A stretch of 64,000 nt of DNA. Source: Escherichia phage vB_EcoP_DE5. Shown here piece after piece: positions 1-64,000 of this stretch; positions within the stretch are counted from its first letter, which is position 1, and every line of letters begins with the position of its first letter. The stretch lies in sequence record MW741821.1. One strand, given 5' to 3'. A program made the translations under genes and the position numbers. The notes below the pieces were generated by a model. That model saw only the letters and a program-made list of their open reading frames with translations. It was not told the DNA's origin and ran no database searches.

Positions 1-368
1 CACTCAACCTCAATACTATATAGAGTTTTCAGTGTATCTTTAATCCAAGCCCGTCGTTTTGGATTCTTATGATGTGCCCCGTTTTCCCTATCTCTAAAAT
101 ATTGATCACATCCGAATGGGTATGTTGGGTCCAAAAACTTTTCTTGATTAAACATATCCTTCATGTCGTCAATATCTAAATGCTTTGTGAAATAGTAATA
201 CCTCTTATAACAGCGAAAGTTGAAGCATAATCCGTGATCTTCACTAAACCATTTTGGATAAATTCCAGTCTTAGCTATTTCATAATATTGGAGGAGGAAA
301 TCCTCCATCCCCCTCTCTTTAGCTAAACATCTCAATGTTCTGTAGATGATATTGGTTTCTTTCATCAC
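1..368 (-). CDS. hypothetical protein, partial (C-terminal part; gene continues beyond window start)
   Basis: Open minus-strand frame ending with ATG at 366-368 and running off the left edge; not in ORF track because incomplete. Confidence 0.35.
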   Translation of the reverse strand, partial: MMKETNIIYRTLRCLAKERGMEDFLLQYYEIAKTGIYPKWFSEDHGLCFNFRCYKRYYYFTKHLDIDDMKDMFNQEKFLDPTYPFGCDQYFRDRENGAHHKNPKRRAWIKDTLKTLYSIEVE

Positions 369-373
369 TCACC

Positions 374-2218
374 TTAGTGTGTATGCATCCAGTTAAGTCC
401 AATCTGACAATCAGATGCCAGAGGACATTCCATGTTCAGATACTCGCCAGCTTTCTTAACACAAAGCTCAGTGTGCTCTTTGAGTTTCTGTACATCATTA
501 CGGTTTACTGAGAATTGACCTTCATCGTGCATATCAATTACCTTAGCACAACGAACCTTATCTTTCTCAATCCACTTGTTAAGGAACATCATAGCATATT
601 TCATAACAACAGCACCAGCACATTGCAGGAGTGTGTTAAGGGCTTTATGAACCATAACCTTACCAGTGGCATCCCGTCTCATTGTAATCTTACGACCATC
701 GACACCAATCAAGTATCCTTGAGCAGCTTTCTCTGTCATACGATCAATGAGGATTGCAATACATGGGTTCTCTGCTAAGAAACGTGCTCGCATCACTGAA
801 CCTTCGTCAGCCCCACCACCTACAATTGAACCGAGCTTAGCATCACCAGCACCATAGTTGAATGCGTAGATAAATGTCTTAGCGTTGTCACGAGTAGGAA
901 GACCAGCAAGTTTCTGGTTGTGGGAGTGGATATCCCCTTCAAGGAGGATGTCACGATACATAATAGCAGAAGCTAAACCACGTTCTGCCAGAGCTTTCTT
1001 AGCTGGATTATTCTCTTCTATTGCTTCAGCAAGCATGTCCCTACACTCTTTAATGAGGTAGTGAGCGAGCATGCGAAGTTCAAGTCCAGAACCATCATAC
1101 CCTAAGAATACTTCTTTACCAGCGGGTATGTAATATTTGTAAGCACCTACAGGTTTGTCTTTCTTCCCCGGCTTACCCTTCTCGTAAATTACGTTAGTAC
1201 CTTTTCGTATATAACAACCATCAGGAACAACGTTAGTAATAATGAAAGGACGAGAATGATCACTGTCTGAGTTATAGTCAGACTCAAACAAACTGCGACA
1301 CTCGTGACCAAACAAACCACGGGAGGGAATATTAACCACGATACGATGTTTGAATCGAAAAGTTGGCGTAGCGCAGCTGTTAGCTTCTGCCGAAAGTTTA
1401 CCATCTTCGCGTTCCTTTGCTATAAGTCCACTGATAAGACCCAGCCTGTGAGCCGCTACAACGCGTCTCTTAAGCAAACTTCCGACACTCCCTAGCTCAC
1501 CCCCTAACCCTTCTTCAAGAGTCTCCTCGAGGTTTGTAGGAGCTGTAGGCCACTTGTTTGATGTGGCTAGTGCTTTCTTAATCTCATCAAACGTTACAGG
1601 ATTACGTCGATTAGGGTTTAATCCCAAACCAAATACGTAAGCCTTCATATAGTTCTTAGTTTTAAACCTAAAATGCTTTTCTAAGAACTTCTTAATATCA
1701 GCGTCAACCATCTTGGCTGTCTGTTTTTGCTTAGCATTACCTCGCATCCAAGCAGTATACCATGCTTGGTATGTTCCATACTTTCTCATATCTTTCTTAA
1801 TTTCGAAAGTATTCCAAGGCTTCTTAGATACGTTAAACTCTGGAGGAAGAAAGCCCTCATCCATAAGAGCTTCTTTAACTCGTGCATCTTTCGATGGGTC
1901 AAAGTCTACGTATTCGACACAGGTGAAAGCTCCACCAATATCTTCTCTCTTCAGCCCAACCCTATCACAATAGGCTTGAGGCCACTTCTGTAAAGCTCCA
2001 GACTTCTTAAACGGCTTCATATAAGTAGAGCCATCTAATCTCATCTTAGGTAAGAGAGGAATCAGTTCTTTGTCAATATTAACAATAATCTCTTTAAGGA
2101 GGTGAACATACCACCGAGCATTTCTTCGGTTGAAACTCACTCCGTGCTTTGCTTGCTTAGAGATTATATCAGCGACAGTCATCTCTGTCAAAAATGGAAG
2201 AGCGTCCGGGTTGCTCAC
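374..2218 (-). CDS. DNA polymerase, family A (polymerase domain only)
   Basis: 614 aa; Pol A motif A-like DGSGLELR, motif B-like RDNAKTFIYAFNYG, motif C HDE; no exonuclease domain in this ORF. Confidence 0.85.
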   Translation of the reverse strand: MSNPDALPFLTEMTVADIISKQAKHGVSFNRRNARWYVHLLKEIIVNIDKELIPLLPKMRLDGSTYMKPFKKSGALQKWPQAYCDRVGLKREDIGGAFTCVEYVDFDPSKDARVKEALMDEGFLPPEFNVSKKPWNTFEIKKDMRKYGTYQAWYTAWMRGNAKQKQTAKMVDADIKKFLEKHFRFKTKNYMKAYVFGLGLNPNRRNPVTFDEIKKALATSNKWPTAPTNLEETLEEGLGGELGSVGSLLKRRVVAAHRLGLISGLIAKEREDGKLSAEANSCATPTFRFKHRIVVNIPSRGLFGHECRSLFESDYNSDSDHSRPFIITNVVPDGCYIRKGTNVIYEKGKPGKKDKPVGAYKYYIPAGKEVFLGYDGSGLELRMLAHYLIKECRDMLAEAIEENNPAKKALAERGLASAIMYRDILLEGDIHSHNQKLAGLPTRDNAKTFIYAFNYGAGDAKLGSIVGGGADEGSVMRARFLAENPCIAILIDRMTEKAAQGYLIGVDGRKITMRRDATGKVMVHKALNTLLQCAGAVVMKYAMMFLNKWIEKDKVRCAKVIDMHDEGQFSVNRNDVQKLKEHTELCVKKAGEYLNMECPLASDCQIGLNWMHTH

Positions 2219-2234
2219 TTTATACTCCTTTAAA

Positions 2235-2657
2235 TTATTGGTAAAGTAAATCTGTAAATGCTTGGTTATCTTCTACTACATTCAGCATGGTTGCTTCATC
2301 ACTATAAGCCCTAACTGTCCCGTTGACAACTGTCCAAGGAGGGGGCGGAGGTGGTGTATGTGTAGCTCTGGCTTCACGAGGTTGTTCTCGTACCAGATGA
2401 GCCACAACCCTCTGATTAGCAACTTCTTCTCTTTCTCTAATAGCTCTCTGAATGTAGGCCAGCTTCATACCCCAAGCTTCTTCAAACTCTTGAGGGTGTT
2501 TATCACTGATAACCACATACTGACGTTCAGGAATACCAGAGCGAATCTCTGATAATAATTCATGGAACAAATCTAGTTCATGTTCAGTGAGATTCATTTC
2601 GATATCATCCCACTTTAGAACTAAGAAACGGTTTTGGTGTCTAGCTGGTAATGGCAT
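2235..2657 (-). CDS. hypothetical protein
   Basis: 140 aa ORF, operon context with polymerase. Confidence 0.45.
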   Translation of the reverse strand: MPLPARHQNRFLVLKWDDIEMNLTEHELDLFHELLSEIRSGIPERQYVVISDKHPQEFEEAWGMKLAYIQRAIREREEVANQRVVAHLVREQPREARATHTPPPPPPWTVVNGTVRAYSDEATMLNVVEDNQAFTDLLYQ

Positions 2658-2820
2658 CCTACTCCACCTCTACTTCAATGTAAGTTCTCTCGCCAACGTC
2701 GTCTTTTAAGACCCATGACTTGGCATCTTCTTCAGACTTAAAAGCTTTCACAACGCTGTATCCCCCTTCCCATTCATCACCGAACCAGCGCTGTCCTACG
2801 TAAATATATTCTTTCATTAC

Positions 2821-3105
2821 TCAACCTTTTGGGAATGGCATCAAAAATTCCATAGCAGATTTAATCTCATTATTGATTCGTGAATCACGATAAGAGATAA
2901 ACTTACCTTTGCTATCACGTAACATCACATGGGTTCTGGCTGTTTTGTGAGGGAGCAATGTGATACTAGTTGGAATAGCATCAACCCCTACAGCGTATTT
3001 GTCAATAGTCTTACTTTCAGCCAACAGATAAGACCAAGTACGCGGTTTCTGCTCCGGGCGGTTAGGGTATGTGTCCCGAATTTGAACCATAGCTAACTTA
3101 TTCAT
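2821..3105 (-). CDS. hypothetical protein (paralog pair with 3107-3361)
   Basis: 94 aa; shares KTARTxVxLR...GKFISY...PFPKG with neighbour. Confidence 0.5.
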   Translation of the reverse strand: MNKLAMVQIRDTYPNRPEQKPRTWSYLLAESKTIDKYAVGVDAIPTSITLLPHKTARTHVMLRDSKGKFISYRDSRINNEIKSAMEFLMPFPKG

Positions 3106-3106
3106 A

Positions 3107-3361
3107 TTAAACTCCTTTAGGGAATGGGATGAGATTTTCTACTGCAACACGGAAAGATTTTTCTACGTCTTTGTTTTTATAAGAAATGAATTTACCATCA
3201 GCACCACGAAGGATTACATTAGTGCGAGCTGTTTTTGGGTTAATCTCAATCATCCGTTCGATGATCTTGTTTGATTTGTTGTGGTGGTTAGTGAAAGTCC
3301 ACTTAACAATCTTGCCATCTCTGGTTACATCAAAAATATTTACGATTTTTACAATAGACAT
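3107..3361 (-). CDS. hypothetical protein (paralog pair with 2821-3105)
   Basis: 84 aa; same conserved motifs as neighbour. Confidence 0.5.
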   Translation of the reverse strand: MSIVKIVNIFDVTRDGKIVKWTFTNHHNKSNKIIERMIEINPKTARTNVILRGADGKFISYKNKDVEKSFRVAVENLIPFPKGV

Positions 3362-3393
3362 ATTTATTACCTAAGAAGTTTTAATTTGGTTTA

Positions 3394-3428
3394 TATAAAA
3401 GAAAAGGCCACCTGATTAGGCAGCCTTT
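3394..3428 (-). terminator. Rho-independent terminator (minus strand)
   Basis: Minus-strand RNA hairpin GGCUGCC-loop-GGUGGCC followed by U-rich tract; same hairpin type as 28770-28803. Confidence 0.55.
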
Positions 3429-3431
3429 GTT

Positions 3432-3725
3432 CTAGAGACGAAGCCAAGTTTGATAGTCAGCTTCAGTGTAATGATTGTTTCGAGAGTTGTTTTTCATTTC
3501 CTTGAGAGTGGCTCTCAGGTCGATGTTATGCTCTCTCCTTGTTCTATTCGGGTCTGTATCTTCTAATAGATGGGAGTGATCACTACAAGAGTAGTGCTTA
3601 TAGTGGTCCCTATATCCTCTACTTGGAGAATACTTGGTCATTAAAGTTGCAACTCTTTTTACACCCTCTGCTTTACAGAATTTACAATAAGTGTGAATTG
3701 TACATCTTTTTGTTTCTGCTGACAC
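3432..3725 (-). CDS. Cys/His-rich small protein (possible HNH-like nuclease)
   Basis: 97 aa with CKFCK and HYKHYSCSDHSH clusters. Confidence 0.35.
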   Translation of the reverse strand: MSAETKRCTIHTYCKFCKAEGVKRVATLMTKYSPSRGYRDHYKHYSCSDHSHLLEDTDPNRTRREHNIDLRATLKEMKNNSRNNHYTEADYQTWLRL

Positions 3726-3735
3726 TATAACCTCT

Positions 3736-4050
3736 TTATGAGCTTAAAGCTCCTTTGCGTGCTCCAGCTGCTTTTCCAGCTCGATCACCACTTTTGCCGC
3801 CGTTTGAACGGTTTGAGCTGACTGATTCAACACGTAAGTTGCTTGACGCATTAGAGCCTCCAGACTTGACAGCTCGTTTGTGTCCAACATCTTTACCTCT
3901 GACAGCAGCTTTTCCATCGCGCTTTTCAACGATGCGACGTGCACGGTGGCGCTGAGCATCTCCGCTCTTGCTCCCAACGCCTGTCTCACCACGGGCAATT
4001 GCGGTACGTCTTTCTTGTGCATAATCTCTCTTTCCTACATGATCTGCCAT
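3736..4050 (-). CDS. hypothetical basic Gly/Arg/Lys-rich protein
   Basis: 104 aa; strong AAGGAG SD 8 nt upstream of ATG; an alternative overlapping frame 3744-4022 cannot be excluded. Confidence 0.35.
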   Translation of the reverse strand: MADHVGKRDYAQERRTAIARGETGVGSKSGDAQRHRARRIVEKRDGKAAVRGKDVGHKRAVKSGGSNASSNLRVESVSSNRSNGGKSGDRAGKAAGARKGALSS

Positions 4051-4106
4051 TTAAAACTCCTTAATATATCAGTGTACACTAAGGAGTATACATTATAAGT
4101 TACTGT

Positions 4107-4844
4107 TTAAGCTTTCTTTTCCATTGCTTTAACAATCGCCTTACAGAAACCAGAACGAACAATATCATCTGATTCACCATCTACAATCTCAGCAAACTCA
4201 TACAGATCATGTTCATCAATAAAGTTAGTAGCCCAAGTAAGACCACTCTCACGACCACGCATATCATGCTGGTTAGTATCGCCCATGCAGAACAGCTGAG
4301 AGGTTTCTCCCAATCGAGTCATGATCGAGAAGGCTTCATCTTTAGTGGTGTTCTGGAACTCATCAACAATAACAATAGCATCATTGAAAGAACGACCACG
4401 GAGATATTCCAGAGGTACGAACTCAATGTTACTGTTACCGAGCTGGCATTCATAGAACCCCTTACCATATCGCTGAGTAATAACATCAATGATAGGCATC
4501 AGGTAAGGTTCAAACTTCTCGCGCATTCCTCCCGGAAGTAACCCAAGGGAGTTGCCCATGCCAACCGAAGGGCGACTCAGAATGATCTTCTGAATCTTAC
4601 CACTTTTCAGTGCATCAATAACCGTGGAAGTGATTACAAAGGTCTTACCACAGCCCGCAGGAGCGTCTGTGAACACAACTTGTTTAGTCTTAATAGCATT
4701 GAGTAGCTCAGACTGAAACTGGTTCTGAGGGACTACAGGCTTTGCTAAAACCACCTCTTCATACTCTCGCTTACCCTTACGAGTAACAAGAGCTTCCCGA
4801 CGAAGGTCTTTCCGTGATTCTTTCCGTGATTGACGACGACTCAT
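4107..4844 (-). CDS. phoH: PhoH-like ATPase
   Basis: 245 aa; Walker A-like APAGCGKTF, Walker B-like IVDEFQN; typical PhoH length. Confidence 0.85.
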   Translation of the reverse strand: MSRRQSRKESRKDLRREALVTRKGKREYEEVVLAKPVVPQNQFQSELLNAIKTKQVVFTDAPAGCGKTFVITSTVIDALKSGKIQKIILSRPSVGMGNSLGLLPGGMREKFEPYLMPIIDVITQRYGKGFYECQLGNSNIEFVPLEYLRGRSFNDAIVIVDEFQNTTKDEAFSIMTRLGETSQLFCMGDTNQHDMRGRESGLTWATNFIDEHDLYEFAEIVDGESDDIVRSGFCKAIVKAMEKKA

Positions 4845-5038
4845 TTACGCTCTCCAATTTCTTCGTAATGACACTCAGTAGTTAAGCAGTCTTTACAGAT
4901 TGCTGTATAAACCCTGACGTTAGTAAATCGTTTGTTCTTCCCTTTGGTTGGAGAGCCTTTGGCAAGCTCTCTGATAACCTTGTTACTTAAATGAAGGTTT
5001 GTTCCTTCACATTTAGAGCACTTCACCACAATGTCCAT
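4841..5038 (-). CDS. small zinc-ribbon protein
   Basis: 65 aa; CSKCEG...CKDC; start/stop overlap with phoH. Confidence 0.45.
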   Translation of the reverse strand: MDIVVKCSKCEGTNLHLSNKVIRELAKGSPTKGKNKRFTNVRVYTAICKDCLTTECHYEEIGERK

Positions 5039-5223
5039 TCAGTAAGAGACCACAGAGAGTCACCTATGTGGGCATTGTCATTCCTGATGAGGTCTTTGAT
5101 TTTATCAACATCAGTTAAGTGAGTCACATTCAAAATGTCCTCAACATCCGGGGCATATTTAAATATGGCAACAATACTGTTGCAATCTTCAGCGTATCTT
5201 TCTAGAACATAAACTACGCTCAT
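5023..5223 (-). CDS. hypothetical protein
   Basis: 66 aa ORF in operon. Confidence 0.4.
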   Translation of the reverse strand: MSVVYVLERYAEDCNSIVAIFKYAPDVEDILNVTHLTDVDKIKDLIRNDNAHIGDSLWSLTEWTLW

Positions 5224-5543
5224 GCGACGTTAACCTCTTTATGAAGTCTGTAAACAGCTGTCGCCATACAAGCAACAGCTTCGTTATGTGGGAGATGCAT
5301 ACCTGTAGAACCATCCCAATCTTTAAACTCGTTGTCAAAGACTCCAGTAGGTTCTGGATACAGAGCTTGCAGCTCCACTAGATCATTAGCAACTTGTTGC
5401 CATTTATCATCAGACCAGATAGGGTCATCCAACCAGTAATACAAATAGGAATGGATGATCAATTGCCTTCTATGCCGATTGATTACTTCAGCGGGACTTA
5501 TCTCACTTCCATTTGAAGTCCTAAATGTATTACTGTCAATCAT
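5220..5543 (-). CDS. small protein resembling the N-terminal Ia domain of NAD-dependent DNA ligase (LigA)
   Basis: 107 aa; HSYLYYWLDDPIWSDDKWQQV...ELQALYPE matches the LigA HxYxYxxxDxPxIxDxEYD...LE...P pattern (recalled from E. coli LigA). Confidence 0.5.
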   Translation of the reverse strand: MIDSNTFRTSNGSEISPAEVINRHRRQLIIHSYLYYWLDDPIWSDDKWQQVANDLVELQALYPEPTGVFDNEFKDWDGSTGMHLPHNEAVACMATAVYRLHKEVNVA

Positions 5544-5725
5544 TTCACAACCTTAAATTTGAATGTTGTTGGGTGATAATAATGCAATCTATTGATAGTG
5601 TGTTTTGTTTCAAGATATATCCTGCAAGAGTGGCACATGACATGGGTCAGACCAGTTACAGGATTAGGTTTAAAGTTGGCGACAGTCTTCTCTTTATTGC
5701 AGAAGCTACAGACTTTCTTTTCCAT
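5540..5725 (-). CDS. small zinc-ribbon protein
   Basis: Internal start MEKKVCSFCNKEK...CHSCR; track ORF 5540-5788 trimmed to this Met. Confidence 0.4.
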   Translation of the reverse strand: MEKKVCSFCNKEKTVANFKPNPVTGLTHVMCHSCRIYLETKHTINRLHYYHPTTFKFKVVK

Positions 5726-5939
5726 CTTTTCTCCAGTGGTCAACGAATTGCTGAAACACTTTACGATCAAATGTGAAATTACGAGCAATTCCGCATTCTC
5801 TAAAAGTGGCAGGCATATAATCTACATCACCTTCAGATGTATGACCATAGACTTGAATAAGATTCTTAATCTTATCCTTCTCTCTTCGAGGAAGCATTCT
5901 AAATGCCTCCTGAATATCTGTAATATGTTTTATCTTCAT
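5706..5939 (-). CDS. hypothetical protein
   Basis: 77 aa ORF. Confidence 0.4.
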   Translation of the reverse strand: MKIKHITDIQEAFRMLPRREKDKIKNLIQVYGHTSEGDVDYMPATFRECGIARNFTFDRKVFQQFVDHWRKDGKESL

Positions 5940-5951
5940 AAGGAATTCCTG

Positions 5952-6086
5952 CTAATCCTCTGAGTTGTGGGAACAGCAATATTCACATACTCCGCAACAT
6001 GGACAAATTTCTACACTTGGGTCATATGCATCATCAACTGTCATCCCACACTTGGTGCAGAACACATCGTCATCTTCTTCCAACAT
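5952..6086 (-). CDS. small Cys-rich protein
   Basis: 44 aa, four Cys pairs, GGAG SD; TAATG overlap with stop of upstream ORF; below track size cutoff. Confidence 0.4.
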   Translation of the reverse strand: MLEEDDDVFCTKCGMTVDDAYDPSVEICPCCGVCEYCCSHNSED

Positions 6087-6334
6087 TAATTCTCCAAACA
6101 AGAATCATTCATCAGTAGCTCCAAACTATCAAGTGTGTAGTAATAACCAAAGAATGGGGCTGTTGACTTGGAAACCTTTTTATCAAAAAGAGATTGAGAA
6201 AGATTTATTTCTACTCCAGCATCTTCAAGCTGTTGTTTTGTGGGGTATGTAATGAAAGAGCAAAGCACTTCTGTGTACTCCCCTCTGTCTGTCTCTTCAA
6301 CACGACTCAGAATCCAAATACTTTTACTAGCCAT
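6086..6334 (-). CDS. hypothetical protein
   Basis: 82 aa ORF. Confidence 0.45.
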   Translation of the reverse strand: MASKSIWILSRVEETDRGEYTEVLCSFITYPTKQQLEDAGVEINLSQSLFDKKVSKSTAPFFGYYYTLDSLELLMNDSCLEN

Positions 6335-6335
6335 T

Positions 6336-6992
6336 TTAACTCTCCAAAGTTTTCTTCAGAGCTGCCCATGAGATTGGGTAGAGTTTAGCCATCTCTTCAT
6401 CCAGAGATTGAGCAAACACTCGAACTTCATATTGAGCGTGAGAGGAGAGTCGCTGACGACACAACTCAAACCAGCCATACAAAGAACCAGTCCACACCCA
6501 CTCAGTGATCATCCCCTGAGGAAGAACAAATCGAGCTTGCTCCGGTGCAACAAATTCAATCAACTTGTCATATGCTGCTAGAGAAGCTTCATATGCATCG
6601 TTAATCAGCATTAATGCTTCAGCTCGCTCTCCGTCGATGAGTTGAATCCCTGAACCTGCATGGAGGTCCGAAGGTCTCGCAAAAATCTCTTTAGGGATGA
6701 AGACTTCAACTGCTCCATCTTTATACCGCCGGGACATTTCGTTCCACGAGAATCCAACCTGATGCTTGCCCAGCTGTCTCGCAATTGCGATAGGTGCTTT
6801 GCATCGGAAACTGACTTGCGGGTGTCGGAATGGGGTAACATGCTTCTCTCTTGCGAGGAAATTGATGAGACGTTCATCACGTTCATTTAAATCACCTTCA
6901 CGGGTTACGCCAAAGGAAACTCGAGCTGCGTTTACTACGCTACGATCACTTCCCATAGCTTCGATTAATGTTGCTTGTAGTTGTTCATTCAT
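6336..6992 (-). CDS. thyX: flavin-dependent thymidylate synthase ThyX
   Basis: 218 aa; FRHP...SRRY resembling the ThyX RHR...SxRY signature. Confidence 0.85.
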   Translation of the reverse strand: MNEQLQATLIEAMGSDRSVVNAARVSFGVTREGDLNERDERLINFLAREKHVTPFRHPQVSFRCKAPIAIARQLGKHQVGFSWNEMSRRYKDGAVEVFIPKEIFARPSDLHAGSGIQLIDGERAEALMLINDAYEASLAAYDKLIEFVAPEQARFVLPQGMITEWVWTGSLYGWFELCRQRLSSHAQYEVRVFAQSLDEEMAKLYPISWAALKKTLES

Positions 6993-7007
6993 CCGTGAAT
7001 ATCCTTA

Positions 7008-7283
7008 TTACTTATTGCTCAGGGCTGTGTCCAAAAATGCTTTCAGGTTTGCTTCAGTCTGCATACCGGAGAGACTGTAGTGTGCACCACTATTACGGTC
7101 AGGTACAACAAAAGCAGGGATGCTTCGTACACCATACTTAACAGCTTGTTCACGACCATCACCTTCAAGGATGTTAATCTCTTCCACTTCTACATCAAAC
7201 TCCTTAACAACCTTCTCAAAGGTAGGAGCCATTGCTTTACATGGAGCACACTGATCACTATAAAACTTAATTACTTTAGACAT
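7008..7283 (-). CDS. thioredoxin-like protein
   Basis: 91 aa with CAPC active-site-like motif. Confidence 0.7.
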   Translation of the reverse strand: MSKVIKFYSDQCAPCKAMAPTFEKVVKEFDVEVEEINILEGDGREQAVKYGVRSIPAFVVPDRNSGAHYSLSGMQTEANLKAFLDTALSNK

Positions 7284-7291
7284 GTAAATCC

Positions 7292-7471
7292 TTATGCAGT
7301 CAGGAGGTGAAGCAGGAATGGGATAACAACAGCTACGATAACCATGATGGTTGATGCTGTTTGAATCTCACCTTTCTTATCAGGAGTTTCTTCAATAAGC
7401 TTACCAGAAGCCCAATAAATACCACCACCAATAAAGATAGCCCAAATACCCCATACGATTGCTGATAACAT
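7292..7471 (-). CDS. small membrane protein
   Basis: 59 aa hand-translated (MLSAIVWGIWAIFIGGGIYW...), two hydrophobic segments; below track cutoff. Confidence 0.4.
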   Translation of the reverse strand: MLSAIVWGIWAIFIGGGIYWASGKLIEETPDKKGEIQTASTIMVIVAVVIPFLLHLLTA

Positions 7472-7532
7472 ATATCTATATCCTTATAAATAAGTTCGCC
7501 CCACCTCGGGTTAGGAGACAGGGCGGAGGTTT

Positions 7533-8144
7533 TTAGTAAGACACGTCACCACTTGAATGGGACATGTTGCTCTTGACGAAGTAGCAATACTTGCCAAGAC
7601 CTTCATTAATTTCTTGAAGCATACTCTGATCGACAGGGTAGGTGGCTAAATCACCATCAAACTCATCCATCTTCTCAATAATACACATCAAGGTCATGCA
7701 CATATCAGAGAGCATACCGTCCATGTCTAGATCAGCATTACCCTCTGAGAACCAAGCATGAGAGAGGTAGTTAGCTGCTGTAGCATCCACTTTAACACAG
7801 TGGTAACGCATACGTTCAGCAATACGATCTCCTACCTGTCGTGCGTAATCTTCCAGCTCATCAAACATACCATGAACACCCTGAAATCCTGCACCAGAGA
7901 CGTTCCAGTGGTAGTTTTTAGCTTTGATATGCAAGAGTTCCATGTTAGCTTGTAAGCAGCTCAGGATGTGTTCTAGGCTGTTTGCACTAATCATGCCTTG
8001 CATTGTTTCAAGGCGAGAGATTGAAAGCTCAGATCGGTCTAACATACTATAACTGTCACGACCAATCTCAGGTAAATCAAAGACATTCTTATGCATTTGG
8101 GTTTTCTCCATCAAGTTCAACTGAGTTAGCAACATTACGTGCAA
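7533..8144 (-). CDS. Dps/ferritin-like protein
   Basis: KAKNYHWNVSGAGFQGVHGMFDELEDYARQVGDRIAERMR resembles Dps KxxHWNxxGxxF..H...DE...D.IAER; true start may be internal. Confidence 0.55.
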   Translation of the reverse strand: MHVMLLTQLNLMEKTQMHKNVFDLPEIGRDSYSMLDRSELSISRLETMQGMISANSLEHILSCLQANMELLHIKAKNYHWNVSGAGFQGVHGMFDELEDYARQVGDRIAERMRYHCVKVDATAANYLSHAWFSEGNADLDMDGMLSDMCMTLMCIIEKMDEFDGDLATYPVDQSMLQEINEGLGKYCYFVKSNMSHSSGDVSY

Positions 8145-8418
8145 TATTATCCATTACCTGCTGGGTAATTACGATGCAGTTCTGTGGGTCTACTGACTTA
8201 GAACGCCCCATTTCAGGATCATACACCTTAACTCGCTTAGCAGTTGAACCTGTAACCTGAAGAACCTTCAACAGATATCCCTGATTACCAATAGACCAAG
8301 CAACAACATCACGATTCTTGATAAAGCGACCAAGCATATCACGATGATAAAACTGTTGCATCACCTTGGATTTTGTAATCTCTTCAGTGGGCGGGGCCAC
8401 TTTACTCAAATCTAACAT
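8089..8418 (-). CDS. hypothetical protein
   Basis: 109 aa; TAATGTATA-like motif about 40 nt upstream. Confidence 0.45.
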   Translation of the reverse strand: MLDLSKVAPPTEEITKSKVMQQFYHRDMLGRFIKNRDVVAWSIGNQGYLLKVLQVTGSTAKRVKVYDPEMGRSKSVDPQNCIVITQQVMDNIARNVANSVELDGENPNA

Positions 8419-8453
8419 AACTCTCTCCTGTAAAATACAAATTCTTATTGTAC

Positions 8454-8465
8454 TCTATATACATT
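8454..8465 (-). promoter_or_regulatory. putative phage-specific promoter element (AAATGTATATAG)
   Basis: Near-match to the TAATGTATATAGG motif recurring upstream of plus-strand genes. Confidence 0.35.
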
Positions 8466-8490
8466 TGAGAGTTATCATATCTACTACCAA

Positions 8491-8700
8491 TCAGTAGTAA
8501 ATTACTTTAGACATAAAAGAACCAGTGTTAGGGTCTTCATACCAGCGATGTATGTCAGCGCTTTTTACTATTGTGCCCAGAGTCTTCAACTGTTTCTTAG
8601 CAATACGAGCCTCTTTGCGAGTGTCAAACAATTTGATGTTATCTTTTCTCATGTGTTGCTCAAGATCCCAAACAACATGAATAGCCCACATCTTTTTCAT
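8491..8700 (-). CDS. hypothetical protein (paralog triplet member)
   Basis: 69 aa; tandem with two similar-sized ORFs, abutting start/stop, shared C-terminal Y(Y). Confidence 0.5.
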   Translation of the reverse strand: MKKMWAIHVVWDLEQHMRKDNIKLFDTRKEARIAKKQLKTLGTIVKSADIHRWYEDPNTGSFMSKVIYY

Positions 8701-8909
8701 TAGTAATGTACCTTTCCGCTGATATAAACACGACCAGAAGAATACTCTTTGGCCTTATGGATACTGATACTGTTGACCACGTCACCAGTAAGCATAGTCT
8801 TTTTAAAATCTCGAGCTTGTTGGCGAGTGGGTAGTGCAGTCATAGTCATACCGCCTGATGCCCACTTAATCTTTGCTAACCAAATTTTTCTCATAGTGAT
8901 TGGTCTCAT
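8700..8909 (-). CDS. hypothetical protein (paralog triplet member)
   Basis: 69 aa; same pattern. Confidence 0.5.
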   Translation of the reverse strand: MRPITMRKIWLAKIKWASGGMTMTALPTRQQARDFKKTMLTGDVVNSISIHKAKEYSSGRVYISGKVHY

Positions 8910-9106
8910 TAGTAATAAACCTTACTGTTGGCAAGAAAAGCACCTTCGCTATTCACAATAGCTTTCCCCAACGTAACCTTGCTGAGTCTAAAAGTAGACT
9001 TGTATTGGTTTTTGACCCTACGGGCGTGCTCTCGAGTATTAACAAAATCTACAGCTACTAACTCTCCAGTCGTGTTATCATGTACACGAACAATCCACTT
9101 TTTCAT
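8909..9106 (-). CDS. hypothetical protein (paralog triplet member)
   Basis: 65 aa; same pattern. Confidence 0.5.
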   Translation of the reverse strand: MKKWIVRVHDNTTGELVAVDFVNTREHARRVKNQYKSTFRLSKVTLGKAIVNSEGAFLANSKVYY

Positions 9107-19554: not shown

Positions 19555-20168
19555 AACGAATCCACCAACGTAATATTATAATTGCTAAGGTTTTCAGAGA
19601 TGTGATGAAAATGCTCCAGAAGTCGCATCGGTTGCTGACCGTAAGAGTCACGAGGTGCTTCCAGATCTACTTGTCCTACCAGTGCACCTTTATAATGCAC
19701 CTTACCATCCGTAGGGTTGATGTAAATGTAACGAGTAACCAATCCATCAAATTCAGGATTGAACAGACTGTAAACCATTTCACCAGAGATCGAACGACCA
19801 ATCCCAGGAGCGTTTCGAATCTTGTTACCCATCAAACCCTTCGCTCTCTGACGAACAGGGTTGATGTGAGTCCAGCTTACAGTGTTACCGTTATGGAACA
19901 GATAACCAACATCAGGCGATTCAAGAATCAAGGTTGGGTCGAACACTGGAATATTCATCGTAGTGTTTCGAAGATTCCCTTGCTCATTCTTGTACCACTG
20001 CTCTACAACAAAGTACAAAGCCTGTTCTGCTTCGTGAGAGAAGTCATCGCTGCGGAAGTTACCGCTCTGCTCAACACCAATCACAAAACACGGAAGGTTG
20101 ATATTGCCTGCCCGTTTAGCAATCCATGTACCATTATAGTAATGAGAAAAATCAGCTACTAAGCTCAC
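19551..20168 (-). CDS. hypothetical protein
   Basis: 205 aa; operon with amidoligase genes. Confidence 0.5.
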   Translation of the reverse strand: MSLVADFSHYYNGTWIAKRAGNINLPCFVIGVEQSGNFRSDDFSHEAEQALYFVVEQWYKNEQGNLRNTTMNIPVFDPTLILESPDVGYLFHNGNTVSWTHINPVRQRAKGLMGNKIRNAPGIGRSISGEMVYSLFNPEFDGLVTRYIYINPTDGKVHYKGALVGQVDLEAPRDSYGQQPMRLLEHFHHISENLSNYNITLVDSL

Positions 20169-20177
20169 GATAACCTC

Positions 20178-20984
20178 TTATGCTACCTGAAGGAGTTTGA
20201 TCTGCTGGTCAGCTTCTTTAACGTTGTTCCCGTTAATGATTTCATGAAGCTTCTCAATCGGAAGGCGAGAGTGCAATGCCATCAGAGTGGACATATCACA
20301 CTGCTGAACAACCTTGTCAACCTGATCGTAAACAAACTTACGGTTTTCACGATCACTAATCCAGAAGTTAGACAGAGAGCGATATTCAATACCATAGTCT
20401 TTATAACGGATTGCAGATGCTTTACCGTAGAGTTCTTTACGGCGAGTATCTTTGTCCATAATTACTGCTGGGAGAGACAGGAAGTAGTCACACAGCACAC
20501 CAAGCATCATCTGAGTTTGCAGAGTGATATCCAAAGCACCAACTACGCCAAGATGTACGTGACCACCGGCAGTACGAAGTCCCTTATTCTGAGAAGTCGG
20601 GGATGGGTTTTTCTGACCAGTGAAGGCGTTGAAATCAGGAGTGCACCCGAAGATGAACGCTGATTCATTAAAGGTCTTCATCTCTTCTTCAGTGAATATG
20701 TGAGAGCTAACACCTGGAGCTGTTTCCATGTCTAGTTTGTTCAGGACATTGTTAGTGAGATCGATACCACGTTGCATGTTATCGTTAAACGCTTCAAAAC
20801 CGCTCTGTGGGTCGATATCAAACTCAGCCAGTACGTTGTCCTCTTGAAGACGAACATCTTTAGCCAGAGCGATCTTATCGTCCTTAGAGCAGCCTAATAA
20901 ACCGGCTACAGAGGTGATGATACCGTTGCTAGTACGAACGAACATTTCAGGGTCAGAGCCGATGAGGAATTTGCGCTTAGTCAT
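20178..20984 (-). CDS. putative second amidoligase (GCS2-like)
   Basis: 268 aa; IGSDPEMF and GGHVHLG motifs. Confidence 0.4.
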   Translation of the reverse strand: MTKRKFLIGSDPEMFVRTSNGIITSVAGLLGCSKDDKIALAKDVRLQEDNVLAEFDIDPQSGFEAFNDNMQRGIDLTNNVLNKLDMETAPGVSSHIFTEEEMKTFNESAFIFGCTPDFNAFTGQKNPSPTSQNKGLRTAGGHVHLGVVGALDITLQTQMMLGVLCDYFLSLPAVIMDKDTRRKELYGKASAIRYKDYGIEYRSLSNFWISDRENRKFVYDQVDKVVQQCDMSTLMALHSRLPIEKLHEIINGNNVKEADQQIKLLQVA

Positions 20985-21948
20985 TGTAATACTCCACTAG
21001 TTCAGAAAAGAGAGATGAGATTGTGTTACCAACTTCTTCAAGAGTAAGACCGGAATCTGCTCCAGTTCTTTGAATCAGTCGGGATGTAAAGTTTTGTACT
21101 GTAATGTTTCCCAACTTGTCGTCTATTGATTCACGTTTGTGACCATAGCAGTTGGACCAGAGTCTTAACCACTCTGACATTGTTTCATACTCGTCCGGGT
21201 CTTGATCTTTAGCACGAGCAAATCTTCGTAAGGCATCTTGGTTATGGTTACGAACATAACCATTCTCGTTGTCGCCAACACCGAAGGGGTTTTGAACCCA
21301 TACTTGCTTCGTGTATTCATCAGAGTCTACAACCAAAGGAAGGAATGCTGCTGCTGACATATTGTTGTTGATAACAATAGAGGTGCTCTCGCTACTCCCA
21401 TTGGCTCTCCCTCGTTGAGACCATCCACCGAAGAAGTCACGACCCAACCCAGCTAACATTAGAGCGATGCCGATGCGTTTACGCTTCAGCCACTCTTCCC
21501 TGTCTTCAATTCCTTCTGCTAGGAAATCCATTCCACGATATTGCCCTTCCAGAATACTACGAAAGAGCATAAGTCCTGTGAAGATCTGATCTGCTGGATG
21601 CTCACGAAGGTTGACAGCAACACTATTCGCTGAAGTGATCGTAAATACGTCACGATAGCAAGACATGGAGTTCATAATGTCTGCTGTTTCAACCAAATTC
21701 TTTTCAATATCAGATGTAACATGACCATGAAAAGAGTGAGTCCAGTAATTCAACATCTCCAGTTGCAAGTTGATATCACGGTTGAAGCGACGATAGCGCC
21801 CTTCTTCCGTGATAACTTCACCATTAATGTCATTTACACACTGGCCTTGCATGTAGTTGTGGATACCGAAGCACCCACGACCTAAGAACTTCTGTTCCCC
21901 TAAATCCTGTTGAAGATTCAGAGGTACGATCGTTGTGGAGATTGACAT
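20977..21948 (-). CDS. hypothetical protein
   Basis: 323 aa ORF. Confidence 0.5.
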   Translation of the reverse strand: MSISTTIVPLNLQQDLGEQKFLGRGCFGIHNYMQGQCVNDINGEVITEEGRYRRFNRDINLQLEMLNYWTHSFHGHVTSDIEKNLVETADIMNSMSCYRDVFTITSANSVAVNLREHPADQIFTGLMLFRSILEGQYRGMDFLAEGIEDREEWLKRKRIGIALMLAGLGRDFFGGWSQRGRANGSSESTSIVINNNMSAAAFLPLVVDSDEYTKQVWVQNPFGVGDNENGYVRNHNQDALRRFARAKDQDPDEYETMSEWLRLWSNCYGHKRESIDDKLGNITVQNFTSRLIQRTGADSGLTLEEVGNTISSLFSELVEYYND

Positions 21949-21958
21949 AACTAACCTT

Positions 21959-23155
21959 TTATTTTCCTAAAAATAATCCGCTCATAACACCATCCCACTC
22001 AGAGGATGGAATCACTGAATACTCCGAACTTTGGTCCAGAGTCCCACTACTAAATCGCTGAACAATGTTGTAGATGTTGAACAGGTCTTTAGCCTCGGCA
22101 CGAATGCCGTAGATTAGCCTGTTAGCTGTTTTCTCATTTTTAGACACGCGACGGGTAAAGTTAACCAAAAGATTATCACCTTTAAGTATCTCTGACCCAT
22201 CTTTTACTAGATCGGGGTGCATCACTGGCAAGAACATTGAGTTGTTAACTCGTAATTCTGCTGTTTCATCATTCTCGTAATGAATCCACTTAAAGTCTTC
22301 ATCACGGAAGTGACCACACCCGTCTCTGTACGACTGCTGACGCCAAGGTACTTGAAATGCTTCAGCATACTTATCAGCCATGCCAACCGTAAATAGCGAC
22401 GCTGGGAAGATACAAGCGTCCCAATCGTTACCAACCAGAGTAGCTTTCGTTTCACCCAAGAGGTTAGTGTAGGTACTAACCATTCGTGAGTAAACGTAAG
22501 CCTGAAGGATTGTCCAGCCTTCAACCAACCATTTGTGGAGGAAGGTTTCAACTTGACTCTCTTCATCTTCACAATAGAAGGTTCGATCTAACATCAAATA
22601 GAATAGACAACGATCAGCAGGAACATTTTCAGTTGCTACCCCCATAAAACCTTTATCGTGCCAGCGTAAACAGGAGGGACGATCTTTGTCCACAAATGCT
22701 TCCATAGCTTCCAGTACAGCACGAGGTGTGGTTCGATGTTCAGGGTTTTTGTCGTTCCAACGTTCAATGTTATTCTTAGGGGGCGTGTCTTCATCTTCAT
22801 ACGAACACCAACTTAAAGCTTCAGCTACATGCTTTTCATCACGCCAACGTCTAAAGCCTAACATCTTCATATGAGTTCCAGAGTTCCAGATATGCTTGAT
22901 TTTACACATATCCATCTCTCGGCTTAACAGGAACTCTTCCCCATCAGCACTACGAACGTTAGCTTCTTCATGCCACACTCGAACGTGCATATTCCATCCA
23001 TGAGTGGCCTCATACATGTTAGGGTCGAAGTAGTCATCATCTTCGTCGTCTTCATCAACGCCGCCATTATAGTTGCGAAGTTGAAGGAATCCATAACAAG
23101 GAGGACTAACCGTTAAAACATTACCTTCAGTATCTTCTAATGTTACTGGAAACAT
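21959..23155 (-). CDS. hypothetical protein
   Basis: 398 aa ORF. Confidence 0.5.
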   Translation of the reverse strand: MFPVTLEDTEGNVLTVSPPCYGFLQLRNYNGGVDEDDEDDDYFDPNMYEATHGWNMHVRVWHEEANVRSADGEEFLLSREMDMCKIKHIWNSGTHMKMLGFRRWRDEKHVAEALSWCSYEDEDTPPKNNIERWNDKNPEHRTTPRAVLEAMEAFVDKDRPSCLRWHDKGFMGVATENVPADRCLFYLMLDRTFYCEDEESQVETFLHKWLVEGWTILQAYVYSRMVSTYTNLLGETKATLVGNDWDACIFPASLFTVGMADKYAEAFQVPWRQQSYRDGCGHFRDEDFKWIHYENDETAELRVNNSMFLPVMHPDLVKDGSEILKGDNLLVNFTRRVSKNEKTANRLIYGIRAEAKDLFNIYNIVQRFSSGTLDQSSEYSVIPSSEWDGVMSGLFLGK

Positions 23156-23166
23156 TATACCAACCT

Positions 23167-23529
23167 CTATTGGTTTTTAATCAACTCGATCGATTTACGG
23201 ATATAGAGAATATCTCGGAAGTTTCGATAGTTGTTCATAAATTGATGCTTCTGAAACTCTGCTTCAAGTAGGGCTTCTTTAGCACTTTCGTAGTTCTTAC
23301 GGGCAAGATGTACAACCCGCTCCGGTAACATATTTGCACGACGGATGATATACTTGTGAGCTTTCATGTTGCTTTGCTCACGAGTAATCTTACCTTTAGC
23401 AACTTTGATACCATTTGCAATCCAAGCAAGTTCTTGCTCAAGCTCATCGTTGGACATTCCACCGAGATTTGATGCAACCTTGTTCAGAGTTTCAATATTA
23501 ACGTTGCCCTTAATGGGACGTGTATTCAT
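23167..23529 (-). CDS. hypothetical protein
   Basis: 120 aa ORF. Confidence 0.5.
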   Translation of the reverse strand: MNTRPIKGNVNIETLNKVASNLGGMSNDELEQELAWIANGIKVAKGKITREQSNMKAHKYIIRRANMLPERVVHLARKNYESAKEALLEAEFQKHQFMNNYRNFRDILYIRKSIELIKNQ

Positions 23530-23531
23530 AC

Positions 23532-23684
23532 TTACTCCTGTTGTTTACACTCGTCAATAACCCACTGATAAGTGGATTGCCCAGAAAAGAAACACTGAAT
23601 AAATCCAGATGTTCTCTGCGTTACCAGTGCTAGTGCACAAATCACTACCGCTGCTGCTAGCAGTTTTAAATCTAATTTAGACAT
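23532..23684 (-). CDS. small membrane/secreted protein
   Basis: 50 aa hand-translated (MSKLDLKLLAAAVVICALALV...), hydrophobic N-terminus. Confidence 0.35.
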   Translation of the reverse strand: MSKLDLKLLAAAVVICALALVTQRTSGFIQCFFSGQSTYQWVIDECKQQE

Positions 23685-23701
23685 ATTTCCTCTCATTGAA
23701 T

Positions 23702-23728
23702 TTAAAAAAGGACTCTCCGAAAAGAGTC
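23702..23728 (-). terminator. Rho-independent terminator (minus strand)
   Basis: Hairpin GACUCU-UUUCGG-AGAGUC followed by CUUUUUU. Confidence 0.55.
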
Positions 23729-23920
23729 AAGCTTTAAATCCAAAAAAGATATTACCCAATATCTGTGGATAACCTGCTCTTAAAATATCTATCCGACGGA
23801 TGTTCGAGGAATATTCCTCTCTTTAGCATCGGCCCCATACGGGAAATATATTAAGATTAGGTTAGTTGAGTCAGAATAACTCACATAGCCCTCCGAAGAA
23901 GGCTATAGGCGTTACTACAA

Positions 23921-24139
23921 CTAAAAATCACCTGATTTTACAAAATCATCACTAAGAATTTCGTCAATCTCTTTGCCGGTCAAATCTTTCCTGAACCAGC
24001 AACAAGGAACATTCACCCATTGACCAGAGTTGTTCTCTACAGAGCATAGATTCCCTGTCTTACTCTTGCATTTATAAGATTTTCCTTTATCTAGGCGATA
24101 GTGTAATCTGTAAACTACAGACACAAGTGTTATCATCAC
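23921..24139 (-). CDS. hypothetical protein
   Basis: 72 aa ORF. Confidence 0.4.
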   Translation of the reverse strand: MMITLVSVVYRLHYRLDKGKSYKCKSKTGNLCSVENNSGQWVNVPCCWFRKDLTGKEIDEILSDDFVKSGDF

Positions 24140-24369
24140 TCACCTTTCTTAGCACGATCTTTGGCAGTTTTGCCAGTGCGGATGCGATGAGAAACGTTAA
24201 CCAGAGTGCCACCATCAACTACGGTAACGCTCTTATTTTTAGCCAGATCAAACACAGTCTTCTCTGTACCACCCAAGCGAATTTGCTTAGGTTCGCTGAA
24301 GGTTTGGGTTGATTTGGATTGGAACTGAAACGGTTGACGGATTGCATCGATTGCGCTTACTTTAGACAT
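24136..24369 (-). CDS. hypothetical protein
   Basis: 77 aa; AAGGAA SD. Confidence 0.45.
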   Translation of the reverse strand: MSKVSAIDAIRQPFQFQSKSTQTFSEPKQIRLGGTEKTVFDLAKNKSVTVVDGGTLVNVSHRIRTGKTAKDRAKKGE

Positions 24370-24383
24370 AGGGGAAATTCCTT

Positions 24384-24419
24384 AAAAAATTATGGCTGCG
24401 TAGAGGGAATTCCCTACGC
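24384..24419 (-). terminator. hairpin plus U-tract (terminator-like) after conserved element
   Basis: GCGUAGGGAAUUCCCUCUACGC hairpin then UUUUUU about 8 nt downstream. Confidence 0.4.
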
Positions 24420-24433
24420 AAATCGGGCCGCCC

Positions 24434-24462
24434 ACAGAGAGGCGTCATAGTACTAAAAGGAG
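24434..24462 (-). repeat. conserved 25-30 nt intergenic element (copy 1) containing TTTTAGTACTATGACGC
   Basis: Near-identical element at 31566-31597, each followed on the minus strand by a hairpin/U-tract. Confidence 0.5.
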
Positions 24463-24601
24463 GAGAGAAGAGGGCTTATTTAGCTACCTTTTTCTGTCCG
24501 TTTACGAACCAGATAATTGAACCGTCAGGCTGTCGTTGACCGAAGCCTTTCTGGTTAATCATATCGTCATAAGAATATGCTTTACGTCTCATTTGTTTTC
24601 C

Positions 24602-24856
24602 CTACGAAGTTAAGATGATTTCAGCCTTAATAAACTTCTCACCAACAACCATATCACCAGAGATGACACGTAGTTCTCCAGTGCCTAGGTTAACAGCTCC
24701 AGCAGGTTGACAACCCCTGCTTTTAGCTGTCATCATATAAACCTTTTGATTTTGGCACTCTTGGAGAGTGAACACATCTGACATATTTAGATCTCTGACG
24801 CGGAGGATTTTTTCCTCTTTGTCTTTAACTTTAATGTTAATAATGCTCATATGCAC
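24602..24856 (-). CDS. small protein, paralog family member
   Basis: 84 aa; tandem array, N-terminal K-rich segment followed by L..L..GDVF-like motif. Confidence 0.5.
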   Translation of the reverse strand: MHMSIINIKVKDKEEKILRVRDLNMSDVFTLQECQNQKVYMMTAKSRGCQPAGAVNLGTGELRVISGDMVVGEKFIKAEIILTS

Positions 24857-25101
24857 TACTCCTGAACCACTGACATACGAATCATTTCTACCTGATCATC
24901 AAGACCTTTAACAGATAACATACCTGTGGAAAGGTTTACCACAGGAACCCAACCACTGGCTATACGGATGTTACCAGAAGCATTTTCAACCCTCATGTAA
25001 TACTGAGGAGAGGCACTTCCGTTCTGAACCACGAAAGGGTTTCCGGGAATGATTGTTTCCAATCGTACCGTATTATCCTTTTTCTTTGGGATGATTTTCA
25101 T
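24856..25101 (-). CDS. small protein, paralog family member
   Basis: 81 aa; MKIIPKKKDNTVRLETIIPGNPF. Confidence 0.5.
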   Translation of the reverse strand: MKIIPKKKDNTVRLETIIPGNPFVVQNGSASPQYYMRVENASGNIRIASGWVPVVNLSTGMLSVKGLDDQVEMIRMSVVQE

Positions 25102-25349
25102 TGCGTATTATCCACCAAAAGTTCTGCTGATACAGGAACAACTCGGCACCAGATAGAAGGTGCTGTTACGTTACCATCGGATAGACGAAGAGTAATTGTT
25201 CGATCAGAGTTAACGGTTACATTAGGACTTTCAGACACAGACCCTTTAACATAGAGAGTAGCACTCTCAGGGAATTTAAACACTGCTCCGCTGGGGAGGG
25301 AGTTGAGATCAATCGTGGTCACTTCTTCTTTCTTGTGGGTAATCTTCAT
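25098..25349 (-). CDS. small protein, paralog family member
   Basis: 83 aa; MKITHKKEEVTTIDLNSLPSGAVF. Confidence 0.5.
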   Translation of the reverse strand: MKITHKKEEVTTIDLNSLPSGAVFKFPESATLYVKGSVSESPNVTVNSDRTITLRLSDGNVTAPSIWCRVVPVSAELLVDNTQ

Positions 25350-25600
25350 TTAGAATCCTTAATAACGTTAGCTTCAACCTTAACAGGAATAACAGAGATG
25401 CCCTCAACGGGGCCACTTAAGTGTCCATCTTCCAGTCTGACACACACGACTCGATCTCGTGCAACTTCTACCCAATTAGTAGATGCCGCAGTACAGACCA
25501 TATGAATTGGACCGTTCTCTTCCAGCCGGAAGGTATCGCCCTTCTTCAGAGTGTGGAGTTTCACAGTCTTGATAGTTTTGTTCAATTCGTTAACTTTCAT
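25346..25600 (-). CDS. small protein, paralog family member
   Basis: 84 aa; MKVNELNKTIKTVKLHTLKKGDTF. Confidence 0.5.
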   Translation of the reverse strand: MKVNELNKTIKTVKLHTLKKGDTFRLEENGPIHMVCTAASTNWVEVARDRVVCVRLEDGHLSGPVEGISVIPVKVEANVIKDSK

Positions 25601-25608
25601 ATTGATTC

Positions 25609-25920
25609 CTATTTAAGTTTGAGGCTAATGTTAAGGTGCATACATGCTCTGTTCTGTACAGCAGCATAACTTCTACCGAGCATGTCAGCCATTCTCTGAA
25701 TAGACATGAACCCAGCATTACGGATAAGGAACTGGTCCTCTTCTTCAGACCATTTAACTCGGATTGAAGCTCTTGATATGCCGAATTTAGTGCAAGCTGT
25801 GTTAACAGCATTCTCCGTTACATTCATAATCTGAGCTACTTCTTGAACCGAGTACTCTTTGATTAGTCTCCGAAGATTTTCAATCTGCATCGGAGTCCAT
25901 ATAGTTCTTCGTGCTTTCAT
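25609..25920 (-). CDS. DNA-binding protein with two tandem Myb/SANT-like helix-turn-helix repeats
   Basis: 103 aa; two W-[TS]-x-E-E-D...L repeats (RRTIWTPMQIENLRRL... and VKWSEEEDQFLIRNAG...). Confidence 0.5.
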   Translation of the reverse strand: MKARRTIWTPMQIENLRRLIKEYSVQEVAQIMNVTENAVNTACTKFGISRASIRVKWSEEEDQFLIRNAGFMSIQRMADMLGRSYAAVQNRACMHLNISLKLK

Positions 25921-26415
25921 ACATCCTCCAATTAATTGTTAAAACTATCAGGGGAGAACACTAGCTCTGGGCCACGCTGTAGATATTGGCCTACCTTCCA
26001 CAGCTAATCAGCTAATATACTCCCCTAATAGTTTATGAATAGGGGGAGGGGACGAATCCTCCCTTATCCTATTAGTTAATATTGCATGTAAGATCTAACA
26101 ATCGGTTGCCTTTGTAGGAATAAGCGTAAAGCCAATCCAGCACTAAACTCCCGCCCCCTTAGTGGGCTGGGTTATTAAAGGGTAACGCCCTTATGGGCTA
26201 GTTACATGAATGTTAGTTTGATAGGAGATCTGAAGTCCTATCTCAAAGGACTCTCGTAAGAATCCTTCACGATATTACTTATTCATCTCTCGTCGGCTAT
26301 CTCTCCAAGCCAACCAAGTGTAGGTTTTCAGTTCTTCAAAGTCTTCTGGAGAGAATAGATACTCTTTGAAGGTGTTCCCAAACCACTCTAAAAATTCTTC
26401 AGTCATAAGATTCTC

Positions 26416-26589
26416 TTAACAAGATTGGTCACACGGCTGATCACCACATGTTTTACAGATCACTGGTGAGTAACTACAGGCAGGATAAACAGACACCCCA
26501 TCAAACGTCTCACATCCACAATCAGGACATGTACCGTTGGATTCCATGTCATCATCGTCATCTACTTCACCGCCACCAAAACAACTCAT
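26416..26589 (-). CDS. small acidic Cys-rich protein
   Basis: 57 aa hand-translated (MSCFGGGEVDDDDDMESNGTCPDCGC...), AAGGAG SD; below track cutoff. Confidence 0.4.
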   Translation of the reverse strand: MSCFGGGEVDDDDDMESNGTCPDCGCETFDGVSVYPACSYSPVICKTCGDQPCDQSC

Positions 26590-26598
26590 ACAGGCTCC

Positions 26599-26820
26599 TT
26601 AGTAAACTAAACCTGTAGCCTTTGCATCAGGCTGAGGGACTACTTTTGCACTAGGGCGATAGCCATCCACTGAGCCGTTCCAAAGATTGACACAGGTGAT
26701 ATATCCATCGTCTATGATGTCTGTTTTAATCCAGAAGTGTTTATCATGACCAAAAATACTTCCGTTTGGCAGCGTGGACAATTCAACAGTTTTAAGTGAC
26801 TGCTTAGAGTCTAGTTTCAT
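26599..26820 (-). CDS. small protein, paralog family member
   Basis: 73 aa; MKLDSKQSLKTVELSTLPNGSIF. Confidence 0.5.
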   Translation of the reverse strand: MKLDSKQSLKTVELSTLPNGSIFGHDKHFWIKTDIIDDGYITCVNLWNGSVDGYRPSAKVVPQPDAKATGLVY

Positions 26821-26829
26821 ATAAGTTCC

Positions 26830-27027
26830 TTAATATACCAAACCATGTAAAAGAAACATCCTCTTTGTAAGCTCTGCTTTAGCTCTGTAATAAGCCTTAG
26901 AACCTAACAGGCGGCTCTTAACAAAGAACTTAATGTCATTGCTAACATCTTGTATTAAACGCTCCTGTACAGTTTCTGAGGAGTTATTAATCGAATCAAT
27001 TAACACCTTTGTAGATGTGTAATTCAT
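26830..27027 (-). CDS. hypothetical protein
   Basis: Track ORF 26830-27219 trimmed to internal Met with AAGGAG SD (65 aa). Confidence 0.4.
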   Translation of the reverse strand: MNYTSTKVLIDSINNSSETVQERLIQDVSNDIKFFVKSRLLGSKAYYRAKAELTKRMFLLHGLVY

Positions 27028-27028
27028 A

Positions 27029-27328
27029 TCACCACTCCTTACCGGTTGTAATCGTAGAGCCACCACACCACAATGCTGTATCAATAACAACATTATCCGG
27101 TGTAGACTTCTCTTCGTTGATAGAAGGGTTAGCATTAGAACAGGTTGCTCCGTTCCATCGCATATCAATTTCACCAGAAGGAATCTTCTCACCCTTATGC
27201 CAGCGAGAAACACAAACACCTTCCACTGCTACTGCACACCATCCATCAGGACGGCTCTGTACGCAGCCTGTAAGGGCTATGCAGACAAGGAAGATACAGA
27301 TTAAGGATATTACACCACCCCAACTCAT
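27029..27328 (-). CDS. predicted lipoprotein
   Basis: 99 aa; signal peptide with lipobox ALTGC; AGGAGGT SD. Confidence 0.6.
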   Translation of the reverse strand: MSWGGVISLICIFLVCIALTGCVQSRPDGWCAVAVEGVCVSRWHKGEKIPSGEIDMRWNGATCSNANPSINEEKSTPDNVVIDTALWCGGSTITTGKEW

Positions 27329-27348
27329 AATTACCTCCTATTAGATTT

Positions 27349-27440
27349 GGTGGACTATCTGGAATCGAACCAGAAGCTCACTAAGAAAGTAATTCCCACT
27401 GTTATAAAAGCACTTGCCTCAACAGGGATACACTAACTCT
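27349..27440 (-). other. tRNA-like element (T-arm present; full cloverleaf not resolved)
   Basis: Minus-strand UCUGG-UUCGAUU-CCAGA T-arm followed by UAGUCCA-CCA, but no matching 5' acceptor strand found by hand. Confidence 0.3.
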
Positions 27441-27468
27441 GGTGCCGCACCCATACTAGCCCTAAATG

Positions 27469-27544
27469 TGGTGCGCCCTACAGGACTCGAACCTGTAACC
27501 AATAGCTTAGAAGGCTACTGCTCTATCCATTGAGCTAAGAGCGC
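27469..27544 (-). tRNA. tRNA-Arg (anticodon TCT)
   Basis: Hand-folded: acceptor GCGCTCT/AGGGCGC, D-arm GCTC-AATGGATA-GAGC, anticodon stem GTAGC/GCTAT with loop CTTCTAA, T-arm ACAGG-TTCGAGT-CCTGT, discriminator A, encoded CCA. Confidence 0.85.
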
Positions 27545-27719
27545 AGAATTATTTAGATCATATCTCGCTTGGTGATATGACCACATGTTTTACATCGAAG
27601 TATATAACGAGTACCTGTGTCTTCTATTTGACCAATCTCATTATATATGTGTAAACGAACTTCTTTTATTGTCTCCCAATCATGCAGATGGAATAGACGT
27701 TTAAACCACTTGAACATAA

Positions 27720-27953
27720 TTACACCACCTCAACGAGAGATGTTTTCCATGCAAACAGAGGTCCATTATCGTTAAGATAAACAGCTCCTCCCGTCTCGAA
27801 CGGAGTCCCATAAGGAAGTGCCCAAGCATACCCACGAATTTCTGGCTTATGGGTAAACCCATATACCTCGCCGTTGCTATCAGTTGCTAAATATCTTATA
27901 GAGCTGTCCACTTTAACAACTTCGCCAAAATATTTAACCTCTTTTCCTTTCAT
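27720..27953 (-). CDS. hypothetical protein
   Basis: Track ORF trimmed to MKGKEVKYF Met with GAGG SD. Confidence 0.45.
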   Translation of the reverse strand: MKGKEVKYFGEVVKVDSSIRYLATDSNGEVYGFTHKPEIRGYAWALPYGTPFETGGAVYLNDNGPLFAWKTSLVEVV

Positions 27954-27960
27954 ATTAACC

Positions 27961-28212
27961 TCAAGCACAAGCAGGGAGTGTGATGATTTTATGCTTACCA
28001 TCAAATTCTCCAAATAAACCTAAGAATGTGGGACTGTAAGTTCCAGTACAAACAAACTCATCAAACAATGCGTTATAACTAGGCTTGATCTTCCAAGCCC
28101 ATACATAACCCATCTTGTCAATTGCAATGTAACGAGTGTTCAGAGGAACAGTCATCATTATACCATCAACTTCGATCACTTTAGTGATTGGTGCAGCTTG
28201 GAAGTTTTTCAT
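27961..28212 (-). CDS. hypothetical protein
   Basis: 83 aa ORF. Confidence 0.45.
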   Translation of the reverse strand: MKNFQAAPITKVIEVDGIMMTVPLNTRYIAIDKMGYVWAWKIKPSYNALFDEFVCTGTYSPTFLGLFGEFDGKHKIITLPACA

Positions 28213-28385
28213 ACTTTACCTTTGATAAAAATGTCATTACCACAGACACAGCATGAACGAACAACAGTAGCGCCACGCTGAACAATACGAACCTCTTCCT
28301 TAACCAGACTAATACGAGCACCGCAGCAAGGAGAGTTGACATAAGAGTAACCAGCTTGCGTATGTTTGATTATTTGCTTAGACAT
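28209..28385 (-). CDS. small zinc-ribbon protein
   Basis: 58 aa hand-translated (…SPCCGAR…SCCVCGN…); ATGA overlap with downstream gene. Confidence 0.4.
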   Translation of the reverse strand: MSKQIIKHTQAGYSYVNSPCCGARISLVKEEVRIVQRGATVVRSCCVCGNDIFIKGKV

Positions 28386-28731
28386 TTGATTCTAGATCTC
28401 TTAGTTGTTCAGCCAATTGTTCGCATTCATTAACGCAGAACTCTTCTGTTCTTGGTATCCCGTTAGGGTTGAACCGTGTCTTATCACCTGCATGGGCACA
28501 ATCAAATCCGATTGTATCTAAACCACCCATCTCTTCAAGGGTGTCTTGCCATGTGACACCACCATGAACACTTACATAACAAACCTCTTCCTTTCCGTTA
28601 TATCCGGTGAAGTTTTTATGTTTTAAGCTGTCTGGTAGCTCTACATATCCACAAAAATGGGAGTCGTTCATGTGCATAATCACAGCACGAAGACCTGATT
28701 TAGTGACCCAATCTTTAACCATGCGTCTCAT
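28378..28731 (-). CDS. hypothetical protein
   Basis: Track ORF trimmed to MRRMVKDW Met with GGTG SD (117 aa). Confidence 0.45.
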   Translation of the reverse strand: MRRMVKDWVTKSGLRAVIMHMNDSHFCGYVELPDSLKHKNFTGYNGKEEVCYVSVHGGVTWQDTLEEMGGLDTIGFDCAHAGDKTRFNPNGIPRTEEFCVNECEQLAEQLRDLESNV

Positions 28732-28769
28732 ATAAGCACCTCTTGTTAGTTTAAGTAAGAGTTGTCCCT

Positions 28770-28803
28770 TAATTAAAACAACAAAGGCCACCCGAAGGCA
28801 GCC
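28770..28803 (-). terminator. Rho-independent terminator (possibly bidirectional)
   Basis: Hairpin GGCUGCC-UUCG-GGUGGCC with U-rich tracts on both sides. Confidence 0.55.
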
Positions 28804-29311
28804 TTTTATTTATTAACTGTTATACGTCCAATTACCTTGCTTGTTACGGATGGCTGACATTGCATGAATCCAAAAGCCTTCCAGTTTCAGAGCACCATTA
28901 GCTACTGCATCCATACGTTCAGGGCGGTTCATACGTTTGGTTGATACTTTCATACCTATCTCTCTTTGTTAGTGGAGGCATTATTGCCAGTTGATATAAG
29001 GGATAGCCCTAGTCAGTAGACTAACCCTGACCGCGTACTCATTGCCGACCTTCTCTGCCTAAGAGTTCAGGTTCTAGAGCTATCTCTTATTCCAACTGGT
29101 GAAGACTCCCTACCCCTAGGAAGTCTCCTGAATCCCAAACCAATACGTACCCCTACATATCGGAAAGTCTTTCGAAAATTAACAGGTTTTAGTCTAACAC
29201 CGGATGTTCGAGCAAGCTCTCCCTAGCGGTGTGGCATATGCCTGAATTAATAAGTTAATGAGGAACACCCTCACATAGCCCTCTGATAAACACAAGGGCT
29301 ATAAGTCGGTG

Positions 29312-29530
29312 TTACTTTTGGGATAAACACAGATCAGGTCGTGGCATAACAGTGGTTGATAGACCGAAGACTTCAACAGAACCACTGCTCAAGTTAGCAG
29401 CCTTACACAAACCATCAGGGGTTTTATCTTCTAGCATCAGCCAGAAACGTTTATCATAAGAGAAAACATCACCACCTTTAACGTCCTCTGCATTTGCATA
29501 TTTAGGATAATCAACTACTTTAATTTCCAT
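29312..29530 (-). CDS. small protein, paralog family member
   Basis: 72 aa; ...AEDVKGGDVFSYDKRFW. Confidence 0.5.
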   Translation of the reverse strand: MEIKVVDYPKYANAEDVKGGDVFSYDKRFWLMLEDKTPDGLCKAANLSSGSVEVFGLSTTVMPRPDLCLSQK

Positions 29531-29540
29531 CTAATTGCCC

Positions 29541-29759
29541 TTATTGATATATAGAAAGGTGGATAAGTTTATTAACATGAGCGAAGTTAGGAAGGATTTG
29601 CATCTCATTGTTGAAGATATTAAAACAACGAACCCCGCCCTCTACAGCATAAGCAGATTTCTGAAACAGACTGCCTCCCCACACAAATACATCATGTGTT
29701 TCAAGAGATCGTAACTGAACAGCCTCGTCAACAACCTTCTTTTCAATGTTCATATTCAC
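29541..29759 (-). CDS. small protein, paralog family member
   Basis: 72 aa; ...LRSLETHDVF. Confidence 0.5.
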   Translation of the reverse strand: MNMNIEKKVVDEAVQLRSLETHDVFVWGGSLFQKSAYAVEGGVRCFNIFNNEMQILPNFAHVNKLIHLSIYQ

Positions 29760-30007
29760 TTCCGATTGGTAATTACTGCATCATGGATAACTGAAACAGG
29801 TAAGTTTGAATCTAGCTTCATTACTTGATTGGTGCTTAAACTGAGCACTACACAACCATTCCGAAGATCAGTCTCTGACACATGTGGTGTATATAACTGA
29901 ACGATCATGTAATAATCAATACATGTTGCCTTAACTTGGAATACATCACCAAGTTTCAAATCACCCACACACAATTCTTTAGCTTTCATCTCAAGATCAA
30001 TCTTCAT
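29756..30007 (-). CDS. small protein, paralog family member
   Basis: 83 aa; ...VGDLKLGDVFQV. Confidence 0.5.
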   Translation of the reverse strand: MKIDLEMKAKELCVGDLKLGDVFQVKATCIDYYMIVQLYTPHVSETDLRNGCVVLSLSTNQVMKLDSNLPVSVIHDAVITNRK

Positions 30008-30233
30008 CTTTAGCCTCTATGTTGGTTATGTGAAGATCACTACGTACTTGGCAGACTTCATCCCGTTTAAAAGGCATGAGCTTTCCAGTTACCACATCAA
30101 CACAGTTGACATAATTGTCTGCGTACAATGTGTCGGTTCTGATGTAAAGGGATTCTTTACGCTCAAACAGAACCCCCGGCTTCATGTTATTTAAGCGAAG
30201 CATTGTACGATCGGATTTAATATTAACTTTCAT
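29997..30233 (-). CDS. small protein, paralog family member
   Basis: 78 aa; ...LNNMKPGVLFER. Confidence 0.5.
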   Translation of the reverse strand: MKVNIKSDRTMLRLNNMKPGVLFERKESLYIRTDTLYADNYVNCVDVVTGKLMPFKRDEVCQVRSDLHITNIEAKDED

Positions 30234-30235
30234 CT

Positions 30236-30493
30236 TTAATCCACCTTATTGGTAAGTCGAGCATTATCAACTACCTGAACAACAGTATCTTTTCTCAACA
30301 TTGTTATTCTATCCGAAGTGAGATCTACTACTACTCTTTCGTCAGGCTTCCAACTAGCTGAATAAACGGTTGAGGAATCTAGCTTTACTGTAAGATATAT
30401 TTTATTTTTAGGTGGAACAGTTTCAAAAACACTCCCCACCTTCAGGTCTTTCAGTTGCTTGACTACAGGGGCTGTATTAATATCATGCTTCAT
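30236..30493 (-). CDS. small protein, paralog family member
   Basis: Trimmed to MKHDINT Met with AGGAG SD; ...LKDLKVGSVFETV. Confidence 0.5.
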   Translation of the reverse strand: MKHDINTAPVVKQLKDLKVGSVFETVPPKNKIYLTVKLDSSTVYSASWKPDERVVVDLTSDRITMLRKDTVVQVVDNARLTNKVD

Positions 30494-30779
30494 TGTTAAT
30501 CTCCTGCTGTTTAGCAATAGCCACTCGCAAGTCTTCATTAGCACGAGCAAGGCGTAACACTTCGTGGTTGAGGTTCTGAAGACGCTTGTTTCTGTCCTCT
30601 ACTTGCATAATAAGATCATTAAGTGTTACTTTAACTTTCTCATTATACATCTCATCCACTCGAACTAGGGATTTATACATTCTCTCCCAGCTTGCTGCTT
30701 TGTTTCTGAGAATAATAAATCCTAGAACGCTGATAGTTAAACAGCTTACAAAAAGGAATTTATATACTTCTAAAGTCAT
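30483..30779 (-). CDS. membrane-anchored coiled-coil protein
   Basis: 98 aa; N-terminal hydrophobic helix then heptad-like charged region. Confidence 0.45.
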   Translation of the reverse strand: MTLEVYKFLFVSCLTISVLGFIILRNKAASWERMYKSLVRVDEMYNEKVKVTLNDLIMQVEDRNKRLQNLNHEVLRLARANEDLRVAIAKQQEINNEA

Positions 30780-30978
30780 ATTATTTACCCTTTATCAGAG
30801 ATTAAAAGTAATATTATTTAAGTAAGTTATATTTAGTAAACTTATTTTCTAAGAAATTTTCAAAGGGTCTATATACAGAGCATTACCCATAGTCCCAGAA
30901 TACTGCCATCTTTTTCAATAAATTTACTAAGTGGTTGGTTTATAAAGGAATTTAGTTTGTCAAATCTGGCACTAGTGA

Positions 30979-31368
30979 TTATTCCCTAGAGCTATTATCG
31001 AACACTAAATCACCACAATACATAGGATTGGCATACCATTTTGGCACCCCTTCGCTCTTACTCTGAAAGTAAGTCCCACTGTACAGCGGAACATAATTCT
31101 TCTTAAGGGCACGTTTAGCTAGCCTCTCGCTTTCTCCAATGGCTTGCTTAGTCATCGGATTTTTATCACGAATCAGCTTTACATAACGTTTATAAGGTTT
31201 CTCCTGTTTTAATAGTACCGGAATCCACTCAAACTGGTTCTTTTGTCTTATCACCTGTTCAGCGGTCAGTTTTCGTTGGGCCATTCTATTTATCACGGTA
31301 TCCGCAACTAAAGCCTTACATGCGGTTGGCTGATTCCCTGCCTCATAATAAATAGTCAATGTCAACAT
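30979..31368 (-). CDS. cell wall hydrolase (SleB-like)
   Basis: 129 aa; EAGNQPTACKALVADTVINR resembles the conserved N-terminal block of SleB-type hydrolases. Confidence 0.55.
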   Translation of the reverse strand: MLTLTIYYEAGNQPTACKALVADTVINRMAQRKLTAEQVIRQKNQFEWIPVLLKQEKPYKRYVKLIRDKNPMTKQAIGESERLAKRALKKNYVPLYSGTYFQSKSEGVPKWYANPMYCGDLVFDNSSRE

Positions 31369-31502
31369 TAGCTGTGCCGTTGTTATCAGAACTTGATACC
31401 TCCTGTTTTACGGGCATAAAAAAGCCCCAGCCGTAGCCGGGGCAAACCTGAAAGCAACACATGACCGTTGCTATAAATACACTCGCAAATGCACTTACAG
31501 CA

Positions 31503-31528
31503 ACGCAAAAAGCCGCTCAAAGGCGGCT
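31503..31528 (-). terminator. Rho-independent terminator (minus strand)
   Basis: Hairpin AGCCGCC-UUUGA-GCGGCU followed by UUUUUG. Confidence 0.55.
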
Positions 31529-31565
31529 ATGCGGAAGCTTCAAATGGGGAGAGGGCACGACGCGA

Positions 31566-31597
31566 CAGAAAGAGCGTCATAGTACTAAAAAGAGAGG
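31566..31597 (-). repeat. conserved 25-30 nt intergenic element (copy 2) containing TTTTAGTACTATGACGC
   Basis: Matches 24434-24462 with a few transitions; followed on the minus strand by terminator 31503-31528. Confidence 0.5.
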
Positions 31598-31758
31598 CTA
31601 TTGGAGAGGTTACTTATTGCCTTCCTTAATGCCTTGTTTTCTTGTTTAACCAATTCGTTTTCTTCTTGCAAGGATGCTACCAGATGGACCAGAACATCAA
31701 CTACTGCATCACCTTGCCGCATCTCTCTGACTTTATTTAGAATCTCTGAATAAATCAT
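31585..31758 (-). CDS. small hypothetical protein
   Basis: 57 aa hand-translated (MIYSEILNKVREMRQ...); ATGA overlap with upstream gene stop. Confidence 0.35.
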   Translation of the reverse strand: MIYSEILNKVREMRQGDAVVDVLVHLVASLQEENELVKQENKALRKAISNLSNSLSF

Positions 31759-32198
31759 TTTACCCTCGCCTCTTTGATGGGGTCGATGTATTTCTCAACG
31801 CCCCACTTGTGTTTACTATCTGCGTAGAAAACATCAGGTGCACATTGGCTTGTTTTAGGGAAGGCTTGCGGGTCTTTCGTGCTCCCCTTAAACTTCTGTT
31901 TACCTCGAGTGCGACCATTACAGAAGATTTCTAACTTCTTCTCCTCTTCTGTTTTAGCTCCCCCGCTCTGTAACAAAGAACGTTTATGATCAGCTAACAA
32001 CAACGCATCAGCCCGATGGACACGATGGCCTACACGTTTTGCCACACTGGAAGGAACATGGGATTCAGCCTCAGCCTTTGCAGCACGACGTTTTAAACTA
32101 CGCTTACTAACGTGATTAGTTGCCTTCGGTTTCTCTTTCTCCAGTTCAGAGATAGAAAAACAACGCCCGCCCTTCATGCTGATTTTTGATTTAGCCAC
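31755..32198 (-). CDS. basic hypothetical protein
   Basis: 147 aa, Lys/Arg-rich. Confidence 0.5.
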   Translation of the reverse strand: MAKSKISMKGGRCFSISELEKEKPKATNHVSKRSLKRRAAKAEAESHVPSSVAKRVGHRVHRADALLLADHKRSLLQSGGAKTEEEKKLEIFCNGRTRGKQKFKGSTKDPQAFPKTSQCAPDVFYADSKHKWGVEKYIDPIKEARVK

Positions 32199-32267
32199 AA
32201 TCTTATTCCTTTCAGTGATAAGTTATATCGGGCAAGCCCATCAAGTCGATAGGCTTGAACAAATAAC

Positions 32268-32477
32268 TTAATCAAGTAAACTAAATGACTTCCAACTGCG
32301 TAGCAGGATTGTACCATCATCCATAACTACACTTAATTGCAATAGTTTTTTGTTGCAACTACTCACCGTTGTAATTCGTCCGGTTGTACTTTTACCTTTA
32401 TTGCTGTAAAGATATACAACACGACGGCCTAACAAGCGGGAAGGTGCTTTCTTAAATGCTGAAATGTTAGTGATCAT
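32268..32477 (-). CDS. hypothetical protein
   Basis: 69 aa; ATGA coupling with upstream ORF. Confidence 0.4.
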   Translation of the reverse strand: MITNISAFKKAPSRLLGRRVVYLYSNKGKSTTGRITTVSSCNKKLLQLSVVMDDGTILLRSWKSFSLLD

Positions 32478-32698
32478 AATGCTTGATACCTTTGAATGTG
32501 TTCAATACGGGTGGATTGAGCAAATGACGCTTTAACAGCCATTTTCCTAACTTCTTCTTTACGCTGGTTAGTGTGTACAGTATCCCAATGATTGTTATCA
32601 CGTTGGCGCTGTAATATCTTACTACATTTGCGATGGTTTCCCGTGCTGCGATGTTTCTCACAAATAGGACACTTGCCAAAATTACTACTGAATATCAT
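32474..32698 (-). CDS. small zinc-finger protein
   Basis: 74 aa; CPICEKH...HRKC. Confidence 0.4.
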   Translation of the reverse strand: MIFSSNFGKCPICEKHRSTGNHRKCSKILQRQRDNNHWDTVHTNQRKEEVRKMAVKASFAQSTRIEHIQRYQAL

Positions 32699-32922
32699 TT
32701 TCTCAATCCCAGCTTTCTTAAGATACGGCCTAACGTTGTTTCTTGCGTGATAATATAGCTGATCGCTTCACGTTCCAATGTTTCAATCTTCATTGGCGAC
32801 GGATACCATTCACCGGTAATAACACATTTACATTCAACGCCATACTTTTTAGATAGGCGGTAATGTTGACCGTTGACAAGATTTCTATAAATCGTGGTAT
32901 GTGTAATTAACATGATCGTCAC
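32695..32922 (-). CDS. hypothetical protein
   Basis: 75 aa ORF. Confidence 0.4.
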   Translation of the reverse strand: MTIMLITHTTIYRNLVNGQHYRLSKKYGVECKCVITGEWYPSPMKIETLEREAISYIITQETTLGRILRKLGLRK

Positions 32923-32965
32923 CTTTGATTAGATTCTTTGATTAATGCACTGAATCAATGCACTG

Positions 32966-33000
32966 ATAAAAGAAAAGGCGCTACCCGTTAAGATAGCGCC
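32966..33000 (-). terminator. Rho-independent terminator (minus strand)
   Basis: Hairpin GGCGCUA-loop-UAGCGCC followed by UUUUCUUUUAU. Confidence 0.55.
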
Positions 33001-33024
33001 TTATGTTTATTCAAATTGTCTTAC

Positions 33025-33933
33025 TTATGCCGCCTGACGTGCCGCCATAATTTCAGCCGCTTTACGCAACACTTCTTCCTCTTCTGCTTTCGCCGCTTGT
33101 TCGGTACGGGTAGCAACCGTTGAAGAGATACGACCGCGCAGACTTTCTAACTTCTCCTGCATAGCTGCAACAGTCTTTTCCATTTCATCAGCGTATGAAT
33201 CGAGTGATTCTAATTCCTTGCTTGATGCGTTCATCAGATAATCATCCGAGATCGCTACCGTTGAGGCCGTGACTTTCTTGATGAGTGAATCAAAGGACTT
33301 TTTAACCTTCCCAACTTCTTCACTCAGGGCGATAGTGTTATCGCTAGTTGCGCCGTTGCGCTCATCAGCCAGTAATTTGGCTTCAATACGGATTGCATTC
33401 AAGCGTTCAACTAAAGCGTAAATATCCTGATTAAAATCTTCCTTGTTTTTCGCCGGAATTTGCAGGTGTGCCGCCACGTTGTCATTACAACCCTTGTAAA
33501 AGTTAGGGTTATCAACTTCAATTTCACGGCCTAAAGCAAAGTTTTCGAAAGCGTTTGACCAGCGAGCGCGGTTTTGTTCCATTTTGGCCTTAATTTGTGC
33601 TTCTTTCGCGTCTTCTTTAGCTTTCGCCTCACCTTCCAGATTAATCCACTTTTTACGACCATTTGCCGCATCGGTGTTAAACTTGATAGGAGTTAAGAAA
33701 GTAATTGCAGTGGCAATCACATCCATATCACGAAAACGTTCAGTTAACAAGAAGTCAACCGCCGTCTGCAATACGTCCAGCTTTTTACCGTTACTGCGGA
33801 AGTGCTGCAAGTGCCCTAACAGGAAGTTAGAAACATCTTGTTTGATCGCCGCGTTATTGCTACGAATGTTGTTAGCCAGTGCGTTAAAACCAGATTCTTT
33901 TACCAGATTAAAGATTTTAGCCATGATATTCAC
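33025..33933 (-). CDS. hypothetical protein (first gene of the minus-strand arm)
   Basis: 302 aa ORF adjacent to the central ORF-free region. Confidence 0.55.
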   Translation of the reverse strand: MNIMAKIFNLVKESGFNALANNIRSNNAAIKQDVSNFLLGHLQHFRSNGKKLDVLQTAVDFLLTERFRDMDVIATAITFLTPIKFNTDAANGRKKWINLEGEAKAKEDAKEAQIKAKMEQNRARWSNAFENFALGREIEVDNPNFYKGCNDNVAAHLQIPAKNKEDFNQDIYALVERLNAIRIEAKLLADERNGATSDNTIALSEEVGKVKKSFDSLIKKVTASTVAISDDYLMNASSKELESLDSYADEMEKTVAAMQEKLESLRGRISSTVATRTEQAAKAEEEEVLRKAAEIMAARQAA

Positions 33934-34747
33934 CTTTCAATTGTAAGGGCGCTATTGCCCCGCTCTCTATGAGCTTGTTTAAGTCACTATTAACTTAACT
34001 ATAACCGCTAACTATTCAGTAGTTATAGGTAAGTGGGGCGGTCTTATCAGGAGTTAACCTTGCCGCCCCCTTATCCGTGATGTTTCATCTGGTATCTTTA
34101 ATTAGTCGCTATAAACGAAGCCGACCTGATAGCGATGATCAATCATCACAATAAGGCAGTGCGTCCGACTCTAATTAGTTACGTTATTGTAACCGTCGGC
34201 AATATCGTTTACTTTGCTTTCGCTCTCGCCTATCCTTTTATATCAACTCTCAATCGCTAGTCATCGCCCACTACGGGATACTATTGCGAAAGAGTCATTG
34301 ACCGTCTAATGTTCCGACGTTTTATATCTTTCGGCAAGTTTACTACATAAACCGACTATGTACTTTCATCATAAGATGAATCTCAAGCCGTTCACATCGT
34401 AAACGTTCACACTAAACCTTATTGTTAAATAGCAATTTGCCACTTTTTAACCACTCCCCGCCGCTCTCAATTGAGCGTTAATTCGTCGGGATTGCCTACC
34501 CTGATTAACTTCTTTCACCGTAGCACCATGTTAGCGATGACCGCCGCTACCCTTAACCGTGGGCGATTAGCTTAAGCCTTTGCGTGTACTCGATGAATCT
34601 GTTTATCAGTGGTGACGTTTCCAGTAAGGGAATGTAAAACTGTTTACCCTGATAATTTAGGGAGTTTTACGCCGTTTTATCTGGTATGTTATCCGATGGT
34701 TATTATCATCTAACATATTCAACCGATATAGGAGAATGTTTAAATTA

Positions 34748-35372
34748 TTAAAGAGCGGTAAATCTATCAGTGTGCTTTCTCACACTATGCAACTGTTAGC
34801 CGTTGTTACGCTTTTCACTGAAGCGATGATTTGCTTAGTGAGTGCTCATTATGAATCATGTTGTTTTCGCTGTCAACCGCTTTTTAATCTTTTTTCGTCG
34901 TTCCCGCTATTGGGAGGATATATCAATCAGCTTTATTTGATTGAAGATTAAGCGGTGAGGCTTAACTTATGACTCATATTGTTAAAGAGCGTTTAGCCTT
35001 TTAAAGTGTCTGCTAATCACTGTCACATTGAAGGCTTACTGATTCATTAACAGGCCGCCTACACCTGAACTAATCGCTGCACTATGTGCCACCTTTCCCG
35101 CGATACGTTGATTTGGGAACTAGTTAGCGATGTTTTGCTAACTTGTGGTTAGTATGGACTACTTTAACCACGTTTGCAACTCTTTTTATCATCTTCTTTT
35201 AATTCCTTTCCCTTATCTCGCGTGAATCTATGCGAAAGGGCAAGATGATAAGTTTTTAAAGAGCGGGATTTTTTAAGTCATCGCTGACTATGCTCACTAT
35301 ATATCAGGCTTTTTCTGGTGTCAATACTCTTTTTAAGTATTTTCACTTTCTAGCCTGATTTTTAAAGAGCGG
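34748..35372. repeat. four dispersed copies of TTAAAGAGCG(G) within an ORF-free region
   Basis: Copies at 34748-34758, 34982-34991, 35246-35256, 35362-35372; no ORF of 60 aa or more between 33950 and 35700 except one short frame. Confidence 0.55.
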
Positions 35373-35603
35373 GGCAAGTTTCCTTGCCTTGTATGTTTTT
35401 CATCGTACCCGATGAATTGAAGTATACGCCAACCAATGTGTAATGCAATAGGGTAAAGCAAATTATTTTAAACTTTTTCATAGTGGGATAGGTAAAAGAA
35501 CGCGCACGCGTGATACATCATAGAAAATAGCTTGTAAAGCATTATTTAACGGCCTGTAACGCATCACAACGAGCTAAAGGAGGGTAAGGAATACAATCAC
35601 CTT

Positions 35604-35632
35604 AGAAATGAGAAAAGCCTCACTAGGAGGCT
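35604..35632 (-). terminator. Rho-independent terminator (minus strand)
   Basis: Hairpin AGCCUC-CUAGUG-AGGCU followed by UUUCUCAUUUCU. Confidence 0.5.
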
Positions 35633-35709
35633 TACAGGAAGGATTTAAAGCAACAGATACAGTAGGACCATAGGCATGACTACGGCACAATATAGGAGAA
35701 AGATTAAGC

Positions 35710-36087
35710 CTATGGATTTACACATTGACCTAAACCGGACTCAATTTCATTCATGGACTCATCAAAGAGCGTCAACGATGAGCGCATCAAGTGATCTATC
35801 GTGATTTGTTTACCGGTAGTTTCATTTACCAGCAGAATAGCTTTGTTATCTGATTGCACATGATCAAAATCATTTACATGCAAAATAATAACTTTAGGTG
35901 ACTGTTTACCAGTTTCATAGTTTTCTATCAAATAGGTGCACTGTAAACTGTCAACCGTAGCAGGGGAGAACATTGCAGCCTTAACACTACCCATAGACGA
36001 TAGGAGAACGCCCAGCAGGAGAACGACAAGGAAGAAGCCCACGAATACTTTTACTACAAATTTGATAATACCCATGATAATAATCAC
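35710..36087 (-). CDS. membrane protein
   Basis: 125 aa; N-terminal transmembrane segment. Confidence 0.5.
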   Translation of the reverse strand: MIIIMGIIKFVVKVFVGFFLVVLLLGVLLSSMGSVKAAMFSPATVDSLQCTYLIENYETGKQSPKVIILHVNDFDHVQSDNKAILLVNETTGKQITIDHLMRSSLTLFDESMNEIESGLGQCVNP

Positions 36088-36172
36088 CTATAGTTAGAGA
36101 ATATAAGAATAAAGCATATCAGCGACGAATAACGCCACTGTAACGACGAACAAGCAACGCCAAAAATAATCA

Positions 36173-36448
36173 CTATTCATCGTTGCTATTCTCGCCAAAA
36201 AATGCTACGCTAATCTGTTCCACTTCTTCCAGCGACAGGAGAATCCCGCGTTGGGCTAAATACTTCCCAACAGTTAGATAATCTTGCACTAAACAGACAA
36301 TAGGAAAGCGTATATTTTGAATCTCACCTTTGGAAAGAAAAGACAAATATCCAACGTCGATTGATTCATCAAAGGACAATGTAACGCCACCGTAATTATG
36401 CGTATCAATTAACGCAATAGTTTCATTTCCCATTGGTATCATCCCCAA
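36173..36448 (-). CDS. hypothetical protein
   Basis: 91 aa ORF. Confidence 0.45.
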   Translation of the reverse strand: MGMIPMGNETIALIDTHNYGGVTLSFDESIDVGYLSFLSKGEIQNIRFPIVCLVQDYLTVGKYLAQRGILLSLEEVEQISVAFFGENSNDE

Positions 36449-36689
36449 TCAGACCATGATTAAGCAGGTTAGCCAGCGACAAATCACCGTCAATATAGAT
36501 TGATCTGAAATCATCGCGGGTAATTTCGAAATCAGCAAAGGCTAGCCAGTCTTTAAGAGGCTGATATTCCATCCTGCAAAAAGTGATAACAGGCAAGATT
36601 ATCTGACCATCAAGTGTATTAAACATGATAGAGCTTCCACCAACAAAACAAGAAAAACCGTTAGATAATTTAACTTCTTTAATAGCCAT
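36423..36689 (-). CDS. hypothetical protein
   Basis: 88 aa ORF. Confidence 0.45.
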   Translation of the reverse strand: MAIKEVKLSNGFSCFVGGSSIMFNTLDGQIILPVITFCRMEYQPLKDWLAFADFEITRDDFRSIYIDGDLSLANLLNHGLIGDDTNGK

Positions 36690-36715
36690 TTTTTACACTC
36701 CCAAAAATAGATTAT

Positions 36716-37207
36716 TTACTTACTAGCCTTAATACAGTTGGCTAAATTAACGTGAACAGTATAAACAGCATTATCAGCATTATTGTAAACAGTGGTGGCG
36801 ATCATCGACTCATTAACTGGGCCATAACTCACTAGATTGGTTACAGCTTTAACATCTTCGTAACGTTGTACAGTGCCATAAGTCACCATATCCGCATCGT
36901 TATCAGTACGCTTGAGAACTAGATCACTGTTAGGCTGATTATCTAACGTTTTAGATTGAAAGAGAACGCCATCATTAGTAACGTTGCTAAATTTCATCTT
37001 TAGCACGGTATTATTGCCGTCACTATCCGCACCGTTGCAAATCATCCAACCCTTATTGATGGAACTAGAGAAGACACTAGCCGCATCAGTTGCAGGAGCA
37101 GGACTAGCGATAGCCTTATCAGAAAGAGATGTGACCAGTGCACTAACACCGATAGCTGCAACCAGTGCATAACTTGCCAGATTAACTACCTGCATTGCTT
37201 TAGCCAT
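36716..37207 (-). CDS. secreted protein with N-terminal signal peptide
   Basis: 163 aa; hydrophobic h-region then Ser/Ala-rich stretch; two Cys that could form a disulfide. Confidence 0.55.
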   Translation of the reverse strand: MAKAMQVVNLASYALVAAIGVSALVTSLSDKAIASPAPATDAASVFSSSINKGWMICNGADSDGNNTVLKMKFSNVTNDGVLFQSKTLDNQPNSDLVLKRTDNDADMVTYGTVQRYEDVKAVTNLVSYGPVNESMIATTVYNNADNAVYTVHVNLANCIKASK

Positions 37208-37421
37208 TTCGTTATTCCTTAGATAGATTCAATCAACTGTCATCAACTATATAATAAAGGAAAAGGCTGTCAACCATCTATTTTCTAACTTTCTTGCATC
37301 CTCCTGAAAACTAAAGGAATTTAATTTGCTAAACTTTCCATACTCAGAGAATCAGCTTACTTCTTATTGTTACTTTATAACACTACGGGTAACAGACCAA
37401 CAGACCAGGACAAACGGGGAT

Positions 37422-37812
37422 ACAACAACCGCAGGACAGACCACGGGGAAACATAGCAAGATAGTGCGGTAATAATATACCACTTAAATAATCATCAACT
37501 CATAAAAGAAAAGACCATTCGCTACGCTCATAAAGGCACGCTGAAAAAGAAAAGATTAAAAGAAATACAATCATCCACTTAATTAATACATACATCATTA
37601 TTGCACTCATAATCATTACTATTGAAACTATTTACATTCAAACTATGGGGGATGTGGGCTATTACTTATGGGTATTATTAGCCTCTTATGGTAGTGCCTG
37701 TACAGTGCTAGCCTTTCTCTCACTCTCTAAAGGGGAACTAAATAAACGGGTAGCTAATGAATAGGATGGTATACACGGGGAAAGAATAACGGGGAGTAGG
37801 CACGGGGAAACG
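37422..37812. repeat. five copies of (C)ACGGGGA(AA) in two clusters
   Basis: Copies near 37423, 37443, 37775, 37790, 37803; ACGGGGAAAC exact twice; track ORF 37686-37910 here is probably spurious. Confidence 0.45.
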
Positions 37813-37953
37813 CTGGAACGTGGAAGGAGGTGTAAAGGCATTGCCAATAACCCTTTTTTAAATGAGGACTCCCCCCTTTTAGGAAACGCGCGGGAAGCGC
37901 CTAGCCCCACTCGGTCAAATCAGAATTTTAAACTCTTATATATAAGGTTAAGT

Positions 37954-38127
37954 ATGAATCTAATTAAAGTATTTAGACGGATGAAGTGTAAGCACAATTA
38001 CTATCTTCTTCGTAAAGCTTACGGGGATGAAAGAATACATGGTCTCTACCTATCAACATGGAAGTGTAAGGAATGTGGTAAGTTGAGATTCAGTACATGG
38101 GTTGACAGACCAGTCAGTAGGCCTTAA
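37954..38127 (+). CDS. small zinc-ribbon protein
   Basis: 57 aa hand-translated (MNLIKVFRRMKCKHNYY...WKCKECGKL...); first plus-strand gene of right arm. Confidence 0.4.
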   Translation: MNLIKVFRRMKCKHNYYLLRKAYGDERIHGLYLSTWKCKECGKLRFSTWVDRPVSRP

Positions 38128-38434
38128 TGGAAATAATCTTTTGGTTAGTAATAGTCTTCTGTTTATTCATCTGCTTCTCTATAGCAAGATGTATCAAGTA
38201 TGACTAATGACATGGCCTTTATGAAGTCCCCTTTATGACATGCCCTTTACTTCAGCGTACACGGGTTGTTGGTATGAGGTGGCCTTTACGGGTTGGATAT
38301 GACTAGCCCTTTATACTTTTATTCAGAGGATAGAATATGAGGTTTTTAAAAGAACTACACTCCTTGATTTATAAGGACATAGTGTACTCAGTATCCCGCA
38401 ATGCATGGTTCTACCAAAAAGGTGGCAACGGTGA

Positions 38435-38725
38435 ATGGGTAGATTGAATCTTATTCAGAGGAGAAGGATTATGAATTTAATATTAGACTTTTTATCAGAG
38501 ATGGTGCCTCGGTTTAGAACGGAGACATACGCTTTCGTAATCAACAGTGACTCTGAAGATGGGATGGAAGCTACGTGCCTAGGGCGTCTTGTTGATTTAG
38601 ATGATGAAACAGATTTCGATATTACAATTGATGTGAGTAGCTTAGGTTGGCTCTTCTTCAGAGCATTCCGCACTTACAAAGTAGAAACATATAAAGATTA
38701 CAGCAAGGGAGAGACAGATGAATAA
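38435..38725 (+). CDS. acidic hypothetical protein
   Basis: 96 aa; alternative start at 38471 also has an SD. Confidence 0.45.
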   Translation: MGRLNLIQRRRIMNLILDFLSEMVPRFRTETYAFVINSDSEDGMEATCLGRLVDLDDETDFDITIDVSSLGWLFFRAFRTYKVETYKDYSKGETDE

Positions 38726-39287
38726 TTTAATCAAAGCGATGGACCTTAACGAGTATAATTCACAGCTGTGTCGCTCTGGCTGTAGTTTACAGCATTTAGA
38801 AACTATGGGAAACATCTCAGGACTAGCTGTACAAGATTTGTATAGTGGAAGTATTCTTAAACCAAATATTACGGAGAACAAAAACATGTTAGATTTGATT
38901 CATACTACTCGCCCTGATTCTAAAACTAAAACACAACCATCTACTCTGGAAGTAGTTGAATATGAATCTACTAAACATGATCACCTCCCTGACTATGCTC
39001 GTGCAATGATTGAGATGATCGAAGAAGCTGAATATGAAATGCTCCATGATTACATTACCTCCAAAGATGAATGGCATCGTGATGTTCGCATCGAAGAGGA
39101 TGGTACAGAAACAATTACGTGGATTCACAAGAGTGAGTTAGTAGACGACGCACTGCGAGACTACGAAAAATTTTTGGTCGATGGCTCTATTCTTTTAGAG
39201 GAAGAGAAGGGTGTAGAACTTCCGTGGGAGGGTGAGATAGTTACTTTAGGTAAGATGTTTAACCTGTCCGTCAGTAATTGTAAGTAA
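38718..39287 (+). CDS. hypothetical protein
   Basis: 189 aa acidic ORF. Confidence 0.5.
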   Translation: MNNLIKAMDLNEYNSQLCRSGCSLQHLETMGNISGLAVQDLYSGSILKPNITENKNMLDLIHTTRPDSKTKTQPSTLEVVEYESTKHDHLPDYARAMIEMIEEAEYEMLHDYITSKDEWHRDVRIEEDGTETITWIHKSELVDDALRDYEKFLVDGSILLEEEKGVELPWEGEIVTLGKMFNLSVSNCK

Positions 39288-39292
39288 TGTTT

Positions 39293-39316
39293 GCCTCCCT
39301 TGGGAGGCTTTTTGTG
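39293..39316 (+). terminator. Rho-independent terminator
   Basis: Hairpin GCCUCCC-UU-GGGAGGC followed by UUUUUGUG. Confidence 0.55.
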
Positions 39317-39343
39317 TTGTTGATAATGTAGAAGGAGTATAAA

Positions 39344-39817
39344 ATGTTTGGAGAAAACGGAGAACTCACGCCTGCACAGGTAGCTGAGATTACAGGAAGA
39401 TTACCCGGAGTAACGGAAGAACTTGAAGGCCGTGGTATGAACCCAAGCAATGGGAAGTTTCAAAAGGGAAATAAATTCGGACGACCCAAAGGTAGTAGAG
39501 GTAAACTGACACAATTAATGTTGGACCGTGTTGCTGCAAGTCATTTGTCTCCTGATGAAGTGTTAATTCAAATTTACGAAGATCCTAATATTCCACCTGA
39601 TCTTAGATTCAAGGCTGCATCAAAAGTTGCAGATCTGGTATATCCTAAGGCGGCCTCTGTTGAAGTTAAGATTGAGGAAGAGAATGTAATCAACGAAGAA
39701 TCATTGAATGCACAAATCAAGGACTTCTTGACTGGAGCACTTGGTATCGATGTTATGCCTCCAGAAGAAGACAACTCTGAGGACGCTGAAAAGGGGGAGG
39801 AAGCGGACGAGAGTTAA
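39344..39817 (+). CDS. putative terminase small subunit (by position)
   Basis: 157 aa immediately upstream of terminase large subunit; no diagnostic motif. Confidence 0.4.
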   Translation: MFGENGELTPAQVAEITGRLPGVTEELEGRGMNPSNGKFQKGNKFGRPKGSRGKLTQLMLDRVAASHLSPDEVLIQIYEDPNIPPDLRFKAASKVADLVYPKAASVEVKIEEENVINEESLNAQIKDFLTGALGIDVMPPEEDNSEDAEKGEEADES

Positions 39818-39912
39818 TTAAAGGAAGACAGGATAGCGTATTCTGTAAGATGAGAGGGGGAGGTTCTTTGACGAAGGGACTTTCCCTTTTCTATTTTTAA
39901 ACTGGAGGAAGT

Positions 39913-41454
39913 ATGTCATTAGATAAACAAATTTATGAAGCTCTAACTGGTAACAACCTTAGTGTAGACGAAAAGAAAGCACTATTGAATATGTTGAAAG
40001 AGCGTGACCAATGGAGGAAGTATAATAGGATTTTGTCTTTCAAGGCGTATGACTTCCAAAAGAAATTTTATGCAGCAGGATTGAAGCATCGCTTTAGGTT
40101 CTTGTGTGCAGCGAACCGTGTTGGTAAATCTTATAGCGAGGCATACGAGTTTGCTTGTCATGTCACAGGTCGCTACCCAACTTGGTGGACAGGATATAAA
40201 TTTAAAAGACCTATCTTAGCATGGGCAGTTGGTATTACAGGGGATTCCACAAGGAAGGTATTGCAAAAGGAATTGTTTGGTACACCTATCGGAAAGGATA
40301 CAAATTTATTAGGGACAGGTGTCATTCCTCGTGATGCTATCGTCATTGATACGATAGAACGAGATGGTAACAAACTTCAAATCGTACAAATCAAACATCA
40401 AAATGAGAGAGGAGAGTTTGACGGTTTAAGTACATTAGAATTCCGTTCAACCCAACAGGGTGAACACACATTGATGGGTGCAACAGTTGACTACATTTGG
40501 TTAGACGAAGAAGATCCATACGAGTCTATGGCTATATTCGCACAGTGCGTCACACGTACACTCACAACTAAAGGTCTAGTTACAATTACAGCTACACCAG
40601 AGAACGGTTTAACTGAACTGGTAGATAAATTTATGAAAGGTGAAGGAGATGAGAGCACAGGTTCTCTATATTTCCAGAATGCCTCTTGGTGGGATGCTCA
40701 TGCAGACCTAGGTGGACATATCACTGACCAAGATATAAAAGATATGACTGAAGGTATTCCAGCGTGGCAGTTAGAGATGCGTTCGAAAGGTATGCCATTG
40801 TTAGGAAGTGGTTTGATTTATGATGTATCGGATGACACAATTAAATGTGAACCATTCGAAATTCCTGATACGTGGAAACGTGTCTGTGCAATTGATATTG
40901 GTATTGATCACCCAACTGCTGCTGTTTGGACAGCTTACGATGCAAACACGGATACTATCTATGTTTACGACTCATATAAAGAAGGTGGCTTTACTCCAGT
41001 GTATCATGCTCCAGCTATTAATGGTCGTGGTCAGTGGATTCCTGTCATCCTACCGCACGATGCGGACAATATTGAGAAAGGTAGCGGTTCATCTGTTGCT
41101 CAATTCTATAAGAATGCAGGAGTTAACGTACAGAGTGAGACCTTCTACAACAAAATTGGAATGGATGGTAAAAAGAACTTCTTTGTAGAACCGGGAATCA
41201 CAGATATCCGAGAAAGAATGATGAGTGGACGCTTTAAAGTCTTTAACACAGCCGCTAACGCTAAGCTATTCGAAGAGAAAGCTAGATATCACCGTAAGGT
41301 TGGTAAGATTATTAAAGAACATGATGACTTAATGGATGCAATGCGCTATTCAGCGTGCTCTGTTACACATCGTGGTCGCTCTAAGCATGACGTTAGCTAC
41401 GGAAGTGCTTCTTTGTATGAGGCAAACGTAAGCAGATGGAATCAGAGTTACTAA
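39913..41454 (+). CDS. terminase large subunit
   Basis: 513 aa; Walker A-like AANRVGKS, acidic nuclease-type residues downstream, precedes portal. Confidence 0.8.
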   Translation: MSLDKQIYEALTGNNLSVDEKKALLNMLKERDQWRKYNRILSFKAYDFQKKFYAAGLKHRFRFLCAANRVGKSYSEAYEFACHVTGRYPTWWTGYKFKRPILAWAVGITGDSTRKVLQKELFGTPIGKDTNLLGTGVIPRDAIVIDTIERDGNKLQIVQIKHQNERGEFDGLSTLEFRSTQQGEHTLMGATVDYIWLDEEDPYESMAIFAQCVTRTLTTKGLVTITATPENGLTELVDKFMKGEGDESTGSLYFQNASWWDAHADLGGHITDQDIKDMTEGIPAWQLEMRSKGMPLLGSGLIYDVSDDTIKCEPFEIPDTWKRVCAIDIGIDHPTAAVWTAYDANTDTIYVYDSYKEGGFTPVYHAPAINGRGQWIPVILPHDADNIEKGSGSSVAQFYKNAGVNVQSETFYNKIGMDGKKNFFVEPGITDIRERMMSGRFKVFNTAANAKLFEEKARYHRKVGKIIKEHDDLMDAMRYSACSVTHRGRSKHDVSYGSASLYEANVSRWNQSY

Positions 41455-41459
41455 AGTAA

Positions 41460-41489
41460 GGGGGAGGTTTGTCCTCCCTTCTTTTATTT
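41460..41489 (+). terminator. Rho-independent terminator
   Basis: Hairpin GGGAGG-UUUGU-CCUCCC followed by UUCUUUUAUUU. Confidence 0.5.
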
Positions 41490-41515
41490 AAGCTATCAAC
41501 CGAGGGAGAGAATAG

Positions 41516-43759
41516 ATGGCTAAGCAAAAATATAGTGAAGAGGTGTTGGACGAGTTACGTGTTGACCTTCAACGTCGTTTTAATTACGCTCAAGGTTACG
41601 TGGACATGGCTGTTAAGGGCTATGCTCGTGAAGCTTGGGAATATTTCTATGGTAACTTACCTGCACCAGTAACTGCTGGCAGCTCTAGTTGGGTAGATCG
41701 TACTGTTTGGGAATCTGTTAACGGTACATTGCAAGATATTATTAACGTATTCTGTTCTGGTGATGAAGCAGTTACTTTCGTAGCTGACAACCAACAGGAT
41801 TCTGATGCTGCTGATGTAGCAACTAAATTAGTTAACCAAATTCTTCTGCGTGATAATCCGGGATACAATATTATCTCTTCTGCTGCACAAGAATGTCTAG
41901 TTACTCGTAACTCTTTTATCAAGTATTATTGGGATGAACAAACTTCTACTCAAACTGAAGAAGCTGAAGGTGTACCACCGGAAGCATTGGCTGCATATGT
42001 TCAGGGATTAGAAGCTGGTGGACTCAAGAATCTGGAAGTCTTCACTGAAGAAAATGAAGACGGTACAGTAGATGTTAAAGTTACTTACGAACAAACTGTT
42101 AAACGTGTGAAAGTTGAATATGTTCCTTCAGAGCAAATCTTTGTTGACGAACATGCTACCTCTTTTGCAGATGCACAATACTTCTGTCATCGTGTACGTC
42201 GTTCTAAAGAAGATCTGGTTGCTATGGGCTTCCCTAAAGATGAGATTGAAGCATTCAACGACTGGACAGACACGATGGATACCACTCAATCTACAGTTGC
42301 TTGGTCTCGTACTGACTGGCGTCAGGACATTGATGCTGATATTGGTACAGATACCGAAGATATCGCTTCTATGGTTTGGGTTTATGAGCACTACATCCGT
42401 ACTGGTGTTCTAGATAAGAATAAAGAGTCTAAACTCTATCAGGTTATTCAAGCTGGTGAGCATATCCTTCACACTGAAGAAGTAACTCACATTCCGTTTG
42501 TAACTTTTTGCCCGTATCCTATTCCGGGTTCCTTCTATGGTCAATCGGTCTATGACATTACGAAAGATATTCAAGATTTACGTACCGCGTTAGTTCGTGG
42601 TTATATTGATAACGTCAACAATGCTAACTATGGTCGATACAAAGCCCTTGTTGGTGCATACGATCGTCGCTCTCTGCTTGATAACCGTCCCGGTGGAGTG
42701 GTTGAAATGGAACGTCAGGACGCTATTGACCTGTTCCCATACCATAACCTACCTCAAGGTATTGATGGCCTCCTAGGCATGTCTGAGGAGCTTAAAGAGA
42801 CACGTACAGGTGTAACCAAACTAGGCATGGGTATCAACCCTGATGTGTTTAAGAATGATAACGCTTATGCAACCGTAGGCTTGATGATGAATGCTGCACA
42901 GAACCGCCTCCGTATGGTATGTCGTAACATTGCTCACAATGGTATGGTTGAATTGATGCGTGGTATTTACAGCCTTATCAGAGAAAATGGTGAAGTTCCT
43001 ATCGAGGTACAAACCCCTCGTGGTATGATTCAGGTAAACCCAAAACAATTACCAGCTCGTCACAACCTCCAAGTTGTTGTAGCTATCTCTCCTAATGAGA
43101 AAGCAGAACGTGCACAGAAACTGATTAGCTTGAAACAGCTGATTGCAGCAGATGCACAGTTAGCGCCTCTCTTTGGTTTGGAGCAAGATCGTTACATGAC
43201 TGCACAGATCTTTGAGTTGATGGGCATTAAGGACACACATAAATACCTTCTGCCTCTGGAACAGTATCAGCCTCCAGAACCTTCTCCGATGGAAATCCTC
43301 CAGCTCGAGATGACTAAAGCACAGGTTGAGAACGTACAGGCTTCTTCTCAGAAGATGATTGCTGATGCATTCGACCAACGTGAACGTACTACATTCGAAC
43401 AGCAGAAAGCTGCGGATGAATTAAGTCTACGTCAGGAAGAGTTGCAATTCAAGCAAGAAAATGCAGCAGATGCAATGACTCTGGAAAACCGTAAAGAAGA
43501 TAACAATGCTACTCTGGAACAAGCTAAGCACAAGTTAGCTCTTATGCAACAGCAGGTCCGTCAGTATGAATCTGTACTGAAAGAATTGCAGATGGTTATG
43601 TCTCATCAGGTAGACCAAGAGAAGATTGTTCAGCAAGCTCGTGTTCAGGACAAAACTTTGGAACTCCAAAAGAAAGAAGCTAATGTAACTAAGAAAGAGC
43701 AACAAGCTTCTCTCAAAGATTCACGGATTCCAGGCAAACGTCTTGGAAGTAAAAACTAA
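41516..43759 (+). CDS. portal protein
   Basis: 747 aa, between terminase and scaffold/capsid; coiled-coil C-terminus. Confidence 0.65.
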   Translation: MAKQKYSEEVLDELRVDLQRRFNYAQGYVDMAVKGYAREAWEYFYGNLPAPVTAGSSSWVDRTVWESVNGTLQDIINVFCSGDEAVTFVADNQQDSDAADVATKLVNQILLRDNPGYNIISSAAQECLVTRNSFIKYYWDEQTSTQTEEAEGVPPEALAAYVQGLEAGGLKNLEVFTEENEDGTVDVKVTYEQTVKRVKVEYVPSEQIFVDEHATSFADAQYFCHRVRRSKEDLVAMGFPKDEIEAFNDWTDTMDTTQSTVAWSRTDWRQDIDADIGTDTEDIASMVWVYEHYIRTGVLDKNKESKLYQVIQAGEHILHTEEVTHIPFVTFCPYPIPGSFYGQSVYDITKDIQDLRTALVRGYIDNVNNANYGRYKALVGAYDRRSLLDNRPGGVVEMERQDAIDLFPYHNLPQGIDGLLGMSEELKETRTGVTKLGMGINPDVFKNDNAYATVGLMMNAAQNRLRMVCRNIAHNGMVELMRGIYSLIRENGEVPIEVQTPRGMIQVNPKQLPARHNLQVVVAISPNEKAERAQKLISLKQLIAADAQLAPLFGLEQDRYMTAQIFELMGIKDTHKYLLPLEQYQPPEPSPMEILQLEMTKAQVENVQASSQKMIADAFDQRERTTFEQQKAADELSLRQEELQFKQENAADAMTLENRKEDNNATLEQAKHKLALMQQQVRQYESVLKELQMVMSHQVDQEKIVQQARVQDKTLELQKKEANVTKKEQQASLKDSRIPGKRLGSKN

Positions 43760-43768
43760 GGACGTCGA

Positions 43769-44005
43769 ATGAACATTAGACATCAATTTAATAAAGAGCA
43801 CGCCGCCGCTTTGGCGGCTCTCAACCTTAACGGCAGTCTTGACGCAGCATTAGAGGCATTGAAAGAAAGACTCATGACAGAGATAGTTCAAACAGAACCT
43901 CATGAGAATAAGAAACGCGAAGATTGTTATCAAAAGTATAAAATGGTTGGTAGCTTAAAAGAGGTCATAAAAGCTGCTATCAATAGTGCAGGAGATGTTT
44001 CATAA
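43769..44005 (+). CDS. hypothetical protein
   Basis: 78 aa ORF. Confidence 0.45.
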   Translation: MNIRHQFNKEHAAALAALNLNGSLDAALEALKERLMTEIVQTEPHENKKREDCYQKYKMVGSLKEVIKAAINSAGDVS

Positions 44006-45090
44006 TGCCACAAGATAATTATATTGACCCGAACGATTTTAAATCTTTCCTCCAACTGGATGACCTGAAAGGTTCTTTCAAAGAAGAACTCGGTCGATTA
44101 GAATCTGAACAAGAACCAGAAGTGGACATTGACGATGAGTTCCCGGAAAAAGACGGTGACGATTTCGACTTTGATACCGACCTTCTCGGTGAAAGCGATG
44201 TGCTTAAGTTCGAAGATGAAGATGGTTGGGAAGATCATGATGAGGAAGGCGAAGTCGAAGAAGACGAGGACGACTCTGATGAAGGTGCTGAAGACACTGA
44301 AGTAGAAGAGGAAGACTCAAGCGATGCAGGATATGAAGATGATTCTGCTGACGGCGATGGTGAAGTCTTTGATGTAGACTACGAAACCGTTATCACCCTT
44401 CCTGATGGACGTGAGATGACTATTGAAGAACTCTCCAATGGCTATCTTACTGGTGCTGATATGACAGAACGAGAAACTACTCTTCAGCGTCATATGGAAG
44501 CATTCGAGGAACGTGTAGTAGGTTTGAAGGATGTATTAGAACTAGCGTCTTTAGAAGCAGACCGAGTAATTGAAGATTATAACGGTTTTGATTGGGACAA
44601 GCTTGCAGTAGAAGATCCTCAAGCATATGTTGAAAACAAACGTTTCCTAGAGAAGTACACAGCTCGCCGTCAACAGCTTGAACAGGCTCAGGTCCGTATT
44701 AAGCAGGAAGCAGCAGCTAAAGAGCAGGAAGCTTTCCAAGCCAAGAGTATTGAATGTGTTAATATTCTGAAACGTGAGATTCCAAATTGGGATGAAAACT
44801 TATATCAAAACTTAATGCAATACGCAATTGACTTAGGTGCTACTGAAGAAGAAGTATTGAAGGAAAACCGTCCGTCTATTTTCCTAGCTCTCCATAAAGC
44901 ATACCAATTTGATAAAGGTAAGCAACAGGTGATGGCTAAGATTAAACGTCCCGGTGCTCCACGTAAGGTTGTGAAGTCTGATGCTGCAAAGTCTCGCACT
45001 TCCAATAAGCCCGACAACGCTAAGGTTGCCAAGGCATTCGCAGAGGGTCGCGTTAGTCACGAAGACGCATTCAAATTCCTCGTAGATTAA
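44005..45090 (+). CDS. putative scaffolding protein
   Basis: 361 aa, highly acidic (long D/E runs), helical, immediately upstream of capsid gene. Confidence 0.5.
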   Translation: MPQDNYIDPNDFKSFLQLDDLKGSFKEELGRLESEQEPEVDIDDEFPEKDGDDFDFDTDLLGESDVLKFEDEDGWEDHDEEGEVEEDEDDSDEGAEDTEVEEEDSSDAGYEDDSADGDGEVFDVDYETVITLPDGREMTIEELSNGYLTGADMTERETTLQRHMEAFEERVVGLKDVLELASLEADRVIEDYNGFDWDKLAVEDPQAYVENKRFLEKYTARRQQLEQAQVRIKQEAAAKEQEAFQAKSIECVNILKREIPNWDENLYQNLMQYAIDLGATEEEVLKENRPSIFLALHKAYQFDKGKQQVMAKIKRPGAPRKVVKSDAAKSRTSNKPDNAKVAKAFAEGRVSHEDAFKFLVD

Positions 45091-45130
45091 TCGACAAATT
45101 AATTATTAATAGTATAGGAGCTAACATAAC

Positions 45131-46189
45131 ATGGCTAATCCAACTTTATTTGTATCGTATGACCAGAATGGTAAAAAACTTTCTTTTGCTAACTGGATTT
45201 CTGTTCTGTCCCCTCAGGATACCCCGTTCGTATCTATGACCGGTAAAGAGTCTATCAACCAGACTATCTTTAGCTGGCAGACCGATGCACTGGCAAGCGT
45301 TGACGGTAATAACGCACACGTCGAAGGCTCTCGTGCTGAAGACGGCGAAATGAAACCGACCGTTATCAAATCCAACGTTACTCAGATTCTGCGTAAGGTT
45401 GTTCGTGTTTCTGATACTGCTAACACCACCGCTAACTACGGTCGTGGTCGTGAACTGATGTATCAGCTGGAGAAGAAAGGTAAAGAGATCAAGCGTGACC
45501 TCGAGAAAATCCTTCTGTCCGGTCAGGCTCGTACCGACGTTCTGGCTGACCAGTATCTGACTAACTCTGCAACTGATCCTGCTGTTGTTGGTCTGAATGA
45601 CACCCATGCAGCTCGTAAGACTGGTGCATTCCAGTTCCTGTGTGCTCACGGTGGTCTGGCTGGTGGCGTTGTTGACAAGACCAAGAATGGTCCTGCTGAC
45701 CCGGACACTGGTGCAGTAACTGTTAAAGTTGCACAGAATGCTTCTAACCCGACCACTAACATTGGTTTCGACGAAGCTGATATCTTTGATATGACTCTGC
45801 AACTGTATACCGCTGGTTCTGAAGCAGATATCATCATGATTAACCCGGCTCATGCTAAGATCTTTGCTGGTCTGCAAGAAAATACTCAGGGTTCACGTAA
45901 GCGTATCTTTGAGAACACCAAGCAGTTCATCTACGAAGTTAACAGCATCACTGACCCGCTGGGCCAGAGCTACAAAATCATCGTTAACCGTTGGATGCCT
46001 ACCGATGCAGTTTACTTCTTCCGTAGCGCTGACTGGACTCAGATGGTTCTGCGTGCTCCGAAACGTACTGAACTGGCTAAAGACGGTTCTTACGAGAAGT
46101 GGATGATTGAAATGGAAGTTGGTCTGCGTCACCGCAACCCGTATGCTTCCGGCGTTCTGTTCACTGCTGCGGGAAAGGTGGTGGCGTAA
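45131..46189 (+). CDS. major capsid protein
   Basis: 352 aa; position after scaffold, codon usage typical of a highly expressed gene, strong terminator downstream of the extension ORF. Confidence 0.7.
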   Translation: MANPTLFVSYDQNGKKLSFANWISVLSPQDTPFVSMTGKESINQTIFSWQTDALASVDGNNAHVEGSRAEDGEMKPTVIKSNVTQILRKVVRVSDTANTTANYGRGRELMYQLEKKGKEIKRDLEKILLSGQARTDVLADQYLTNSATDPAVVGLNDTHAARKTGAFQFLCAHGGLAGGVVDKTKNGPADPDTGAVTVKVAQNASNPTTNIGFDEADIFDMTLQLYTAGSEADIIMINPAHAKIFAGLQENTQGSRKRIFENTKQFIYEVNSITDPLGQSYKIIVNRWMPTDAVYFFRSADWTQMVLRAPKRTELAKDGSYEKWMIEMEVGLRHRNPYASGVLFTAAGKVVA

Positions 46190-46713
46190 CAGTAGACAGT
46201 GTGACTGTTAGCCCTGCGTCTTTAGCAAGTCTAGAGACAGGGGCTACTCGGCAGTTCACTGCAAGCGCGGAGAAAAGTGATGGTTCTACCGAAACAACTG
46301 GCTTTACTTGGTCAGTGACAGGAGGTGGTTCTATCACTCAGTCGGGTTTGTATACTGCTCCGAGTGCGTCTCAATCCACTGATGTATCCATTACTGCAAC
46401 TTTAGAAGGTGTTTCTGGTACAGCAACCATTTCTGAAATTGTTGCTCCTGCTCCTACTATTGTGAGTCGTGGGCCAATTACAGGTAAAGTAGGTGGTACT
46501 ACCACTAACTTCAACACCATGTTTACTGTAACTAATTCTATTGCTGATGATTACACACTTGTTGTAACTCCCGCAGAAGCTGGTACAATAAGCGCTAATA
46601 ATTCGTTAAAATTAGATGCTGCTGCAAGTGGCGAAGTTACTGTTCAAGCAAGTTTGACAGCTGACCCATCCATCAATGCAACATGCACTTTTACTGGTGT
46701 AACACCTGCTTAA
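46111..46713 (+). CDS. Ig-like (Big_2) C-terminal extension ORF, probably expressed as capsid fusion by -1 frameshift
   Basis: Frame open from 46111, overlapping capsid gene end; slippery heptamer G_GGA_AAG at 46171-46177; hairpin ACAGU-GUG-ACUGU at 46196-46208; Big_2-like VTVSPASLASLETGATRQFTA...FTWSVTGGGSIT. Confidence 0.5.
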   Translation, partial: NGSWSASPQPVCFRRSVHCCGKGGGVTVDSVTVSPASLASLETGATRQFTASAEKSDGSTETTGFTWSVTGGGSITQSGLYTAPSASQSTDVSITATLEGVSGTATISEIVAPAPTIVSRGPITGKVGGTTTNFNTMFTVTNSIADDYTLVVTPAEAGTISANNSLKLDAAASGEVTVQASLTADPSINATCTFTGVTPA

Positions 46714-46720
46714 AACTAGA

Positions 46721-46750
46721 CCCTGCCTTCGGGCGGGGTTTTTTCGTTTT
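46721..46750 (+). terminator. Rho-independent terminator
   Basis: Hairpin CCCUGCC-UUCG-GGCGGGG followed by UUUUUUCGUUUU. Confidence 0.7.
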
Positions 46751-46772
46751 AAGACCTATACAAGCCAGTGTG

Positions 46773-46781
46773 TAATGTATA
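46773..46781 (+). promoter_or_regulatory. putative phage-specific promoter element TAATGTATA
   Basis: Exact 9-mer about 42 nt upstream of ATG at 46815; same 9-mer at 63844-63852. Confidence 0.45.
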
Positions 46782-46814
46782 TTCTTTGTCTACATATAAC
46801 AAGGAGGACAACCT

Positions 46815-47567
46815 ATGGCAATGCCAGATGTTCAATACCCCATCAATACCTATGGGTGGCTAAAGAAGGCCGTGGCCCTCTGGGCAGATAGGGACGATGA
46901 CGAATTTGTTAATCAAATTCCAAACTTTATTAACTTTGCAGAGAAAGAGATTTATCGTAACTTACGTATCCCTCCTCTGGAAAAAGAAGTGTATTTAGAT
47001 ATTAAAGATGGAGTAGCTTACATTCCTCCTGATTACTTAGAAGCTCAATGGATGATGAGAGCCAAAGATGGTACAATCTTCCAAGTAACATCTCCTGAAG
47101 AGATTAGCTATCGTAGACAGCATGGAACAATTAACCCATCTCATTGGAATAACCAACCTGTTAATTTTGCTCGTTTCGGTAGTCGTTTCATTTTCTACCC
47201 TAGCATTGAAGCAGATACTCCTGTTTATCCTGATGATGGAAGTCCTTTGATTCCAGCAGAAAACTCAGTAATTCTTAGCTATTATGCAGATCCACCGGAA
47301 TTCCATGAAGATACAGATACTAGTACTATTCTCACTATCGCACCAGAGCTTCTTCTGTATTTCACCCTACGTCATGCTTGTCTGTTTGTTCAAGATGATA
47401 ATGGAGTTCAGAAATGGTCCGCATTAGGAAAAGCTATCCTTGATGAAATGGTAGAGCAGAATAAGAAACAAGAGTACTCAGGTTCACCTATCGCAATTCC
47501 GAATAACATGACTCGACTTCAGAGCAGCTTGCCTGATATTTATGGTATTCGTACTTCTCGTGTATAA
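46815..47567 (+). CDS. virion structural protein (function unassigned)
   Basis: 250 aa between capsid and tail-fibre genes. Confidence 0.45.
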   Translation: MAMPDVQYPINTYGWLKKAVALWADRDDDEFVNQIPNFINFAEKEIYRNLRIPPLEKEVYLDIKDGVAYIPPDYLEAQWMMRAKDGTIFQVTSPEEISYRRQHGTINPSHWNNQPVNFARFGSRFIFYPSIEADTPVYPDDGSPLIPAENSVILSYYADPPEFHEDTDTSTILTIAPELLLYFTLRHACLFVQDDNGVQKWSALGKAILDEMVEQNKKQEYSGSPIAIPNNMTRLQSSLPDIYGIRTSRV

Positions 47568-47576
47568 GGAGATAAT

Positions 47577-50354
47577 ATGATCGTTTATAATAACCAAGCA
47601 CCTGATGCAGTGAATAACGTTGGGCAGTTTGGTGCTACTGAAGGCTCTATCGGAGCTTACAAGCAAGCGGCAGAATATGCAGCTGACTCTAAATATTGGG
47701 CACTGTTAGCAGAATCTAAGTTTGGTACAATTGATGATTTAATTGCTGAAGTAGAACGTCTGTATCAACAGGGTGTTCTGATGAAGCAAGACATTGAAGA
47801 TCTTAAGCAGGACTTTAAAGATCAAGATGCTCGTCTGATGAGCTTGATTGCTCAGACTAATGCGGCAGTATCTGATGCAAATAACGCAGTCGCCCTGATT
47901 AACCAAAAACTCATTGAAGTCCAGAAGCAGCTTGATGTTCTGTTAGGAATGTCTGTTGATGTAACAACCCTCCCTCCGGGAACTCCGGCTACTGGTTCTT
48001 TTAATCCTAACACTGGTGTAATCTCTTTAGGTATTCCAGAAGGTGATCCCGGAAAAGATGGTTCTGTTAAGGATTTGGATACAGCACCTACTGGTGTTCC
48101 AGAGCTAGGTGATTTAGGTTTCTATGTTGACAAAGATGACAACACCGTCCACAAAACTACTCTAGATAACATTGCTAACTTAATCCCATCTGTTCGTTCT
48201 GTATCTATTAACGGAGGTCCAGCTCTTGATGGAGAGGTTGCTCTAACACTTAACAAAGAGACGGTAGGTTTAGGAAATGTTCTGAACGTTGCTCAGTACA
48301 GTCGTCAAGAGATTAATGACAAATTTGACAAAACTACCAAGACATACCAATCAAAAGCAGAAGCTGATGCTGATGCTCAGTATCGTCAAGTAGGTGAGAA
48401 AGTTTTAGTTTGGGAAGCTACTAAGTATGAATTCTATACTGTTGCTGCTAACAAGACATTAACTCCTGTTAAAACTGAAGGTAGAATCCTTACTGTTAAC
48501 TCTCGTTCTCCAGACTCAAGTGGTAACATTGATATCACGATTCCAACAGGAAACCCGTCTCTGTATCTTGGTGAGATGGTGATGTTCCCTTATGACCCAG
48601 CTAAGAATATCTCATATCCGGGGGTTCTCCCTGCTGATGGTCGTCTGGTATCAAAAGAGTCTGCTCTAGATTTAGGTCCATCACTTGTTAGTGGTCAGCT
48701 TCCTGTGGTCTCTGAAACAGAGTGGCAGGCTGGTGCTCGTCAGTATTTCTCTTGGGGTAAGTTAGCAGATGGAGTCACTGATGCAGATTCTACTAACTTT
48801 ATAAGTATCCGACTCCCTGACTGGACTGGTGGTGAAGCTATCAGATCTCCTGATTCAGATAAGGATGCTAATTACAAGGGTCGTGTTCAATCTCAGATTC
48901 CTTACATTGTAACCGTAAACGGAAAAGCTCCTGATGATGCTAATGGTAACGTAGTTCTCACAGCTGCTAATGTTGGTGCAGCAGCGTCCGGAGCAAATTC
49001 AGATATCACCTCACTCAGTGGACTAACTACTCCCTTATCTGTCACTCAGGGTGGTACAGGTGTTACTGATATAGGAGGTTTGCGTAGAGCGGCATTGGTT
49101 CAGGGTGTAGAATGTAATGACCAAACAGGACCAGATAGCTACAACAGTTTCCACTCCCCTAATACTCAATATGCATGGAAGATAACCAACTCTGGTGTGG
49201 CTCAAACAATTAAAGTTTCCGATGGGTCTGCTGTTCCTATACCTATAGGTTCTGGGGGTACAGGGGCTACCTCTGCTTACGATGCTCGTATTTCTTTAGG
49301 TTTGGGCAGATTCCGGGAAGAGGGTGTGGAAACTAAAACCTACTCCCCTGATTTTGGAACGTACATATACATCAATGATACATCTTGGGGTTGCTATAAC
49401 ACGACGAGAGGTACAGTACCTTTAGGAACTGTTCAAGGGGGTACTGGAGCAATAACAGAAGCTGGGGCTCGTGTTAATCTGAAAGTAGATAAACTTGTTC
49501 AGAGTTCAACTGACACTAAACTTTTAGATGGTTCAGGAGATCACACATTCTTTATAGCTGGGGATGATTGGGGGTATTTCAATAATTCAGATTCTTCCAG
49601 AATTGCCCTACCGGTAATAAGTGGTGGTACAGGAGGGAAGACTCCAGAAGAAGGCTGTGAAAAGTTAGCGGCAATGCATTATCAGCATAGTCAATCAACA
49701 TACTATGGTAGTGATGCTTTGCCGACCGGTATTGGGTTCTACAGTCAAGACACTTCACCATTCCCTGGCGGTAACGGAGGCCCTTACTCATATGCAGAAA
49801 TAATGACTATTGCTGAAGGTGGTCGTGGAGGTAACTGGTCTCAAATAGGTTTCTCTACTATTACGAACCAAGCCCCTCGTTATAGACAAAGGACTAGTGA
49901 CCCTTCTTTAATCACAAACTGGCGTGACTTCTTAATAAGAGATTTGAACACTACCGTAGATGTTAATGGTTTTGTTAAGATTGCATCACCTATAGTCAAA
50001 CTAAAATCTGATGGTTCTTCTGAAGTTAATGACCAAGCCCAAGGAGTAACAACCGAAAGGCTAGATGTTGGTGTTTACAAGATATCTGGGACTTTAGGGT
50101 TTAACTCGGATGCATCTTGGGGTGGTATCGAAGGTGGTTTTTCTATTCCACAAAACTCCAATGGTTTACCTCTTCTTTGGGTTGACTTTGAAGTTGATGA
50201 AGAAGGTGATATTACTCTGAAAACTTACCATCGGACTCATGAGGGAGTTCCTTCTTTTGCTAGTAATGTAATAGAGGGTGTGGCAGATGGGGAACCTATC
50301 GATATCCCTGTTGGAAGATGGATTGATCTTCGTGTTGAAATGCCTTCTAAATGA
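47577..50354 (+). CDS. tail fibre/tail protein with repeated GGTG motifs
   Basis: 925 aa; repeated QGGTGV/SGGTGA/QGGTGA/SGGTGG segments typical of fibre shafts. Confidence 0.55.
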   Translation: MIVYNNQAPDAVNNVGQFGATEGSIGAYKQAAEYAADSKYWALLAESKFGTIDDLIAEVERLYQQGVLMKQDIEDLKQDFKDQDARLMSLIAQTNAAVSDANNAVALINQKLIEVQKQLDVLLGMSVDVTTLPPGTPATGSFNPNTGVISLGIPEGDPGKDGSVKDLDTAPTGVPELGDLGFYVDKDDNTVHKTTLDNIANLIPSVRSVSINGGPALDGEVALTLNKETVGLGNVLNVAQYSRQEINDKFDKTTKTYQSKAEADADAQYRQVGEKVLVWEATKYEFYTVAANKTLTPVKTEGRILTVNSRSPDSSGNIDITIPTGNPSLYLGEMVMFPYDPAKNISYPGVLPADGRLVSKESALDLGPSLVSGQLPVVSETEWQAGARQYFSWGKLADGVTDADSTNFISIRLPDWTGGEAIRSPDSDKDANYKGRVQSQIPYIVTVNGKAPDDANGNVVLTAANVGAAASGANSDITSLSGLTTPLSVTQGGTGVTDIGGLRRAALVQGVECNDQTGPDSYNSFHSPNTQYAWKITNSGVAQTIKVSDGSAVPIPIGSGGTGATSAYDARISLGLGRFREEGVETKTYSPDFGTYIYINDTSWGCYNTTRGTVPLGTVQGGTGAITEAGARVNLKVDKLVQSSTDTKLLDGSGDHTFFIAGDDWGYFNNSDSSRIALPVISGGTGGKTPEEGCEKLAAMHYQHSQSTYYGSDALPTGIGFYSQDTSPFPGGNGGPYSYAEIMTIAEGGRGGNWSQIGFSTITNQAPRYRQRTSDPSLITNWRDFLIRDLNTTVDVNGFVKIASPIVKLKSDGSSEVNDQAQGVTTERLDVGVYKISGTLGFNSDASWGGIEGGFSIPQNSNGLPLLWVDFEVDEEGDITLKTYHRTHEGVPSFASNVIEGVADGEPIDIPVGRWIDLRVEMPSK

Positions 50355-50394
50355 AACAAGAATGCTCCCTTCGGGGAGCTTTAAGGAGAAATAA

Positions 50395-52587
50395 ATGTCT
50401 AGAGAATTAATGCCCAAATCTGGCATAATGATGCCTCACGTAGTTGTGACCAGAGATGCGGCTGTTGTTGGTGTTTCTACAGTAGATGGACAGGCCGGGG
50501 CTATTGACCTCACTGGAAAGTATTTACAGAAAACCGATGCGGCTGCTACATATCAGACTAAAACAGAGGGAGCATCTAAAGACTACGTATTAGATTCAAT
50601 TCAACCTCTTATGTCTAGTGCTCTGTTCCGAGAAGATCCTTGGGTTGTGAACGACACACCTTTCCGCTCTACTGGAGCTAACGGTGTAGAGTCAGTGGAT
50701 ATGATGAAGGTCACTCCTGATAACTCAATTAAGATTGGTAGTTATGCTTCTTCCGTTCAAGGTGTAGAGATTCACTCTGCTGGTCGTCTTCAGGTTGTTG
50801 ACCAGAATGATTCTGGAGTAGAAACTAAGTATCCAGTTTATTCTAAACGCTACCGCCCAGAGATTGAAGATTTACCTTTTGCTGCGATTGGTTCTTATGT
50901 TAAAGACTCCAAAGGTCGTACTGTTGGGGTTACTCGTACAGGGATTAACTCTGATATCAAACAGCTCACGCAGAAGGTGACTTTCACTCAACCAGTTACT
51001 GTTCCTGATGCAGTTGGAGACTATGATGCAGTTACTTTGAGACAGCTTCGTAATAGTGGTGGTGGTTCTGGTGGTCCTGGTGGTCCTACAATGAGTGGCA
51101 TTTCTAACTTTGGGATTGGGGATTTTCATTTACGTGATAGTCGTGCTTTCATCCCAGCTTTTGAGGTGGTGTCTGATGGTCAACTCCTTGAGCGTGCTGC
51201 CTATCCTGACTTATGGGCGTACGCTCAACTTCTTACACCCATCTCTGATTCAGAGTGGCTTGCTAATGTAGAAAATAGGGGTAAATATTCTACAGGTGAT
51301 GGTTCTACGACCTTCCGTGTCCCAGACCGAAATGGTGTTCAGAGTGGGTCTGTTCCGGGACTGTTTGGTCGCGGTGACGGTGGGGATAGTGCTCTAAATG
51401 GGATAGTGCGTAGCAACGCCGCGCCGAACATTACTGGTGCTCTGGGTGCATCCATGACTACCCTGTACGATGCTCCAGATACAACAGGTACGGGTGCAAT
51501 AGTTCCAGCCCCTATAGTTATAACCGAATATAAATTAGATAGTACGGGTACTGCAAGACTAAACTACAGGCTCAACCTTAATATTGATGCCAGCCTATCC
51601 AATGCGGCATACGGTCGTGACGGCACCGCAGAGGTCCGACCCAATGCTTTCACCGGGGTCTGGACTATTCGTGCTCATGGTGGATTTGTTGCTGCTAATA
51701 CTTCTTGGTCTGTTATCAATAGTGACACCGCCCGGCCTTCGAATGGAACGAAAGTTTCCAGTGGGTCGGTTGTCTCTGAGTATAGAATCGGTTCAGAGGT
51801 GGAAGCTTCTACTACCCTCAAAACTGATGCCTACATCAACGGAGCTTACTATGGAATCATTGACGTCTACAATAAAACTAAAGGAGTTACCAAGCAGTTA
51901 GCTTTCGACGATTCTGGTACACTGAATTCTGATAGGTATGTTGCTAGATTTGGCACTTTGATGTCTTGGAGTGAAACAGGAGCTAGGAAAGGAACATTCT
52001 CTATGGATAACCAAGGGATAGGGTCTAACTACTCATTCAACTCTATACTAAGTGCATCACAAGCATCCAATGGAGGGTACAAGACTACAACTCACGTTGG
52101 TATGATTCACAATGACGCCGGAACTTTTGCCGACTCTTGCTGGCACGTTGCAGGGGATGAAAATAACCAATATGGTTGTCGTCTAACCCTTCGACCAAAC
52201 AGGAATGAGATTTTCTATTATACTTGGCAACCCAGCTCTACTGGAACATACACTCTTGCTCTGAATCCTGTGTCAGATGAAAGATTAAAACATGATATCC
52301 AAGATGTATCTCCTGAGAAAGCTATCAAGGCTATCAAAGGGTTGGATTTCAAATCATTTGTGTATAACAACGATGAACAAGGAAGAACTCGTCGTGGTAT
52401 TATCGCACAGCAAGCAGAAAAGGTAGAACCTCTTTATGTTAAGACTCGTAGGTTCCATGACAACGATGGTGTAGAGCAAGAACAGAAAGAGCTAGACTCA
52501 GCTCCTATGCTCCTTGATACTATGCAGGTTGTTCAAGACCTTCTGAAACGTATTGAAGTTCTGGAATCGAAGTTAGCAGAGAAGTAA
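50395..52587 (+). CDS. tail fibre/spike with C-terminal intramolecular chaperone (peptidase S74-like) domain
   Basis: 730 aa; C-terminus DERLKHDIQDV...KAIKGLDFKSF...RRGIIAQQAEKVEPLYV. Confidence 0.65.
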   Translation: MSRELMPKSGIMMPHVVVTRDAAVVGVSTVDGQAGAIDLTGKYLQKTDAAATYQTKTEGASKDYVLDSIQPLMSSALFREDPWVVNDTPFRSTGANGVESVDMMKVTPDNSIKIGSYASSVQGVEIHSAGRLQVVDQNDSGVETKYPVYSKRYRPEIEDLPFAAIGSYVKDSKGRTVGVTRTGINSDIKQLTQKVTFTQPVTVPDAVGDYDAVTLRQLRNSGGGSGGPGGPTMSGISNFGIGDFHLRDSRAFIPAFEVVSDGQLLERAAYPDLWAYAQLLTPISDSEWLANVENRGKYSTGDGSTTFRVPDRNGVQSGSVPGLFGRGDGGDSALNGIVRSNAAPNITGALGASMTTLYDAPDTTGTGAIVPAPIVITEYKLDSTGTARLNYRLNLNIDASLSNAAYGRDGTAEVRPNAFTGVWTIRAHGGFVAANTSWSVINSDTARPSNGTKVSSGSVVSEYRIGSEVEASTTLKTDAYINGAYYGIIDVYNKTKGVTKQLAFDDSGTLNSDRYVARFGTLMSWSETGARKGTFSMDNQGIGSNYSFNSILSASQASNGGYKTTTHVGMIHNDAGTFADSCWHVAGDENNQYGCRLTLRPNRNEIFYYTWQPSSTGTYTLALNPVSDERLKHDIQDVSPEKAIKAIKGLDFKSFVYNNDEQGRTRRGIIAQQAEKVEPLYVKTRRFHDNDGVEQEQKELDSAPMLLDTMQVVQDLLKRIEVLESKLAEK

Positions 52588-52656
52588 GATAAGCCCCTTC
52601 GGGGGCTTTAGTAGTAAGTACCCTTAGTAAGTAATGAAACTAATATATCCCAAGAG

Positions 52657-52668
52657 GTTAATATATAG
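52657..52668 (+). promoter_or_regulatory. TAATGTATA-like element (TTAATATATAGG)
   Basis: One-mismatch variant immediately upstream of 52680 ORF. Confidence 0.3.
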
Positions 52669-52679
52669 GAGACACTCAA

Positions 52680-52898
52680 ATGAAAATGATGAAACAAGCT
52701 GCATATGGTTTAATATGTTTAGGCGCAGGTGTTGTGGTATCCACCGCAGTTCCTGTAGGCGCAGTTCATCCATTAGTAACTGTCCCTGCTCCAGTAGAGA
52801 AGCTCAGCTCTCAATGTAAGCAGAGAACAATTCAAAATAACTTAGTTGTTATTTGCCCTGATGCTGAATCTAACGCTCTGAGAAAGATACTACCTTAA
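52680..52898 (+). CDS. small membrane protein, lysis-associated candidate (holin/spanin-like)
   Basis: 72 aa with N-terminal hydrophobic segment, directly upstream of lysozyme. Confidence 0.4.
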   Translation: MKMMKQAAYGLICLGAGVVVSTAVPVGAVHPLVTVPAPVEKLSSQCKQRTIQNNLVVICPDAESNALRKILP

Positions 52899-52926
52899 TT
52901 TAAAGGGACTACAAAGGAGGTTAGAA

Positions 52927-53418
52927 ATGGATAACGTCGCATTGCCACCTGTACAACTAAACTTAAGCCCAGCTGGAATGGAATTCATCATGAAGCATGA
53001 GGGTATGAGAACAAAGGCTTATAAAGATTCCGCAGGTATCTGGACTATATGTGTAGGGGCTACGCGCGATATGAATGGTTATCCGGTTAGACAAGGATTA
53101 ACGTATTCTATAGAGGATTGTCTAGCTCTGCTAGATAGAGACACACAAGACTCTGTTCGTGCTACTCAGAAGAACATAAAGGTTCCTTTACTAGTTCATG
53201 AGTTTGATGCCCTCACTTCTTTCAACTTCAATGTTGGCAGTGGGGCTTTGAGCACATCTAAGTTAAGGAAGGTAATCAATGGAGATGTTAAGGGGGATGT
53301 TTATTCCGAATTTCTTCGTTGGGATAAAATAACGGTCAAGGGAGAGAAGCAGAGAAGTCAGGGTCTTCATAATAGAAGAGTTGCAGAAGCTAATCTTTAC
53401 ACCGAAGGTAAATATTAA
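52927..53418 (+). CDS. lysozyme (GH24, T4-lysozyme-like), probable endolysin
   Basis: 163 aa; FIMKHEGMRTKAYKDSAGIWTICVGAT matches the GH24 catalytic block. Confidence 0.75.
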   Translation: MDNVALPPVQLNLSPAGMEFIMKHEGMRTKAYKDSAGIWTICVGATRDMNGYPVRQGLTYSIEDCLALLDRDTQDSVRATQKNIKVPLLVHEFDALTSFNFNVGSGALSTSKLRKVINGDVKGDVYSEFLRWDKITVKGEKQRSQGLHNRRVAEANLYTEGKY

Positions 53419-53430
53419 TGGAGGTGCCTT

Positions 53431-54234
53431 TTGGCTATCGAAACTAATGCGGTAGTTATTACCGACTTAAACCCGCTCTATCCTAGAGACAGGGATTACA
53501 TCTACGAAGGGGCGGCTCAAATCCGCCTCATTAAACAAACGTTACAGAACACATTCCCCAATGTCACAGAACCAGTTGATATTGATTCTGACACTTTTAA
53601 GATTATGTCAGAGAAGCTTAAGTTTACTGGTGATGCAATGGATGTTGGCGGTCTAATGATTAAGAACGTCACTCCGGGAACTGGTGACAAAGATGTTGTT
53701 ACTAAAGGTCAGATGGAAGCGTTCATGAAGAACTGGATGGAGAATAAAGTATTCCGTATCGGCGCTTACTATATCACTGAAGAAGATATTAACCCCGGTG
53801 ATTCCATCTCCTTAGGGTTTGGCTCTTGGGCTAAAGTGACTGGTGTTATCATGGGTACTGGTGTAGTAAACCCTGATGGTTCTGTCCCTAATGCTCAGAG
53901 AGTTGAGTTCCAAGCAGGTGGTACTGGTGGTCGTGTCTTCAATACTATTCGAACTGAGAACGTACCTTTGATGACAGTTAATGGCTCCAGCTTCTCTCTA
54001 TCCAGTAATACTCACAGTCACAACATGGTATTTGGTCGTGGAGATGCTAGTGGTCATAACAGCTCGCCAAACTGGTATAGTCCGGGTGGTGGATACAGTC
54101 AGAGAACTGATAATGATACTCACACTCATACAATCTCTGGTAGTGTAAGTCTTGGTCGTGATGATATCTCTCGTCAACCTATTAACACTTTGCCACCATT
54201 CAGAGCAGCTCACATTTGGAGACGTATTAGCTAA
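53431..54234 (+). CDS. virion structural protein
   Basis: 267 aa in structural operon. Confidence 0.45.
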   Translation: MAIETNAVVITDLNPLYPRDRDYIYEGAAQIRLIKQTLQNTFPNVTEPVDIDSDTFKIMSEKLKFTGDAMDVGGLMIKNVTPGTGDKDVVTKGQMEAFMKNWMENKVFRIGAYYITEEDINPGDSISLGFGSWAKVTGVIMGTGVVNPDGSVPNAQRVEFQAGGTGGRVFNTIRTENVPLMTVNGSSFSLSSNTHSHNMVFGRGDASGHNSSPNWYSPGGGYSQRTDNDTHTHTISGSVSLGRDDISRQPINTLPPFRAAHIWRRIS

Positions 54235-54243
54235 GGAGGAATT

Positions 54244-57200
54244 ATGGCGCTGTATCCAATAAAGTCGCTAGGTGCTGTAGGCGTTATCGCTGATCAGGCT
54301 CCGACAGACTTAGCTCCTAATGCTTTCACTAATGCTATAAATGCTCGATTTGTTGAGCAGAGAGTCTTTAAGACGGGGGGCAATGCCCCTCTTTCTTATG
54401 TAGATGAAGATAAGGATTTAACCCCTCTGTCTTTCGTTTCTATGCCTTTCGATTATTATAGCGCAGGTAATAGCTTTCTTGTTGTAGGTACAAATAAGAA
54501 GTTATATAAACTGACAGATGAAAGCTTGACTGATATTAGCCGTAAGGTTGCTACAGTCACTAAGAAGGCTTCTGCCTCAATTAAGATTTATCCAGTTGTT
54601 TCTCAGATCGTTCCTAAAGAATCAACTATCTCAATGAACTTCAATCAGACCAAGAATCTAGAGGTTTCTCTTCTCCCTGCTGATGCTAATAATACTGATC
54701 TTATTTGGGAGGTTAGTAACTCAGCCTATGGAAGTATTACGGTAGACCCTAGTGACTCTAAACTTGCTACTCTAACATCTTTTGAGAAAGAGGGTAATCT
54801 TGTAGTAACTATCTCTACTGCCAATGAATCCGTAGTGGCTCAGATTGCTGTTAATATCATAGATGGTGATTCAGGCATCTTCTTGAGTCAAGATACTGTT
54901 ACAATTCGTAAGGGAGGGACTACTACTCTCACGGCTGTTACTGGCAAGACTCCTGTAACTTGGTCCAGCAGTAACGCTTCTATTGTATCCGTAACTCCTA
55001 ACGCCAACTCTTTAACTGCTGTCATTACAGCGAATGGAGAAGGTAATGTAACAATCACTGCTGACAACGGAACTAAGACTGCTTCTTGTGAGATTGTTTC
55101 TATCCCTCAGATTGATAGTATCTCTTTAAGCCAGTCAGATGTTACTGTGAGTAGAGGTTCTCAGTATATCTTAACTGCTACCCTTTCTCCTGCTAACGCC
55201 CCTAATCAAAATATTACTTGGACCTCTTCTAATCCAAATATTGCAACAGTATCAGGGACTAGCACACAAGGGACGATCAACGCTCTACTTGCTGGTTTTA
55301 CTGAGATTACAGCTACCACTGAAGAAGGTAACAGAGTTGCTGTCTGTACTGTACGTGTGGACTTAGCTGGAAGGACAATGAGAACAAGTGCTATGGCATT
55401 TGCCGCTCCTGTATCAGAGTCAGTAGAAACTCAAGAGGAAGAAGTAGTAACTCCTCCTGAAAGTGAAGAGACGGTTTATTTTGCTGAGCCTACATCCGGT
55501 ATTGATACGTCAGGGATGTACGAAGGTAATAACTTCTATGACTACTCTAACGTGAATGACATTGAAGGTTTTGCAAGAGCTTCTTTACTGGCAACCCCTT
55601 TGTCATCTGTAACCTTAGATGTTGTCAGCGCCTCACTTGATGTTGGTGAAGAGATTGTTATCACAGCTACAGCTTCTCCAGAAGGTGATTATTCTTATCA
55701 GTGGTCTGTTGATAAGACTGGTTATGTTTCTACAACTTCAGTCACTGGTAAATCTATCAAACTGGTTGCTCTTCGTAAAGGAGAGATTAACGTAACATGT
55801 ACTGTCAGTCAGATGACTCAGAAGGATTACGATGCTTTTGATGATTATCCTTGGTATCACGCTGTTATCTCTAACTGTGCAGTTGCTACAACTCACTATG
55901 AAACTCCTCAGGTAAAAGAATTCGAATCAGAATACTTTGTAGATCTTCCGGGATGGGGTGAGCAAACAGTTGTCGATAATGACGGGAACCCTTCAGTCAA
56001 GAAGTTTAACTGGAAATGTGAAAGAGTAAGATCTTTTAACAACCGTCTTTTTGCTCTAAACATGAGAGAGGCTAACGCTTCTGGTGTTACCACTAACTAC
56101 CCGCTTCGTCTTCGTTGGTCTAACTTTGCCAATGAGAATAAGGCTCCTACACTGTGGGATGACTTTGCCTATGATCGAGTTGTGTCTTCGGACTTAGCTT
56201 CTAACATCGTAGGGCAGACTCAGGCTCTAGAGAATGGATATGCTGGTTACATTGACCTAGCCGATTCTAATGGTAGCTTGATTGATATCCTACCTCTTAA
56301 AGACTACTTGTTCGTTTATACAGAGTTTGAAACGTATATTGGTTCTCCGACTAATAACACGTACCAACCTCTAATGTTCAAGAAGCTCTTTAACGACTCT
56401 GGTATCCTCGCTCCCGAGTGTGTGGTTGAAGTAGAAGGTAGTCACTTCGTAGTTACTCAGAACGATGTAATCTTACACAATGGTGCAACCAAGAAGTCAA
56501 TTGCATCTAACCGTGTTAAGAACATGCTGATTAATGAGGTGTGTCTGGTTAACCCTCTAGCAACTCGAGTACACTTGCATCAGGATAAGAAAGAAGTTTG
56601 GGTTCTGTACGTAGGTCCGGGAGAACCAAAAGAAAGCTTCGCTTGTACTAAAGCTGCTGTATGGAATTATGAGTTTGATACTTGGTCTTTCCGTACTATC
56701 CCATATGCTCAGTGTATTGGTCTGGTTGATCCTCCTGTTTTAGAAAGAGGTCCAATCTGGTCTGACTTCCAAGAAATCACTTGGGATGACCCATCTATTA
56801 AAGAACTCGTTTGGAGAAAGGATGCAACAAACTTTAGACAGAGGGTTACGATAGTAGGTTCATTCTTGAAGGGATTCTATCAAGTGGATGTAGGTGCTCT
56901 TGATTACTTCTATGACAGGCTAAATGATGTTGTTATAGAGAAGCCTCTGGAAATGAGGTTAGAGAGGACTGGTATAGATTTTGATAATGTGACGAATGAG
57001 TGGAATCAGAAGCATATTAACAGATTCCGACCTCAGACAACTGGCTCGGGTACTTACATATTTGAAGCTGGTGGTAGTCAATTCTCAAATGAATATGGAC
57101 ACCCACACACATCTAAGACATATACGATCGGTGTTGACAGGCACGTCTCGGTGAGACTGAACCATCCATACCTTTTCTATAATGTTATAGATAATGATGT

Positions 57201-57261
57201 TAACAGTAATGCTGCTATCAATGGTTTAACGATAGAGTTTGCTGTTGGCGGGCGGAGATAA
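54244..57261 (+). CDS. large structural protein with tandem Ig-like (Big_2) domains
   Basis: 1005 aa; several repeats of the ...TxTATxxPxxATNxxxxWxSSNxxIATV... pattern. Confidence 0.55.
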   Translation: MALYPIKSLGAVGVIADQAPTDLAPNAFTNAINARFVEQRVFKTGGNAPLSYVDEDKDLTPLSFVSMPFDYYSAGNSFLVVGTNKKLYKLTDESLTDISRKVATVTKKASASIKIYPVVSQIVPKESTISMNFNQTKNLEVSLLPADANNTDLIWEVSNSAYGSITVDPSDSKLATLTSFEKEGNLVVTISTANESVVAQIAVNIIDGDSGIFLSQDTVTIRKGGTTTLTAVTGKTPVTWSSSNASIVSVTPNANSLTAVITANGEGNVTITADNGTKTASCEIVSIPQIDSISLSQSDVTVSRGSQYILTATLSPANAPNQNITWTSSNPNIATVSGTSTQGTINALLAGFTEITATTEEGNRVAVCTVRVDLAGRTMRTSAMAFAAPVSESVETQEEEVVTPPESEETVYFAEPTSGIDTSGMYEGNNFYDYSNVNDIEGFARASLLATPLSSVTLDVVSASLDVGEEIVITATASPEGDYSYQWSVDKTGYVSTTSVTGKSIKLVALRKGEINVTCTVSQMTQKDYDAFDDYPWYHAVISNCAVATTHYETPQVKEFESEYFVDLPGWGEQTVVDNDGNPSVKKFNWKCERVRSFNNRLFALNMREANASGVTTNYPLRLRWSNFANENKAPTLWDDFAYDRVVSSDLASNIVGQTQALENGYAGYIDLADSNGSLIDILPLKDYLFVYTEFETYIGSPTNNTYQPLMFKKLFNDSGILAPECVVEVEGSHFVVTQNDVILHNGATKKSIASNRVKNMLINEVCLVNPLATRVHLHQDKKEVWVLYVGPGEPKESFACTKAAVWNYEFDTWSFRTIPYAQCIGLVDPPVLERGPIWSDFQEITWDDPSIKELVWRKDATNFRQRVTIVGSFLKGFYQVDVGALDYFYDRLNDVVIEKPLEMRLERTGIDFDNVTNEWNQKHINRFRPQTTGSGTYIFEAGGSQFSNEYGHPHTSKTYTIGVDRHVSVRLNHPYLFYNVIDNDVNSNAAINGLTIEFAVGGRR

Positions 57262-57267
57262 CAACAA

Positions 57268-57294
57268 GGGGCTTCGTGCCCCTTTTATTGTTTT
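57268..57294 (+). terminator. Rho-independent terminator
   Basis: Hairpin GGGGC-UUCGU-GCCCC followed by UUUUAUUGUUUU. Confidence 0.6.
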
Positions 57295-57304
57295 GGAGGA
57301 ACTT

Positions 57305-58273
57305 ATGGGTGCAGGTGGTTTTCGTAAGAACACTGGTCGCAACAACACCACACTCCCGTACAACGTTGGGTTTCTCAATAATGTACAGGACACAGAAACA
57401 TATAACGTAGCAGTGTATGATGAATTACAAAAAGTTAGCACAGCTACTAACCAAATGTTCCAAGCTATAGATGAAATTCACGAAGAGATTGATGTTCGTA
57501 TTAAAGCTCTTAATGCAATGAATCTTCAATTTGATGAGCTTGAGAATAGAATTACTACAGAGATAGAAACAGCTATTGCAGATATCCAAACCCAGATGGG
57601 GAACCTGTCCACTGAGGACATTTGGGATAATTCTGTTCAACCCCCTGTGAAGCTAGAAAGCACTGTATCTGGTTTTAAGACCAGCATCGAAGGTAACACA
57701 ACTAAAATTCAGACAGTAGAAGGTATTGTTAACGATCAAGGTCAAGAGATTGCTCTTGTTCAGACAGAACTGCAAAATATCAACGGAAGCCTTTCTCAGT
57801 ATATGAAACTCTCTGAGTATGAAGCTACGTGGGGTGTTAACTCTACAGTCAACGGAAGATATGCTGGGGTCAAGTTAACTAACAACGGAACAAACAGTCA
57901 ATTCCAAGTAACAGCTAACAAATTTATTGTTGGTGATGGCAGCTCTGGGAATACCCCCTTCGTATTTGAGGGTGGGCGAGCTAGGATGGAATTCGCTGAC
58001 ATAAAGAACGTCAACATCACAACTGCTCAGATTGCCAACGCTAGGATCCAATGGGCACAGATTGATAACGTATCTATCTCCAATGCTCAGATTCAGAACT
58101 TATCAGCGGATAAAATCACTGCTGGTTCTATGTGGGGTTCTAACTGGAGACTTACTGTTGGTGGTGATTTTGTTATGGGTGGTACAGGTGGTTCTCAGTT
58201 GTGGATGAATGGTAATAGAATAGATTTTTATGATGGGAGTGGAACTCTTCGCATAAGAATAGGGAGTTGGTAA
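57305..58273 (+). CDS. tail fibre-like protein
   Basis: Track ORF trimmed to MGAGGF Met with GGAGGAA SD; ITTAQIANARIQWAQIDNVSISNAQIQNLSADKITAG repeats. Confidence 0.5.
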   Translation: MGAGGFRKNTGRNNTTLPYNVGFLNNVQDTETYNVAVYDELQKVSTATNQMFQAIDEIHEEIDVRIKALNAMNLQFDELENRITTEIETAIADIQTQMGNLSTEDIWDNSVQPPVKLESTVSGFKTSIEGNTTKIQTVEGIVNDQGQEIALVQTELQNINGSLSQYMKLSEYEATWGVNSTVNGRYAGVKLTNNGTNSQFQVTANKFIVGDGSSGNTPFVFEGGRARMEFADIKNVNITTAQIANARIQWAQIDNVSISNAQIQNLSADKITAGSMWGSNWRLTVGGDFVMGGTGGSQLWMNGNRIDFYDGSGTLRIRIGSW

Positions 58274-58274
58274 C

Positions 58275-59309
58275 ATGGCATATGGAATATGGACACGCCC
58301 GGTTGGTCCGGGTCCAGCGGCACCTGCTGATATTTACATCGATAGTGGTAGCACATTCCCTCAACTCAGAAATAGAGTCAGTGGGAATTTCTCTTTTAGT
58401 GGAAATACCTGTGACTTGCCTATAAGTGGTTGGGATGGTAGTGGTCAGATAGTTGTAGTTCCAACAGGGTCTGTTGTTTGGGAGAGATACATACCTCCTA
58501 ACGTAACGTCTGATGTGTATTGGATAACGGATATATCTGTTATTAATAACTCAACCTTCAGAGTTACTATGGACTATAATGTAAACGGTTGGGTATTTGA
58601 TATGGCTTTTAATGTGTATCAAATATGGCCTAGAGCTAACAGGAATTATGGAATCACATTCTCCAACTCTGCTGACTATTTCTCAATATCTGATTCTGGG
58701 GTTGTTGGTCAATGTATTTGGGCTTGGGAGGGTGACATAAATGGTTCTCTTCAAATACCAGATATTGGTGGTTTTGATATGAGCCGAGCAACTGTCTACG
58801 CGAATTGGAGTAACGGTGGAGCAGGGCTGCTATACAATCCATCCAATAGGGTTGTTTATGTGTACCAGAACAGGTCTCATGATAATGGTAACACAAACCA
58901 AACAGGATACATTGGTGGTGTTAGAATTGCCGTCTTCTGTGATGGTTCTGGAGTACCAACCCACAATGGTGGTTTAAATATCTTCTCTCCAAATGGGTCT
59001 CAGTGTGTATTTTCTACATATAGAACCCCTTTTAGTGTTGAGGGATTTATGCCTATGAGTGGCGGTAACACATCTCTGGCCTATCCAATGATACCACTAT
59101 CTTACGGAGCAGGAGCAATAAGAGGCAAGGCTAGTGGTTGGTATTTTCAACACACAAGATCTCACATGATGAATGGCTCTTCTTTCGGTACAGGTTTCGG
59201 AAGGATGATTTACTCTTGGAGTAGTCAATATGATTTAGGAGGGGGTGGTGCCCTCGGGTTAAGTATTCCAATATTAGATGCTAGAAAGATATTCAGGAGT
59301 ATACAATAA
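58275..59309 (+). CDS. virion structural protein
   Basis: 344 aa in structural operon. Confidence 0.45.
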   Translation: MAYGIWTRPVGPGPAAPADIYIDSGSTFPQLRNRVSGNFSFSGNTCDLPISGWDGSGQIVVVPTGSVVWERYIPPNVTSDVYWITDISVINNSTFRVTMDYNVNGWVFDMAFNVYQIWPRANRNYGITFSNSADYFSISDSGVVGQCIWAWEGDINGSLQIPDIGGFDMSRATVYANWSNGGAGLLYNPSNRVVYVYQNRSHDNGNTNQTGYIGGVRIAVFCDGSGVPTHNGGLNIFSPNGSQCVFSTYRTPFSVEGFMPMSGGNTSLAYPMIPLSYGAGAIRGKASGWYFQHTRSHMMNGSSFGTGFGRMIYSWSSQYDLGGGGALGLSIPILDARKIFRSIQ

Positions 59310-59318
59310 GGAGATATT

Positions 59319-60101
59319 ATGGCAATCAGAATGGGTATCGAAGAACTAGACCCAATGGTACAGCAAGCTTCAAAGAAGTATGGGATTCCTGCTGCTTTGA
59401 TTCATGCTGTCATCCAAAGAGAGTCCAGTGGTCGTCCTACAGTGGCCTCTGGAACTGGTCCTGTAGGTTTAATGCAGATCAGTAAAGGGTTGGCTAAAGA
59501 TTACGGTTACAAACTAGAAGATAGACTTGACCCAGCAAAGAATATTGATATGGGCGCTCGTTACATAAGAGATAACTTAAAAGCTTTTAATGGTGATGTT
59601 AAGAAAGCAATGGTTGGTTATTCAGAAGGTATCGGTGGAGCTAAGCAAATGTTCGCTGGTAAAAAGGGGTTTACTCCACAAGCTCTTGACTCCATGAACA
59701 ATAAACACTTTCTTCCTTTCTATGGTGATGCAGCTTCTCAGATTGCTAACCCTGTTGGAGCTTTGCAAGCTGTTCAACCAGTCAATCAGTTTAGTCCTGA
59801 CTTGTTAGATAGAGAGAAGGCCGCACAAGCTCCAACTCAGGCAGAGATTGCTGCTTCTAAGACAGGTGCTTTAGGTGGAAATCCAGTAGAGTTTTACTCT
59901 GATGAAGTGCAGGAAGGCGAAAATCAGAAACCTCAACAGAACTTTGGTAATGCAGTATTAGGGGTAGCTGCTATGCTTGCTGGTAAACCTCCCACTTCTC
60001 AAACAGTTCAGAGGGCAAGTGCACCACATGCAGCAGGTTCTCAGTACAGTCCACAAACACAAGCAGTGCTCAGACGTCTGGCTAGCATTGGTGTAAAGTA
60101 A
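59319..60101 (+). CDS. lytic transglycosylase (SLT domain), probably virion-associated
   Basis: 260 aa; IQRESSGRP (catalytic E-S), GLMQI motifs. Confidence 0.7.
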   Translation: MAIRMGIEELDPMVQQASKKYGIPAALIHAVIQRESSGRPTVASGTGPVGLMQISKGLAKDYGYKLEDRLDPAKNIDMGARYIRDNLKAFNGDVKKAMVGYSEGIGGAKQMFAGKKGFTPQALDSMNNKHFLPFYGDAASQIANPVGALQAVQPVNQFSPDLLDREKAAQAPTQAEIAASKTGALGGNPVEFYSDEVQEGENQKPQQNFGNAVLGVAAMLAGKPPTSQTVQRASAPHAAGSQYSPQTQAVLRRLASIGVK

Positions 60102-60120
60102 TAATCTTTAAGGAGGACTT

Positions 60121-61173
60121 ATGTCTTTATTTGGAAAATCAGCTTCTAGCAAAACCACAGTGGCCCCTTCCTCTCAGGTTGATGCCCTGCTGAAGCAGAT
60201 TGTTGCTAATGCTCAGAATATGCAGAACAACGATCCGGGATTCATCTCCCAACAACTGGCTGGGTTTAATGGCAACCAACAGGGTGCTCTGAACAACTTA
60301 GCAGCTTCTACTACTCAGAAGCAATTGGCTGATATGTACACGCCTCGTACACAGCAAGGGTTGGACCAATTAAACTCTCTTGCACAGCAGTATCAGAATA
60401 TTGTCAATGGTGGTGGTCTAACTGCTGATGGTGTTAATAACTTTAGTAAAGGATTGAATAACTCAGCTCTTGCTCAAGCGACTAGTAAGGCAGCTTCCAA
60501 TGTATCCCTCGGAAATGGTTCTGATTCAGGCTCTCTCCGTAGAGCTGCTGCTCAAGGTGCTGCTCTGAACAGTGCTAATACAAACTTAGCTCGTACTATC
60601 AGTGGCAAGAATATGGGAATCAGTGCTCTTCAACAAGACCAAAACTTCCAGAGGGGCTTACTTGGTGCTCAGTCAGGATTGGCTGGACAGAATCTCAATC
60701 TTGGTGCTCAAGGTGTTCAGGCAACTCAACAAGCTATCCAGAATCAACTCATGGCTGGTAATCTACAACAGCAACAAGCCCAAGCTCAAGCTGATATTAA
60801 TTGGCAGAACGCTATTGGCTCTCAACAGTATGGGTGGAATCAGCTTAACAACCAACTTAATGTATTAAATAGTGTAAGCCCAATGGCTGGGTACACGATT
60901 AAGAATGCTGCTCCGGGGGTTAATACTGGACAACAGCTCCTAGGTGCTGGTATCACTGGATTAGGTATTGCAGGTCGTATGGGTGCTTTCTCTCCTAATC
61001 AACAGACTCAGAATGCTTGGAGTTCCTATAACAACTCAGGTGGGCAATCTGGAATGGCTGGTCCTATGATTGGTGGTTCTAATCTTTCTCAACAGAAAGG
61101 TCAGTCTAACTGGTTATCCACAGCAGGTAGTAATATCTTAGGTGGTGTCTTAGGGGCATTTGGAGCAAACTAA
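60121..61173 (+). CDS. Gln/Asn/Gly-rich internal virion protein (paralog of 61186-62154)
   Basis: 350 aa; shared N-terminal F.GNQ..ALNNLA.S and Gly-rich hydrophobic C-terminus. Confidence 0.5.
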   Translation: MSLFGKSASSKTTVAPSSQVDALLKQIVANAQNMQNNDPGFISQQLAGFNGNQQGALNNLAASTTQKQLADMYTPRTQQGLDQLNSLAQQYQNIVNGGGLTADGVNNFSKGLNNSALAQATSKAASNVSLGNGSDSGSLRRAAAQGAALNSANTNLARTISGKNMGISALQQDQNFQRGLLGAQSGLAGQNLNLGAQGVQATQQAIQNQLMAGNLQQQQAQAQADINWQNAIGSQQYGWNQLNNQLNVLNSVSPMAGYTIKNAAPGVNTGQQLLGAGITGLGIAGRMGAFSPNQQTQNAWSSYNNSGGQSGMAGPMIGGSNLSQQKGQSNWLSTAGSNILGGVLGAFGAN

Positions 61174-61185
61174 AGGAGATTTGAT

Positions 61186-62154
61186 ATGGGACTTTTCGGA
61201 GGCGGGGGTAGTAAAACTACTTCCCAAATGATTCGCCCTGAATACATTCAACAGTATATTGACCAGCTTAACCAACAGATTGGTAATACTAGTTCAGGGG
61301 ATTATGTTTATCGTGACAATGTAGGGTTTAATAACAATCAGACAGAGGCACTTAACAACCTAGCACAATCTGGCGCTCTAGGTACTCTCTCACAGCAGTA
61401 TATGGATGCAGCAGGTCAAGGCTTGGGTTATCTAGATAATGCCTATAAAGGTTATCAGAGCCTCTCTGGACAAGGTGGGATTACTGGAGAGCAGATTGGT
61501 GCTCTCGCTGGTCAACTGTATGATGATGACGCTGTGCAAGCAGCCATTACAGCTAATAATGAACAGGTTCAACAGAACTTGGCACGTAATGCTCTTCCTC
61601 AGTTAGCTCAACAGTTTGCTGGTCAACAAGGTTCAGGTGCTCGTATGGCTAAGTCTTTTGCCCAAGGTGATGCTCTGAATCAGATGCAAGGCCAAGCAAC
61701 AGATATTACCAATAGTGCCTATAACTCGGCTATTAGCCAAGCTGAAAGCATCCTCTCTGGTAATAGACAGAATCAGGCAGCTGCTCTCTCTGGTCTTTCT
61801 AATATTGGTTCTAACCTTTCTAACCTAGGTCAGCAGGGTGCTAATTTGTCTCAACAGCAAATAATGAATCAATGGAATGCAGGGTTGCAGCAACAACAGC
61901 AACAACAGAATGAATATGATAATGCCTACCAGAATGCTCAGAACGCAGCTAATTGGGGATGGCAAGATATCAATAACCAACTCGGTGCAGCAGGTGTACT
62001 TAACGGTGCTCTCGGACAAACTACAACTACTAAAACATCTGGTGGCAAAGGTGGTTTCCTTGGTGGAGCTATGAGTGGTGCAGCAGCTGGCTCTTCCTTT
62101 GGACCTTGGGGTGCATTAGCTGGGGGTGTAATCGGTGGGTTGGCTAGTACTTAA
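61186..62154 (+). CDS. Gln/Asn/Gly-rich internal virion protein (paralog of 60121-61173)
   Basis: 322 aa; same architecture. Confidence 0.5.
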   Translation: MGLFGGGGSKTTSQMIRPEYIQQYIDQLNQQIGNTSSGDYVYRDNVGFNNNQTEALNNLAQSGALGTLSQQYMDAAGQGLGYLDNAYKGYQSLSGQGGITGEQIGALAGQLYDDDAVQAAITANNEQVQQNLARNALPQLAQQFAGQQGSGARMAKSFAQGDALNQMQGQATDITNSAYNSAISQAESILSGNRQNQAAALSGLSNIGSNLSNLGQQGANLSQQQIMNQWNAGLQQQQQQQNEYDNAYQNAQNAANWGWQDINNQLGAAGVLNGALGQTTTTKTSGGKGGFLGGAMSGAAAGSSFGPWGALAGGVIGGLAST

Positions 62155-62167
62155 TTAGGAGATAAAT

Positions 62168-63823
62168 ATGCAACAGACAACTTACGCTCAGGTCAGAAGT
62201 CGTGACCCGAGAAATACTTTCTATGGTGTTAATCCGGGAGCGGCTTCGGCCTCTCCTTATATGGCTAGACCAACTCAGACAGCAGATATTTCTATGTATC
62301 AACGTCCTGCTGTACCTTCATCTCTTGCGGGTCTTGTCTCTCAGGCAGAAGAAGATCAGAATGCTATGGTTAATCCGGGATTCCAGCAACGTCTTATGGA
62401 ACAGCAGAATCAAGGGACTCCTACCAGTCTTCAGGGTATTGATATTGGAGCACCGGCCCCTGTAGCGTCTAACCCTAACCTATCCACTGATCAAGGTTTA
62501 CAGGATGCTGGGCTTATGCCTAGTGACCCTCTTCCGGTAACACCTCCTACTAAACCGTTAGAAGCTGGTCCTATGGAGTTTACTCCTTCTCAGGTGGAAC
62601 AGGCACAAGGTGTGATTAATACTCTTGCTCAAGGACAAGATACTGGTGATGGAATGGCTGCTGCTACTCGTGCTAAAGATCAGGAACGTGTTAACAATGA
62701 TATCTTGCAAGTTGCTAAAGCTAAAGACCCTTCAGAAGCTTGGAACAAATTACAGAAAGAACCGTTCTATCAGAACTCTAGTTTCTACACAGGTTTGATG
62801 GGTGTAGGTCTTTCCATTATGTCAGGTAAGTCTCCTATTGAAGCTTTCCAGATTGGTCAGGGAATGGCTAATCAAGATGAGACTAAGAAGCAACTGGAAG
62901 CTAACCGTGATGCTCTGATTGAACAAGGCTTCTCTCAAGACTCGATTGCAGCTGCTATTGCTAACGGAGACCCATCTCTACTGAAGATGAGAGCTGTAGA
63001 CCCTGCTCAGAAAGAAGCGTTGTATGCTGCTCGTGAAGAACGACAAAATGCTGAATGGGATAGACGTCAACAGATTCAAGAGCAAACTATGCGTGAGCGT
63101 GCTGATGAAACTCGTCGTGCCGCTGAAGAAAGAGCTAACATGAACTTTGAACGTCAGAAAGAGTTGATTGGTTATCGTGATAAGGTTAAGGCTGAACGTG
63201 CTGAACAAGCTGCTCAGAGTTTTAACTTTAACCCGAAAGAAGTTCGTCTTGCTCAGAATACAGCTGAAGGTACGGTTGCTAAGCAGTGGGCAGAGAAAGG
63301 TGGCCTGTTTAACCAGTCTAACAAAGACTTGGATTTGGCTGATAAGGCTGTTAAGGATAAAGACTATCAGACAGCTCGTTCTGCTTACATGCAGGCTATC
63401 ATGAACTCCGCAAGGGCTGAAATCGGTGCTACTCGTTCTCTTACCGAAGAAGACTTGGGGCACTTTGCAGAAGACCCATCAATCTTCATTCGTGTTGGCA
63501 ACAAGTTTGCACTGAAATCTGGATGGCGTCCTACTGATTCTGCTCTTGCTTATGCTCGTAAGCAAGCTAACGTTGGTCACACCTCTGCAATGAAAGGTGT
63601 TGCTGATGCTAAGAGAGCTACGATTGAAGCTTACATCGGTTCTGGTATGGATAAGAAGAGAGCTACTGCATTGGTTAACCGTGCAATCCCTTCTGGTGGT
63701 TTCTATGACCCTCTAGGTGTTTTCTCTGAACAAGCAGAAGAAGCAGTTGGTGGTGCAGCAACCAATCCTAAGCTCAATGGTGCTTTATCAGCTGTCGAAG
63801 ACACTAGCTGGTTTACTCAATAA
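62168..63823 (+). CDS. virion protein (function unassigned)
   Basis: 551 aa in structural operon. Confidence 0.5.
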   Translation: MQQTTYAQVRSRDPRNTFYGVNPGAASASPYMARPTQTADISMYQRPAVPSSLAGLVSQAEEDQNAMVNPGFQQRLMEQQNQGTPTSLQGIDIGAPAPVASNPNLSTDQGLQDAGLMPSDPLPVTPPTKPLEAGPMEFTPSQVEQAQGVINTLAQGQDTGDGMAAATRAKDQERVNNDILQVAKAKDPSEAWNKLQKEPFYQNSSFYTGLMGVGLSIMSGKSPIEAFQIGQGMANQDETKKQLEANRDALIEQGFSQDSIAAAIANGDPSLLKMRAVDPAQKEALYAAREERQNAEWDRRQQIQEQTMRERADETRRAAEERANMNFERQKELIGYRDKVKAERAEQAAQSFNFNPKEVRLAQNTAEGTVAKQWAEKGGLFNQSNKDLDLADKAVKDKDYQTARSAYMQAIMNSARAEIGATRSLTEEDLGHFAEDPSIFIRVGNKFALKSGWRPTDSALAYARKQANVGHTSAMKGVADAKRATIEAYIGSGMDKKRATALVNRAIPSGGFYDPLGVFSEQAEEAVGGAATNPKLNGALSAVEDTSWFTQ

Positions 63824-63830
63824 GACCTAA

Positions 63831-63875
63831 GTCCTGCCTTCTATAATGTATATAGGGGGTAGGACATTTTTATTT
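63831..63875 (+). terminator. terminator-like long-loop hairpin with U-tract
   Basis: Stem GUCCUGCC/GGUAGGAC with a 19-nt loop that contains TAATGTATA, followed by AUUUUUAUUU. Confidence 0.35.
63844..63852 (+). promoter_or_regulatory. putative phage-specific promoter element TAATGTATA
   Basis: Exact 9-mer about 39 nt upstream of ATG at 63891. Confidence 0.45.
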
Positions 63876-63890
63876 ATAAAAGGAGACGTT

Positions 63891-64000
63891 ATGGCTAACA
63901 TTAAACCGTGGGAAGAAGCTTCCAAAGCTCCTGCGTATCTGAATGCCTCTCCGGAGCAACAAGCTCAAATGAGAGAACAATATAAGGCAGCAGGTGGCTC
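63891..64000 (+). CDS. hypothetical protein, partial (N-terminal part; continues beyond window end)
   Basis: ATG with AAGGAG SD; MANIKPWEEASKAPAYLNASPEQQAQMREQYKAAGG... Confidence 0.4.
   Translation, partial: MANIKPWEEASKAPAYLNASPEQQAQMREQYKAAGG

Follow-up and report, generated by a model that had tools for sequence, protein, structure and literature searches.

Tandem paralog sets in an Escherichia Kuravirus: probably old duplications, among them a pair of DNA ejection proteins

Three sets of adjacent genes in an Escherichia podophage, namely a pair sharing a KTART motif, a triplet of short proteins and a pair of Gln/Asn/Gly-rich proteins, are very probably old tandem duplications fixed in the ancestor of the Gordonclarkvirinae; the same confidence covers our best explanation of their roles in DNA ejection and as small accessory proteins. 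The DNA analysed, hereafter the window, is a stretch of 64,000 nt from phage vB_EcoP_DE5 (MW741821.1), a podovirus with a 77-kb genome, which is a Kuravirus of the phiEco32/SU10/Bas90-like E. coli podophages (DNA identity ~96%). Seven genomes were looked at in detail to compare orthogroups and copy numbers.

A sequence-only reading had proposed the three paralog sets; the open reading frames lie exactly where it placed them, and Bas90 and phiEco32 carry annotations for the same CDSs. Tandem paralog sets were defined generically as adjacent genes on the same strand with a similarity significantly above chance or composition. The genes of each set are adjacent on one strand, with a 1-nt spacer in the KTART pair, 1-nt overlaps in the triplet and a 12-nt spacer in the virion pair. 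Plain all-versus-all BLASTP missed the triplet, and shuffle statistics and profiles were required to reach it. With these tests the similarity exceeded chance and composition, supporting true tandem paralogy; pairwise identity, on which the proposal had been made to depend, was above background in every set, only the A-C comparison being weak taken alone. Short length, and Q/N/G low complexity in the virion pair, could have produced artefactual similarities. Shuffling and profile comparison have refuted this reading, to which we give a negligible probability. No significant match was obtained in Pfam, NCBIfam or PDB for any of the seven proteins of the three sets.

The Gln/Asn/Gly-rich pair lies within a block of ejection genes:
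59319..60101, + strand: lytic transglycosylase ejection protein of the SU10 gp20 type, first gene of the ejection block (phrog_12507, E 3e-176)
60121..61173, + strand: gp21-type ejection protein, 350 aa, 35.8 kDa, pI 9.9, Q+N+G 40% (phrog_4287, E 1.4e-117, profile positions 1-392 of 392)
61186..62154, + strand: gp22-type ejection protein, 322 aa, 33.3 kDa, pI 4.3 (phrog_4287, E 3.5e-109, profile positions 1-321 of 392)
62168..63823, + strand: 551-aa ejection protein of the SU10 gp23 type (phrog_12130), following the paralog pair

Both pair members gave a full-length match to the phrog_4287 profile (DNA ejection protein). The gene order is that of podovirus ejection proteins (tail fibre genes, SLT, pair, 551-aa protein) and is identical in the metagenome relatives L004-L006, where the syntenic transglycosylase genes contain an SLT Pfam domain and syntenic genes of 563-577 aa correspond to the gp23-type protein. 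In SU10, gp23 is a virion-associated protein of 60 kDa (PMC4281155), and gp20-24 are present in the virion and gone after genome release (PMC9509320); published experiments have the SU10 ejection proteins packaged in the head and expelled via the tail as infection begins. The masses computed here, 35.8 and 33.3 kDa, compare with proteomic masses of 35.9 and 33.3 kDa for SU10 gp21 and gp22 (PMC4281155), and residues 1-227 of the gp22-type protein are 100% identical to the 'putative DNA injection protein' of SU10/phiEco32. On sequence grounds, the window pair are the orthologs of SU10 gp21 and gp22, two of the 'five types' of ejection protein in the SU10 papers, in the same order SLT - gp21 - gp22 - gp23 - gp24. 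That they are virion proteins, as had been proposed, agrees with the experimental detection of SU10 gp21 and gp22 in the virion, the role being transferred by orthology. Nothing distinguishes the window genes themselves from the SU10/phiEco32 ejection genes. The searched text of the SU10 papers holds no mention of gp21/gp22 paralogy or of a conserved opposite charge, and our literature search found no earlier mention of the window paralogs. Two 344-aa neighbours (57239-58273 and 58275-59309), considered as a further pair, are unrelated (shuffle Z -0.4, different PHROGs).

The two proteins are collinear, and both have conserved Gly-rich C-terminal segments, with a glycine run at i,i+4 spacing in the gp22-type protein (residues 290-317). 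In all close relatives examined the two genes are neighbours; the gp22-type product is acidic without exception, and the gp21-type product nearly always basic: the gp21 clade has a median pI of 9.7 (36 sequences, 3 of them slightly acidic at 5.6-5.7), and the gp22 clade a pI of 4.1-5.2 in 14 of 14 sequences. We infer that gp21 and gp22 have sub-functionalised. Given their co-retention and opposite charge, they would most likely co-assemble as a charge-complementary hetero-oligomer, whose Gly-rich C-termini would most likely be the membrane-facing part of a trans-envelope DNA conduit also taking in gp20 (the transglycosylase), gp23 and gp24. The mild hydrophobicity of the C-terminal segments (Kyte-Doolittle 19-residue maximum 0.9-1.2) counts against the membrane-facing idea.

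Paralogous head ejection proteins are found in giant phages, for instance SPN3US gp53/gp54 and phiKZ gp93/94/95/162/163 (pfam12699). The window pair has no Pfam match and thus no sequence kinship with these proteins; moreover, the giant phages are myoviruses that possess an inner body and process proteins by protease, unlike the present podovirus, of which all close relatives examined have kept exactly two copies. T7 gp14/gp15/gp16 and P22 gp7/gp20/gp16 are functional analogs: these internal proteins are the first to exit the head, and they prolong the short tail through the envelope. T7 gp16 likewise brings a lytic transglycosylase into the ejection set. A gp21/gp22 profile of 50 members searched against all PDB chains retrieved nothing at E<=2; its six weak matches included no phage protein, the best (E 2.5) being an unrelated calcium-channel subunit. 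Without a match to the T7 or P22 ejectosome, membership in those families is unsupported. To our knowledge, no paralogous pair has been described in the T7 and P22 ejectosome systems.

The KTART pair lies a short way upstream of the DNA polymerase gene, with the following elements:
2821..3105, - strand: KTART-motif family copy 1, 94 aa, pI 9.9, phiEco32 gp56 ortholog (phrog_6814, E 6.7e-37)
3107..3361, - strand: KTART-motif family copy 2, 84 aa, pI 10.1, phiEco32 gp57 ortholog (phrog_6814, E 4.3e-36)
3403..3428, - strand: terminator-like hairpin, 11-pair stem then T run, close to the KTART pair on its upstream side
4087..4095, - strand: phi32_gp36 sigma promoter element TAATGTATA, exact match, upstream of the gp58 homolog

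Both proteins match the phrog_6814 profile over their full length and are rich in basic residues (K+R 16 versus D+E 8-9). SU7 has an annotated terminator at the place equivalent to the hairpin. Gene 58 of phiEco32 is among those with mapped gp36-dependent promoters (PMC8948821), and TAATGTATA is predicted to mark the head of a middle operon running from gp58 through the KTART pair to the DNA polymerase. Copy 1 is 91% identical to phiEco32 gp56 (dN/dS 0.08) and was missing from EP335 and Bas92 in an HMM scan; copy 2 is kept by all Gordonclarkvirinae genomes examined. The latter is only 79% identical to its Bas90 and 67% to its phiEco32 ortholog, with neighbour genes at 96-100%; its dN/dS is 0.28-0.33 and its dS, 0.64-0.67, is raised versus 0.04-0.20 in neighbour genes. 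Its AF2 model (pLDDT 81.6) has the order beta-beta-alpha-beta-(beta)-alpha. An exhaustive profile search collected 27 small cluster representatives, adding only relatives of 79-103 aa. The distant homologs are single-copy and occupy the same slot (gp58-like .. KTART - gp54-like - DNA pol A), both representatives checked for genomic context being syntenic. Three long matches (kinesin, DUF346-repeat and Big_7 proteins) were spurious motif matches, and a scan of IMG/VR returned only four Kuravirus-type contigs.

The triplet follows the dCTP deaminase gene:
8458..8466, - strand: gp36 promoter element AAATGTATA, 8/9 match, between the triplet, which it directly follows, and the gp68 homolog downstream
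8491..8700, - strand: member A, 69 aa, pI 9.8, phiEco32 gp69 ortholog (phrog_4939, E 1.7e-28)
8700..8909, - strand: member B, 69 aa, pI 10.6, gp70 ortholog (phrog_4939, E 1.2e-27)
8909..9106, - strand: member C, 65 aa, pI 10.2, phiEco32 gp71 ortholog (phrog_4939, E 2e-27)

All three proteins match the phrog_4939 profile over their full length; B would have 64 aa if the second ATG, at 8894 instead of 8909, were the start. Member C starts directly after the dCTP deaminase stop codon and TAATG stop/start overlaps flank B on both sides, linking the three genes, so that the triplet is predicted to be translationally coupled behind dCTP deaminase. Since AAATGTATA comes directly after it, the triplet closes the preceding dCTP-deaminase operon; a gp36 promoter has been mapped for gene 68 of phiEco32 (PMC8948821). 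The AF2 model of B (pLDDT 84.7) has the order beta-beta-alpha-beta-beta. Member A shares 99% identity with both phiEco32 gp69 and KBNP1711 ECBP3_0071, C has a dN/dS of 0.19 and no C ortholog was found in SU7 or Bas92. The small-genome phage Bas92 keeps B only, its copy being 86% identical to B. A word-indexed search recovered triplet members only from Kuravirus-size contigs and short fragments.

The five small proteins have a pI of 9.8-10.6 and a dN/dS of 0.08-0.40, indicating purifying selection, and we thus count gp56/gp57 and gp69-71 as real genes, for predicted small basic alpha/beta proteins. Both of their operons are flanked by gp36-type promoter motifs, and their predicted transcription is within middle operons, beside replication genes. 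The two families are unrelated to each other (hhalign probability 0.2%), and no extra members came out of a six-frame HMM scan (--max) of the window. Neither phrog_6814 nor phrog_4939 carries a functional annotation, no informative fold match was seen (BFVD gave family members only), and the 'autotransporter adhesin' label on some GenBank homologs of gp57 has no support. The small proteins may serve as accessory factors that bind nucleic acid or take part in replication, or they may modulate host proteins. Natural isolates hold one to four copies, from which we infer that the extra copies are individually dispensable, and individual alleles would be exchanged between lineages via recombination. 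As Humolli et al. speculate on dU-containing DNA, a p56-type UDG inhibitor was considered; it is disfavoured by the basic pI, and for the KTART pair (pI 9.9 and 10.1) the test for an acidic DNA-mimicking surface was negative.

An iterative HMM census of the window identified four local paralog families, comprising 16 of the 108 ORFs and 9.3% of coded residues. The fourth family, described earlier as having ten members, was recovered with nine through the census and BLASTP links:
24602..30550, - strand: fourth paralog family, nine members

Identity between paralogs within the sets is only 25-35%, against 46-99% for orthologs of different genera. A whole-window self-BLASTN detected no repeat at E<1e-5, and the nucleotide similarity left is confined to short in-register remnants. 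The orthogroups of the three sets occur in both Kuravirus and Nieuwekanaalvirus, and Suseptimavirus also has two of them; orthologs of all three triplet members can be recognised individually in phiEco32, KBNP1711 and EP335, and those of A and B in SU7. Even in L004-L006, at only 40-45% identity, a gp21-type and a gp22-type ortholog can each be identified. Judged from these comparisons of sequence, local duplication in the window genome is real but historical. The proposal that repeated local duplication is a general feature of this genome thus holds for the four families, and does not extend to an ongoing activity.

The comparison of copy numbers, which the earlier reading had suggested, bears on this point. 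The triplet family has 3 copies in Kuravirus, 2 in SU7, 3+1 in KBNP1711 (the extra copy being dispersed), 3 in EP335 and 1 in Bas92, and the KTART family 2 in Kuravirus, SU7 and KBNP1711 and 1 in EP335 and Bas92. In Grimontviridae (Cronobacter A24, Proteus P59) one ejection-protein copy was detectable, none of the neighbouring genes being similar to it. Such variation from 1 to 4 copies, the dispersed copy of KBNP1711 and the presence of four local families in 64 kb could be taken as recent gains from a duplication still active, for instance through recombination-prone replication. This is very unlikely, because no paralog pair retains DNA similarity and paralogs have diverged beyond the orthologs of different genera. 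Moreover, the genomes with fewer copies either belong to the reduced-genome clade of 67-69 kb (PMC11990801) or lack one recognisable orthogroup, a pattern of loss. For the most part, loss explains the differences among relatives better than new duplication does.

The neighbours might otherwise be xenologs, a divergent homolog having been inserted by illegitimate recombination beside a resident copy, an origin that has been suggested for the two tubeA genes of PhiGT1-like phages (PMC10386132). Array members do move between lineages: A of KBNP1711 is 99% identical to the window copy while its B is at 52%, C of EP335 is at 91%, and the other members of these two phages are at 48-57%. Likewise, KTART copy 2, with a dS several-fold over that of its neighbours, is 100% identical to the copy of an otherwise different phage. 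However, the copies of each set neighbour one another within one operon and on one strand, separated by 0-12 nt or overlapping at TAATG. Furthermore, neither small family had members outside phiEco32-like phages in our searches, and the two distant KTART homologs checked for context are syntenic, so that there is no sign of an outside donor pool. Tandem duplication is also the simpler explanation for four separate families in one genome, and we regard xenology as an unlikely origin of the sets, old tandem duplication being preferred.

The finding is ordinary, of modest practical value, and leaves the understanding of phage genome evolution unchallenged. For annotation, the paralogy is worth recording, and gp57 homologs should lose their 'autotransporter adhesin' labels. 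Phages encode small inhibitors such as phi29/VMY22 p56 (a UDG inhibitor), T4 Dmd and T7 Gp2, and among the BASEL isolates the Gordonclarkvirinae were reported to resist restriction-modification and other defences, a resistance left unexplained. A bolder reading, improbable when its two parts are taken jointly, is that gp56/57 and gp69-71 would be diversified inhibitors of host enzymes or defences of the p56/Dmd/Gp2 class, their target range widened by duplication and allele swapping, perhaps adding to this resistance, and that gp21/gp22 would separately form an obligate charge-complementary heteromeric ejection channel. The paralogy and opposite charge of gp21/gp22 offer a hypothesis for modelling the still-unresolved Kuravirus ejection density, in which a part of the channel would be heteromeric and contain a glycine zipper. 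Finally, the small-protein arrays, conserved, presumably dispensable one by one and mosaic in their alleles, are fair candidates for knock-out in a phage group that resists defences.

An iterative search of the 108 strand-consistent ORFs of the window recovered four paralog families and no others:

2821-3105, minus strand: KTART pair, copy 1, gp56 ortholog
3107-3361, minus strand: KTART pair, copy 2, gp57 ortholog
8491-8700, minus strand: triplet A, phiEco32 gp69 ortholog
8700-8909, minus strand: triplet B, gp70 ortholog
8909-9106, minus strand: triplet C, gp71 ortholog
24602-30550: nine-member family
60121-61173, plus strand: virion pair, gp21-type
61186-62154, plus strand: virion pair, gp22-type

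Together they comprise 16 ORFs and 9.3% of the coded residues. The sequence-only reading had proposed the pairs and the triplet, and this observation is confirmed: the seven ORFs lie where that reading placed them, Bas90 and phiEco32 both have them annotated as CDSs, and identity within each set is above background. The remaining family, which it had counted as ten-membered, was recovered with nine members. HMM scans of all six frames of the window gave no further member of the KTART, triplet or virion-pair families. Most dsDNA phage genomes lack paralogs, as stated in a passage of PMC5694885 that cites earlier work, which makes the four local families a real feature of this genome. Two adjacent genes of 344 aa each (57239-58273 and 58275-59309, plus strand) are unrelated (Z -0.4; phrog_16534 tail fibre and phrog_1265, respectively).

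The first 12 kb of the window matched Escherichia phage SkaterBoy_Bas90 at 96.1% with 100% query coverage, and SU10, phiEco32 and about 100 further E. coli/Shigella phages at 80-96%. All belong to the Gordonclarkvirinae; phiEco32, the closest relative carrying a taxonomy line, is of genus Kuravirus. As far as about 37.9 kb the genes are early and middle (replication) ones on the minus strand; beyond that point, the late structural genes lie on the plus strand.

Self-BLASTN of the entire window detected no repeats at E<1e-5. Between paralogs, BLASTN picked up just short in-register remnants, one within the KTART motif (57 nt at 68%) and one within the GFNxNQxxALNNLA motif (43 nt at 79%). Triplet proteins A, B and C are 99, 86 and 89% identical to phiEco32 gp69, gp70 and gp71. 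All three types are present in KBNP1711 and EP335 (Nieuwekanaalvirus), A and B only in SU7 (Suseptimavirus), and B only in Bas92, of the 67-69 kb Kuravirus clade (PMC11990801); the triplet orthogroups predate the genera. The sole dispersed copy seen is a fourth one in KBNP1711 (ECBP3_0064, 9282-9491, HMM E 6.7e-10), about 2 kb off the array and flanked by the thioredoxin and ThyX genes. Kuravirus, SU7 and KBNP1711 carry two KTART genes, EP335 and Bas92 a single one of gp57 type. When 1.84 billion representatives were searched exhaustively with the family profile, only 27 KTART relatives came back, all small; the two distant ones with readable context are single-copy, in the slot gp58-like .. 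KTART - gp54-like - DNA polymerase A.

The array members differ in their histories: KBNP1711 is 99% identical to the window for A and 52% for B, and EP335 91% for C and 57% for A. KTART copy 2 is 79% identical to Bas90 and 67% to phiEco32, with flanking genes at 96-100%. Its dS of 0.64-0.67, several-fold the 0.04-0.20 of its neighbours, and its 100% identity to one other phage record point to recombination-driven allele exchange rather than fast protein evolution alone. dN/dS is 0.08-0.40 across all five small genes, which are therefore genuine and constrained. Two other minus-strand genes resemble the paralogs in diverging strongly between genera relative to their neighbours (79-100% identity to SU7): a nucleotidyltransferase-like gene (9650-11077, 32%) and the gp54 homolog (2235-2657, 41%).

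The virion-pair proteins are collinear paralogs, and their SU10 counterparts have been assigned as ejection proteins extending the nozzle across the periplasm (PMC9509320). Both genes are kept as neighbours in metagenomic relatives of just 40-45% identity; in one of these (L006), an Endonuclease_7 (homing-endonuclease-type) gene lies between them at 7109-7498. Grimontviridae (Cronobacter A24, Proteus P59) encode a single 410-aa gp21/gp22 homolog, with no similar neighbouring gene. The gp22 clade is acidic in 14/14 cases (pI 4.1-5.2) and the gp21 clade nearly always basic (median pI 9.7; pI >=7.9 in 33/36). Strict co-retention and complementary charge suggest that the two may form a heteromeric assembly. 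Both C-termini carry conserved, mildly hydrophobic Gly/Ala-rich segments, and gp22 glycines 290-294-298-302-306 and 309-313-317 follow an i,i+4 register, a pattern suggestive of a putative membrane-facing role. None of the solved ejectosome components was detectably related in sequence, so that the likeness to T7 gp14-16 and P22 gp7/20/16 is one of analogy only. Paralogous ejection proteins have a precedent in giant phages (PMC5694885).

The operon running through the KTART pair to DNA polymerase is headed by the gp58 homolog. The following elements were located:

4087-4095, minus strand: exact phi32_gp36 promoter element TAATGTATA, upstream of the gp58 homolog
46773-46781, plus strand: exact TAATGTATA
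63844-63852, plus strand: exact TAATGTATA
3428-3403, minus strand: terminator-like hairpin, just ahead of the KTART pair
just past the triplet end: AAATGTATA element, ahead of the gp68 homolog

The exact TAATGTATA copies lie on the coding strand of their own regions. Allowing up to 1 mismatch, 19 elements were found for 20.8 expected, not above chance; only positionally sensible ones are therefore credible. In phiEco32, gp36 promoters have been mapped for genes 58 and 68, and the cluster is of middle class (PMC8948821). The triplet genes are joined by TAATG overlaps and come directly after dCTP deaminase, with no gap.

Between gp58 and the KTART pair, before the hairpin, an indel corresponds to a 97-aa Cys/His-rich ORF (3432-3725, minus strand, phrog_9585) present in the window and Bas90, not in phiEco32 or SU7. 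The gp58 homolog itself (3736-4050, minus strand; 104 aa, very basic, G/A/R/K-rich) fully encloses, in another frame, a 92-aa ORF (3744-4022, minus strand) of balanced, helix-like sequence, open at exactly 279 nt in 13/13 related loci, distant ones included. Its openness may be compositional, since conservation is far stronger in the main frame, whose G/A/R/K-rich codons appear to leave it poor in T; it may nevertheless be an overlapping gene.

All five small proteins are basic (pI 9.8-10.6), and the KTART and triplet families are unrelated to one another. Confident AlphaFold models predict the order beta-beta-alpha-beta-beta for triplet B (pLDDT 84.7) and two helices plus a beta-sheet for KTART copy 2 (pLDDT 81.6); a BFVD search gave nothing beyond family members. 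Several GenBank records (e.g. NC_070989, NC_070984, PP445229) name gp57 homologs 'autotransporter adhesin', a label that Pfam, NCBIfam and fold searches do not support. Function is best judged from context: operon, promoter and neighbouring genes favour putative accessory nucleic-acid-binding or replication-linked roles, inhibition of host proteins being the alternative. Among inhibitors, p56-like UDG inhibitors would suit the uracil DNA that the BASEL authors speculated on in these phages (PMC11990801), but the basic charge of the small proteins disfavours this idea.

The simplest history is that the duplications would have occurred in an ancestor of the phiEco32-like lineage and then diverged, small-gene copies being lost now and then and the ejection-protein pair strictly retained. 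The proposal that repeated local duplication is general in this genome is supported once corrected: the duplications are ancient, and what varies today does so mainly through loss and allele exchange. GenBank and PHROGs already list the genes and their families, and the ejection role is published. Two details had so far gone un-noted, the paralogy of gp21 and gp22 with its conserved asymmetry of charge and the map of copy numbers for the small arrays; they are useful annotations rather than discoveries.

Follow-up and report, generated by a model that had tools for sequence, protein, structure and literature searches.

Gene Limits and Features of the Locus

The window, by which we mean the whole stretch of DNA analyzed here (64,000 nt of Escherichia phage vB_EcoP_DE5, record MW741821.1), carries on its minus strand a gene for a Dps-family mini-ferritin that is directly preceded by a small gp68-like gene and bordered by candidate transcription signals. 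In order of coordinates, the features of the locus are the following:

7497..7525, minus strand: GC-rich, terminator-like hairpin (stem of 11 bp) that lies 8 nt beyond the stop codon of Dps and leads into a weak T-rich tail
7533..8096, minus strand: Dps-family mini-ferritin gene, ortholog of phiEco32 gp67, 187 aa plus stop; from the ORF, the annotated-CDS start, matches to Pfam, PHROG, and PDB, and AlphaFold2 (AF2) and Foldseek analyses
7815..7910, minus strand: ferroxidase-center block, codons 63-94, with H63, W64, H75, and D79 in helix A and the A-B turn and D90 and E94 in helix B
7956..8096, minus strand: N-terminal extension of ~40-47 aa, specific to the Kuravirus-like clade; from alignment, AF2, and charge counts
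8089..8418, minus strand: gp68-like small gene, 109 aa, phrog_10984, with a stop that overlaps the Dps start; predicted SH3-like beta-barrel
8097..8144, minus strand: in-frame 5′ extension of the maximal ORF (TTG start), lying inside the upstream gene
8456..8466, minus strand: AAATGTATATA, a 10/11 match to the phage-sigma (gp36) motif tAATGTATAtA; candidate promoter
8474..8501, minus strand: sigma-70-like promoter TTTACT-16-TATGAT, a candidate from a consensus scan, upstream of the gp68-like/Dps pair

The maximal ORF in the ORF list spans 7533..8144 on the minus strand and encodes 203 aa without interruption when counted from its TTG codon. It carries KNYHWNVSGAGFQGVHGMFDELEDYARQVGDRIAERMR, the Dps motif block that was quoted in the first-pass annotation, which had assigned this ORF to the Dps/ferritin-like proteins. 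The true start of the gene is almost certainly the ATG at 8096 (MHKNVFDL..., 187 aa, 21.2 kDa), which corrects the maximal ORF: a GGAG sequence is present at 8109-8106, nine bases 5′ of this ATG; in the sequence ATGCATAA, this start codon and the stop codon of the preceding gene overlap; and the 564-nt CDS annotated in both phiEco32 (gp67) and ES17 has the same frame and start. The 5′ extension, in turn, is probably not translated. Residue numbers below refer to the 187-aa protein unless stated otherwise. Three plus-strand ORFs of 65, 42, and 85 aa that fall here are antisense to the conserved gene and were rejected as unsupported.

Assignment to the Dps Family

The Pfam Ferritin model PF00210 matches the maximal ORF with an E value of 2.9e-7 (31 bits against a cut-off of 24.5) and spans only residues 71-124 of its 203 aa, and PHROG 3636 ("DNA binding protein") matches with an E value of 3.8e-55. 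In a phmmer search against PDB, ~35 distinct Dps sequences were recovered at E<1e-3 and all significant matches were Dps proteins; the best were M. smegmatis Dps2 and B. subtilis MrgA (E values of ~3e-9 to 5e-9), and the PDB sequence matches also included a 3kwo chain labeled "putative bacterioferritin" (E=7e-4). The HMM search that had been proposed as a check therefore returned the Ferritin/Dps family, and the motif block, the Pfam score above cut-off, and the PDB matches together bear out the original assignment. The NCBIfam Dps/DpsA equivalog models NF006975, NF041388, and NF052461, on the other hand, all scored below their cut-offs (34.7 versus 114, 32.4 versus 170, and 17.6 versus 300 bits, respectively). 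Because these cut-offs are missed and PF00210 covers only part of the protein, we regard the phage protein, as judged from sequence comparison, as a member of the Dps family that is the equivalog of no curated bacterial or archaeal Dps and represents a divergent branch.

An exhaustive profile search against 1.84 billion representative proteins gave 3420 matches at E<1e-3 and only 7 clusters at E<1e-30, and those matches among the 3420 that were sampled carry PF00210. A further protein from this search, P0032 (1156 aa, 20 matched stretches), was rejected; it looks repetitive and gives spurious matches to many unrelated Pfam models. E. coli Dps (1dps, 1f30) belongs to the same family and its ferroxidase residues can be aligned with those of the phage protein, but the two are only ~19% identical and phmmer aligned them over 40 residues with an E value of ~0.1-0.2. 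Because of this low identity and weak score a recent capture of the host gene is ruled out, and the available sequences place the phage protein in a small, divergent, and essentially viral branch of the family.

Predicted Fold and Ferroxidase Center

An AF2 monomer model built on 14 relatives (mean pLDDT 80.6, pTM 0.72) contains helices A (41-65), B (71-98), BC (107-112), C (125-150), and D (154-176), with a pLDDT above 85 in the core. This is the A-B-(BC)-C-D four-helix bundle topology of Dps, including the short helix in the BC loop, and the model has no fifth C-terminal (E) helix of the kind found in 24-mer ferritins. When the model was compared with PDB using Foldseek, the best 50 matches were all Dps proteins (TM to target 0.75-0.92), with neither ferritins nor bacterioferritins among these 50. 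Structure prediction had been put forward as a check on the assignment, which was to be given up if no ferritin-like fold was found; the predicted fold is ferritin-like and specifically that of Dps.

The predicted ferroxidase center is likewise intact. H63, W64, H75, D79, D90, and E94, the residue set that was to be inspected for ferroxidase function, are all present and invariant among 14 relatives down to 48% identity, and a regular-expression search confirmed that the phage protein has the correct Dps spacing H-x12-H-x3-D...D-x3-E. H63, H75, D90, and E94 stay invariant across an alignment of 21 sequences, E. coli Dps among them. The phage residues H63/W64/H75/D79/D90/E94 align with H51/W52/H63/D67/D78/E82 of E. 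coli Dps. Acidic residues of the CD loop and of the start of helix D are also kept (D144, E145, D147, D149, and D156), as expected for an iron-entry pore.

Among structurally characterized proteins, B. anthracis Dlp-2 (1jig), Listeria innocua Dps (6hv1), and B. subtilis MrgA (2chp) have the same bundle and BC helix (rmsd 1.1-2.1 A, TM 0.84-0.89, with Dlp-2 at 1.1 A and 0.89 against the AF2 model in Foldseek) and the same pattern of ferroxidase residues at 20-27% identity. Compared with these three proteins the phage protein adds an N-terminal extension of ~40 aa, is more acidic, and is unusually rich in Met and Cys; it contains 15 Met and 5 Cys and has a conserved DMCMTL stretch in helix C. 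M. smegmatis Dps2 (2z90, 4m35) is the best match in PDB by both sequence and fold (E=3e-9 over residues 66-192, ~23% identity); it is a bacterial nucleoid-associated protein, and its biological context is therefore unlike that of a phage Dps.

Distribution among Phages and Existing Annotation

A megablast search with positions 7000-9000 returned 98 phage records, nearly all of them Escherichia or Shigella Kuravirus, and the best had 97-98% identity at 100% query coverage. The window ORFs that were scanned contained no member of an integrase or ribonucleotide reductase (RNR) family. The close relationship to Kuravirus and the lack of an integrase among these ORFs are consistent with the lytic lifestyle ascribed to the phage in the first-pass annotation. 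The large ORFs of the same arm encode ThyX, thioredoxin, dCTP deaminase, a nucleotidyltransferase, PhoH, and an amidoligase/glutamine amidotransferase.

The Dps protein is 100% identical in ES17, CHD5UKE1, and YW01 and 98.9% identical in phiEco32. The orthologs phiEco32 gp67 and SU10 gp67 (97-99% aa identity) are both 187 aa, are both encoded between gp68 and gp66/thioredoxin, and differ in nothing substantive from the window protein; the model of the SU10 protein is also the top match in BFVD. In a tblastn search of 50,697 phage records with the Dps protein as query, 138 had matches. The close ones (81-100% identity) are Kuravirus-like E. coli and Shigella phages, and the distant ones (26-45%) are prolate podophages that resemble Salmonella 7-11, Proteus Privateer, Cronobacter GAP52, and Aeromonas LAh phages, together with a few Streptomyces and Synechococcus phages. 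The gene is conserved across Gordonclarkvirinae, Grimontviridae, and Lahexavirus, and the authors of the SU10 and Privateer papers reported it as conserved in prolate podophages (PMC4281155, PMC7881722), with the SU10 study finding it in all C3-morphotype phages that were compared (PMC4281155). The view that Dps homologs are uncommon in phage genomes thus holds for phages overall and fails within this clade, where Dps is a core gene.

The distant homologs Privateer QIN94861, 7-11 AEK81988, GAP52_062, and LAh_6 gp082 are 31-45% identical to the window protein and share with it a gp68-like partner and a nucleotide-metabolism neighborhood. The Dps proteins of Grimontviridae and Lahexavirus differ from it in being shorter (146-156 aa), in lacking the Kuravirus N-terminal extension, and in being encoded next to NrdD/NrdG, genes that were not found among the scanned ORFs of the Kuravirus window.

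Assignment of this gene to the Dps family is correct but already known. The phiEco32 ortholog phi32_67 (ABY52868.1) has been recorded in GenBank since 2008 as a "DNA-binding protein" with the note "member of the Dps family", and the assignment was repeated in the papers on SU10 (PMC4281155) and Privateer (PMC7881722); as a discovery it is accordingly of little importance. The authors of the Privateer paper describe the function of Dps as unverified (PMC7881722), and our full-text literature searches for functional work on any phage Dps returned annotation-level mentions only. What is added here is the corrected start, the case against DNA binding, the picture of the operon and its synteny, and the identification of an integrase mis-annotation.

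The gp68-Like Partner and Candidate Transcription Signals

The overlap between the stop codon of the gp68-like gene and the start codon of the Dps gene suggests that Dps is translationally coupled to its upstream neighbor. In Privateer, GAP52, and LAh_6, a homolog of the gp68-like gene immediately precedes Dps, with stop and start codons that overlap or abut, and a homolog is also present in 7-11. An alignment of the gp68-like homologs has 19 invariant columns. The protein matched no Pfam model, and its AF2 model (pLDDT 84.4) forms an SH3-like barrel for which Foldseek gave only weak KOW, Tudor, and PWWP matches, all with E>=0.009. Two proposals concerning this protein were rejected. It has one Cys and no Fe-S motif, which speaks against a role as a Bfd-like ferredoxin, and its partnership with Dps is not strict, as contig L009 lacks Dps and has its gp68-like gene immediately next to NrdD.

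Both candidate promoters lie upstream of the pair and on the same strand. In SU10, the middle genes were described as headed by a sigma-70 promoter that precedes CDS68, and the middle promoters were reported to carry the tAATGTATAtA motif (PMC4281155). Counts of TAATGTAT, AATGTATA, and the 11-mer motif in the window were none of them above those in shuffled sequences, so that support for the promoters comes from where they lie, how they are oriented, and what was reported for SU10. At the other end of the pair, the hairpin at 7497..7525 has a predicted RNA folding energy of -15.5 kcal/mol (z = -2.6) and would act as a terminator. With these limits, the gp68-like/Dps pair would form the first unit of the middle operon and possibly the one most strongly expressed.

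A Proposed Role in Removing Iron and Peroxide

The best explanation for the locus, to which we assign a probability of roughly 0.6, is that it encodes a dodecameric mini-ferritin that removes Fe2+ and H2O2 during phage DNA synthesis. By analogy with cellular Dps, the phage protein would assemble as a hollow dodecamer in which ferroxidase sites at the two-fold interfaces oxidize Fe2+, preferably with H2O2, and the resulting Fe3+ would be stored inside the cage. Both reactants of the Fenton reaction would in this way be removed during dNTP synthesis and DNA replication by the phage. Dps would stand with the gp68-like gene at the start of the middle transcription unit, which is devoted to replication and nucleotide metabolism, and the genes for thioredoxin, ThyX, and dCTP deaminase in its neighborhood agree with such a context.

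Kuraviruses and phages of the phiEco32 type shut off host sigma-70 transcription. Because of this inhibition, OxyR-dependent induction of the cell's own dps would fail after infection, and the phage may bring a replacement. That infection is accompanied by oxidative stress is plausible, since lytic infection of Y. ruckeri by YerA41 induces host dps, catalase, and peroxiredoxin. The locus would then be a tractable case of a virus that supplies its own control of oxidative stress and iron, through a core gene that is well expressed in a group of phages used in therapy work (e.g., ES17 and BASEL Bas87-92).

Charge Distribution and the Question of DNA Binding

A different possibility is that the protein binds or condenses DNA, either coating phage DNA for protection or compacting the host nucleoid during takeover. 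It belongs to a family some members of which bind DNA, its gene sits within the replication module, and both PHROG 3636 and many GenBank records are labeled "DNA binding protein". The known modes of DNA binding by Dps depend on basic tails at the N or C terminus or on a basic surface, and in E. coli Dps binding is mediated by the Lys-rich N-terminal tail (+3, with 5 Lys). The phage tail is not Lys-rich: the N-terminal 40 aa contain K1 R3 D3 E3 and have a net charge of -2, N-terminal tails across the clade range from -2 to +1, and the C-terminal tail is at -1, so that a Lys/Arg-rich terminal tail of the E. coli type is absent from both ends of the protein. The protein as a whole is strongly acidic (pI 4.72, net charge -15 per monomer). 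It resembles in its missing basic tail Dlp-2 and Listeria Dps, neither of which, to our knowledge, binds DNA.

The extension itself is conserved in the Kuravirus-like clade, with the motif S-x-x-R-[LM]-[ED]-x-M in which R28 is invariant and a low-confidence AF2 helix at residues 24-37; the homologs from Grimontviridae and Aeromonas phages lack it and align only from about residue 45. Given how acidic the protein is and that a Lys-rich tail is missing, the widespread label "DNA-binding protein" is doubtful and probably wrong for the Kuravirus-like clade; it was seemingly inherited from the family name and not from any test. With the basic determinants missing across the clade we consider a DNA-binding or DNA-condensing role unlikely. 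For the same reasons, any protection of DNA would most likely come from the chemistry of iron and peroxide that we propose above and not from coating of the DNA.

Synteny with Ribonucleotide Reductase Genes in Related Phages

The gene order in relatives points to a link with dNTP synthesis. GAP52 and Privateer share the order dCTP deaminase - thioredoxin - gp68-like - Dps - NrdD (anaerobic RNR), a 172-kb metagenomic contig has the order DCD - gp68-like - Dps - ... - NrdD, and in LAh_6, NrdD and NrdG are found just upstream and an NrdR-like gene just downstream. This conserved arrangement would be accounted for if Dps were an iron buffer or donor for iron-dependent dNTP synthesis, for example in loading the NrdG activase with Fe-S or host NrdB at its di-iron site, and not a general antioxidant. 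Kuraviruses, however, keep Dps with no RNR gene in the scanned ORFs, and for that reason it is the gene order of other genera that ties Dps to dNTP synthesis; on contig L009, where the gp68-like gene is next to NrdD, Dps is missing and hence dispensable for that module. We know of no Dps that acts as an iron donor for RNR cofactors, and we judge such a role improbable for the Kuravirus protein.

The breadth of conservation, together with the recovery of Dps from CsCl-banded Privateer virions and the fusion of Dps-like domains to proteins of uncultured phages labeled "prohead protease", could also be read as a sign that the Dps cage is more than a cytoplasmic antioxidant and is a lineage-defining accessory of prolate (C3) podophages, with a physical tie to the particle or to packaging of the genome. 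In a variant of this proposal, Dps and its coupled SH3-like partner would form a new pair for handling iron in the service of the anaerobic RNR module, which is sensitive to oxygen. We hold this to be quite improbable.

Expression and the Question of a Virion Component

Two proteomic studies have detected phage Dps proteins. Mass spectrometry of a PEG-concentrated lysate identified the SU10 ortholog by 6 peptides (35.8% coverage) (PMC4281155). That sample was PEG-precipitated only; its authors warn of the possible presence of early and middle proteins, and it did contain DNA polymerase and thioredoxin (PMC4281155). Privateer Dps was found by mass spectrometry in CsCl-purified particles as one of only about ten phage proteins (PMC7881722). 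A purely cytoplasmic role does not predict the presence of Dps in CsCl-purified Privateer virions.

These data raise the possibility that Dps is associated with the virion in prolate podophages, where it would be packaged into the capsid or attached to it and would either be delivered with the packed genome or protect it. The Privateer protein (~41% identical) provides the most direct argument, to which can be added the presence of the gene in all C3-morphotype phages compared and, in BFVD, Dps-like domains in proteins of uncultured phages that are labeled "prohead protease", which, if real, would place Dps within procapsids. Against this, the gene belongs to the middle/replication module and does not lie amid structural genes, the SU10 sample contained nonstructural proteins as described above, and the cryo-EM study of SU10 names gp20-24 as the head-internal ejection proteins and never mentions Dps. 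A dodecamer of ~9 nm would moreover be unable to exit through the portal, and iron-loaded cages, being dense, might end up in the same CsCl band as the phage. A role in the virion therefore seems very improbable to us, and removal of iron and peroxide in the infected cell remains the reading that we prefer.

Mis-annotation of the Gene as an Integrase

Many Kuravirus records in GenBank label the Dps gene as an integrase; among the 60 records listed this holds for at least 12, including IME267 and the 100% identical ES17 protein (QPL11110.1). Nothing other than this product label speaks for an integrase, a reading with practically no chance of being right: the protein has no integrase or recombinase domain, Ferritin is the sole Pfam family that it matches up to E=1, its predicted fold is the Dps four-helix bundle, and at 187 aa it is below the size of a tyrosine or serine recombinase. 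The label is certainly wrong, and it could cause strictly virulent therapeutic phages to be falsely flagged as temperate.

The Integrase Label and Sequence Features of Dps

The gene encoding the mini-ferritin Dps carries the product name "integrase" in at least 12 of the 60 Kuravirus GenBank records listed. The product so named in phage ES17 (QPL11110.1, positions 1501–2064 of the ES17 record, L002) and that of phage IME267 (P0004) are encoded by the same gene as the following gene of the window:

7533–8096, minus strand: Dps

QPL11110.1 is 100% identical to the window Dps protein, in which a Pfam search found no recombinase domain. The label could cause virulent therapeutic phages to be flagged, wrongly, as temperate.

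Helix C of the protein contains a conserved Met/Cys-rich stretch, GMLxDMCMTL, in which M128, L129, D131, M132, and M134 are invariant and C133 is nearly so:

7692–7718, minus strand: Met/Cys-rich stretch, residues 127–135 of 187 aa

Over its full length, the window Dps contains 15 Met and 5 Cys, whereas E. coli Dps has four Met and no Cys.

The gp68-Like Partner

The small protein encoded upstream of Dps (phrog_10984) is predicted to form an SH3-like barrel and is kept in at least five phage genera, with positions HRD, W41, and Q87/N91 invariant:

8089–8418, minus strand: gp68-like gene

Homologs lie at 3139–3423, 1897–2163, 3187–3456, and 3109–3462 of the related phage loci L003, L004, L005, and L006, respectively, and our analysis suggests that the gp68-like gene is usually coupled translationally to Dps. 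On contig L009 Dps is absent, and the gp68-like gene (4001–4297) directly overlaps NrdD.

Neighboring Genes and an Insertion in Other Kuraviruses

Several other genes of the window were also noted:

7292–7471, minus strand: predicted membrane protein, 59 aa, hydrophobic (WGIWAIFIGGGIYW), phrog_9296
8491–8700, 8700–8909, and 8909–9106, minus strand: tandem paralogs, all phrog_4939
9650–11077, minus strand: large ORF, "nucleotidyltransferase," phrog_12715 (E = 1e-259)
14704–20984, minus strand: cluster of RimK-like ("ribosomal protein S6 glutaminyl transferase"), GFAT-like aminotransferase, amidoligase, and COOH-NH2 ligase genes

The phrog_9296 gene lies between the terminator-like hairpin of Dps, which it immediately follows, and thioredoxin. 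The three paralogs (65–69 aa each), flanked by dCTP deaminase on one side and the gp68/Dps promoter on the other, all have C-terminal ends of the form VxYY or VHY. The large ORF, the counterpart of phiEco32 gp73, which is annotated as hypothetical, has only a weak, subthreshold Pfam match to the PolyA_pol head domain (20 bits vs. 23). The ligase cluster is in the early/middle arm.

In a megablast search with window positions 7000–9000 (2,001 bp), the match in MN03, EcM-vB1, phiEc_1, and ev_rybdy3/8, which are otherwise 97–98% identical to the window, spans ∼2,377 bp split into two pieces, implying that an insertion of ∼375 bp, missing from the window, lies somewhere in this stretch of these Kuraviruses. 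In ES17, homing endonuclease genes are inserted near thioredoxin/ThyX.

Dps-Like Domains in Other Proteins

A search of BFVD, a database of viral protein models, with the window Dps matched Dps-like domains within much longer viral proteins (A0A6J7XDU5, A0A6J7WPK9, A0A6J7WIS1, and several "Dps" proteins of 290–680 aa from uncultured Caudovirales). Some of the long proteins bear the label "prohead protease"; if real, these fusions would mean that Dps domains are targeted to the procapsid in some phages, which would recall the ferritin-like cargo of encapsulins. The Dps homolog P0033 (210 aa), from a profile search of 1.84 billion representative proteins, ends in a C-terminal tail of 58 poly-Asp/Glu residues with a net charge of −38, the opposite of a DNA-binding tail.

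Follow-up and report, generated by a model that had tools for sequence, protein, structure and literature searches.

The locus raises the question of why two intergenic regions of one phage genome carry the same pair of short sequence blocks, and what the element that contains them does. The window, that is, the whole 64,000-nt stretch of DNA analyzed, belongs to a phiEco32-like podophage (Kuravirus). An exact-match search of the window located the 12-mer CGGATGTTCGAG twice on the plus strand, at 23797-23808 and 29201-29212, and the 14-mer CTCACATAGCCCTC twice, at 23880-23893 and 29270-29283, with gaps of 71 and 57 nt between the two blocks. Both exact repeats had been reported in a sequence-only reading; the blocks are real, and their starts are shifted by 1-5 nt relative to those given there (23802 and 29202 for the 12-mer, 23878 and 29268 for the 14-mer). 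The heptamer GGCTATA recurs after the 14-mer at 23901-23907 and 29298-29304 and, as had also been noted, folding shows that it closes a hairpin in each copy. The block pair is not a product of chance: at up to one mismatch, 0.11 matches to CGGATGTTCGAG are expected and at least two were seen in none of 100 shuffles. Five further phage genomes, a second genus among them, retain both blocks at both loci, and in an alignment of 12 copies the similarity is not confined to the two blocks, an outcome that would have refuted the sequence-only reading, but reaches well past them.

All genes around both copies lie on the minus strand, and each copy directly follows the stop codon of a small minus-strand gene, in line with the placement proposed earlier. 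The plus-strand orientation in which the blocks were first read does not stand, since the functional (sense) strand is the minus strand, and thus the hairpin comes first and the 12-mer second. A U.G wobble occupies one pair of helix P3 in 20 of 31 unique sequences, with several more in hairpin H1; these pair on the sense strand only. In the sense direction, H1 at the upstream stop codon is followed by an A/U-rich linker and a 3' domain, which consists of the 3-bp hairpin H2 and of P3 enclosing a 7x7 internal loop (CUAGGGA / GAACAUC) and hairpin H4. The parts of copy A are as follows.

23874..23916, minus strand: extended hairpin H1 (RNAalifold), with its start in the UAGUAAC cluster of stop codons; AGUAAC/GUUAUU as the lower stem, a small GC / UGA internal loop, and CUAUAGCCUUC-UUCG-GAGGGCUAUG as the upper stem
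23844..23873, minus strand: A/U-rich linker
23859-23864 (UAACCU) and 23851-23856 (UCUUAA), minus strand: 5' strand of helix P0
23793..23843, minus strand: 3' domain, containing the 12-mer
23834-23843, minus strand: H2, CCC-GUAU-GGG
23827-23832 (5' arm, CCGAUG) and 23793-23798 (3' arm, CGUCGG), minus strand: P3
23820-23826 (CUAAAGA) and 23799-23805 (GAACAUC), minus strand: 7x7 loop
23806-23819, minus strand: H4, GAGGA-AUAU-UCCUC
23764..23783, minus strand: 3' strand of P0 (UUAAGA 23778-23783, AGGUUA 23770-23775)
23764-23772: perfect DnaA-box sequence TTATCCACA, overlapping the 3' strand of P0
23702..23728, minus strand: intrinsic terminator GACUCUUUUCGGAGAGUC followed by CUUUUUU, ~65 nt past the 3' domain

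Copy B has the same core and a different surround, with neither an adjoining terminator nor a DnaA box.

29264..29316, minus strand: H1, containing the 14-mer, with the upstream gene's stop codon inside AGUAAC; AACACC/GGUGUU as the lower stem, GACU / GUGAG as the asymmetric internal loop, and UAUAGCCCU...AGGGCUAU as the upper stem
29243..29263, minus strand: A/U-rich linker, unrelated in sequence to that of copy A
29197..29242, minus strand: 3' domain, containing the 12-mer
29233-29242, minus strand: H2, GGC-AUAU-GCC
29227-29232 (ACACCG) and 29197-29202 (CGGUGU), minus strand: P3
29220-29226 (CUAGGGA) and 29203-29209 (GAACAUC), minus strand: 7x7 loop
29210-29219, minus strand: H4, GAG-CUUG-CUC
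28987..29163, minus strand: leader hairpins, found in copy B only, before a 46-aa gene
29140-29163 (H5) and 29101-29128 (H6), minus strand: hairpins with UAGGGGUA loops
28987-29099, minus strand: long hairpin H7, apex 29010-29076
28813-28953: the 46-aa gene, downstream of the leader hairpins

The proposal of a duplicated structured RNA element is upheld by comparative folding, which adds to the hairpin a larger second fold around the 12-mer backed by compensatory base changes. H1, H2, P3, and H4 were independently recovered by RNAalifold in both copy types, and P0 in the A type, where it closes a three-way junction that holds the 3' domain; its 5' strand is the linker sequence ACUAACCUAAUCUU, conserved from Kuravirus to phage 7-11. 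In the 3' domain, 96.7% of pair cells are paired, compared with 30-47% in slid controls, and the observed level of covariation was reached by none of 500 shuffles. Both sides change in four of the six P3 pairs, and H2 and H4 also show compensatory changes. The layout of H1 (lower stem, asymmetric internal loop, upper stem) was obtained in agreement from single-sequence folds of 31 variants and from RNAalifold; the 14-mer forms its 3' arm in both copies, the upper stem of copy A shows G.U wobbles and compensatory changes, and a compensatory replacement of ACACC/GGUGU by ACAUC/GAUGU was observed. The 7x7 loop is almost invariant, with 10 of its 14 positions unchanged, that is, invariant in all 31 unique sequences and two more in 30 of 31. 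The two remaining positions flank H4 and covary (A.G 18, C.A 11, A.A 2, C.G 0; n = 31), and the terminal loop of H4 varies freely.

A search of the whole window against Rfam 15 at gathering thresholds returned only a tRNA-Arg, and at E-values up to 10 no relevant match, ribozyme models included, appeared in either locus; the 3' domain belongs to no RNA family described in Rfam 15. Small ribozymes typically combine an invariant internal loop with helices that covary and a terminal loop that is hypervariable, as seen here, and the order CUAGGGA-H4-GAAC..AUC superficially recalls the hammerhead CUGANGA-stem II-GAAA..UH, with tandem G.A / A.G pairs beside H4 resembling the hammerhead pairs. That the element is a self-cleaving ribozyme, whether of a new class or a degenerate one, is nevertheless extremely improbable, given that the equivalents of catalytic G5 and A6 differ, stem III is absent with only two helices around the loop, and the ribozyme models gave no match. 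The hammerhead itself was rejected, as the three-helix core CUGANGA ... GAAA ... UH is not present.

The element occurs in two copies per Kuravirus or Suseptimavirus genome and in one copy in Salmonella phage 7-11 and its relatives, which form another family; nucleotide-level conservation extends to 7-11 and pSal-SNUABM-01. A divergent metagenomic phage contig (L053) has one copy, in which P3 is fully compensated and the order of hairpin, A/U linker, and 3' domain is kept even though the hairpin sequence differs. No copy was found in Cronobacter phage GAP52. Homology between phiEco32 and 7-11 is limited to about 27-32% of ORFs (PMC8948821), and in the comparisons run between the two families the intergenic stretch of the element is the part of the query that still aligns at the nucleotide level. 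The genes 5' of each copy vary from phage to phage, and homology stops at the conserved AGTAAC. The suggestion that the element was duplicated along with paralogous gene arrays is not supported, as the genes flanking copy A are unrelated to those flanking copy B.

The alignable stretch, the exact homology break at AGTAAC beneath changing 5' genes, and the perfect DnaA box conserved beside copy A in both families could also be expected of a DNA-level element, such as a replication origin, a DnaA-dependent site, or a recombination anchor for swaps of early gene cassettes. We consider this very unlikely, because compensatory changes and strand-specific G.U pairs show selection on a folded single strand rather than on duplex DNA; moreover, copy B has no DnaA box, GAP52 has no element, and helix P0 accounts for half of the DnaA box. 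Promoter-like matches (CTGACT-18-TATATT in copy A, TATAAT in copy B of Suseptimavirus, and TTAACG-17-TATCAT in L053) raise the idea of an internal sigma-70 promoter between H1 and H2, from which a new transcript would start with the 3' domain as its leader. By inspection, neither the -10 nor the -35 position is conserved from copy to copy and between lineages, such matches are rarer in the region than in shuffles, and the published early and gp36 promoters are placed elsewhere (PMC4281155, PMC8948821), all of which makes this reading highly improbable.

Both copies lie within the early leftward gene cluster, a position also evident from published work (PMC8948821). The published early promoters are at the far right end only (PMC4281155), and those of the phage sigma factor gp36 are upstream of genes 6, 13, 26, 40, 58, and 68 (PMC4281155, PMC8948821). 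The closest strong promoter lies ~5.5 kb upstream of copy B, and a polymerase coming from the early promoters meets three strong intrinsic terminators (33002-32975, 31528-31511, and 31443-31424) before this copy. The copy A terminator is followed by gp90 onward, with a conserved amidoligase / glutamine-amidotransferase cluster downstream of copy A in both Kuravirus and phage 7-11, and copy B is followed by gp112, which has a terminator-like hairpin after it.

Our preferred reading, to which we assign a probability of roughly 0.4, is that the element is a module for RNA processing and regulation within the early polycistronic mRNA. The early transcript would be made leftward by host RNA polymerase from sigma-70 promoters ~5-13 kb upstream. 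H1 would fold right after the upstream stop codon and act as a T7-type RNase III processing signal, and cleavage near GUGAG in the internal loop would put a protective hairpin at the end of the upstream message and release the downstream RNA. The 3' domain, whose fold is established by covariation, would then serve as a specific recognition structure at the head of the downstream RNA, controlling its fate by binding a host or phage factor or by adopting a tertiary fold. In the most economical version, it would block 5'-end-dependent decay after processing and so set the level of gp90 onward behind copy A and of gp112 behind copy B. A search of the literature on these phages returned no transcript or cleavage data.

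Since RNase III has little sequence specificity, the strong cross-family conservation of the H1 sequence may reflect some other reader with greater specificity. A stable hairpin suffices to block decay, which leaves the 12 near-invariant loop nucleotides unexplained, so a role as stabilizer is at best incomplete. After a cut in H1, the released RNA would begin with a 20- to 30-nt single-stranded A/U-rich 5' extension, which would invite RNase E and speaks against a decay block. An intrinsic terminator stands behind every A-type copy, phage 7-11 included; this strictness suggests a link to termination, and the processing explanation makes no use of the terminator.

That terminator, located at most ~65 nt after the A-type copies and conserved across two phage families, together with the terminator-like hairpin beyond copy B and the distant early promoters, would suit a processive antiterminator RNA, in which the nascent 3' domain, like HK022 putL/putR or a nut-like site for a phage protein, binds the elongating RNA polymerase and permits read-through of downstream terminators. 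There are two copies per genome, each with two stem-loops 1 nt apart and with non-canonical G.A and C.A pairs in the second stem, much as put RNA has been described (PMC9378689), and the antitermination strategy of 7-11 "remains to be defined" (PMC8948821). We nonetheless regard this explanation as unlikely: the polymerase must already have passed three strong terminators before transcribing copy B, the single 7-11 copy is ~19 kb from the validated early promoters, GAP52 has none, and the covariance model of the 3' domain matches nothing in the P22-like nutL region or in the immunity region of HK022. A motif search of the window placed BoxA GCTCTTTAA at 34748, 34982, 35256, and 35362 on the minus strand and at 56385; the four minus-strand motifs adjoin early promoters 5-6 kb upstream of the element and are likelier antitermination signals.

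The same surroundings could generate the precursor of a trans-acting small RNA, either a protein decoy or a base-pairing regulator, with a ~180-nt product in copy A that would start at the H1 cut and end at the intrinsic terminator, and a product in copy B delimited by H1 on one side and the long downstream hairpin on the other. Copy A has the makings of a small RNA: its body is structured, part of it is A/U-rich, a single-stranded UCCACAG is conserved, and the Rho-independent terminator ends in a long run of U. The invariant loop would suit binding by a protein, and the loops of H5 and H6 in copy B again contain UAGGG-type motifs. This too we judge unlikely, as no convincing promoter serves the downstream genes separately, which means that termination cannot be complete, and copy B lacks an adjoining terminator. 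A riboswitch-like attenuator, in which the three-way junction of copy A is a ligand- or factor-sensing aptamer controlling the terminator, would account for a junction with an invariant core and a terminator preceding the same metabolic cluster in Kuravirus and 7-11. By inspection, however, no convincing alternative antiterminator pairing exists (complementarity of 4-5 nt only), copy B and L053 share the core but have no adjoining terminator, and Rfam gave no match; we attach little weight to this model.

More broadly, the 3' domain could represent a new class of functional phage RNA, whether a polymerase- or protein-binding regulator (for example, an antiterminator acting in mid-operon, the sensor of an attenuator, or a host-factor decoy) or a small ribozyme, joined to a processing hairpin and passed horizontally between several families of enterobacterial phages, a proposal that we make tentatively and hold to be rather doubtful. 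phiEco32 and 7-11 are models for phage control of host RNA polymerase, and their early operons are long and studded with terminators. The element is a non-coding feature conserved at the nucleotide level across two families, with clear covariation and outside the described RNA families. Its function, once worked out, would add a regulatory layer for these phages, be it RNA processing, elongation control, or decoy RNA, and the element could yield a new RNA-protein or RNA-polymerase recognition motif.

Among known systems, H1 looks like a T7-type RNase III processing signal. The comparison used five early hairpin positions of T7, which we take to be the RNase III sites R0.3, R0.5, R1, R1.1, and R1.3; the T7 record used does not annotate them. 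Like these, H1 is intercistronic, lies in an early transcript of the host polymerase right after a stop codon, and has lower and upper stems around a small asymmetric internal loop, giving an irregular hairpin of ~20 bp, about two helical turns (T7 hairpins folded). By inspection, H1 has no significant sequence similarity to R0.3-R1.3, and the T7-like phages lack the second conserved 3' domain that here accompanies the hairpin. A near-identical hairpin, AAGUAAC..CCUAUAGCC..GGGCUAUGUGA, is present between early genes, at the equivalent position, in 87 records of SP6/K1-5/K1E-like relatives of T7. H1 is ~82% identical over 38 nt to the hairpin found between early genes in the K1-5/K1E group, a hairpin whose cleavage is itself undocumented in the searchable literature. 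This sequence sharing suggests that H1 may be a portable early-mRNA processing signal moving between unrelated coliphages.

The 3' domain resembles HK022 putL/putR in having two related copies per genome of ~60-70 nt with two adjacent stem-loops and non-canonical G.A and C.A pairs, located in early transcripts upstream of terminators (PMC9378689), but its first stem is only 3 bp, and it lies far from promoters and after strong terminators. The covariance model of the 3' domain (R1), run unfiltered over HK022 24000-33000, gave nothing better than E = 9.5, and the element is not promoter-proximal; a put-like RNA was therefore rejected. As with lambda/P22 nut sites, the 3' domain of copy B lies upstream of a segment, the H7 apex, that resembles the N-gene (gene 24) leader of P22-like phages, where this leader is located just downstream of nutL. 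The segment is an apical insertion specific to its lineage and absent from Suseptimavirus, and the model had no match in the P22-like nutL region. Neither copy has the BoxA consensus CGCUCUUUA beside a short hairpin, nor GCTCTTTAA, and a nut site or rrn BoxA was rejected on this ground. The PeSL-type promoter/stem-loop cassettes of T4-like phages are repeated intergenic modules of early regions at the breakpoints of gene-cassette shuffling. The element is likewise a repeated intergenic stem-loop module at cassette breakpoints in early regions, but differs from PeSL in that it has no conserved promoter and carries a large covarying RNA fold.

The window belongs to a phiEco32-like podophage and is 97-100% identical to Escherichia phages SkaterBoy_Bas90, phiEc_1, and others. 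The 12-mer CGGATGTTCGAG occurs in it exactly twice (23797-23808 and 29201-29212), as does the 14-mer CTCACATAGCCCTC (23880-23893 and 29270-29283), which is followed each time by GGCTATA that completes a hairpin; 71 nt separate the two blocks in copy A and 57 nt in copy B. The sequence-only reading had described this two-block repeat, and its presence was confirmed, although its coordinates were 1-5 nt off. With up to one mismatch allowed, 0.11 matches to the 12-mer are expected, and two were reached in none of 100 shuffles; these statistics, together with conservation at both loci in other genera and families, rule out a chance repeat. Both copies lie within the leftward early gene cluster, at the counterparts of phiEco32 genes 90/91 and 112/113. 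Since all genes of this cluster around the two copies are on the minus strand, the element is to be read on that strand, in which a hairpin holding the 14-mer, H1, comes first and the 12-mer second. The proteins flanking copies A and B are unrelated, contrary to the proposal that the element was duplicated along with paralogous genes; the neighboring proteins had no Pfam match and matched only PHROGs families of unknown function.

Both blocks are present at both loci in phiEco32 and LAMP, as well as in SU7, ECBP2, and 101114UKE3 from another genus, Suseptimavirus, and an alignment of 12 copies revealed similarity reaching far past the two blocks. H1 starts within a conserved AGUAAC, which contains or follows the stop codon of the upstream gene, and consists of a lower stem of 6-9 bp, a small asymmetric internal loop (GACU / GUGAG in copy B), and an upper stem, UAUAGCC...GGCUAU, whose top varies. 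This hairpin is backed by G.U wobbles and compensatory changes such as ACACC/GGUGU to ACAUC/GAUGU. An A/U-rich linker of 20-35 nt leads to the 3' domain, where hairpin H2 (three G-C pairs with a RUAU loop) is followed after one nucleotide by helix P3 (6-7 bp), within which lie a symmetric internal loop of 7x7 nt, CUAGGG(A/C) / (G/A)AACAUC, and a short hairpin, H4, with a freely varying terminal loop.

Covariation was assessed on 31 distinct sequences using R1, a covariance model of the 3' domain built in this analysis. Pair cells were paired in 96.7% of cases and both sides had changed at four of the six P3 pairs, a level of covariation reached by 0 of 500 shuffles, while slid controls were only 30-47% paired. 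Across the 31 sequences, ten of the 14 positions of the 7x7 loop never vary, and two further ones are the same in 30. The two loop positions beside H4 covary in several separate lineages (A.G in 18, C.A in 11, A.A in 2, and C.G never), a pattern that, from base-pair isostericity, we take to be the one expected for a sheared non-Watson-Crick pair. One P3 position carries U.G in 20 of 31 sequences; the opposite strand would have C.A mismatches there, so it is the sense strand, as RNA, that folds. In addition, the two intergenic RNAs fold far better than their shuffles (z = -5.0 and -4.6). The earlier suggestion of a duplicated structured RNA element holds, and we consider the element to be a functional, sense-strand structured RNA module with a probability of about 0.85. 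Given a fold that belongs to RNA, a DNA-level role as an origin or recombination anchor appears improbable.

The two copies differ in what follows the 3' domain. For copy A, RNAalifold predicts one more helix, P0 (UAACCU..UCUUAA with UUAAGA..AGGUUA); with it, H2 and P3-H4 form a three-way junction, and an intrinsic terminator comes next. A perfect DnaA box (TTATCCACA; 23764-23772, minus strand) sits after the 3' domain of copy A and before this terminator. It is kept in all copies of this arrangement (A-type), including that of Salmonella phage 7-11 (L018, about 19153-19161); the first half of the box doubles as the 3' strand of P0, and thus a DNA or an RNA reading could each explain its conservation. 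Behind the copy B domain come two hairpins whose loops read UAGGGGUA, and next a long hairpin before a 46-aa gene. The apex of this long hairpin (29010-29076, minus strand) has ~82% identity to a stretch without annotation in the P22-like Salmonella phages BTP1, SE1, and L, in the interval from nutL to the N-gene start (gene 24; L017 2501-2567); the corresponding hairpin of Suseptimavirus SU7 lacks this apex. By sequence, this segment behaves like a small inserted RNA module common to unrelated phages. The resemblance to an N-gene leader thereby proved to be a lineage-specific apical insertion, and gp112 has no similarity to P22-type N; the 'Q-like' annotation beside its homologue in 7-11 is based on a weak zinc-finger match.

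In searches of the retrieved loci, R1 matched the window exactly twice, and likewise each Kuravirus or Suseptimavirus locus, with no further copy in the remainder of the closest genome outside the window. Salmonella phages 7-11 and pSal-SNUABM-01 (family Grimontviridae) have one A-type copy each, and the copy A layout of H1, junction, GGUUAUCCACAG, and terminator is common to Kuravirus and 7-11; homologous ORFs between phiEco32 and 7-11 amount to only about 27-32% (PMC8948821). No copy was found by R1 in Cronobacter phage GAP52 or in the early regions of K1-5 and T7. Additional copies occur in metagenomic contigs, including a divergent one (L053, labeled as a Flavobacterium genome bin) in which the P3 sequence is wholly different and all pairs are kept. 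A host origin was rejected, as scanning 185,579 species genomes for the exact core gave chance matches plus L053 and L057, a contig that looks like mis-binned phiEco32-type phage sequence. Three loci from the first pattern scan (L007, L011, and L016) were G+C-rich chance matches.

The genes 5' of each copy vary from phage to phage, and at least eight junction sequences abut the same AGTAAC. Because homology ends exactly at this conserved motif, the element marks a hotspot or boundary of early gene-cassette replacement. On comparison of the 5' sides (23917 upward and 29317 upward) with L002-L006, L009, L015, L024, L029, L041, and L043, the adjacent genes differ though the phages are otherwise collinear; LAMP lacks homologues of gp91-92 and gp113-115. 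Immediately downstream of tRNA-Arg(UCU), at ~27340-27465 (minus strand), is a second tRNA-like sequence with T-arm CUGGUUCGAUUCCAGA and 3' end ...GUCCACCA, called by neither ARAGORN nor Rfam, which may be a degenerate or interrupted tRNA. In phage 7-11, a 700-nt unannotated stretch after the phiEco32 gp112 homologue (L018 7047-7757) contains the tRNA-like T-arms GGTTCGAATCC and GGTTCGACTCC.

A BLAST search with copy A produced a 38-nt match of the H1 portion in Vectrevirus phages. In phage AAPEc6, AAGTAACtagCCTATAGCCtgcctgagtGGGCTATGTGAtatttactt sits in the gap separating gp05 from gp06, two early genes, and the TAA within it is again a stop codon. This H1-like hairpin recurs across 87 SP6/K1-5/K1E-like records, at roughly 2-3 kb where these are numbered from the conventional left end; the literature searched says nothing on its cleavage. 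Five early positions of T7, which we take to be RNase III sites (the RefSeq record has no such annotation), were folded for comparison and have the architecture of H1, with a lower stem, an internal loop, and an upper stem. By analogy with these two groups, the simplest reading of H1 is as a T7-type signal for RNase III processing, with predicted cleavage. Two other early gaps on the minus strand are strongly structured: a 354-nt gap (25921-26274), opening with AGUAAUAUC and a long hairpin right behind a stop codon, and a 69-nt gap (32199-32267) that is a single long irregular hairpin. Both may be further processing signals of other sequence.

The transcriptional context of the element comprises the following features.

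37273, 35324, and 34876, sense strand: near-consensus sigma-70 promoters (11 of 12 hexamer positions)
34748-34756, 34982-34990, 35256-35264, and 35362-35370, minus strand: exact BoxA-like motifs GCTCTTTAA, within CGCUCUUUAA(A/C/U)AA
33002-32975, 31528-31511, and 31443-31424, sense strand: strong intrinsic terminators before copy B
28806-28783, 24421-24396, and 23728-23711, sense strand: strong intrinsic terminators after copy B

Two scans combined found 25 terminator-like sites versus about 10 expected. Strong terminators lie within the early operon downstream of its only strong promoters, so that early expression needs read-through or antitermination. The BoxA-like motif has five matches in the window versus 0.86 expected (0 of 100 shuffles reach five), and four of them cluster at 34748-35370, adjoining the strong early promoters at 35324 and 34876. 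These sequences suggest that the early operon may be under Nus-factor (NusB/NusE) BoxA antitermination; the literature searched does not mention phiEco32 together with boxA. Antitermination by the element itself, in the manner of put RNA, is unlikely, since polymerase meets strong terminators before making it, which points instead to the promoter-proximal BoxA region. The 3' domain holds no BoxA motif, and R1 run without filters matched neither the HK022 immunity region with putL and putR nor the P22-like nutL region, and put or nut homology was rejected on this negative search. A local role in termination control is kept alive by the terminator fixed ~65 nt behind every A-type copy in two families.

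A promoter function is very improbable, as candidate sigma-70 hexamers between H1 and H2 vary between copies and lineages and the published promoters are located elsewhere (PMC4281155, PMC8948821). Neither copy matches the promoter tAATGTAtA of the phage sigma factor gp36 at up to one mismatch; published gp36 promoters are only upstream of genes 6, 13, 26, 40, 58, and 68 (PMC8948821).

Tentatively, and at somewhat less than even odds, we favor a joint reading in which RNase III processing at H1 would separate the upstream cassettes from the downstream RNA, and the 3' domain would act as a specific recognition fold at the head of that RNA, governing its fate. In the simplest version, it would shield the RNA from 5'-end-dependent decay. 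The weak point of this version is that a mere roadblock needs no 12 near-invariant loop nucleotides, which makes it likely that the domain has a specific partner or plays a tertiary or catalytic role. An attenuator or aptamer is rather improbable, and the element as a released small RNA or decoy, for which the terminator behind A-type copies would supply a 3' end, is also unlikely; a paper on the prophage small RNA svsR proved unrelated.

Among known RNAs, the element matched no Rfam family at gathering thresholds or at E up to 10. A degenerate tRNA was likewise rejected, ARAGORN and Rfam calling only tRNA-Arg (27469-27544). The loop of the 3' domain is superficially like the core of a hammerhead, but other nucleotides stand in place of G5 and A6 and the third helix is missing; a ribozyme is the least probable of the functions considered. 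The 3' domain is an RNA motif without earlier description, and H1 would be an additional member of an already known kind of signal.

Follow-up and report, generated by a model that had tools for sequence, protein, structure and literature searches.

The early gene cluster of Escherichia phage vB_EcoP_DE5 carries two copies of a sequence element that is real, lineage-specific and so far undescribed, and that probably flags the places at which the long early transcript is controlled. The window, by which we mean the whole stretch of 64,000 nucleotides analyzed here (MW741821.1), comes from a Kuravirus, a phiEco32-like podophage, and both element sites lie inside its early cluster, an operon of roughly 27 kb transcribed from the minus strand.

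Repeat identity and conservation

No exact direct repeat in the window is longer than the 17-mer that the two copies share, at two intergenic positions:

24442-24458, minus strand: 17-mer TTTTAGTACTATGACGC at site 1, with the invariant core TACTATGACGC at 24442-24452
31574-31590, minus strand: 17-mer TTTTAGTACTATGACGC at site 2, with the invariant core at 31574-31584

No further copy was found in the window with up to 3 mismatches allowed (0.15 matches expected), nor was any antisense partner of the element. When one indel is permitted, the similarity of the two copies reaches about 28-30 nt, in agreement with the preliminary description, which had reported near-identity over about 28 nt and a palindrome, TAGTACTA, that is indeed present in each copy; the flanking ORFs, described there as unrelated, are assigned to different PHROGs. 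Some 17-mer repeat also appeared in 6 of 50 composition-preserving shuffles, so the in-window statistic alone is marginal, and it is the conservation in related phages that establishes the repeat as real.

The element pair is also present in about 70-96 related genomes: one site was detected in 96 phage records and the other in 76, as a rule at 2 places per record. Throughout the three Gordonclarkvirinae genera, Kuravirus, Nieuwekanaalvirus, and Suseptimavirus, each genome carries two copies, without exception intergenic and on the transcribed strand, and the core TACT(A/G)TGACGC is invariant at both sites while the flanks vary; no credible copy was found outside Gordonclarkvirinae. The element delimits conserved non-coding leaders on their 5' side, and the context upstream of it is variable. 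Conservation at the nucleotide level, as first proposed, was thereby borne out and is also strand-specific, which together with the position in non-coding leaders before hairpins or terminators supports the general idea of a cis-regulatory signal. The stress originally laid on the palindrome did not hold outside Kuravirus: TAGTACTA is missing in Suseptimavirus, which has CAACTACTATGACGC instead, and its dispensability argues against a symmetric DNA operator.

A short hairpin overlapping the conserved box

At both sites, the GACGC(C) of the box supplies the 5' arm for a short hairpin (hp1) with a pyrimidine-rich loop, a structure not mentioned in the preliminary description:

24427-24446, minus strand: site 1 hp1, GACGCC, loop UCUCUGUG, GGCGGC, with the core stem CGCC/GGCG
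31559-31578, extendable to 31556-31581, minus strand: site 2 hp1, GACGC, loop UCUUUCUGUC, GCGUC

The A.G mismatch at site 1 becomes A-U in phage WFI101126, and the extended form at site 2 has 8 bp including two G.U pairs. Loop and stem at site 2 together hold CGCUCUUU, the first 8 nt of the boxAs found in the early leader, and other hp1 variants read GC(N)UCUU. Every variant keeps the hairpin by means of register-shifted 3' arms (GCGUC, GGCG, AGCGUC, or GAGCGUC), with stems of 4-8 bp, loops of 5-12 nt, and energies of -5 to -12.5 kcal/mol; the spacing of the arms is variable, extended stems use G.U pairs, and the variable A/G base of the core retains an A-U or G.U pair within them. Given the differing arms, the variable spacing, the G.U pairs, and the pairing-neutral A/G base, the upkeep of hp1 agrees better with folding of a single strand than with a fixed DNA dyad. 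True two-sided covariation is lacking in the core stem because the 5' arm is invariant.

The A/G position, the sole variable base of the core, also preserves a start codon (ATG or GTG), and at site 1 the ORF that it opens reaches the RBS or start of the next gene. It is nevertheless very improbable that the box AUG (GUG in variants) loads ribosomes on the leader as the start of a mini-ORF or leader peptide, since a Shine-Dalgarno sequence is absent, neither the sequence nor the length of the peptide is conserved, the ORF has 5 codons (CTG TAG) in most Kuravirus site 2 copies, changes in U-run length shift the site 1 frame, and the site 2 AUG is sequestered in the extended stem.

Gene content switches exactly at the element, which might make it a module junction or recombination linker, that is, a conserved cassette of roughly 45-60 bp whose homology would serve the exchange of small early genes among co-infecting phages, as proposed for the T4 promoter-early stem-loop (PeSL), or else the operator of a DNA-binding early protein. 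Site 2 occurs in at least four upstream contexts, with different 57-60-aa ORFs ending in the TAG of the motif or with none; in EcoN5 and SkaterBoy the site 2 leader is followed by inserted extra genes, at Suseptimavirus site 1 the hairpin is directly followed by an inserted 414-nt gene, and in EP335 site 1 is Suseptimavirus-like but site 2 Kuravirus-like. We still regard this explanation as distinctly unlikely, as there are two copies only, their orientation is strictly conserved while the palindrome is not, and the hairpin is kept by register shifts and not by identity, whereas homology exchange alone would not select pairing. The element resembles T4 PeSL in being a short stem-loop cassette between small early genes where gene content varies, but assignment to that class was rejected because the element has no sigma-70 promoter and is present in two copies as opposed to dozens.

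Surroundings of the two sites

Site 1 is flanked by the following features:

24459-24475, minus strand: pyrimidine-rich tract GCCCTCTTCTCTCCTCC, starting directly after the TAA (24476-24478) of a 38-aa ORF
24396-24421, minus strand: hairpin hp2, 10 bp, UUGCGUAGGG AAUUCC CUCUACGCAG, about -13.8 kcal/mol with its 3' tail
24384-24389, minus strand: U6 run, 6 nt past hp2, followed by the SD AAGGA at 24379-24383

The 38-aa ORF is a homologue of phi32_94, and the homologue of phi32_93 (ATG at 24367-24369) begins after the U6 run and SD. Both Kuravirus and Suseptimavirus keep the tract, and in RNAalifold its UCCUU pairs weakly with the downstream AAGGA. All 10 pairs of hp2 are retained in 14 genomes; hp2 is absent from Suseptimavirus site 1, where the RBS and gene come directly instead. 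A canonical intrinsic terminator was rejected for hp2, because a 6-nt spacer (CCAUAA) parts the stem from the U6 run.

At site 2, the TAG at 31585-31587, inside the 17-mer, is the stop codon of a 57-aa ORF (31585-31758), and three structures lie downstream of the element:

31506-31528 (hairpin 31511-31528), minus strand: terminator T1, AGCCGC CUUUGA GCGGCU then UUUUG
31467-31504, minus strand: long hairpin of 17-18 bp between T1 and T2, borderline for RNase III duplex length
31418-31443 (hairpin 31424-31443), minus strand: strong terminator T2, GCCCCGGC UACG GCUGGGGC then U6

Both T1, whose 6-bp stem is directly followed by the U-run, and T2 qualify as intrinsic terminators; each is annotated as a terminator in WFI101126, and T2 also in Paul. 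The region 31418-31560 has a folding z of -5.3, and nowhere in the early region is there a stronger C-over-G (rut-like) peak than in the site 2 region. The element lies 30 nt upstream of T1 in Kuravirus and 9 nt upstream in Suseptimavirus, with the strong T2 beyond, an arrangement that requires read-through. The hairpin and U-tract reported after each copy were recovered at site 2, as T1; at site 1, hp2 is non-canonical, and with its loss in Suseptimavirus a hairpin and U-tract are no constant partner of the element.

Both Kuravirus loci read as box-hairpin, CCC(G/C)AUUUG, hairpin, and U-run, as might two small non-coding RNA genes extending from the box through a terminator-like hairpin. We give such genes very little credence: the 3' module is missing at Suseptimavirus site 1, no promoter is recognizable, and the element has no target complementarity above background. 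Of the covariance models in Rfam 15, tRNA-Arg alone passed, and nothing was found at either site at E <= 5. Of the three functions first proposed (a regulator binding site coupled to an attenuator, an RNA processing site, or a short non-coding RNA in two copies), which sequence alone cannot separate, the short non-coding RNA is the weakest, since its 3' module is absent in one genus.

Comparison with promoters and processing sites

Promoters of gp36, the phage sigma factor, have a single tAATGTAtA / AATGTA centred at -11.5 (PMC8948821, PMC12276001). The phiEco32 middle and late promoters of this type are likewise short, phage-specific, conserved intergenic elements of the same phage group, but the element is unrelated in sequence and its sites are in the early cluster; a phi32_gp36 promoter was rejected, there being no AATGTA on either strand of the motif, and the matches to TAATGTATA in the window lie elsewhere (e.g., 4087, 8458, 46773, and 63844).

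All element copies contain a sigma-70 -10 hexamer with A-11 and T-7, TACTAT (variants TACTGT). A bipartite sigma-70 promoter was rejected: no -35 was found at 16-18 bp (GCCCTC or TCTCCA stands at the 17-bp position upstream), TG is absent at -15/-14 of TACTAT at both sites, and the upstream sequence is unconserved between the sites. TACTAT could instead act at the DNA level, as the -10-like part of an unusual promoter that is -35-independent or factor-dependent, possibly once gp79 has displaced sigma region 4, or as a sigma-dependent pause site; at site 2 it would give short terminated RNAs unless antiterminated, like lambda PR'-tR'. In keeping with this, the hexamer has the key positions T-12, A-11, and T-7, the one core base that varies occupies the tolerant -8 position, GA likewise follows the -10 hexamers of the two strong early-promoter matches, the element is co-oriented with the genes at the 5' edge of conserved leaders, and between the two sites lies the gene for an early protein with a sigma-70 region-4-like HTH. 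A signal of this kind is nonetheless improbable in our judgment, because, besides the missing -35 and TG, the consensus promoter scan lists neither site, the upstream sequence also differs between genera, transcription starting 7 nt downstream would begin within the hairpin and leave its conservation unexplained, and the early promoters in the literature are four only, all at the cluster start.

A further explanation is RNA processing or stability, in which the single-stranded A/U-rich UUUUAGUACUAU would be cut by an endoribonuclease, either host RNase E/G or an enzyme of the phage, and the adjoining hairpin would cap and protect the downstream 5' end or upstream 3' end, splitting the long early transcript into segments as T7 RNase III sites do. 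The A/U-rich single strand stands directly 5' of a conserved hairpin in a long polycistronic RNA, the element bounds conserved leaders while the upstream context changes, and the structured non-coding segments and long hairpin elsewhere in the operon suggest processing at the RNA level. The T7 early sites (R0.3-R1.3) are similarly repeated, conserved intergenic RNA structures on a long early transcript of the host polymerase. The phage element differs in its two copies, its hairpin of 4-8 bp, and its conservation mainly in the single-stranded box, and hp1 was rejected as an RNase III site, which needs a duplex of about 20 bp (irregular). RNase E-type cleavage follows the motif RN|WUU, and no such site is evident by eye; known RNase E preferences are far looser than the 11-nt invariance, just two sites occur in about 27 kb, and no candidate phage nuclease was found among 30 early ORFs. 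We therefore rate processing as rather unlikely.

The early leader and the proposed role of the element

The early operon opens with a leader rich in boxA sequences:

34746-35371, minus strand: early operon leader with four consensus boxA, kept in all three genera, and strong sigma-70 promoter matches at 35324-35296 and at 34876-34848

The four boxAs (34746-35370, transcribed strand) match the consensus GYTCTTTAANA (PMC5725501) perfectly and are found nowhere else but in the leader; their conservation in Kuravirus, Nieuwekanaalvirus, and Suseptimavirus points to Nus-type antitermination in the early operon. The element itself falls short of the full consensus, with GCTCTTTCTGT at site 2 agreeing at 7 of 10 specified positions and the motif interrupted at site 1 (GCCTCTCTGTG). 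The same operon also contains other structured non-coding segments and one long hairpin.

The element, its hairpin, its conservation, the position of site 2 before terminators, and the boxA-rich leader are direct observations; we infer that the element acts at the RNA level, binds a factor, and affects termination. With low confidence, and with support from the four leader boxAs, we tentatively suggest a loosely lambda nut-like RNA site for factor recognition that controls elongation or termination. The element would then be a lineage- and strand-specific cis-acting signal of the early transcript, in two copies, in which a pyrimidine-rich tract precedes the invariant UACU(A/G)UGACGC and the 3' half of the box nucleates a hairpin with a U/C-rich, boxA-like loop. 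Its RNA form may be recognized by a trans-acting factor, whether host Nus proteins, some phage protein, or both, whose target is the host RNA polymerase during elongation, and it could be a reload or checkpoint site, in loose parallel to lambda nutL/nutR or the rrn spacer boxA, by which polymerases from the four early promoters would pass the internal terminators of the operon.

The likeness to lambda nutL/nutR and rrn boxA lies in two near-identical transcribed-strand copies, a single-stranded box adjoining a small hairpin (with CGCUCUUU at site 2), and a position upstream of terminators in operons with boxA leaders. Several differences stand against a nut-like role. The boxA resemblance is without the AANA tail, the invariant UACURUGA has no nut or rrn counterpart, and hp1, although conserved as a hairpin, varies in loop length (5-12 nt) and sequence, unlike lambda boxB. 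The phage copies are in tandem in one operon, several kb from the promoters; hp2 is non-canonical, Suseptimavirus site 1 is without any terminator, and a strong terminator at 33002-32975 has no element ahead. No RNA-binding domain was detected in the 30 early ORFs, nor an N-like Pfam domain, but small N proteins may evade detection. A more specific form of the nut-like role, in which an early phage protein binds the box and hairpin, possibly with Nus recruited by the leader boxAs, and renders polymerase terminator-resistant stepwise at two checkpoints, seems to us a rather doubtful prospect.

Significance

phiEco32 is one of the few coliphages with a dissected transcription programme, comprising sigma-70 early promoters, the gp36 sigma factor, and gp79. 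How polymerase passes over about 27 kb of early genes with several intrinsic terminators is so far unexplained, and for the related phage 7-11 the antitermination strategy is still to be defined, according to its authors (PMC8948821). The two-copy signal within the operon and the boxA-rich leader offer concrete, mutable targets for this question. Should the element be merely a processing site or recombination linker, it would be an ordinary feature of phage early regions; binding of a phage factor would in addition make it a compact regulatory part. If the staged reading with two checkpoints is true, it would represent a new type of transcript-borne signal in a virulent podophage, in early operons whose transcription had been taken simply to start at four sigma-70 promoters and run on.

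Genomic setting and copies of the element

A 10-kb query around both sites matched 144 phage records, the top match being Escherichia phage SkaterBoy_Bas90 (98.7% identity), with many phiEco32-like podophages ranking next (SU10, NJ01, Paul, WFI101126, ES17); the matched phages are members of Gordonclarkvirinae (genera Kuravirus, Nieuwekanaalvirus, and Suseptimavirus). From approximately 8.5 to 37 kb, genes lie on the minus strand and are mostly tiny ORFs without known function, a block that is, judging by homology, the early cluster. In phiEco32, early genes have four sigma-70 promoters at the cluster start (PMC8948821), and the phage sigma factor gp36 (consensus tAATGTAtA), aided by gp79, serves the middle and late genes (PMC8948821, PMC12276001, PMC4281155).

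Features of the early cluster
24442-24458, minus: site 1, first copy of the 17-mer
31574-31590, minus: site 2, second copy of the 17-mer
27469-27544: tRNA-Arg(UCU), in the minus-strand gene cluster
34876-34848 and 35324-35296, minus: strong sigma-70 promoter matches (promoter scan)

The 17-mer, TTTTAGTACTATGACGC, occurs exactly twice, and scans of the window with the 17-mer (up to three mismatches), its 11-nt core (up to two mismatches), and a core-plus-hairpin pattern returned no further copies. Similarity between the sites covers about 28–30 nt once one indel is allowed, which bears out the near-identity over about 28 nt noted in the preliminary description, and upstream it can be traced to ATA(A/TA)GCCC and a pyrimidine tract. 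The 17-mer is the window's longest exact direct repeat; because 6 of 50 shuffles also yielded some 17-mer repeat, this in-window statistic alone is weak, and the case for the element comes from cross-genome comparison. The 51-nt sites had matches in 96 and 76 phage records, with two places per record in almost all of them, so the conservation in related genomes on which the preliminary description had made its claim depend is present. Other short direct repeats in the window include a 26-nt pair with 85% identity (27377-27402 and 31057-31082) and an exact 16-mer (7360 and 36316).

No credible copies outside the subfamily were found in two IMG/VR pattern scans or in a metagenome scan queried with the upstream 147-aa protein, the latter recovering close relatives only. 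Both IMG/VR scans were poorly specified and yielded little: loop pyrimidine content across more than 200 loci averaged 0.50, the chance expectation, and resemblance to the element was confined to Kuravirus-like contigs. The motif string was absent from the relevant papers in a literature search, and the SU10 promoter and terminator table has no entry at either site.

An invariant box and a variable hairpin

Both sites were taken from approximately 25 genomes for comparison, across which the invariant core (the box) was TACT(A/G)TGACGC. The bases directly 5' of it read TTTTAG in Kuravirus, TTTA(A/G)C or GTCAAC in Suseptimavirus, and TTCAAC at Nieuwekanaalvirus site 1. The palindrome TAGTACTA, previously taken as the core, is present in the Kuravirus copies but is not kept in the other genera; since these bases vary by genus, it is a Kuravirus peculiarity rather than the functional core. 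The 3' half of the box overlaps a short hairpin, hp1, of which GACGC(C) is always the 5' arm, with the loop and 3' arm differing between classes.

Variants of hp1 (5' arm, loop, 3' arm)
Kuravirus site 1: CGCC, UCUCUGUG or UCUUUUUA, GGCG
Kuravirus site 2: GACGC, UCUUUCUGU(A/C), GCGUC; extends to 8 bp with two G.U pairs
Suseptimavirus site 1: CGCC, UCUCUUUUC, GGCG
Suseptimavirus site 2: GACGCUC, UUCUU, GAGCGUC
Nieuwekanaalvirus site 1: GACGCU, UCUUUU, AGCGUC

Folding energies of the variants span −5 to −12.5 kcal/mol. The arms are 5 to 12 nt apart, the base identity of the additional loop-proximal pairs changes from class to class, and the extended stems depend on G.U pairs. A folded single strand, in the simplest case RNA, agrees with these three features better than does a dimeric DNA operator. 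Site alignments across related phages contained no clean two-sided covariation in the hp1 core stem, as its 5' arm never varies; in one genome, XT73, the top pair is replaced by a C.A mismatch. An RNA processing and stability site, with processed ends expected in UUUUAGUACUAU, is a doubtful reading of the element.

Several known signals were considered for the box. A gp36 promoter was rejected because AATGTA is lacking. The element could instead be a -10-like promoter or pause element: TACTAT keeps the critical -10 positions, with its sole variable base at -8, and an unusual promoter or sigma-dependent pause is therefore conceivable, but there is no -35, no TG, and no conserved upstream sequence, and we consider this improbable. 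The same absences, and that from the promoter scan, led us to reject a bipartite or extended sigma-70 promoter. A mini-ORF that begins with the AUG/GUG of the box is very unlikely, given that neither length nor sequence is conserved. That the sites are sRNA genes has equally little probability; Rfam had no match at either site, and in the search for an antisense or sRNA partner the top duplex energies were no better than those of shuffled queries. Compared by eye with their consensus sequences, RNase P (hairpin plus CCA), CRP, PhoB, IHF, Tus/Ter, sigma-32, sigma-E, and RfaH ops sites either did not fit or were not conserved.

Hairpins and terminators downstream

The hairpin and U-tract earlier attributed to each copy differ between the sites: at site 2 two terminators follow, and at site 1 the structure is no canonical terminator and is absent in Suseptimavirus.

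Features 3' of hp1
24396-24421: 10-bp hairpin after site 1
31511-31528: terminator T1 after site 2
31467-31504: 17-18-bp hairpin
31424-31443: terminator T2 (strong), followed by a cell-wall-hydrolase gene (Pfam Hydrolase_2)

The site 1 hairpin is perfectly kept in Kuravirus and Nieuwekanaalvirus, and its U6 run, which begins 6 nt past the stem (the reason for rejecting a canonical terminator), runs directly into the Shine-Dalgarno of the phi32_93 homologue, the next gene downstream. In Suseptimavirus, hp1 is followed at site 1 by GUUUUGGAGCUUCAAAAAAUG and a 414-nt gene, and site 2 lacks the 31-nt spacer separating hp1 from T1. Since the downstream hairpin and U-tract are unlike at the two sites and absent at Suseptimavirus site 1, the minimal shared unit is the pyrimidine tract, box, and hp1. 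Long-range leader folds proposed by RNAalifold (CU-tract with Shine-Dalgarno, UAUG with CAUR) were rejected, their support being limited to one-sided or pyrimidine/purine-type changes; they are broken in genomes with other downstream genes.

The segment 31418-31560(-) folds with z = -5.3 and includes the hairpin at 31467-31504(-) between T1 and T2, which is kept in Kuravirus, shows several one-sided changes in EP335, and may function as an RNase III-type site or belong to a small RNA. A strong Shine-Dalgarno, AGGAGG (31392-31404(-)), precedes the hydrolase gene's annotated ATG (31368) by approximately 27 nt, and no start codon follows it at the usual distance; a gene inserted in EcoN5 uses this AGGAGG. 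Either the start of the hydrolase gene or its mode of translation may be unusual.

Gene context

Upstream contexts of site 2 are of at least four kinds, with unrelated 57-60-aa ORFs, all stopping at the TAG of TTTTAG, or no ORF. Genes have been added after the site 2 leader in EcoN5, SkaterBoy, and phiEco32, and in EP335 a site 1 of Suseptimavirus type occurs together with a Kuravirus-like site 2. That the element is a recombination or operator site at module junctions is unlikely. The neighbourhood of site 2 (31585-31758(-), and homologous positions in L007, L247, L001, and L010) is a hot spot of gene gain and loss, SkaterBoy carrying an additional 918-bp CDS after the leader and EcoN5 five additional genes.

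At site 1, the upstream 38-aa gene and the tract are approximately 90–95% identical between Kuravirus and Suseptimavirus, and sequence farther upstream is unrelated; between-genus conservation of the box therefore barely exceeds that of the neighbouring conserved genes. The stronger signal is the same box and hairpin at both paralogous sites in every lineage. An ancient segmental duplication of motif plus genes was rejected, as the flanking proteins are not paralogous, in agreement with the earlier view that the flanking ORFs are unrelated. A box tied to its downstream gene was likewise rejected, because phi32_93 homologues in Vequintavirinae have ordinary sigma-70 promoters upstream and no box; the phi32_93 gene moves without it. 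These homologues (PHROG 6662) occur in the myophages KB57 and 4MG (L236 590-680, L237 600-680), with TTGAC(A/G)-N17-TAGTAT promoters upstream and adjoining tRNA genes.

BoxA elements and other features of the early cluster

The gamma-proteobacterial boxA consensus is GYTCTTTAANA (PMC5725501). The whole window holds 6 matches against 0.49 expected.

Perfect boxA matches in the early-operon leader (34746-35371), transcribed (minus) strand
34746
34980
35254
35360

A fifth leader copy, TGCTATTTAACAA, is near-consensus. These elements lie downstream of strong early sigma-70 promoter matches, and most of the genomes sampled, in all three genera, have four to five at the equivalent place; the literature library searched held no paper linking phiEco32 with boxA. 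The leader boxAs suggest that early transcription complexes become Nus-factor-modified and termination-resistant across the approximately 27-kb early operon, in the manner of rrn operons and lambda. The site 2 hairpin includes CGCUCUUU, the first eight bases of the leader boxAs, and other hp1 variants read GC(N)UCUU. A full boxA was rejected at the sites, for the AANA tail is missing and the internal elements are therefore not consensus boxAs. The site 2 region is the early region's strongest C-over-G peak.

Pfam and PHROG scans of 30 early ORFs detected no N-like, RNA-binding, or nuclease domain. A 103-aa early protein (25609-25920(-)) with a sigma-70 region-4-type HTH (PF08281, E 1.7e-7; PHROG 'D5-like transcriptional regulator') is a candidate DNA-binding regulator, and is encoded between the two sites.

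The early cluster has three big non-coding gaps of 224-358 nt: 23697-23920(-), 28954-29311(-), and 25921-26274. The first two are paralogous, with a common hairpin, TATAGCC..GGGCTATGTGAG (23880-23907 and 29270-29303), and a common block, CTCGAACATCCG (23797-23808 and 29201-29212); Rfam matched neither. Within the first gap, at 23764-23772(-), is a perfect DnaA box, TTATCCACA.

Functional interpretation

The comparisons across genomes establish a real, strand-specific, lineage-restricted cis element made up of a box that does not vary and a hairpin conserved in structure. It is placed at two points within a very long early operon, and the site 2 copy directly precedes two intrinsic terminators that polymerase must pass. 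The reading we rank first, tentatively, is an RNA-level signal controlling elongation or termination, in which the element would act as a nut-like or spacer-boxA-like reload site on the early transcript. It explains the two identical copies and their strand specificity, the hairpin, the placement ahead of T1 and T2, and the boxA context; left unexplained are the invariant UACURUGA, the variability of the loop, and the Suseptimavirus site 1, which has no terminator. The remaining probability falls to no function or to something beyond the readings weighed here. The original observation is confirmed and sharpened, and its interpretation is supported in part. The element itself is undescribed, but its general kind, cis-regulatory leader signals in the early operons of phages, is familiar.

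Follow-up and report, generated by a model that had tools for sequence, protein, structure and literature searches.

The setting closest to the genes considered here is the leftward early cluster of bacteriophage phiEco32, which is transcribed from host sigma70 promoters and has been described as the genome's most variable part, with a presumed role in host takeover (PMC8948821, PMC9965538). Early promoters have been reported at the start of this cluster, and gp79, an RNA polymerase inhibitor of ~82 aa that binds a host protein, is encoded adjacent to it (PMC8948821). Gordonclarkvirinae also withstand restriction-modification and almost every defence system tried against them, with no inhibitor known; the BASEL authors attributed the restriction resistance to possible DNA modification (PMC11990801).

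Ten small paralogs in the early region

The window analysed here is a stretch of 64,000 nucleotides from Escherichia phage vB_EcoP_DE5 (MW741821.1). A preliminary description had proposed that it encodes an expanded, diversified family of at least ten small proteins in two tandem arrays. We took gene names and starts from PQ850626.1 (Bas90), a 99.8% identical record; Bas90 is a phage of the BASEL collection, with E. coli K-12 with restored O-antigen as its host. All ten ORFs are present, all on the minus strand, with products of 72-85 aa that PQ850626.1 annotates as hypothetical proteins Bas90_0091-0094, 0098 and 0109-0113. They are listed here with E-values from an independent HMM, described below, and dN/dS of the ortholog group:

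24602..24856, minus strand: member 1, Bas90_0091; PHROG 12612; ortholog of phiEco32 gp95; E 3.7e-14; dN/dS 0.19; likely start ATG 24850 (as annotated in PQ850626.1), not GTG 24856
24856..25101, minus strand: member 2, Bas90_0092; PHROG 7431; ortholog of phiEco32 gp96; E 4.1e-16; dN/dS 0.08
25098..25349, minus strand: member 3, Bas90_0093; PHROG 7832; ortholog of phiEco32 gp97; E 1.2e-13; dN/dS 0.17; 4-nt overlap with its neighbour's stop codon; nearest paralog member 4
25346..25600, minus strand: member 4, Bas90_0094; PHROG 7832; E 1.1e-14; dN/dS 0.04
26599..26820, minus strand: member 5, singleton between the arrays, Bas90_0098; PHROG 6570; ortholog of phiEco32 gp104; E 8.1e-19; dN/dS 0.26; tandem duplicate in phage ev_rybdy8
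29312..29530, minus strand: member 6, Bas90_0109; PHROG 6570; ortholog of phiEco32 gp113; E 2.4e-15; dN/dS 0.06
29541..29759, minus strand: member 7, the most divergent, Bas90_0110; PHROG 33163, with a PHROG 6570 cross-hit at E 0.0026; E 4.5e-8; likely start ATG 29753 (PQ850626.1 annotation); GDVF replaced by HDVF; carried by 2/6 kuraviruses
29756..30007, minus strand: member 8, Bas90_0111; PHROG 9955; ortholog of phiEco32 gp114; E 4.4e-14; dN/dS 0.14
29997..30233, minus strand: member 9, Bas90_0112; PHROG 16423; ortholog of phiEco32 gp115; E 8e-20; dN/dS 0.09
30236..30493, minus strand: member 10, Bas90_0113; PHROG 9955; E 4.7e-12; dN/dS 0.13; annotated and likely start 30493, the longest ORF reaching 30550

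The two arrays comprise four genes (24602-25600) and five (29312-30493), but the remaining gene (26599-26820) belongs to neither and stands alone between them, among unrelated small genes and a tRNA-Arg (27469-27544). Packing is as tight as had been described, with start/stop overlaps of 4 nt and 11 nt or gaps of 2-10 nt. The family accounts for 10 of ~130 genes (~1/13), 3.1% of the 77.5-kb phage genome and roughly a quarter of the early cluster.

Pairwise identity among the ten is 16-27%, and pairwise BLAST backs only part of the set, leaving the members at 24602, 24856 and 29541 without support. These three are resolved because the profile tests include them. PHROG cross-hits connect all ten, with PHROG matches of 8e-55 to 3e-26. 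When leave-one-out HMMs were run against 478 window ORFs and 2,390 shuffled decoys, nine of the ten members were recovered (E 1e-8 to 2e-4); the other, 29541-29759, scored E 0.28, yet ranked above all non-members. The independent HMM, built from 119 relatives from outside the window and no window sequences, matches exactly the ten, end to end over a ~70-residue domain (E 8e-20 to 4.5e-8), with the best non-member at 0.45. Profile searches of the window and of the remaining genome found no eleventh copy.

Alignments recovered the shared layout and GDVF-type motif of the preliminary description, with the consensus MKI..K...tv.L..L..GDVF...Y.......v.L.tG......V..V...L.I. Each of the ten is free-standing and begins with a beta-strand (M-K-I...), followed by a G-x-x-F turn, which reads N-P-F-V in one copy and H-D-V-F in another, and later by an L-x-x-G turn; of the 119 relatives, 117 have G-x-x-F inside their first 40 residues. 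The low identity and the several pairs below BLAST significance might be taken to mean that chance or composition produced the resemblance, or that the ORFs are untranslated. These readings are refuted by the gap between the independent HMM matches and the best non-member, the decoy controls, dN/dS values of 0.00-0.26 in all ten ortholog groups, and the confident, concordant predicted folds of two paralogs, and we consider them almost certainly wrong. These sequence tests show ten homologous, translated genes, each kept by purifying selection.

The orthologs phi32_95-115 fall inside the phiEco32 cluster reported as early (PMC8948821, PMC9965538). Three near-consensus sigma70-type promoters are predicted at higher coordinates in the window:

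37273-37246, minus strand: sigma70-type promoter, 11/12 consensus positions
35324-35296, minus strand: sigma70-type promoter, 11/12 consensus positions
34876-34848, minus strand: sigma70-type promoter, 11/12 consensus positions

Leftward early transcription of the arrays probably starts from these promoters and presumably reaches the genes by read-through. Between 23 and 38 kb we found no gp36-type (phage-sigma) promoter motif; TAATGTATA is confined to positions 4087, 46773 and 63844. By analogy with the phiEco32 literature, together with the promoter motifs, the ten genes are assigned to the early, host-RNA-polymerase-transcribed class. They share with gp79 small size and an origin in one phage group, but the family HMM has no match in the window's gp79 ortholog region, and gp79 is thus not a member.

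Predicted fold and relatives

The AlphaFold model of member 4, the first paralog modelled, is all-beta (pLDDT 85.6, pTM 0.74), and the core of the member 5 model reaches pLDDT 93-97, in keeping with the beta-rich character noted from sequence. The predicted structure has the five strands of a partly open SH3-like barrel and superposes on known SH3/Tudor/KOW domains. We therefore describe the family members as predicted free-standing SH3/Tudor/KOW-like beta-barrels of ~70-85 residues. Their best structural neighbours are uL2, EF-P, KOW and PWWP, many of them nucleic-acid binders. Across the SH3-like small barrels (KOW, Tudor, PWWP, the uL2 C-terminal domain, EF-P/eIF5A domain I, DtxR/FeoA SH3-like domains and the VapX antitoxin), the resemblance is at the level of fold only, with identities of 7-18%, and the ten differ in that they conserve neither an aromatic cage nor the KOW glycine motif nor a modified-lysine loop. 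None of the ten had an above-threshold match in Pfam, KOW, Tudor and PWWP included, with E values up to 1 considered; an NCBIfam search had no match and a PDB sequence-profile search found no relative. The SH3-like fold is functionally uninformative.

Conservation across the family is limited to the hydrophobic core and two turn glycines, with near-invariant M1, G, F, G and V, and we found no conserved polar, catalytic, basic or aromatic surface residue in the family alignment. The beta3-beta4 loop (9-18 aa) has a length and sequence that depend on the paralog and are conserved inside each ortholog group: loop identity is 8% between paralogs and 76% within ortholog groups. Judged by its sequence, this paralog-specific loop is a likely specificity determinant.

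The family extends well beyond kuraviruses. N4 gp21 (E 1.4e-18) and PaP3 ORF65 (E 1.6e-9) match the family HMM and share size, M-K-I start, G-x-x-F turn and predicted fold with the Bas90 copies, but N4 and PaP3 have one copy each where Bas90 has ten. Among metagenomic sequences the family has 1,696 cluster representatives, mostly free-standing and about 66-99 aa long. Copy number across phages runs from 1 to 11, with a single copy in most; a 190-kb contig carries 7 copies, and two-domain fusions exist in other phages. The ten genes represent a lineage-specific expansion within this widespread, uncharacterised, N4 gp21-like family. A tblastn search of cultured phages with P0133 gave no match, and our literature search found no description of the family. 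PHROGs 6570, 7832, 8365, 16423, 7431, 9955, 12612 and 33163 all belong to it and carry the label 'unknown function'; the database thus splits the family into at least eight clusters, none with a function or described fold, which are united here into one fold family linked to a cellular SprT domain. Its recurrence in the model phages N4, PaP3 and phiEco32 and in ~1,700 metagenomic clusters offers a handle on phage 'dark matter'.

The only cellular homologue found is the C-terminal domain of SprT-like metallopeptidases (Pfam PF10263) of Flavobacteriia, chromosomally encoded in Tenacibaculum and Polaribacter (hhalign probability 96%, E 2e-9). An HMM built from phage sequences only matches 120 of 120 such proteins. 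Their C-terminal domain is also found as 1-5 tandem repeats; a word-indexed search with five SprT repeats alone had no match and was repeated with the SprT domain plus one repeat. An exhaustive search also returned giant multi-repeat proteins (NHL, cadherin, Ig-like), which we judged, after Pfam scanning, to be spurious beta-repeat matches; only the SprT-like match was kept. What is shared is the non-catalytic C-terminal domain only: none of the ten matches PF10263 or the HExxH protease domain, for which 72-85 aa leave no room. The SprT version is fused to the protease and strongly basic (median pI 10.0), with a K/R-rich loop, whereas the phage copies are free-standing and mostly neutral to acidic, with the variable loop at the K/R-loop position. 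The basic homologue suggests that the ancestral scaffold bound nucleic acid.

Selection, gene content and possible functions

The family had been called rapidly evolving. This is true of gene content: kuraviruses carry 8-11 copies per genome, with types patchily present, divergent alleles and one fresh duplicate. It is not true of the individual genes, as each ortholog group is under purifying selection and the paralogs are deeply diverged, not recent. A recent burst of duplication in place was rejected, as most copies are as near to non-kuravirus members as to each other. A simple arms-race model would not lead one to expect purifying selection with no sign of positive selection on whole genes, and the five core types, present in 6/6 kuraviruses examined, could instead point to housekeeping roles in phage development, which would revise the reading of the 'variable early region'.

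The explanation to which we give an even chance is that every copy acts as a small binding module without enzymatic activity, produced early in infection, whose paralog-specific loop and surface would recognise a different host (or phage) macromolecule. Jointly, the copies would form a diversified toolkit for host takeover or counter-defence, with gain, loss and allele replacement reshuffling its composition from one related phage to another. Should the copies be distinct host or immune inhibitors, many new effectors could be drawn from the family. A narrower version, which takes up the anti-defence role suggested in the preliminary description, makes the paralogs dedicated anti-defence proteins, one immune system to each. 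Location in the early cluster (PMC8948821), the broad resistance of Gordonclarkvirinae (PMC11990801) and the differing gene content of close relatives are in line with it. Members also adjoin or lie within a few kb of genes for NAMPT and PRPP synthetase in two phages, 05F01 of Klebsiella and Vp_R1 of Vibrio. We take this gene pair to resemble the NAD+ reconstitution modules of phage counter-defence. However, the association is limited to these two genomes, half of the types show strict conservation among kuraviruses and strong purifying selection, and restriction resistance is more simply attributed to possible DNA modification (PMC11990801). No annotated match to a known anti-defence protein (Ocr, Ard, Acr, Tad, Gad, Acb or similar) was found in Pfam, PHROGs or NCBIfam, nor similarity to a characterised one in the PDB, and we judge this narrower version unlikely.

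We rate equally low the idea that the copies are small nucleic-acid binders with targets in the DNA or RNA of the phage or its host. Such binders might, for instance, control transcription or replication, or shield DNA from nucleases. The SprT homology and structural neighbours speak for it, the SprT C-terminal domain itself being probably nucleic-acid-binding too, as does the pI of 8.7-9.3 of four Bas90 copies. Yet the ten copies span pI 4.9-9.3 with net charges of merely -2 to +3, the phage family median is pI 5.3, the alignment holds no conserved basic or aromatic surface residue, and the basic loop of SprT (KRGNKRRTRY) sits exactly where the phage copies have a variable, often acidic loop. 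With the basic loop lost and the phage copies mostly neutral to acidic, protein targets are favoured. Subunits of one hetero-oligomeric assembly, rather than independent effectors, would suit the tightly packed and probably translationally coupled genes of the arrays, the two-domain fusions in other phages and the 2-5 tandem repeats of the cellular versions; but the range in copy number and composition and the single copy in most phages make such an assembly very unlikely.

On a broader scale, the binding-module explanation might extend to the N4 gp21-like barrel as an 'adaptable binder' scaffold that has gone unrecognised despite wide use among virulent phages (~1,700 clusters). It is related to the SprT tail and would repeatedly expand into arrays whose copies neutralise different host factors or immune systems, one apiece. 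We regard this extension as speculative and probably wrong; if true, it would explain the broad defence resistance of Gordonclarkvirinae and give phages a counterpart to the poxvirus and ASFV multigene families. Those families of large eukaryotic DNA viruses (poxvirus ankyrin and Bcl-2-like proteins, ASFV MGF360/505), together with gene-amplification 'accordions', are tandem, diverged paralogs of a small binding scaffold, lying in variable early or host-interaction regions with strain-dependent copy number, and are in this respect analogous to the Bas90 arrays. Their folds and hosts are unrelated to those of the Bas90 family, whose copies are of ancient origin and separately constrained, not recent amplifications.

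A family of ten small early-cluster genes

The preliminary description had proposed that ten small ORFs form a paralogous family in two tandem arrays. All ten are present on the minus strand; we name each by its lower coordinate:

24602-25600, minus strand: array A, four genes (24602-24856, 24856-25101, 25098-25349 and 25346-25600)
26599-26820, minus strand: a single gene
27469-27544: tRNA-Arg(TCT), between the arrays
29312-30493, minus strand: array B, five genes (29312-29530, 29541-29759, 29756-30007, 29997-30233 and 30236-30493)

The genes are clustered and tightly packed, as had been described, with neighbours overlapping by 4 or 11 nt or lying 2-10 nt apart, but their arrangement is four genes, then one, then five. 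Window positions 24000-31000 match Escherichia phage SkaterBoy_Bas90 (PQ850626.1, 77,534 bp, BASEL collection; hereafter Bas90) at 99.8% identity; many phiEco32-like podoviruses (Gordonclarkvirinae, genus Kuravirus) match at 90-97%, in 5-11 pieces. In PQ850626.1 the ten ORFs are hypothetical proteins Bas90_0091-0094, 0098 and 0109-0113; following its annotation, the likely start codons are the ATG at 24850 for the first gene and that at 29753 for ORF 29541-29759. The same record labels the 98-aa ORF directly upstream of array B (30483-30779, minus strand) a 'DNA helicase', which looks erroneous, as does the 'endolysin' label on ~77-aa family members of phages IMEP8 and EcoN5 (records MZ648214, NC_070993, NC_070986).

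A MAFFT alignment of the ten proteins displays the shared motif layout, at 16-27% identity. By pairwise BLAST against a ten-sequence database, only some pairs reached significance (25098/25346, E 5e-12; 26599/29312, E 2.5e-10; 26599/29997 and 29756/30236, E 2e-6; 29997/30236, E 3e-5), and ORFs 24602, 24856 and 29541 were weakly linked to the rest. The ten fall into seven PHROGs, all labelled 'unknown function' (12612, 7431, 7832 twice, 6570 twice, 33163, 9955 twice and 16423), and many cross-hits among PHROGs connect all of them. Leave-one-out HMMs, run against all 478 window ORFs and 2,390 shuffled decoys, recovered nine of the ten members (E 1e-8 to 2e-4); ORF 29541-29759 reached E 0.28, yet scored above every non-member. 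An independent HMM, built from 119 non-window relatives each at most about 30% identical to 29541-29759, matched exactly the ten (E 8e-20 to 4.5e-8; next ORF, E 0.45). No further copy was found in the window or in the genome's other 36 kb. Because of these ORF, alignment, PHROGs and HMM checks, we consider the family confirmed.

We compared orthologous regions from phiEco32, Paul, ev_rybdy8, WFI101126 and ES17, sorting members into ortholog types. All ten ortholog groups gave dN/dS (Nei-Gojobori) of 0.00-0.26, with dS up to 1.26, and most of the ORFs are preceded by recognizable Shine-Dalgarno sequences. Judged by substitution pattern, the ten are protein-coding genes under purifying selection. 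The alternative that their similarity arose by chance, or that they are untranslated, is effectively refuted.

Three sigma70 promoters close to consensus, at 37273, 35324 and 34876, lie upstream of the leftward cluster to which the arrays belong; the phiEco32 phage-sigma promoter motif occurs in the window only at 4087, 46773 and 63844. The phiEco32 orthologs have been assigned to the early class, and the early cluster is described as that genome's most diverse part, of unknown function and presumed to act in host takeover (PMC8948821, PMC9965538). Terminator-like hairpins are over-represented in window 23000-38000 (25 seen versus 10.7 +/- 3.2 expected), with strong minus-strand hairpins bracketing the arrays at 31443-31424, 33002-32975, 28806-28783 and 24421-24396, so that early transcription may be segmented or require antitermination.

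Distribution and turnover

A word-indexed search returned kuravirus orthologs only. An exhaustive HMMER search covering 1.84 billion representatives returned 1,696 clusters at E <= 1e-3, and the best 150 of these are mostly stand-alone proteins, roughly 66-99 aa in length, that share the M-K-I start and the G-x-x-F turn. Several matches are two-domain fusions; the very large ones (NHL, cadherin and Ig-like proteins) appear to be spurious, matching through beta repeats. Single-copy members include N4 gp21 (E 1.4e-18), after which we call the family N4 gp21-like, and PaP3 ORF65 (E 1.6e-9). We obtained no function for the family from Pfam, NCBIfam or PHROGs, and a full-text literature search found no paper describing it.

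Family copies per genome, counted with the independent HMM
Bas90: 10
phiEco32: 9
Paul: 8
ev_rybdy8: 11
WFI101126: 8
ES17: 9
Suseptimavirus SU7: 4
Klebsiella myophage 05F01: 3
Vibrio phage 1.101.O: 2, one weak
Vibrio phage Vp_R1: 1
N4: 1
PaP3: 1
190-kb metagenomic phage contig L024 (SRR22868748_3398): 7 ORFs within 12 kb, including the two-domain fusion P0161

The copies on the metagenomic contig are an expansion independent of the kuravirus one. There, at 2962-9890, genes for DNA ligase, RNA ligase, SSB, Dam and glycosyltransferase lie among the family ORFs.

Five types are present in all six kuraviruses compared and another five in 2-5 of them; Bas90 lacks four further types. Divergent alleles (54-58% versus about 100% identity) occur within some ortholog groups, and ev_rybdy8 carries an additional tandem copy of the 26599 type, 59% identical. 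Thus the earlier suggestion of rapid evolution stands for gene content, with its patchy types and divergent alleles, but not for sequence, given the low dN/dS. Among the Bas90 copies, only 25098/25346 and 26599/29312 are mutual closest relatives; the others stand at similar distances from each other and from non-kuravirus members, which rules out a recent duplication burst and indicates that the array is old or partly assembled by exchange.

Predicted fold and a cellular relative

AlphaFold2 predicts an all-beta structure for 25346-25600 (63-sequence alignment; pLDDT 85.6, pTM 0.74), and the prediction for its paralog 26599-26820 has five strands (129-sequence alignment; pLDDT 84.5, core 93-97). 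A profile search of PDB sequences gave no match. Foldseek against BFVD found the same fold in many uncharacterized proteins of virulent phages, ~60-120 aa long (mostly ~65-100 aa), including N4 gp21, PaP3 ORF65 and proteins of Erwinia, Proteus, Dickeya, Serratia, Klebsiella and Vibrio phages. In the 129-sequence alignment, near-invariance is confined to M1, the G-x-x-F turn's G and F, a second glycine in a turn and a single valine; the remaining consensus positions are hydrophobic. No conserved polar or catalytic residue was found among them, which speaks against enzymatic activity.

Strands 3 and 4 are joined by a loop of 9 to 18 residues. Its identity is 8% between Bas90 paralogs versus 76% within ortholog groups; in the same comparisons the core gives 20% and 84%. 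By these alignments, the loop behaves like a paralog-specific, selectively kept specificity determinant.

The top match of the exhaustive search was a Tenacibaculum SprT-like metallopeptidase with five tandem domain copies (10001-11437 of the metagenome-assembled genome L016); its chromosomal surroundings are ordinary. When the phage family was compared with these repeats profile to profile, the probability was 96% (E 2e-9). A query of the SprT domain plus one repeat returned 1,942 proteins, the best 120 of which are Tenacibaculum and Polaribacter SprT-like proteins of 191-202 aa (a few 266-337 aa) at 95-99% query coverage; a phage-only HMM matched the last ~50 residues of all 120. These Flavobacteriia metallopeptidases (the L016 protein and P0296-P0415) end in one, two, three or five tandem basic domain copies, for which there is no Pfam model.

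Possible roles and neighbouring genes

We propose that the family proteins would be early, non-enzymatic binding modules on a common predicted SH3-like scaffold, each paralog recognizing a different target through its own loop and surface, and that the set could constitute a toolkit for host takeover or counter-defence whose composition is reshuffled between related phages. This is the most likely reading, with about an even chance of being correct. That the paralogs instead form a hetero-oligomeric assembly seems quite improbable. Nucleic-acid binding inherited from an SprT-type ancestor is unlikely, if a serious contender: the cellular domain, with a median pI of 10.0 and the loop KRGNKRRTRY, is strongly basic, and the loop that is basic there is the one that varies between paralogs; for the phage family the median pI is 5.3, and values in Bas90 span pI 4.9-9.3 with net charges of -2 to +3, 24856 and 30236 being basic copies and 29312 an acidic one.

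A narrower reading, in which the proteins serve only in anti-defence, is comparably doubtful. NAMPT and PRPP-synthetase genes adjoin or lie near family members, interleaved with them or a few kb away, in two unrelated large phages, 05F01 (L010, LC483177, 18361-21908) and Vp_R1 (L011, 17965-22390). We take this pair to resemble phage NAD+ reconstitution counter-defence modules, and its proximity hints weakly at an anti-defence neighbourhood. In the BASEL study, Gordonclarkvirinae showed remarkable resistance to restriction-modification and withstood every defence system tested apart from Fun/Z; no inhibitor is known, and the authors suggest that a DNA modification explains this (PMC11990801).

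Single clusters are already on record as PHROGs unknowns, and small early genes in several copies are well known from phages. The unification into one N4 gp21-like superfamily, its fold, recurrent expansions, SprT link and putative specificity loop appear undescribed in the literature searched. The family gives a sound and experimentally tractable way into phage dark matter, although its predicted fold is generic.

PaP3 (L021, 31903-43699) and kuraviruses (window 13700-30500) share a syntenic block with genes for a gamma-glutamyl cyclotransferase, RimK-like ligase, GlmS-like aminotransferase, amidoligase and COOH-NH2 ligase, followed in both by a small-ORF early region holding a family member. 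Other adjacent paralogs or possible paralogs in the window are:

27720-28013 and 27961-28212, minus strand: overlapping small ORFs with a weak common motif, RY(L/I)AxDxxGxV(Y/W)...KP (single-comparison E 2e-4), which may represent a further pair of small paralogs within the early cluster
2821-3105 and 3107-3361, minus strand: Bas90_0049/0050, in the replication-gene region, clear paralogs (BLASTP E 1e-12, 31% over 91 aa)
60121-61173 and 61186-62154, plus strand: both annotated 'DNA ejection protein', paralogs (E 1e-10, 31% over 275 aa)
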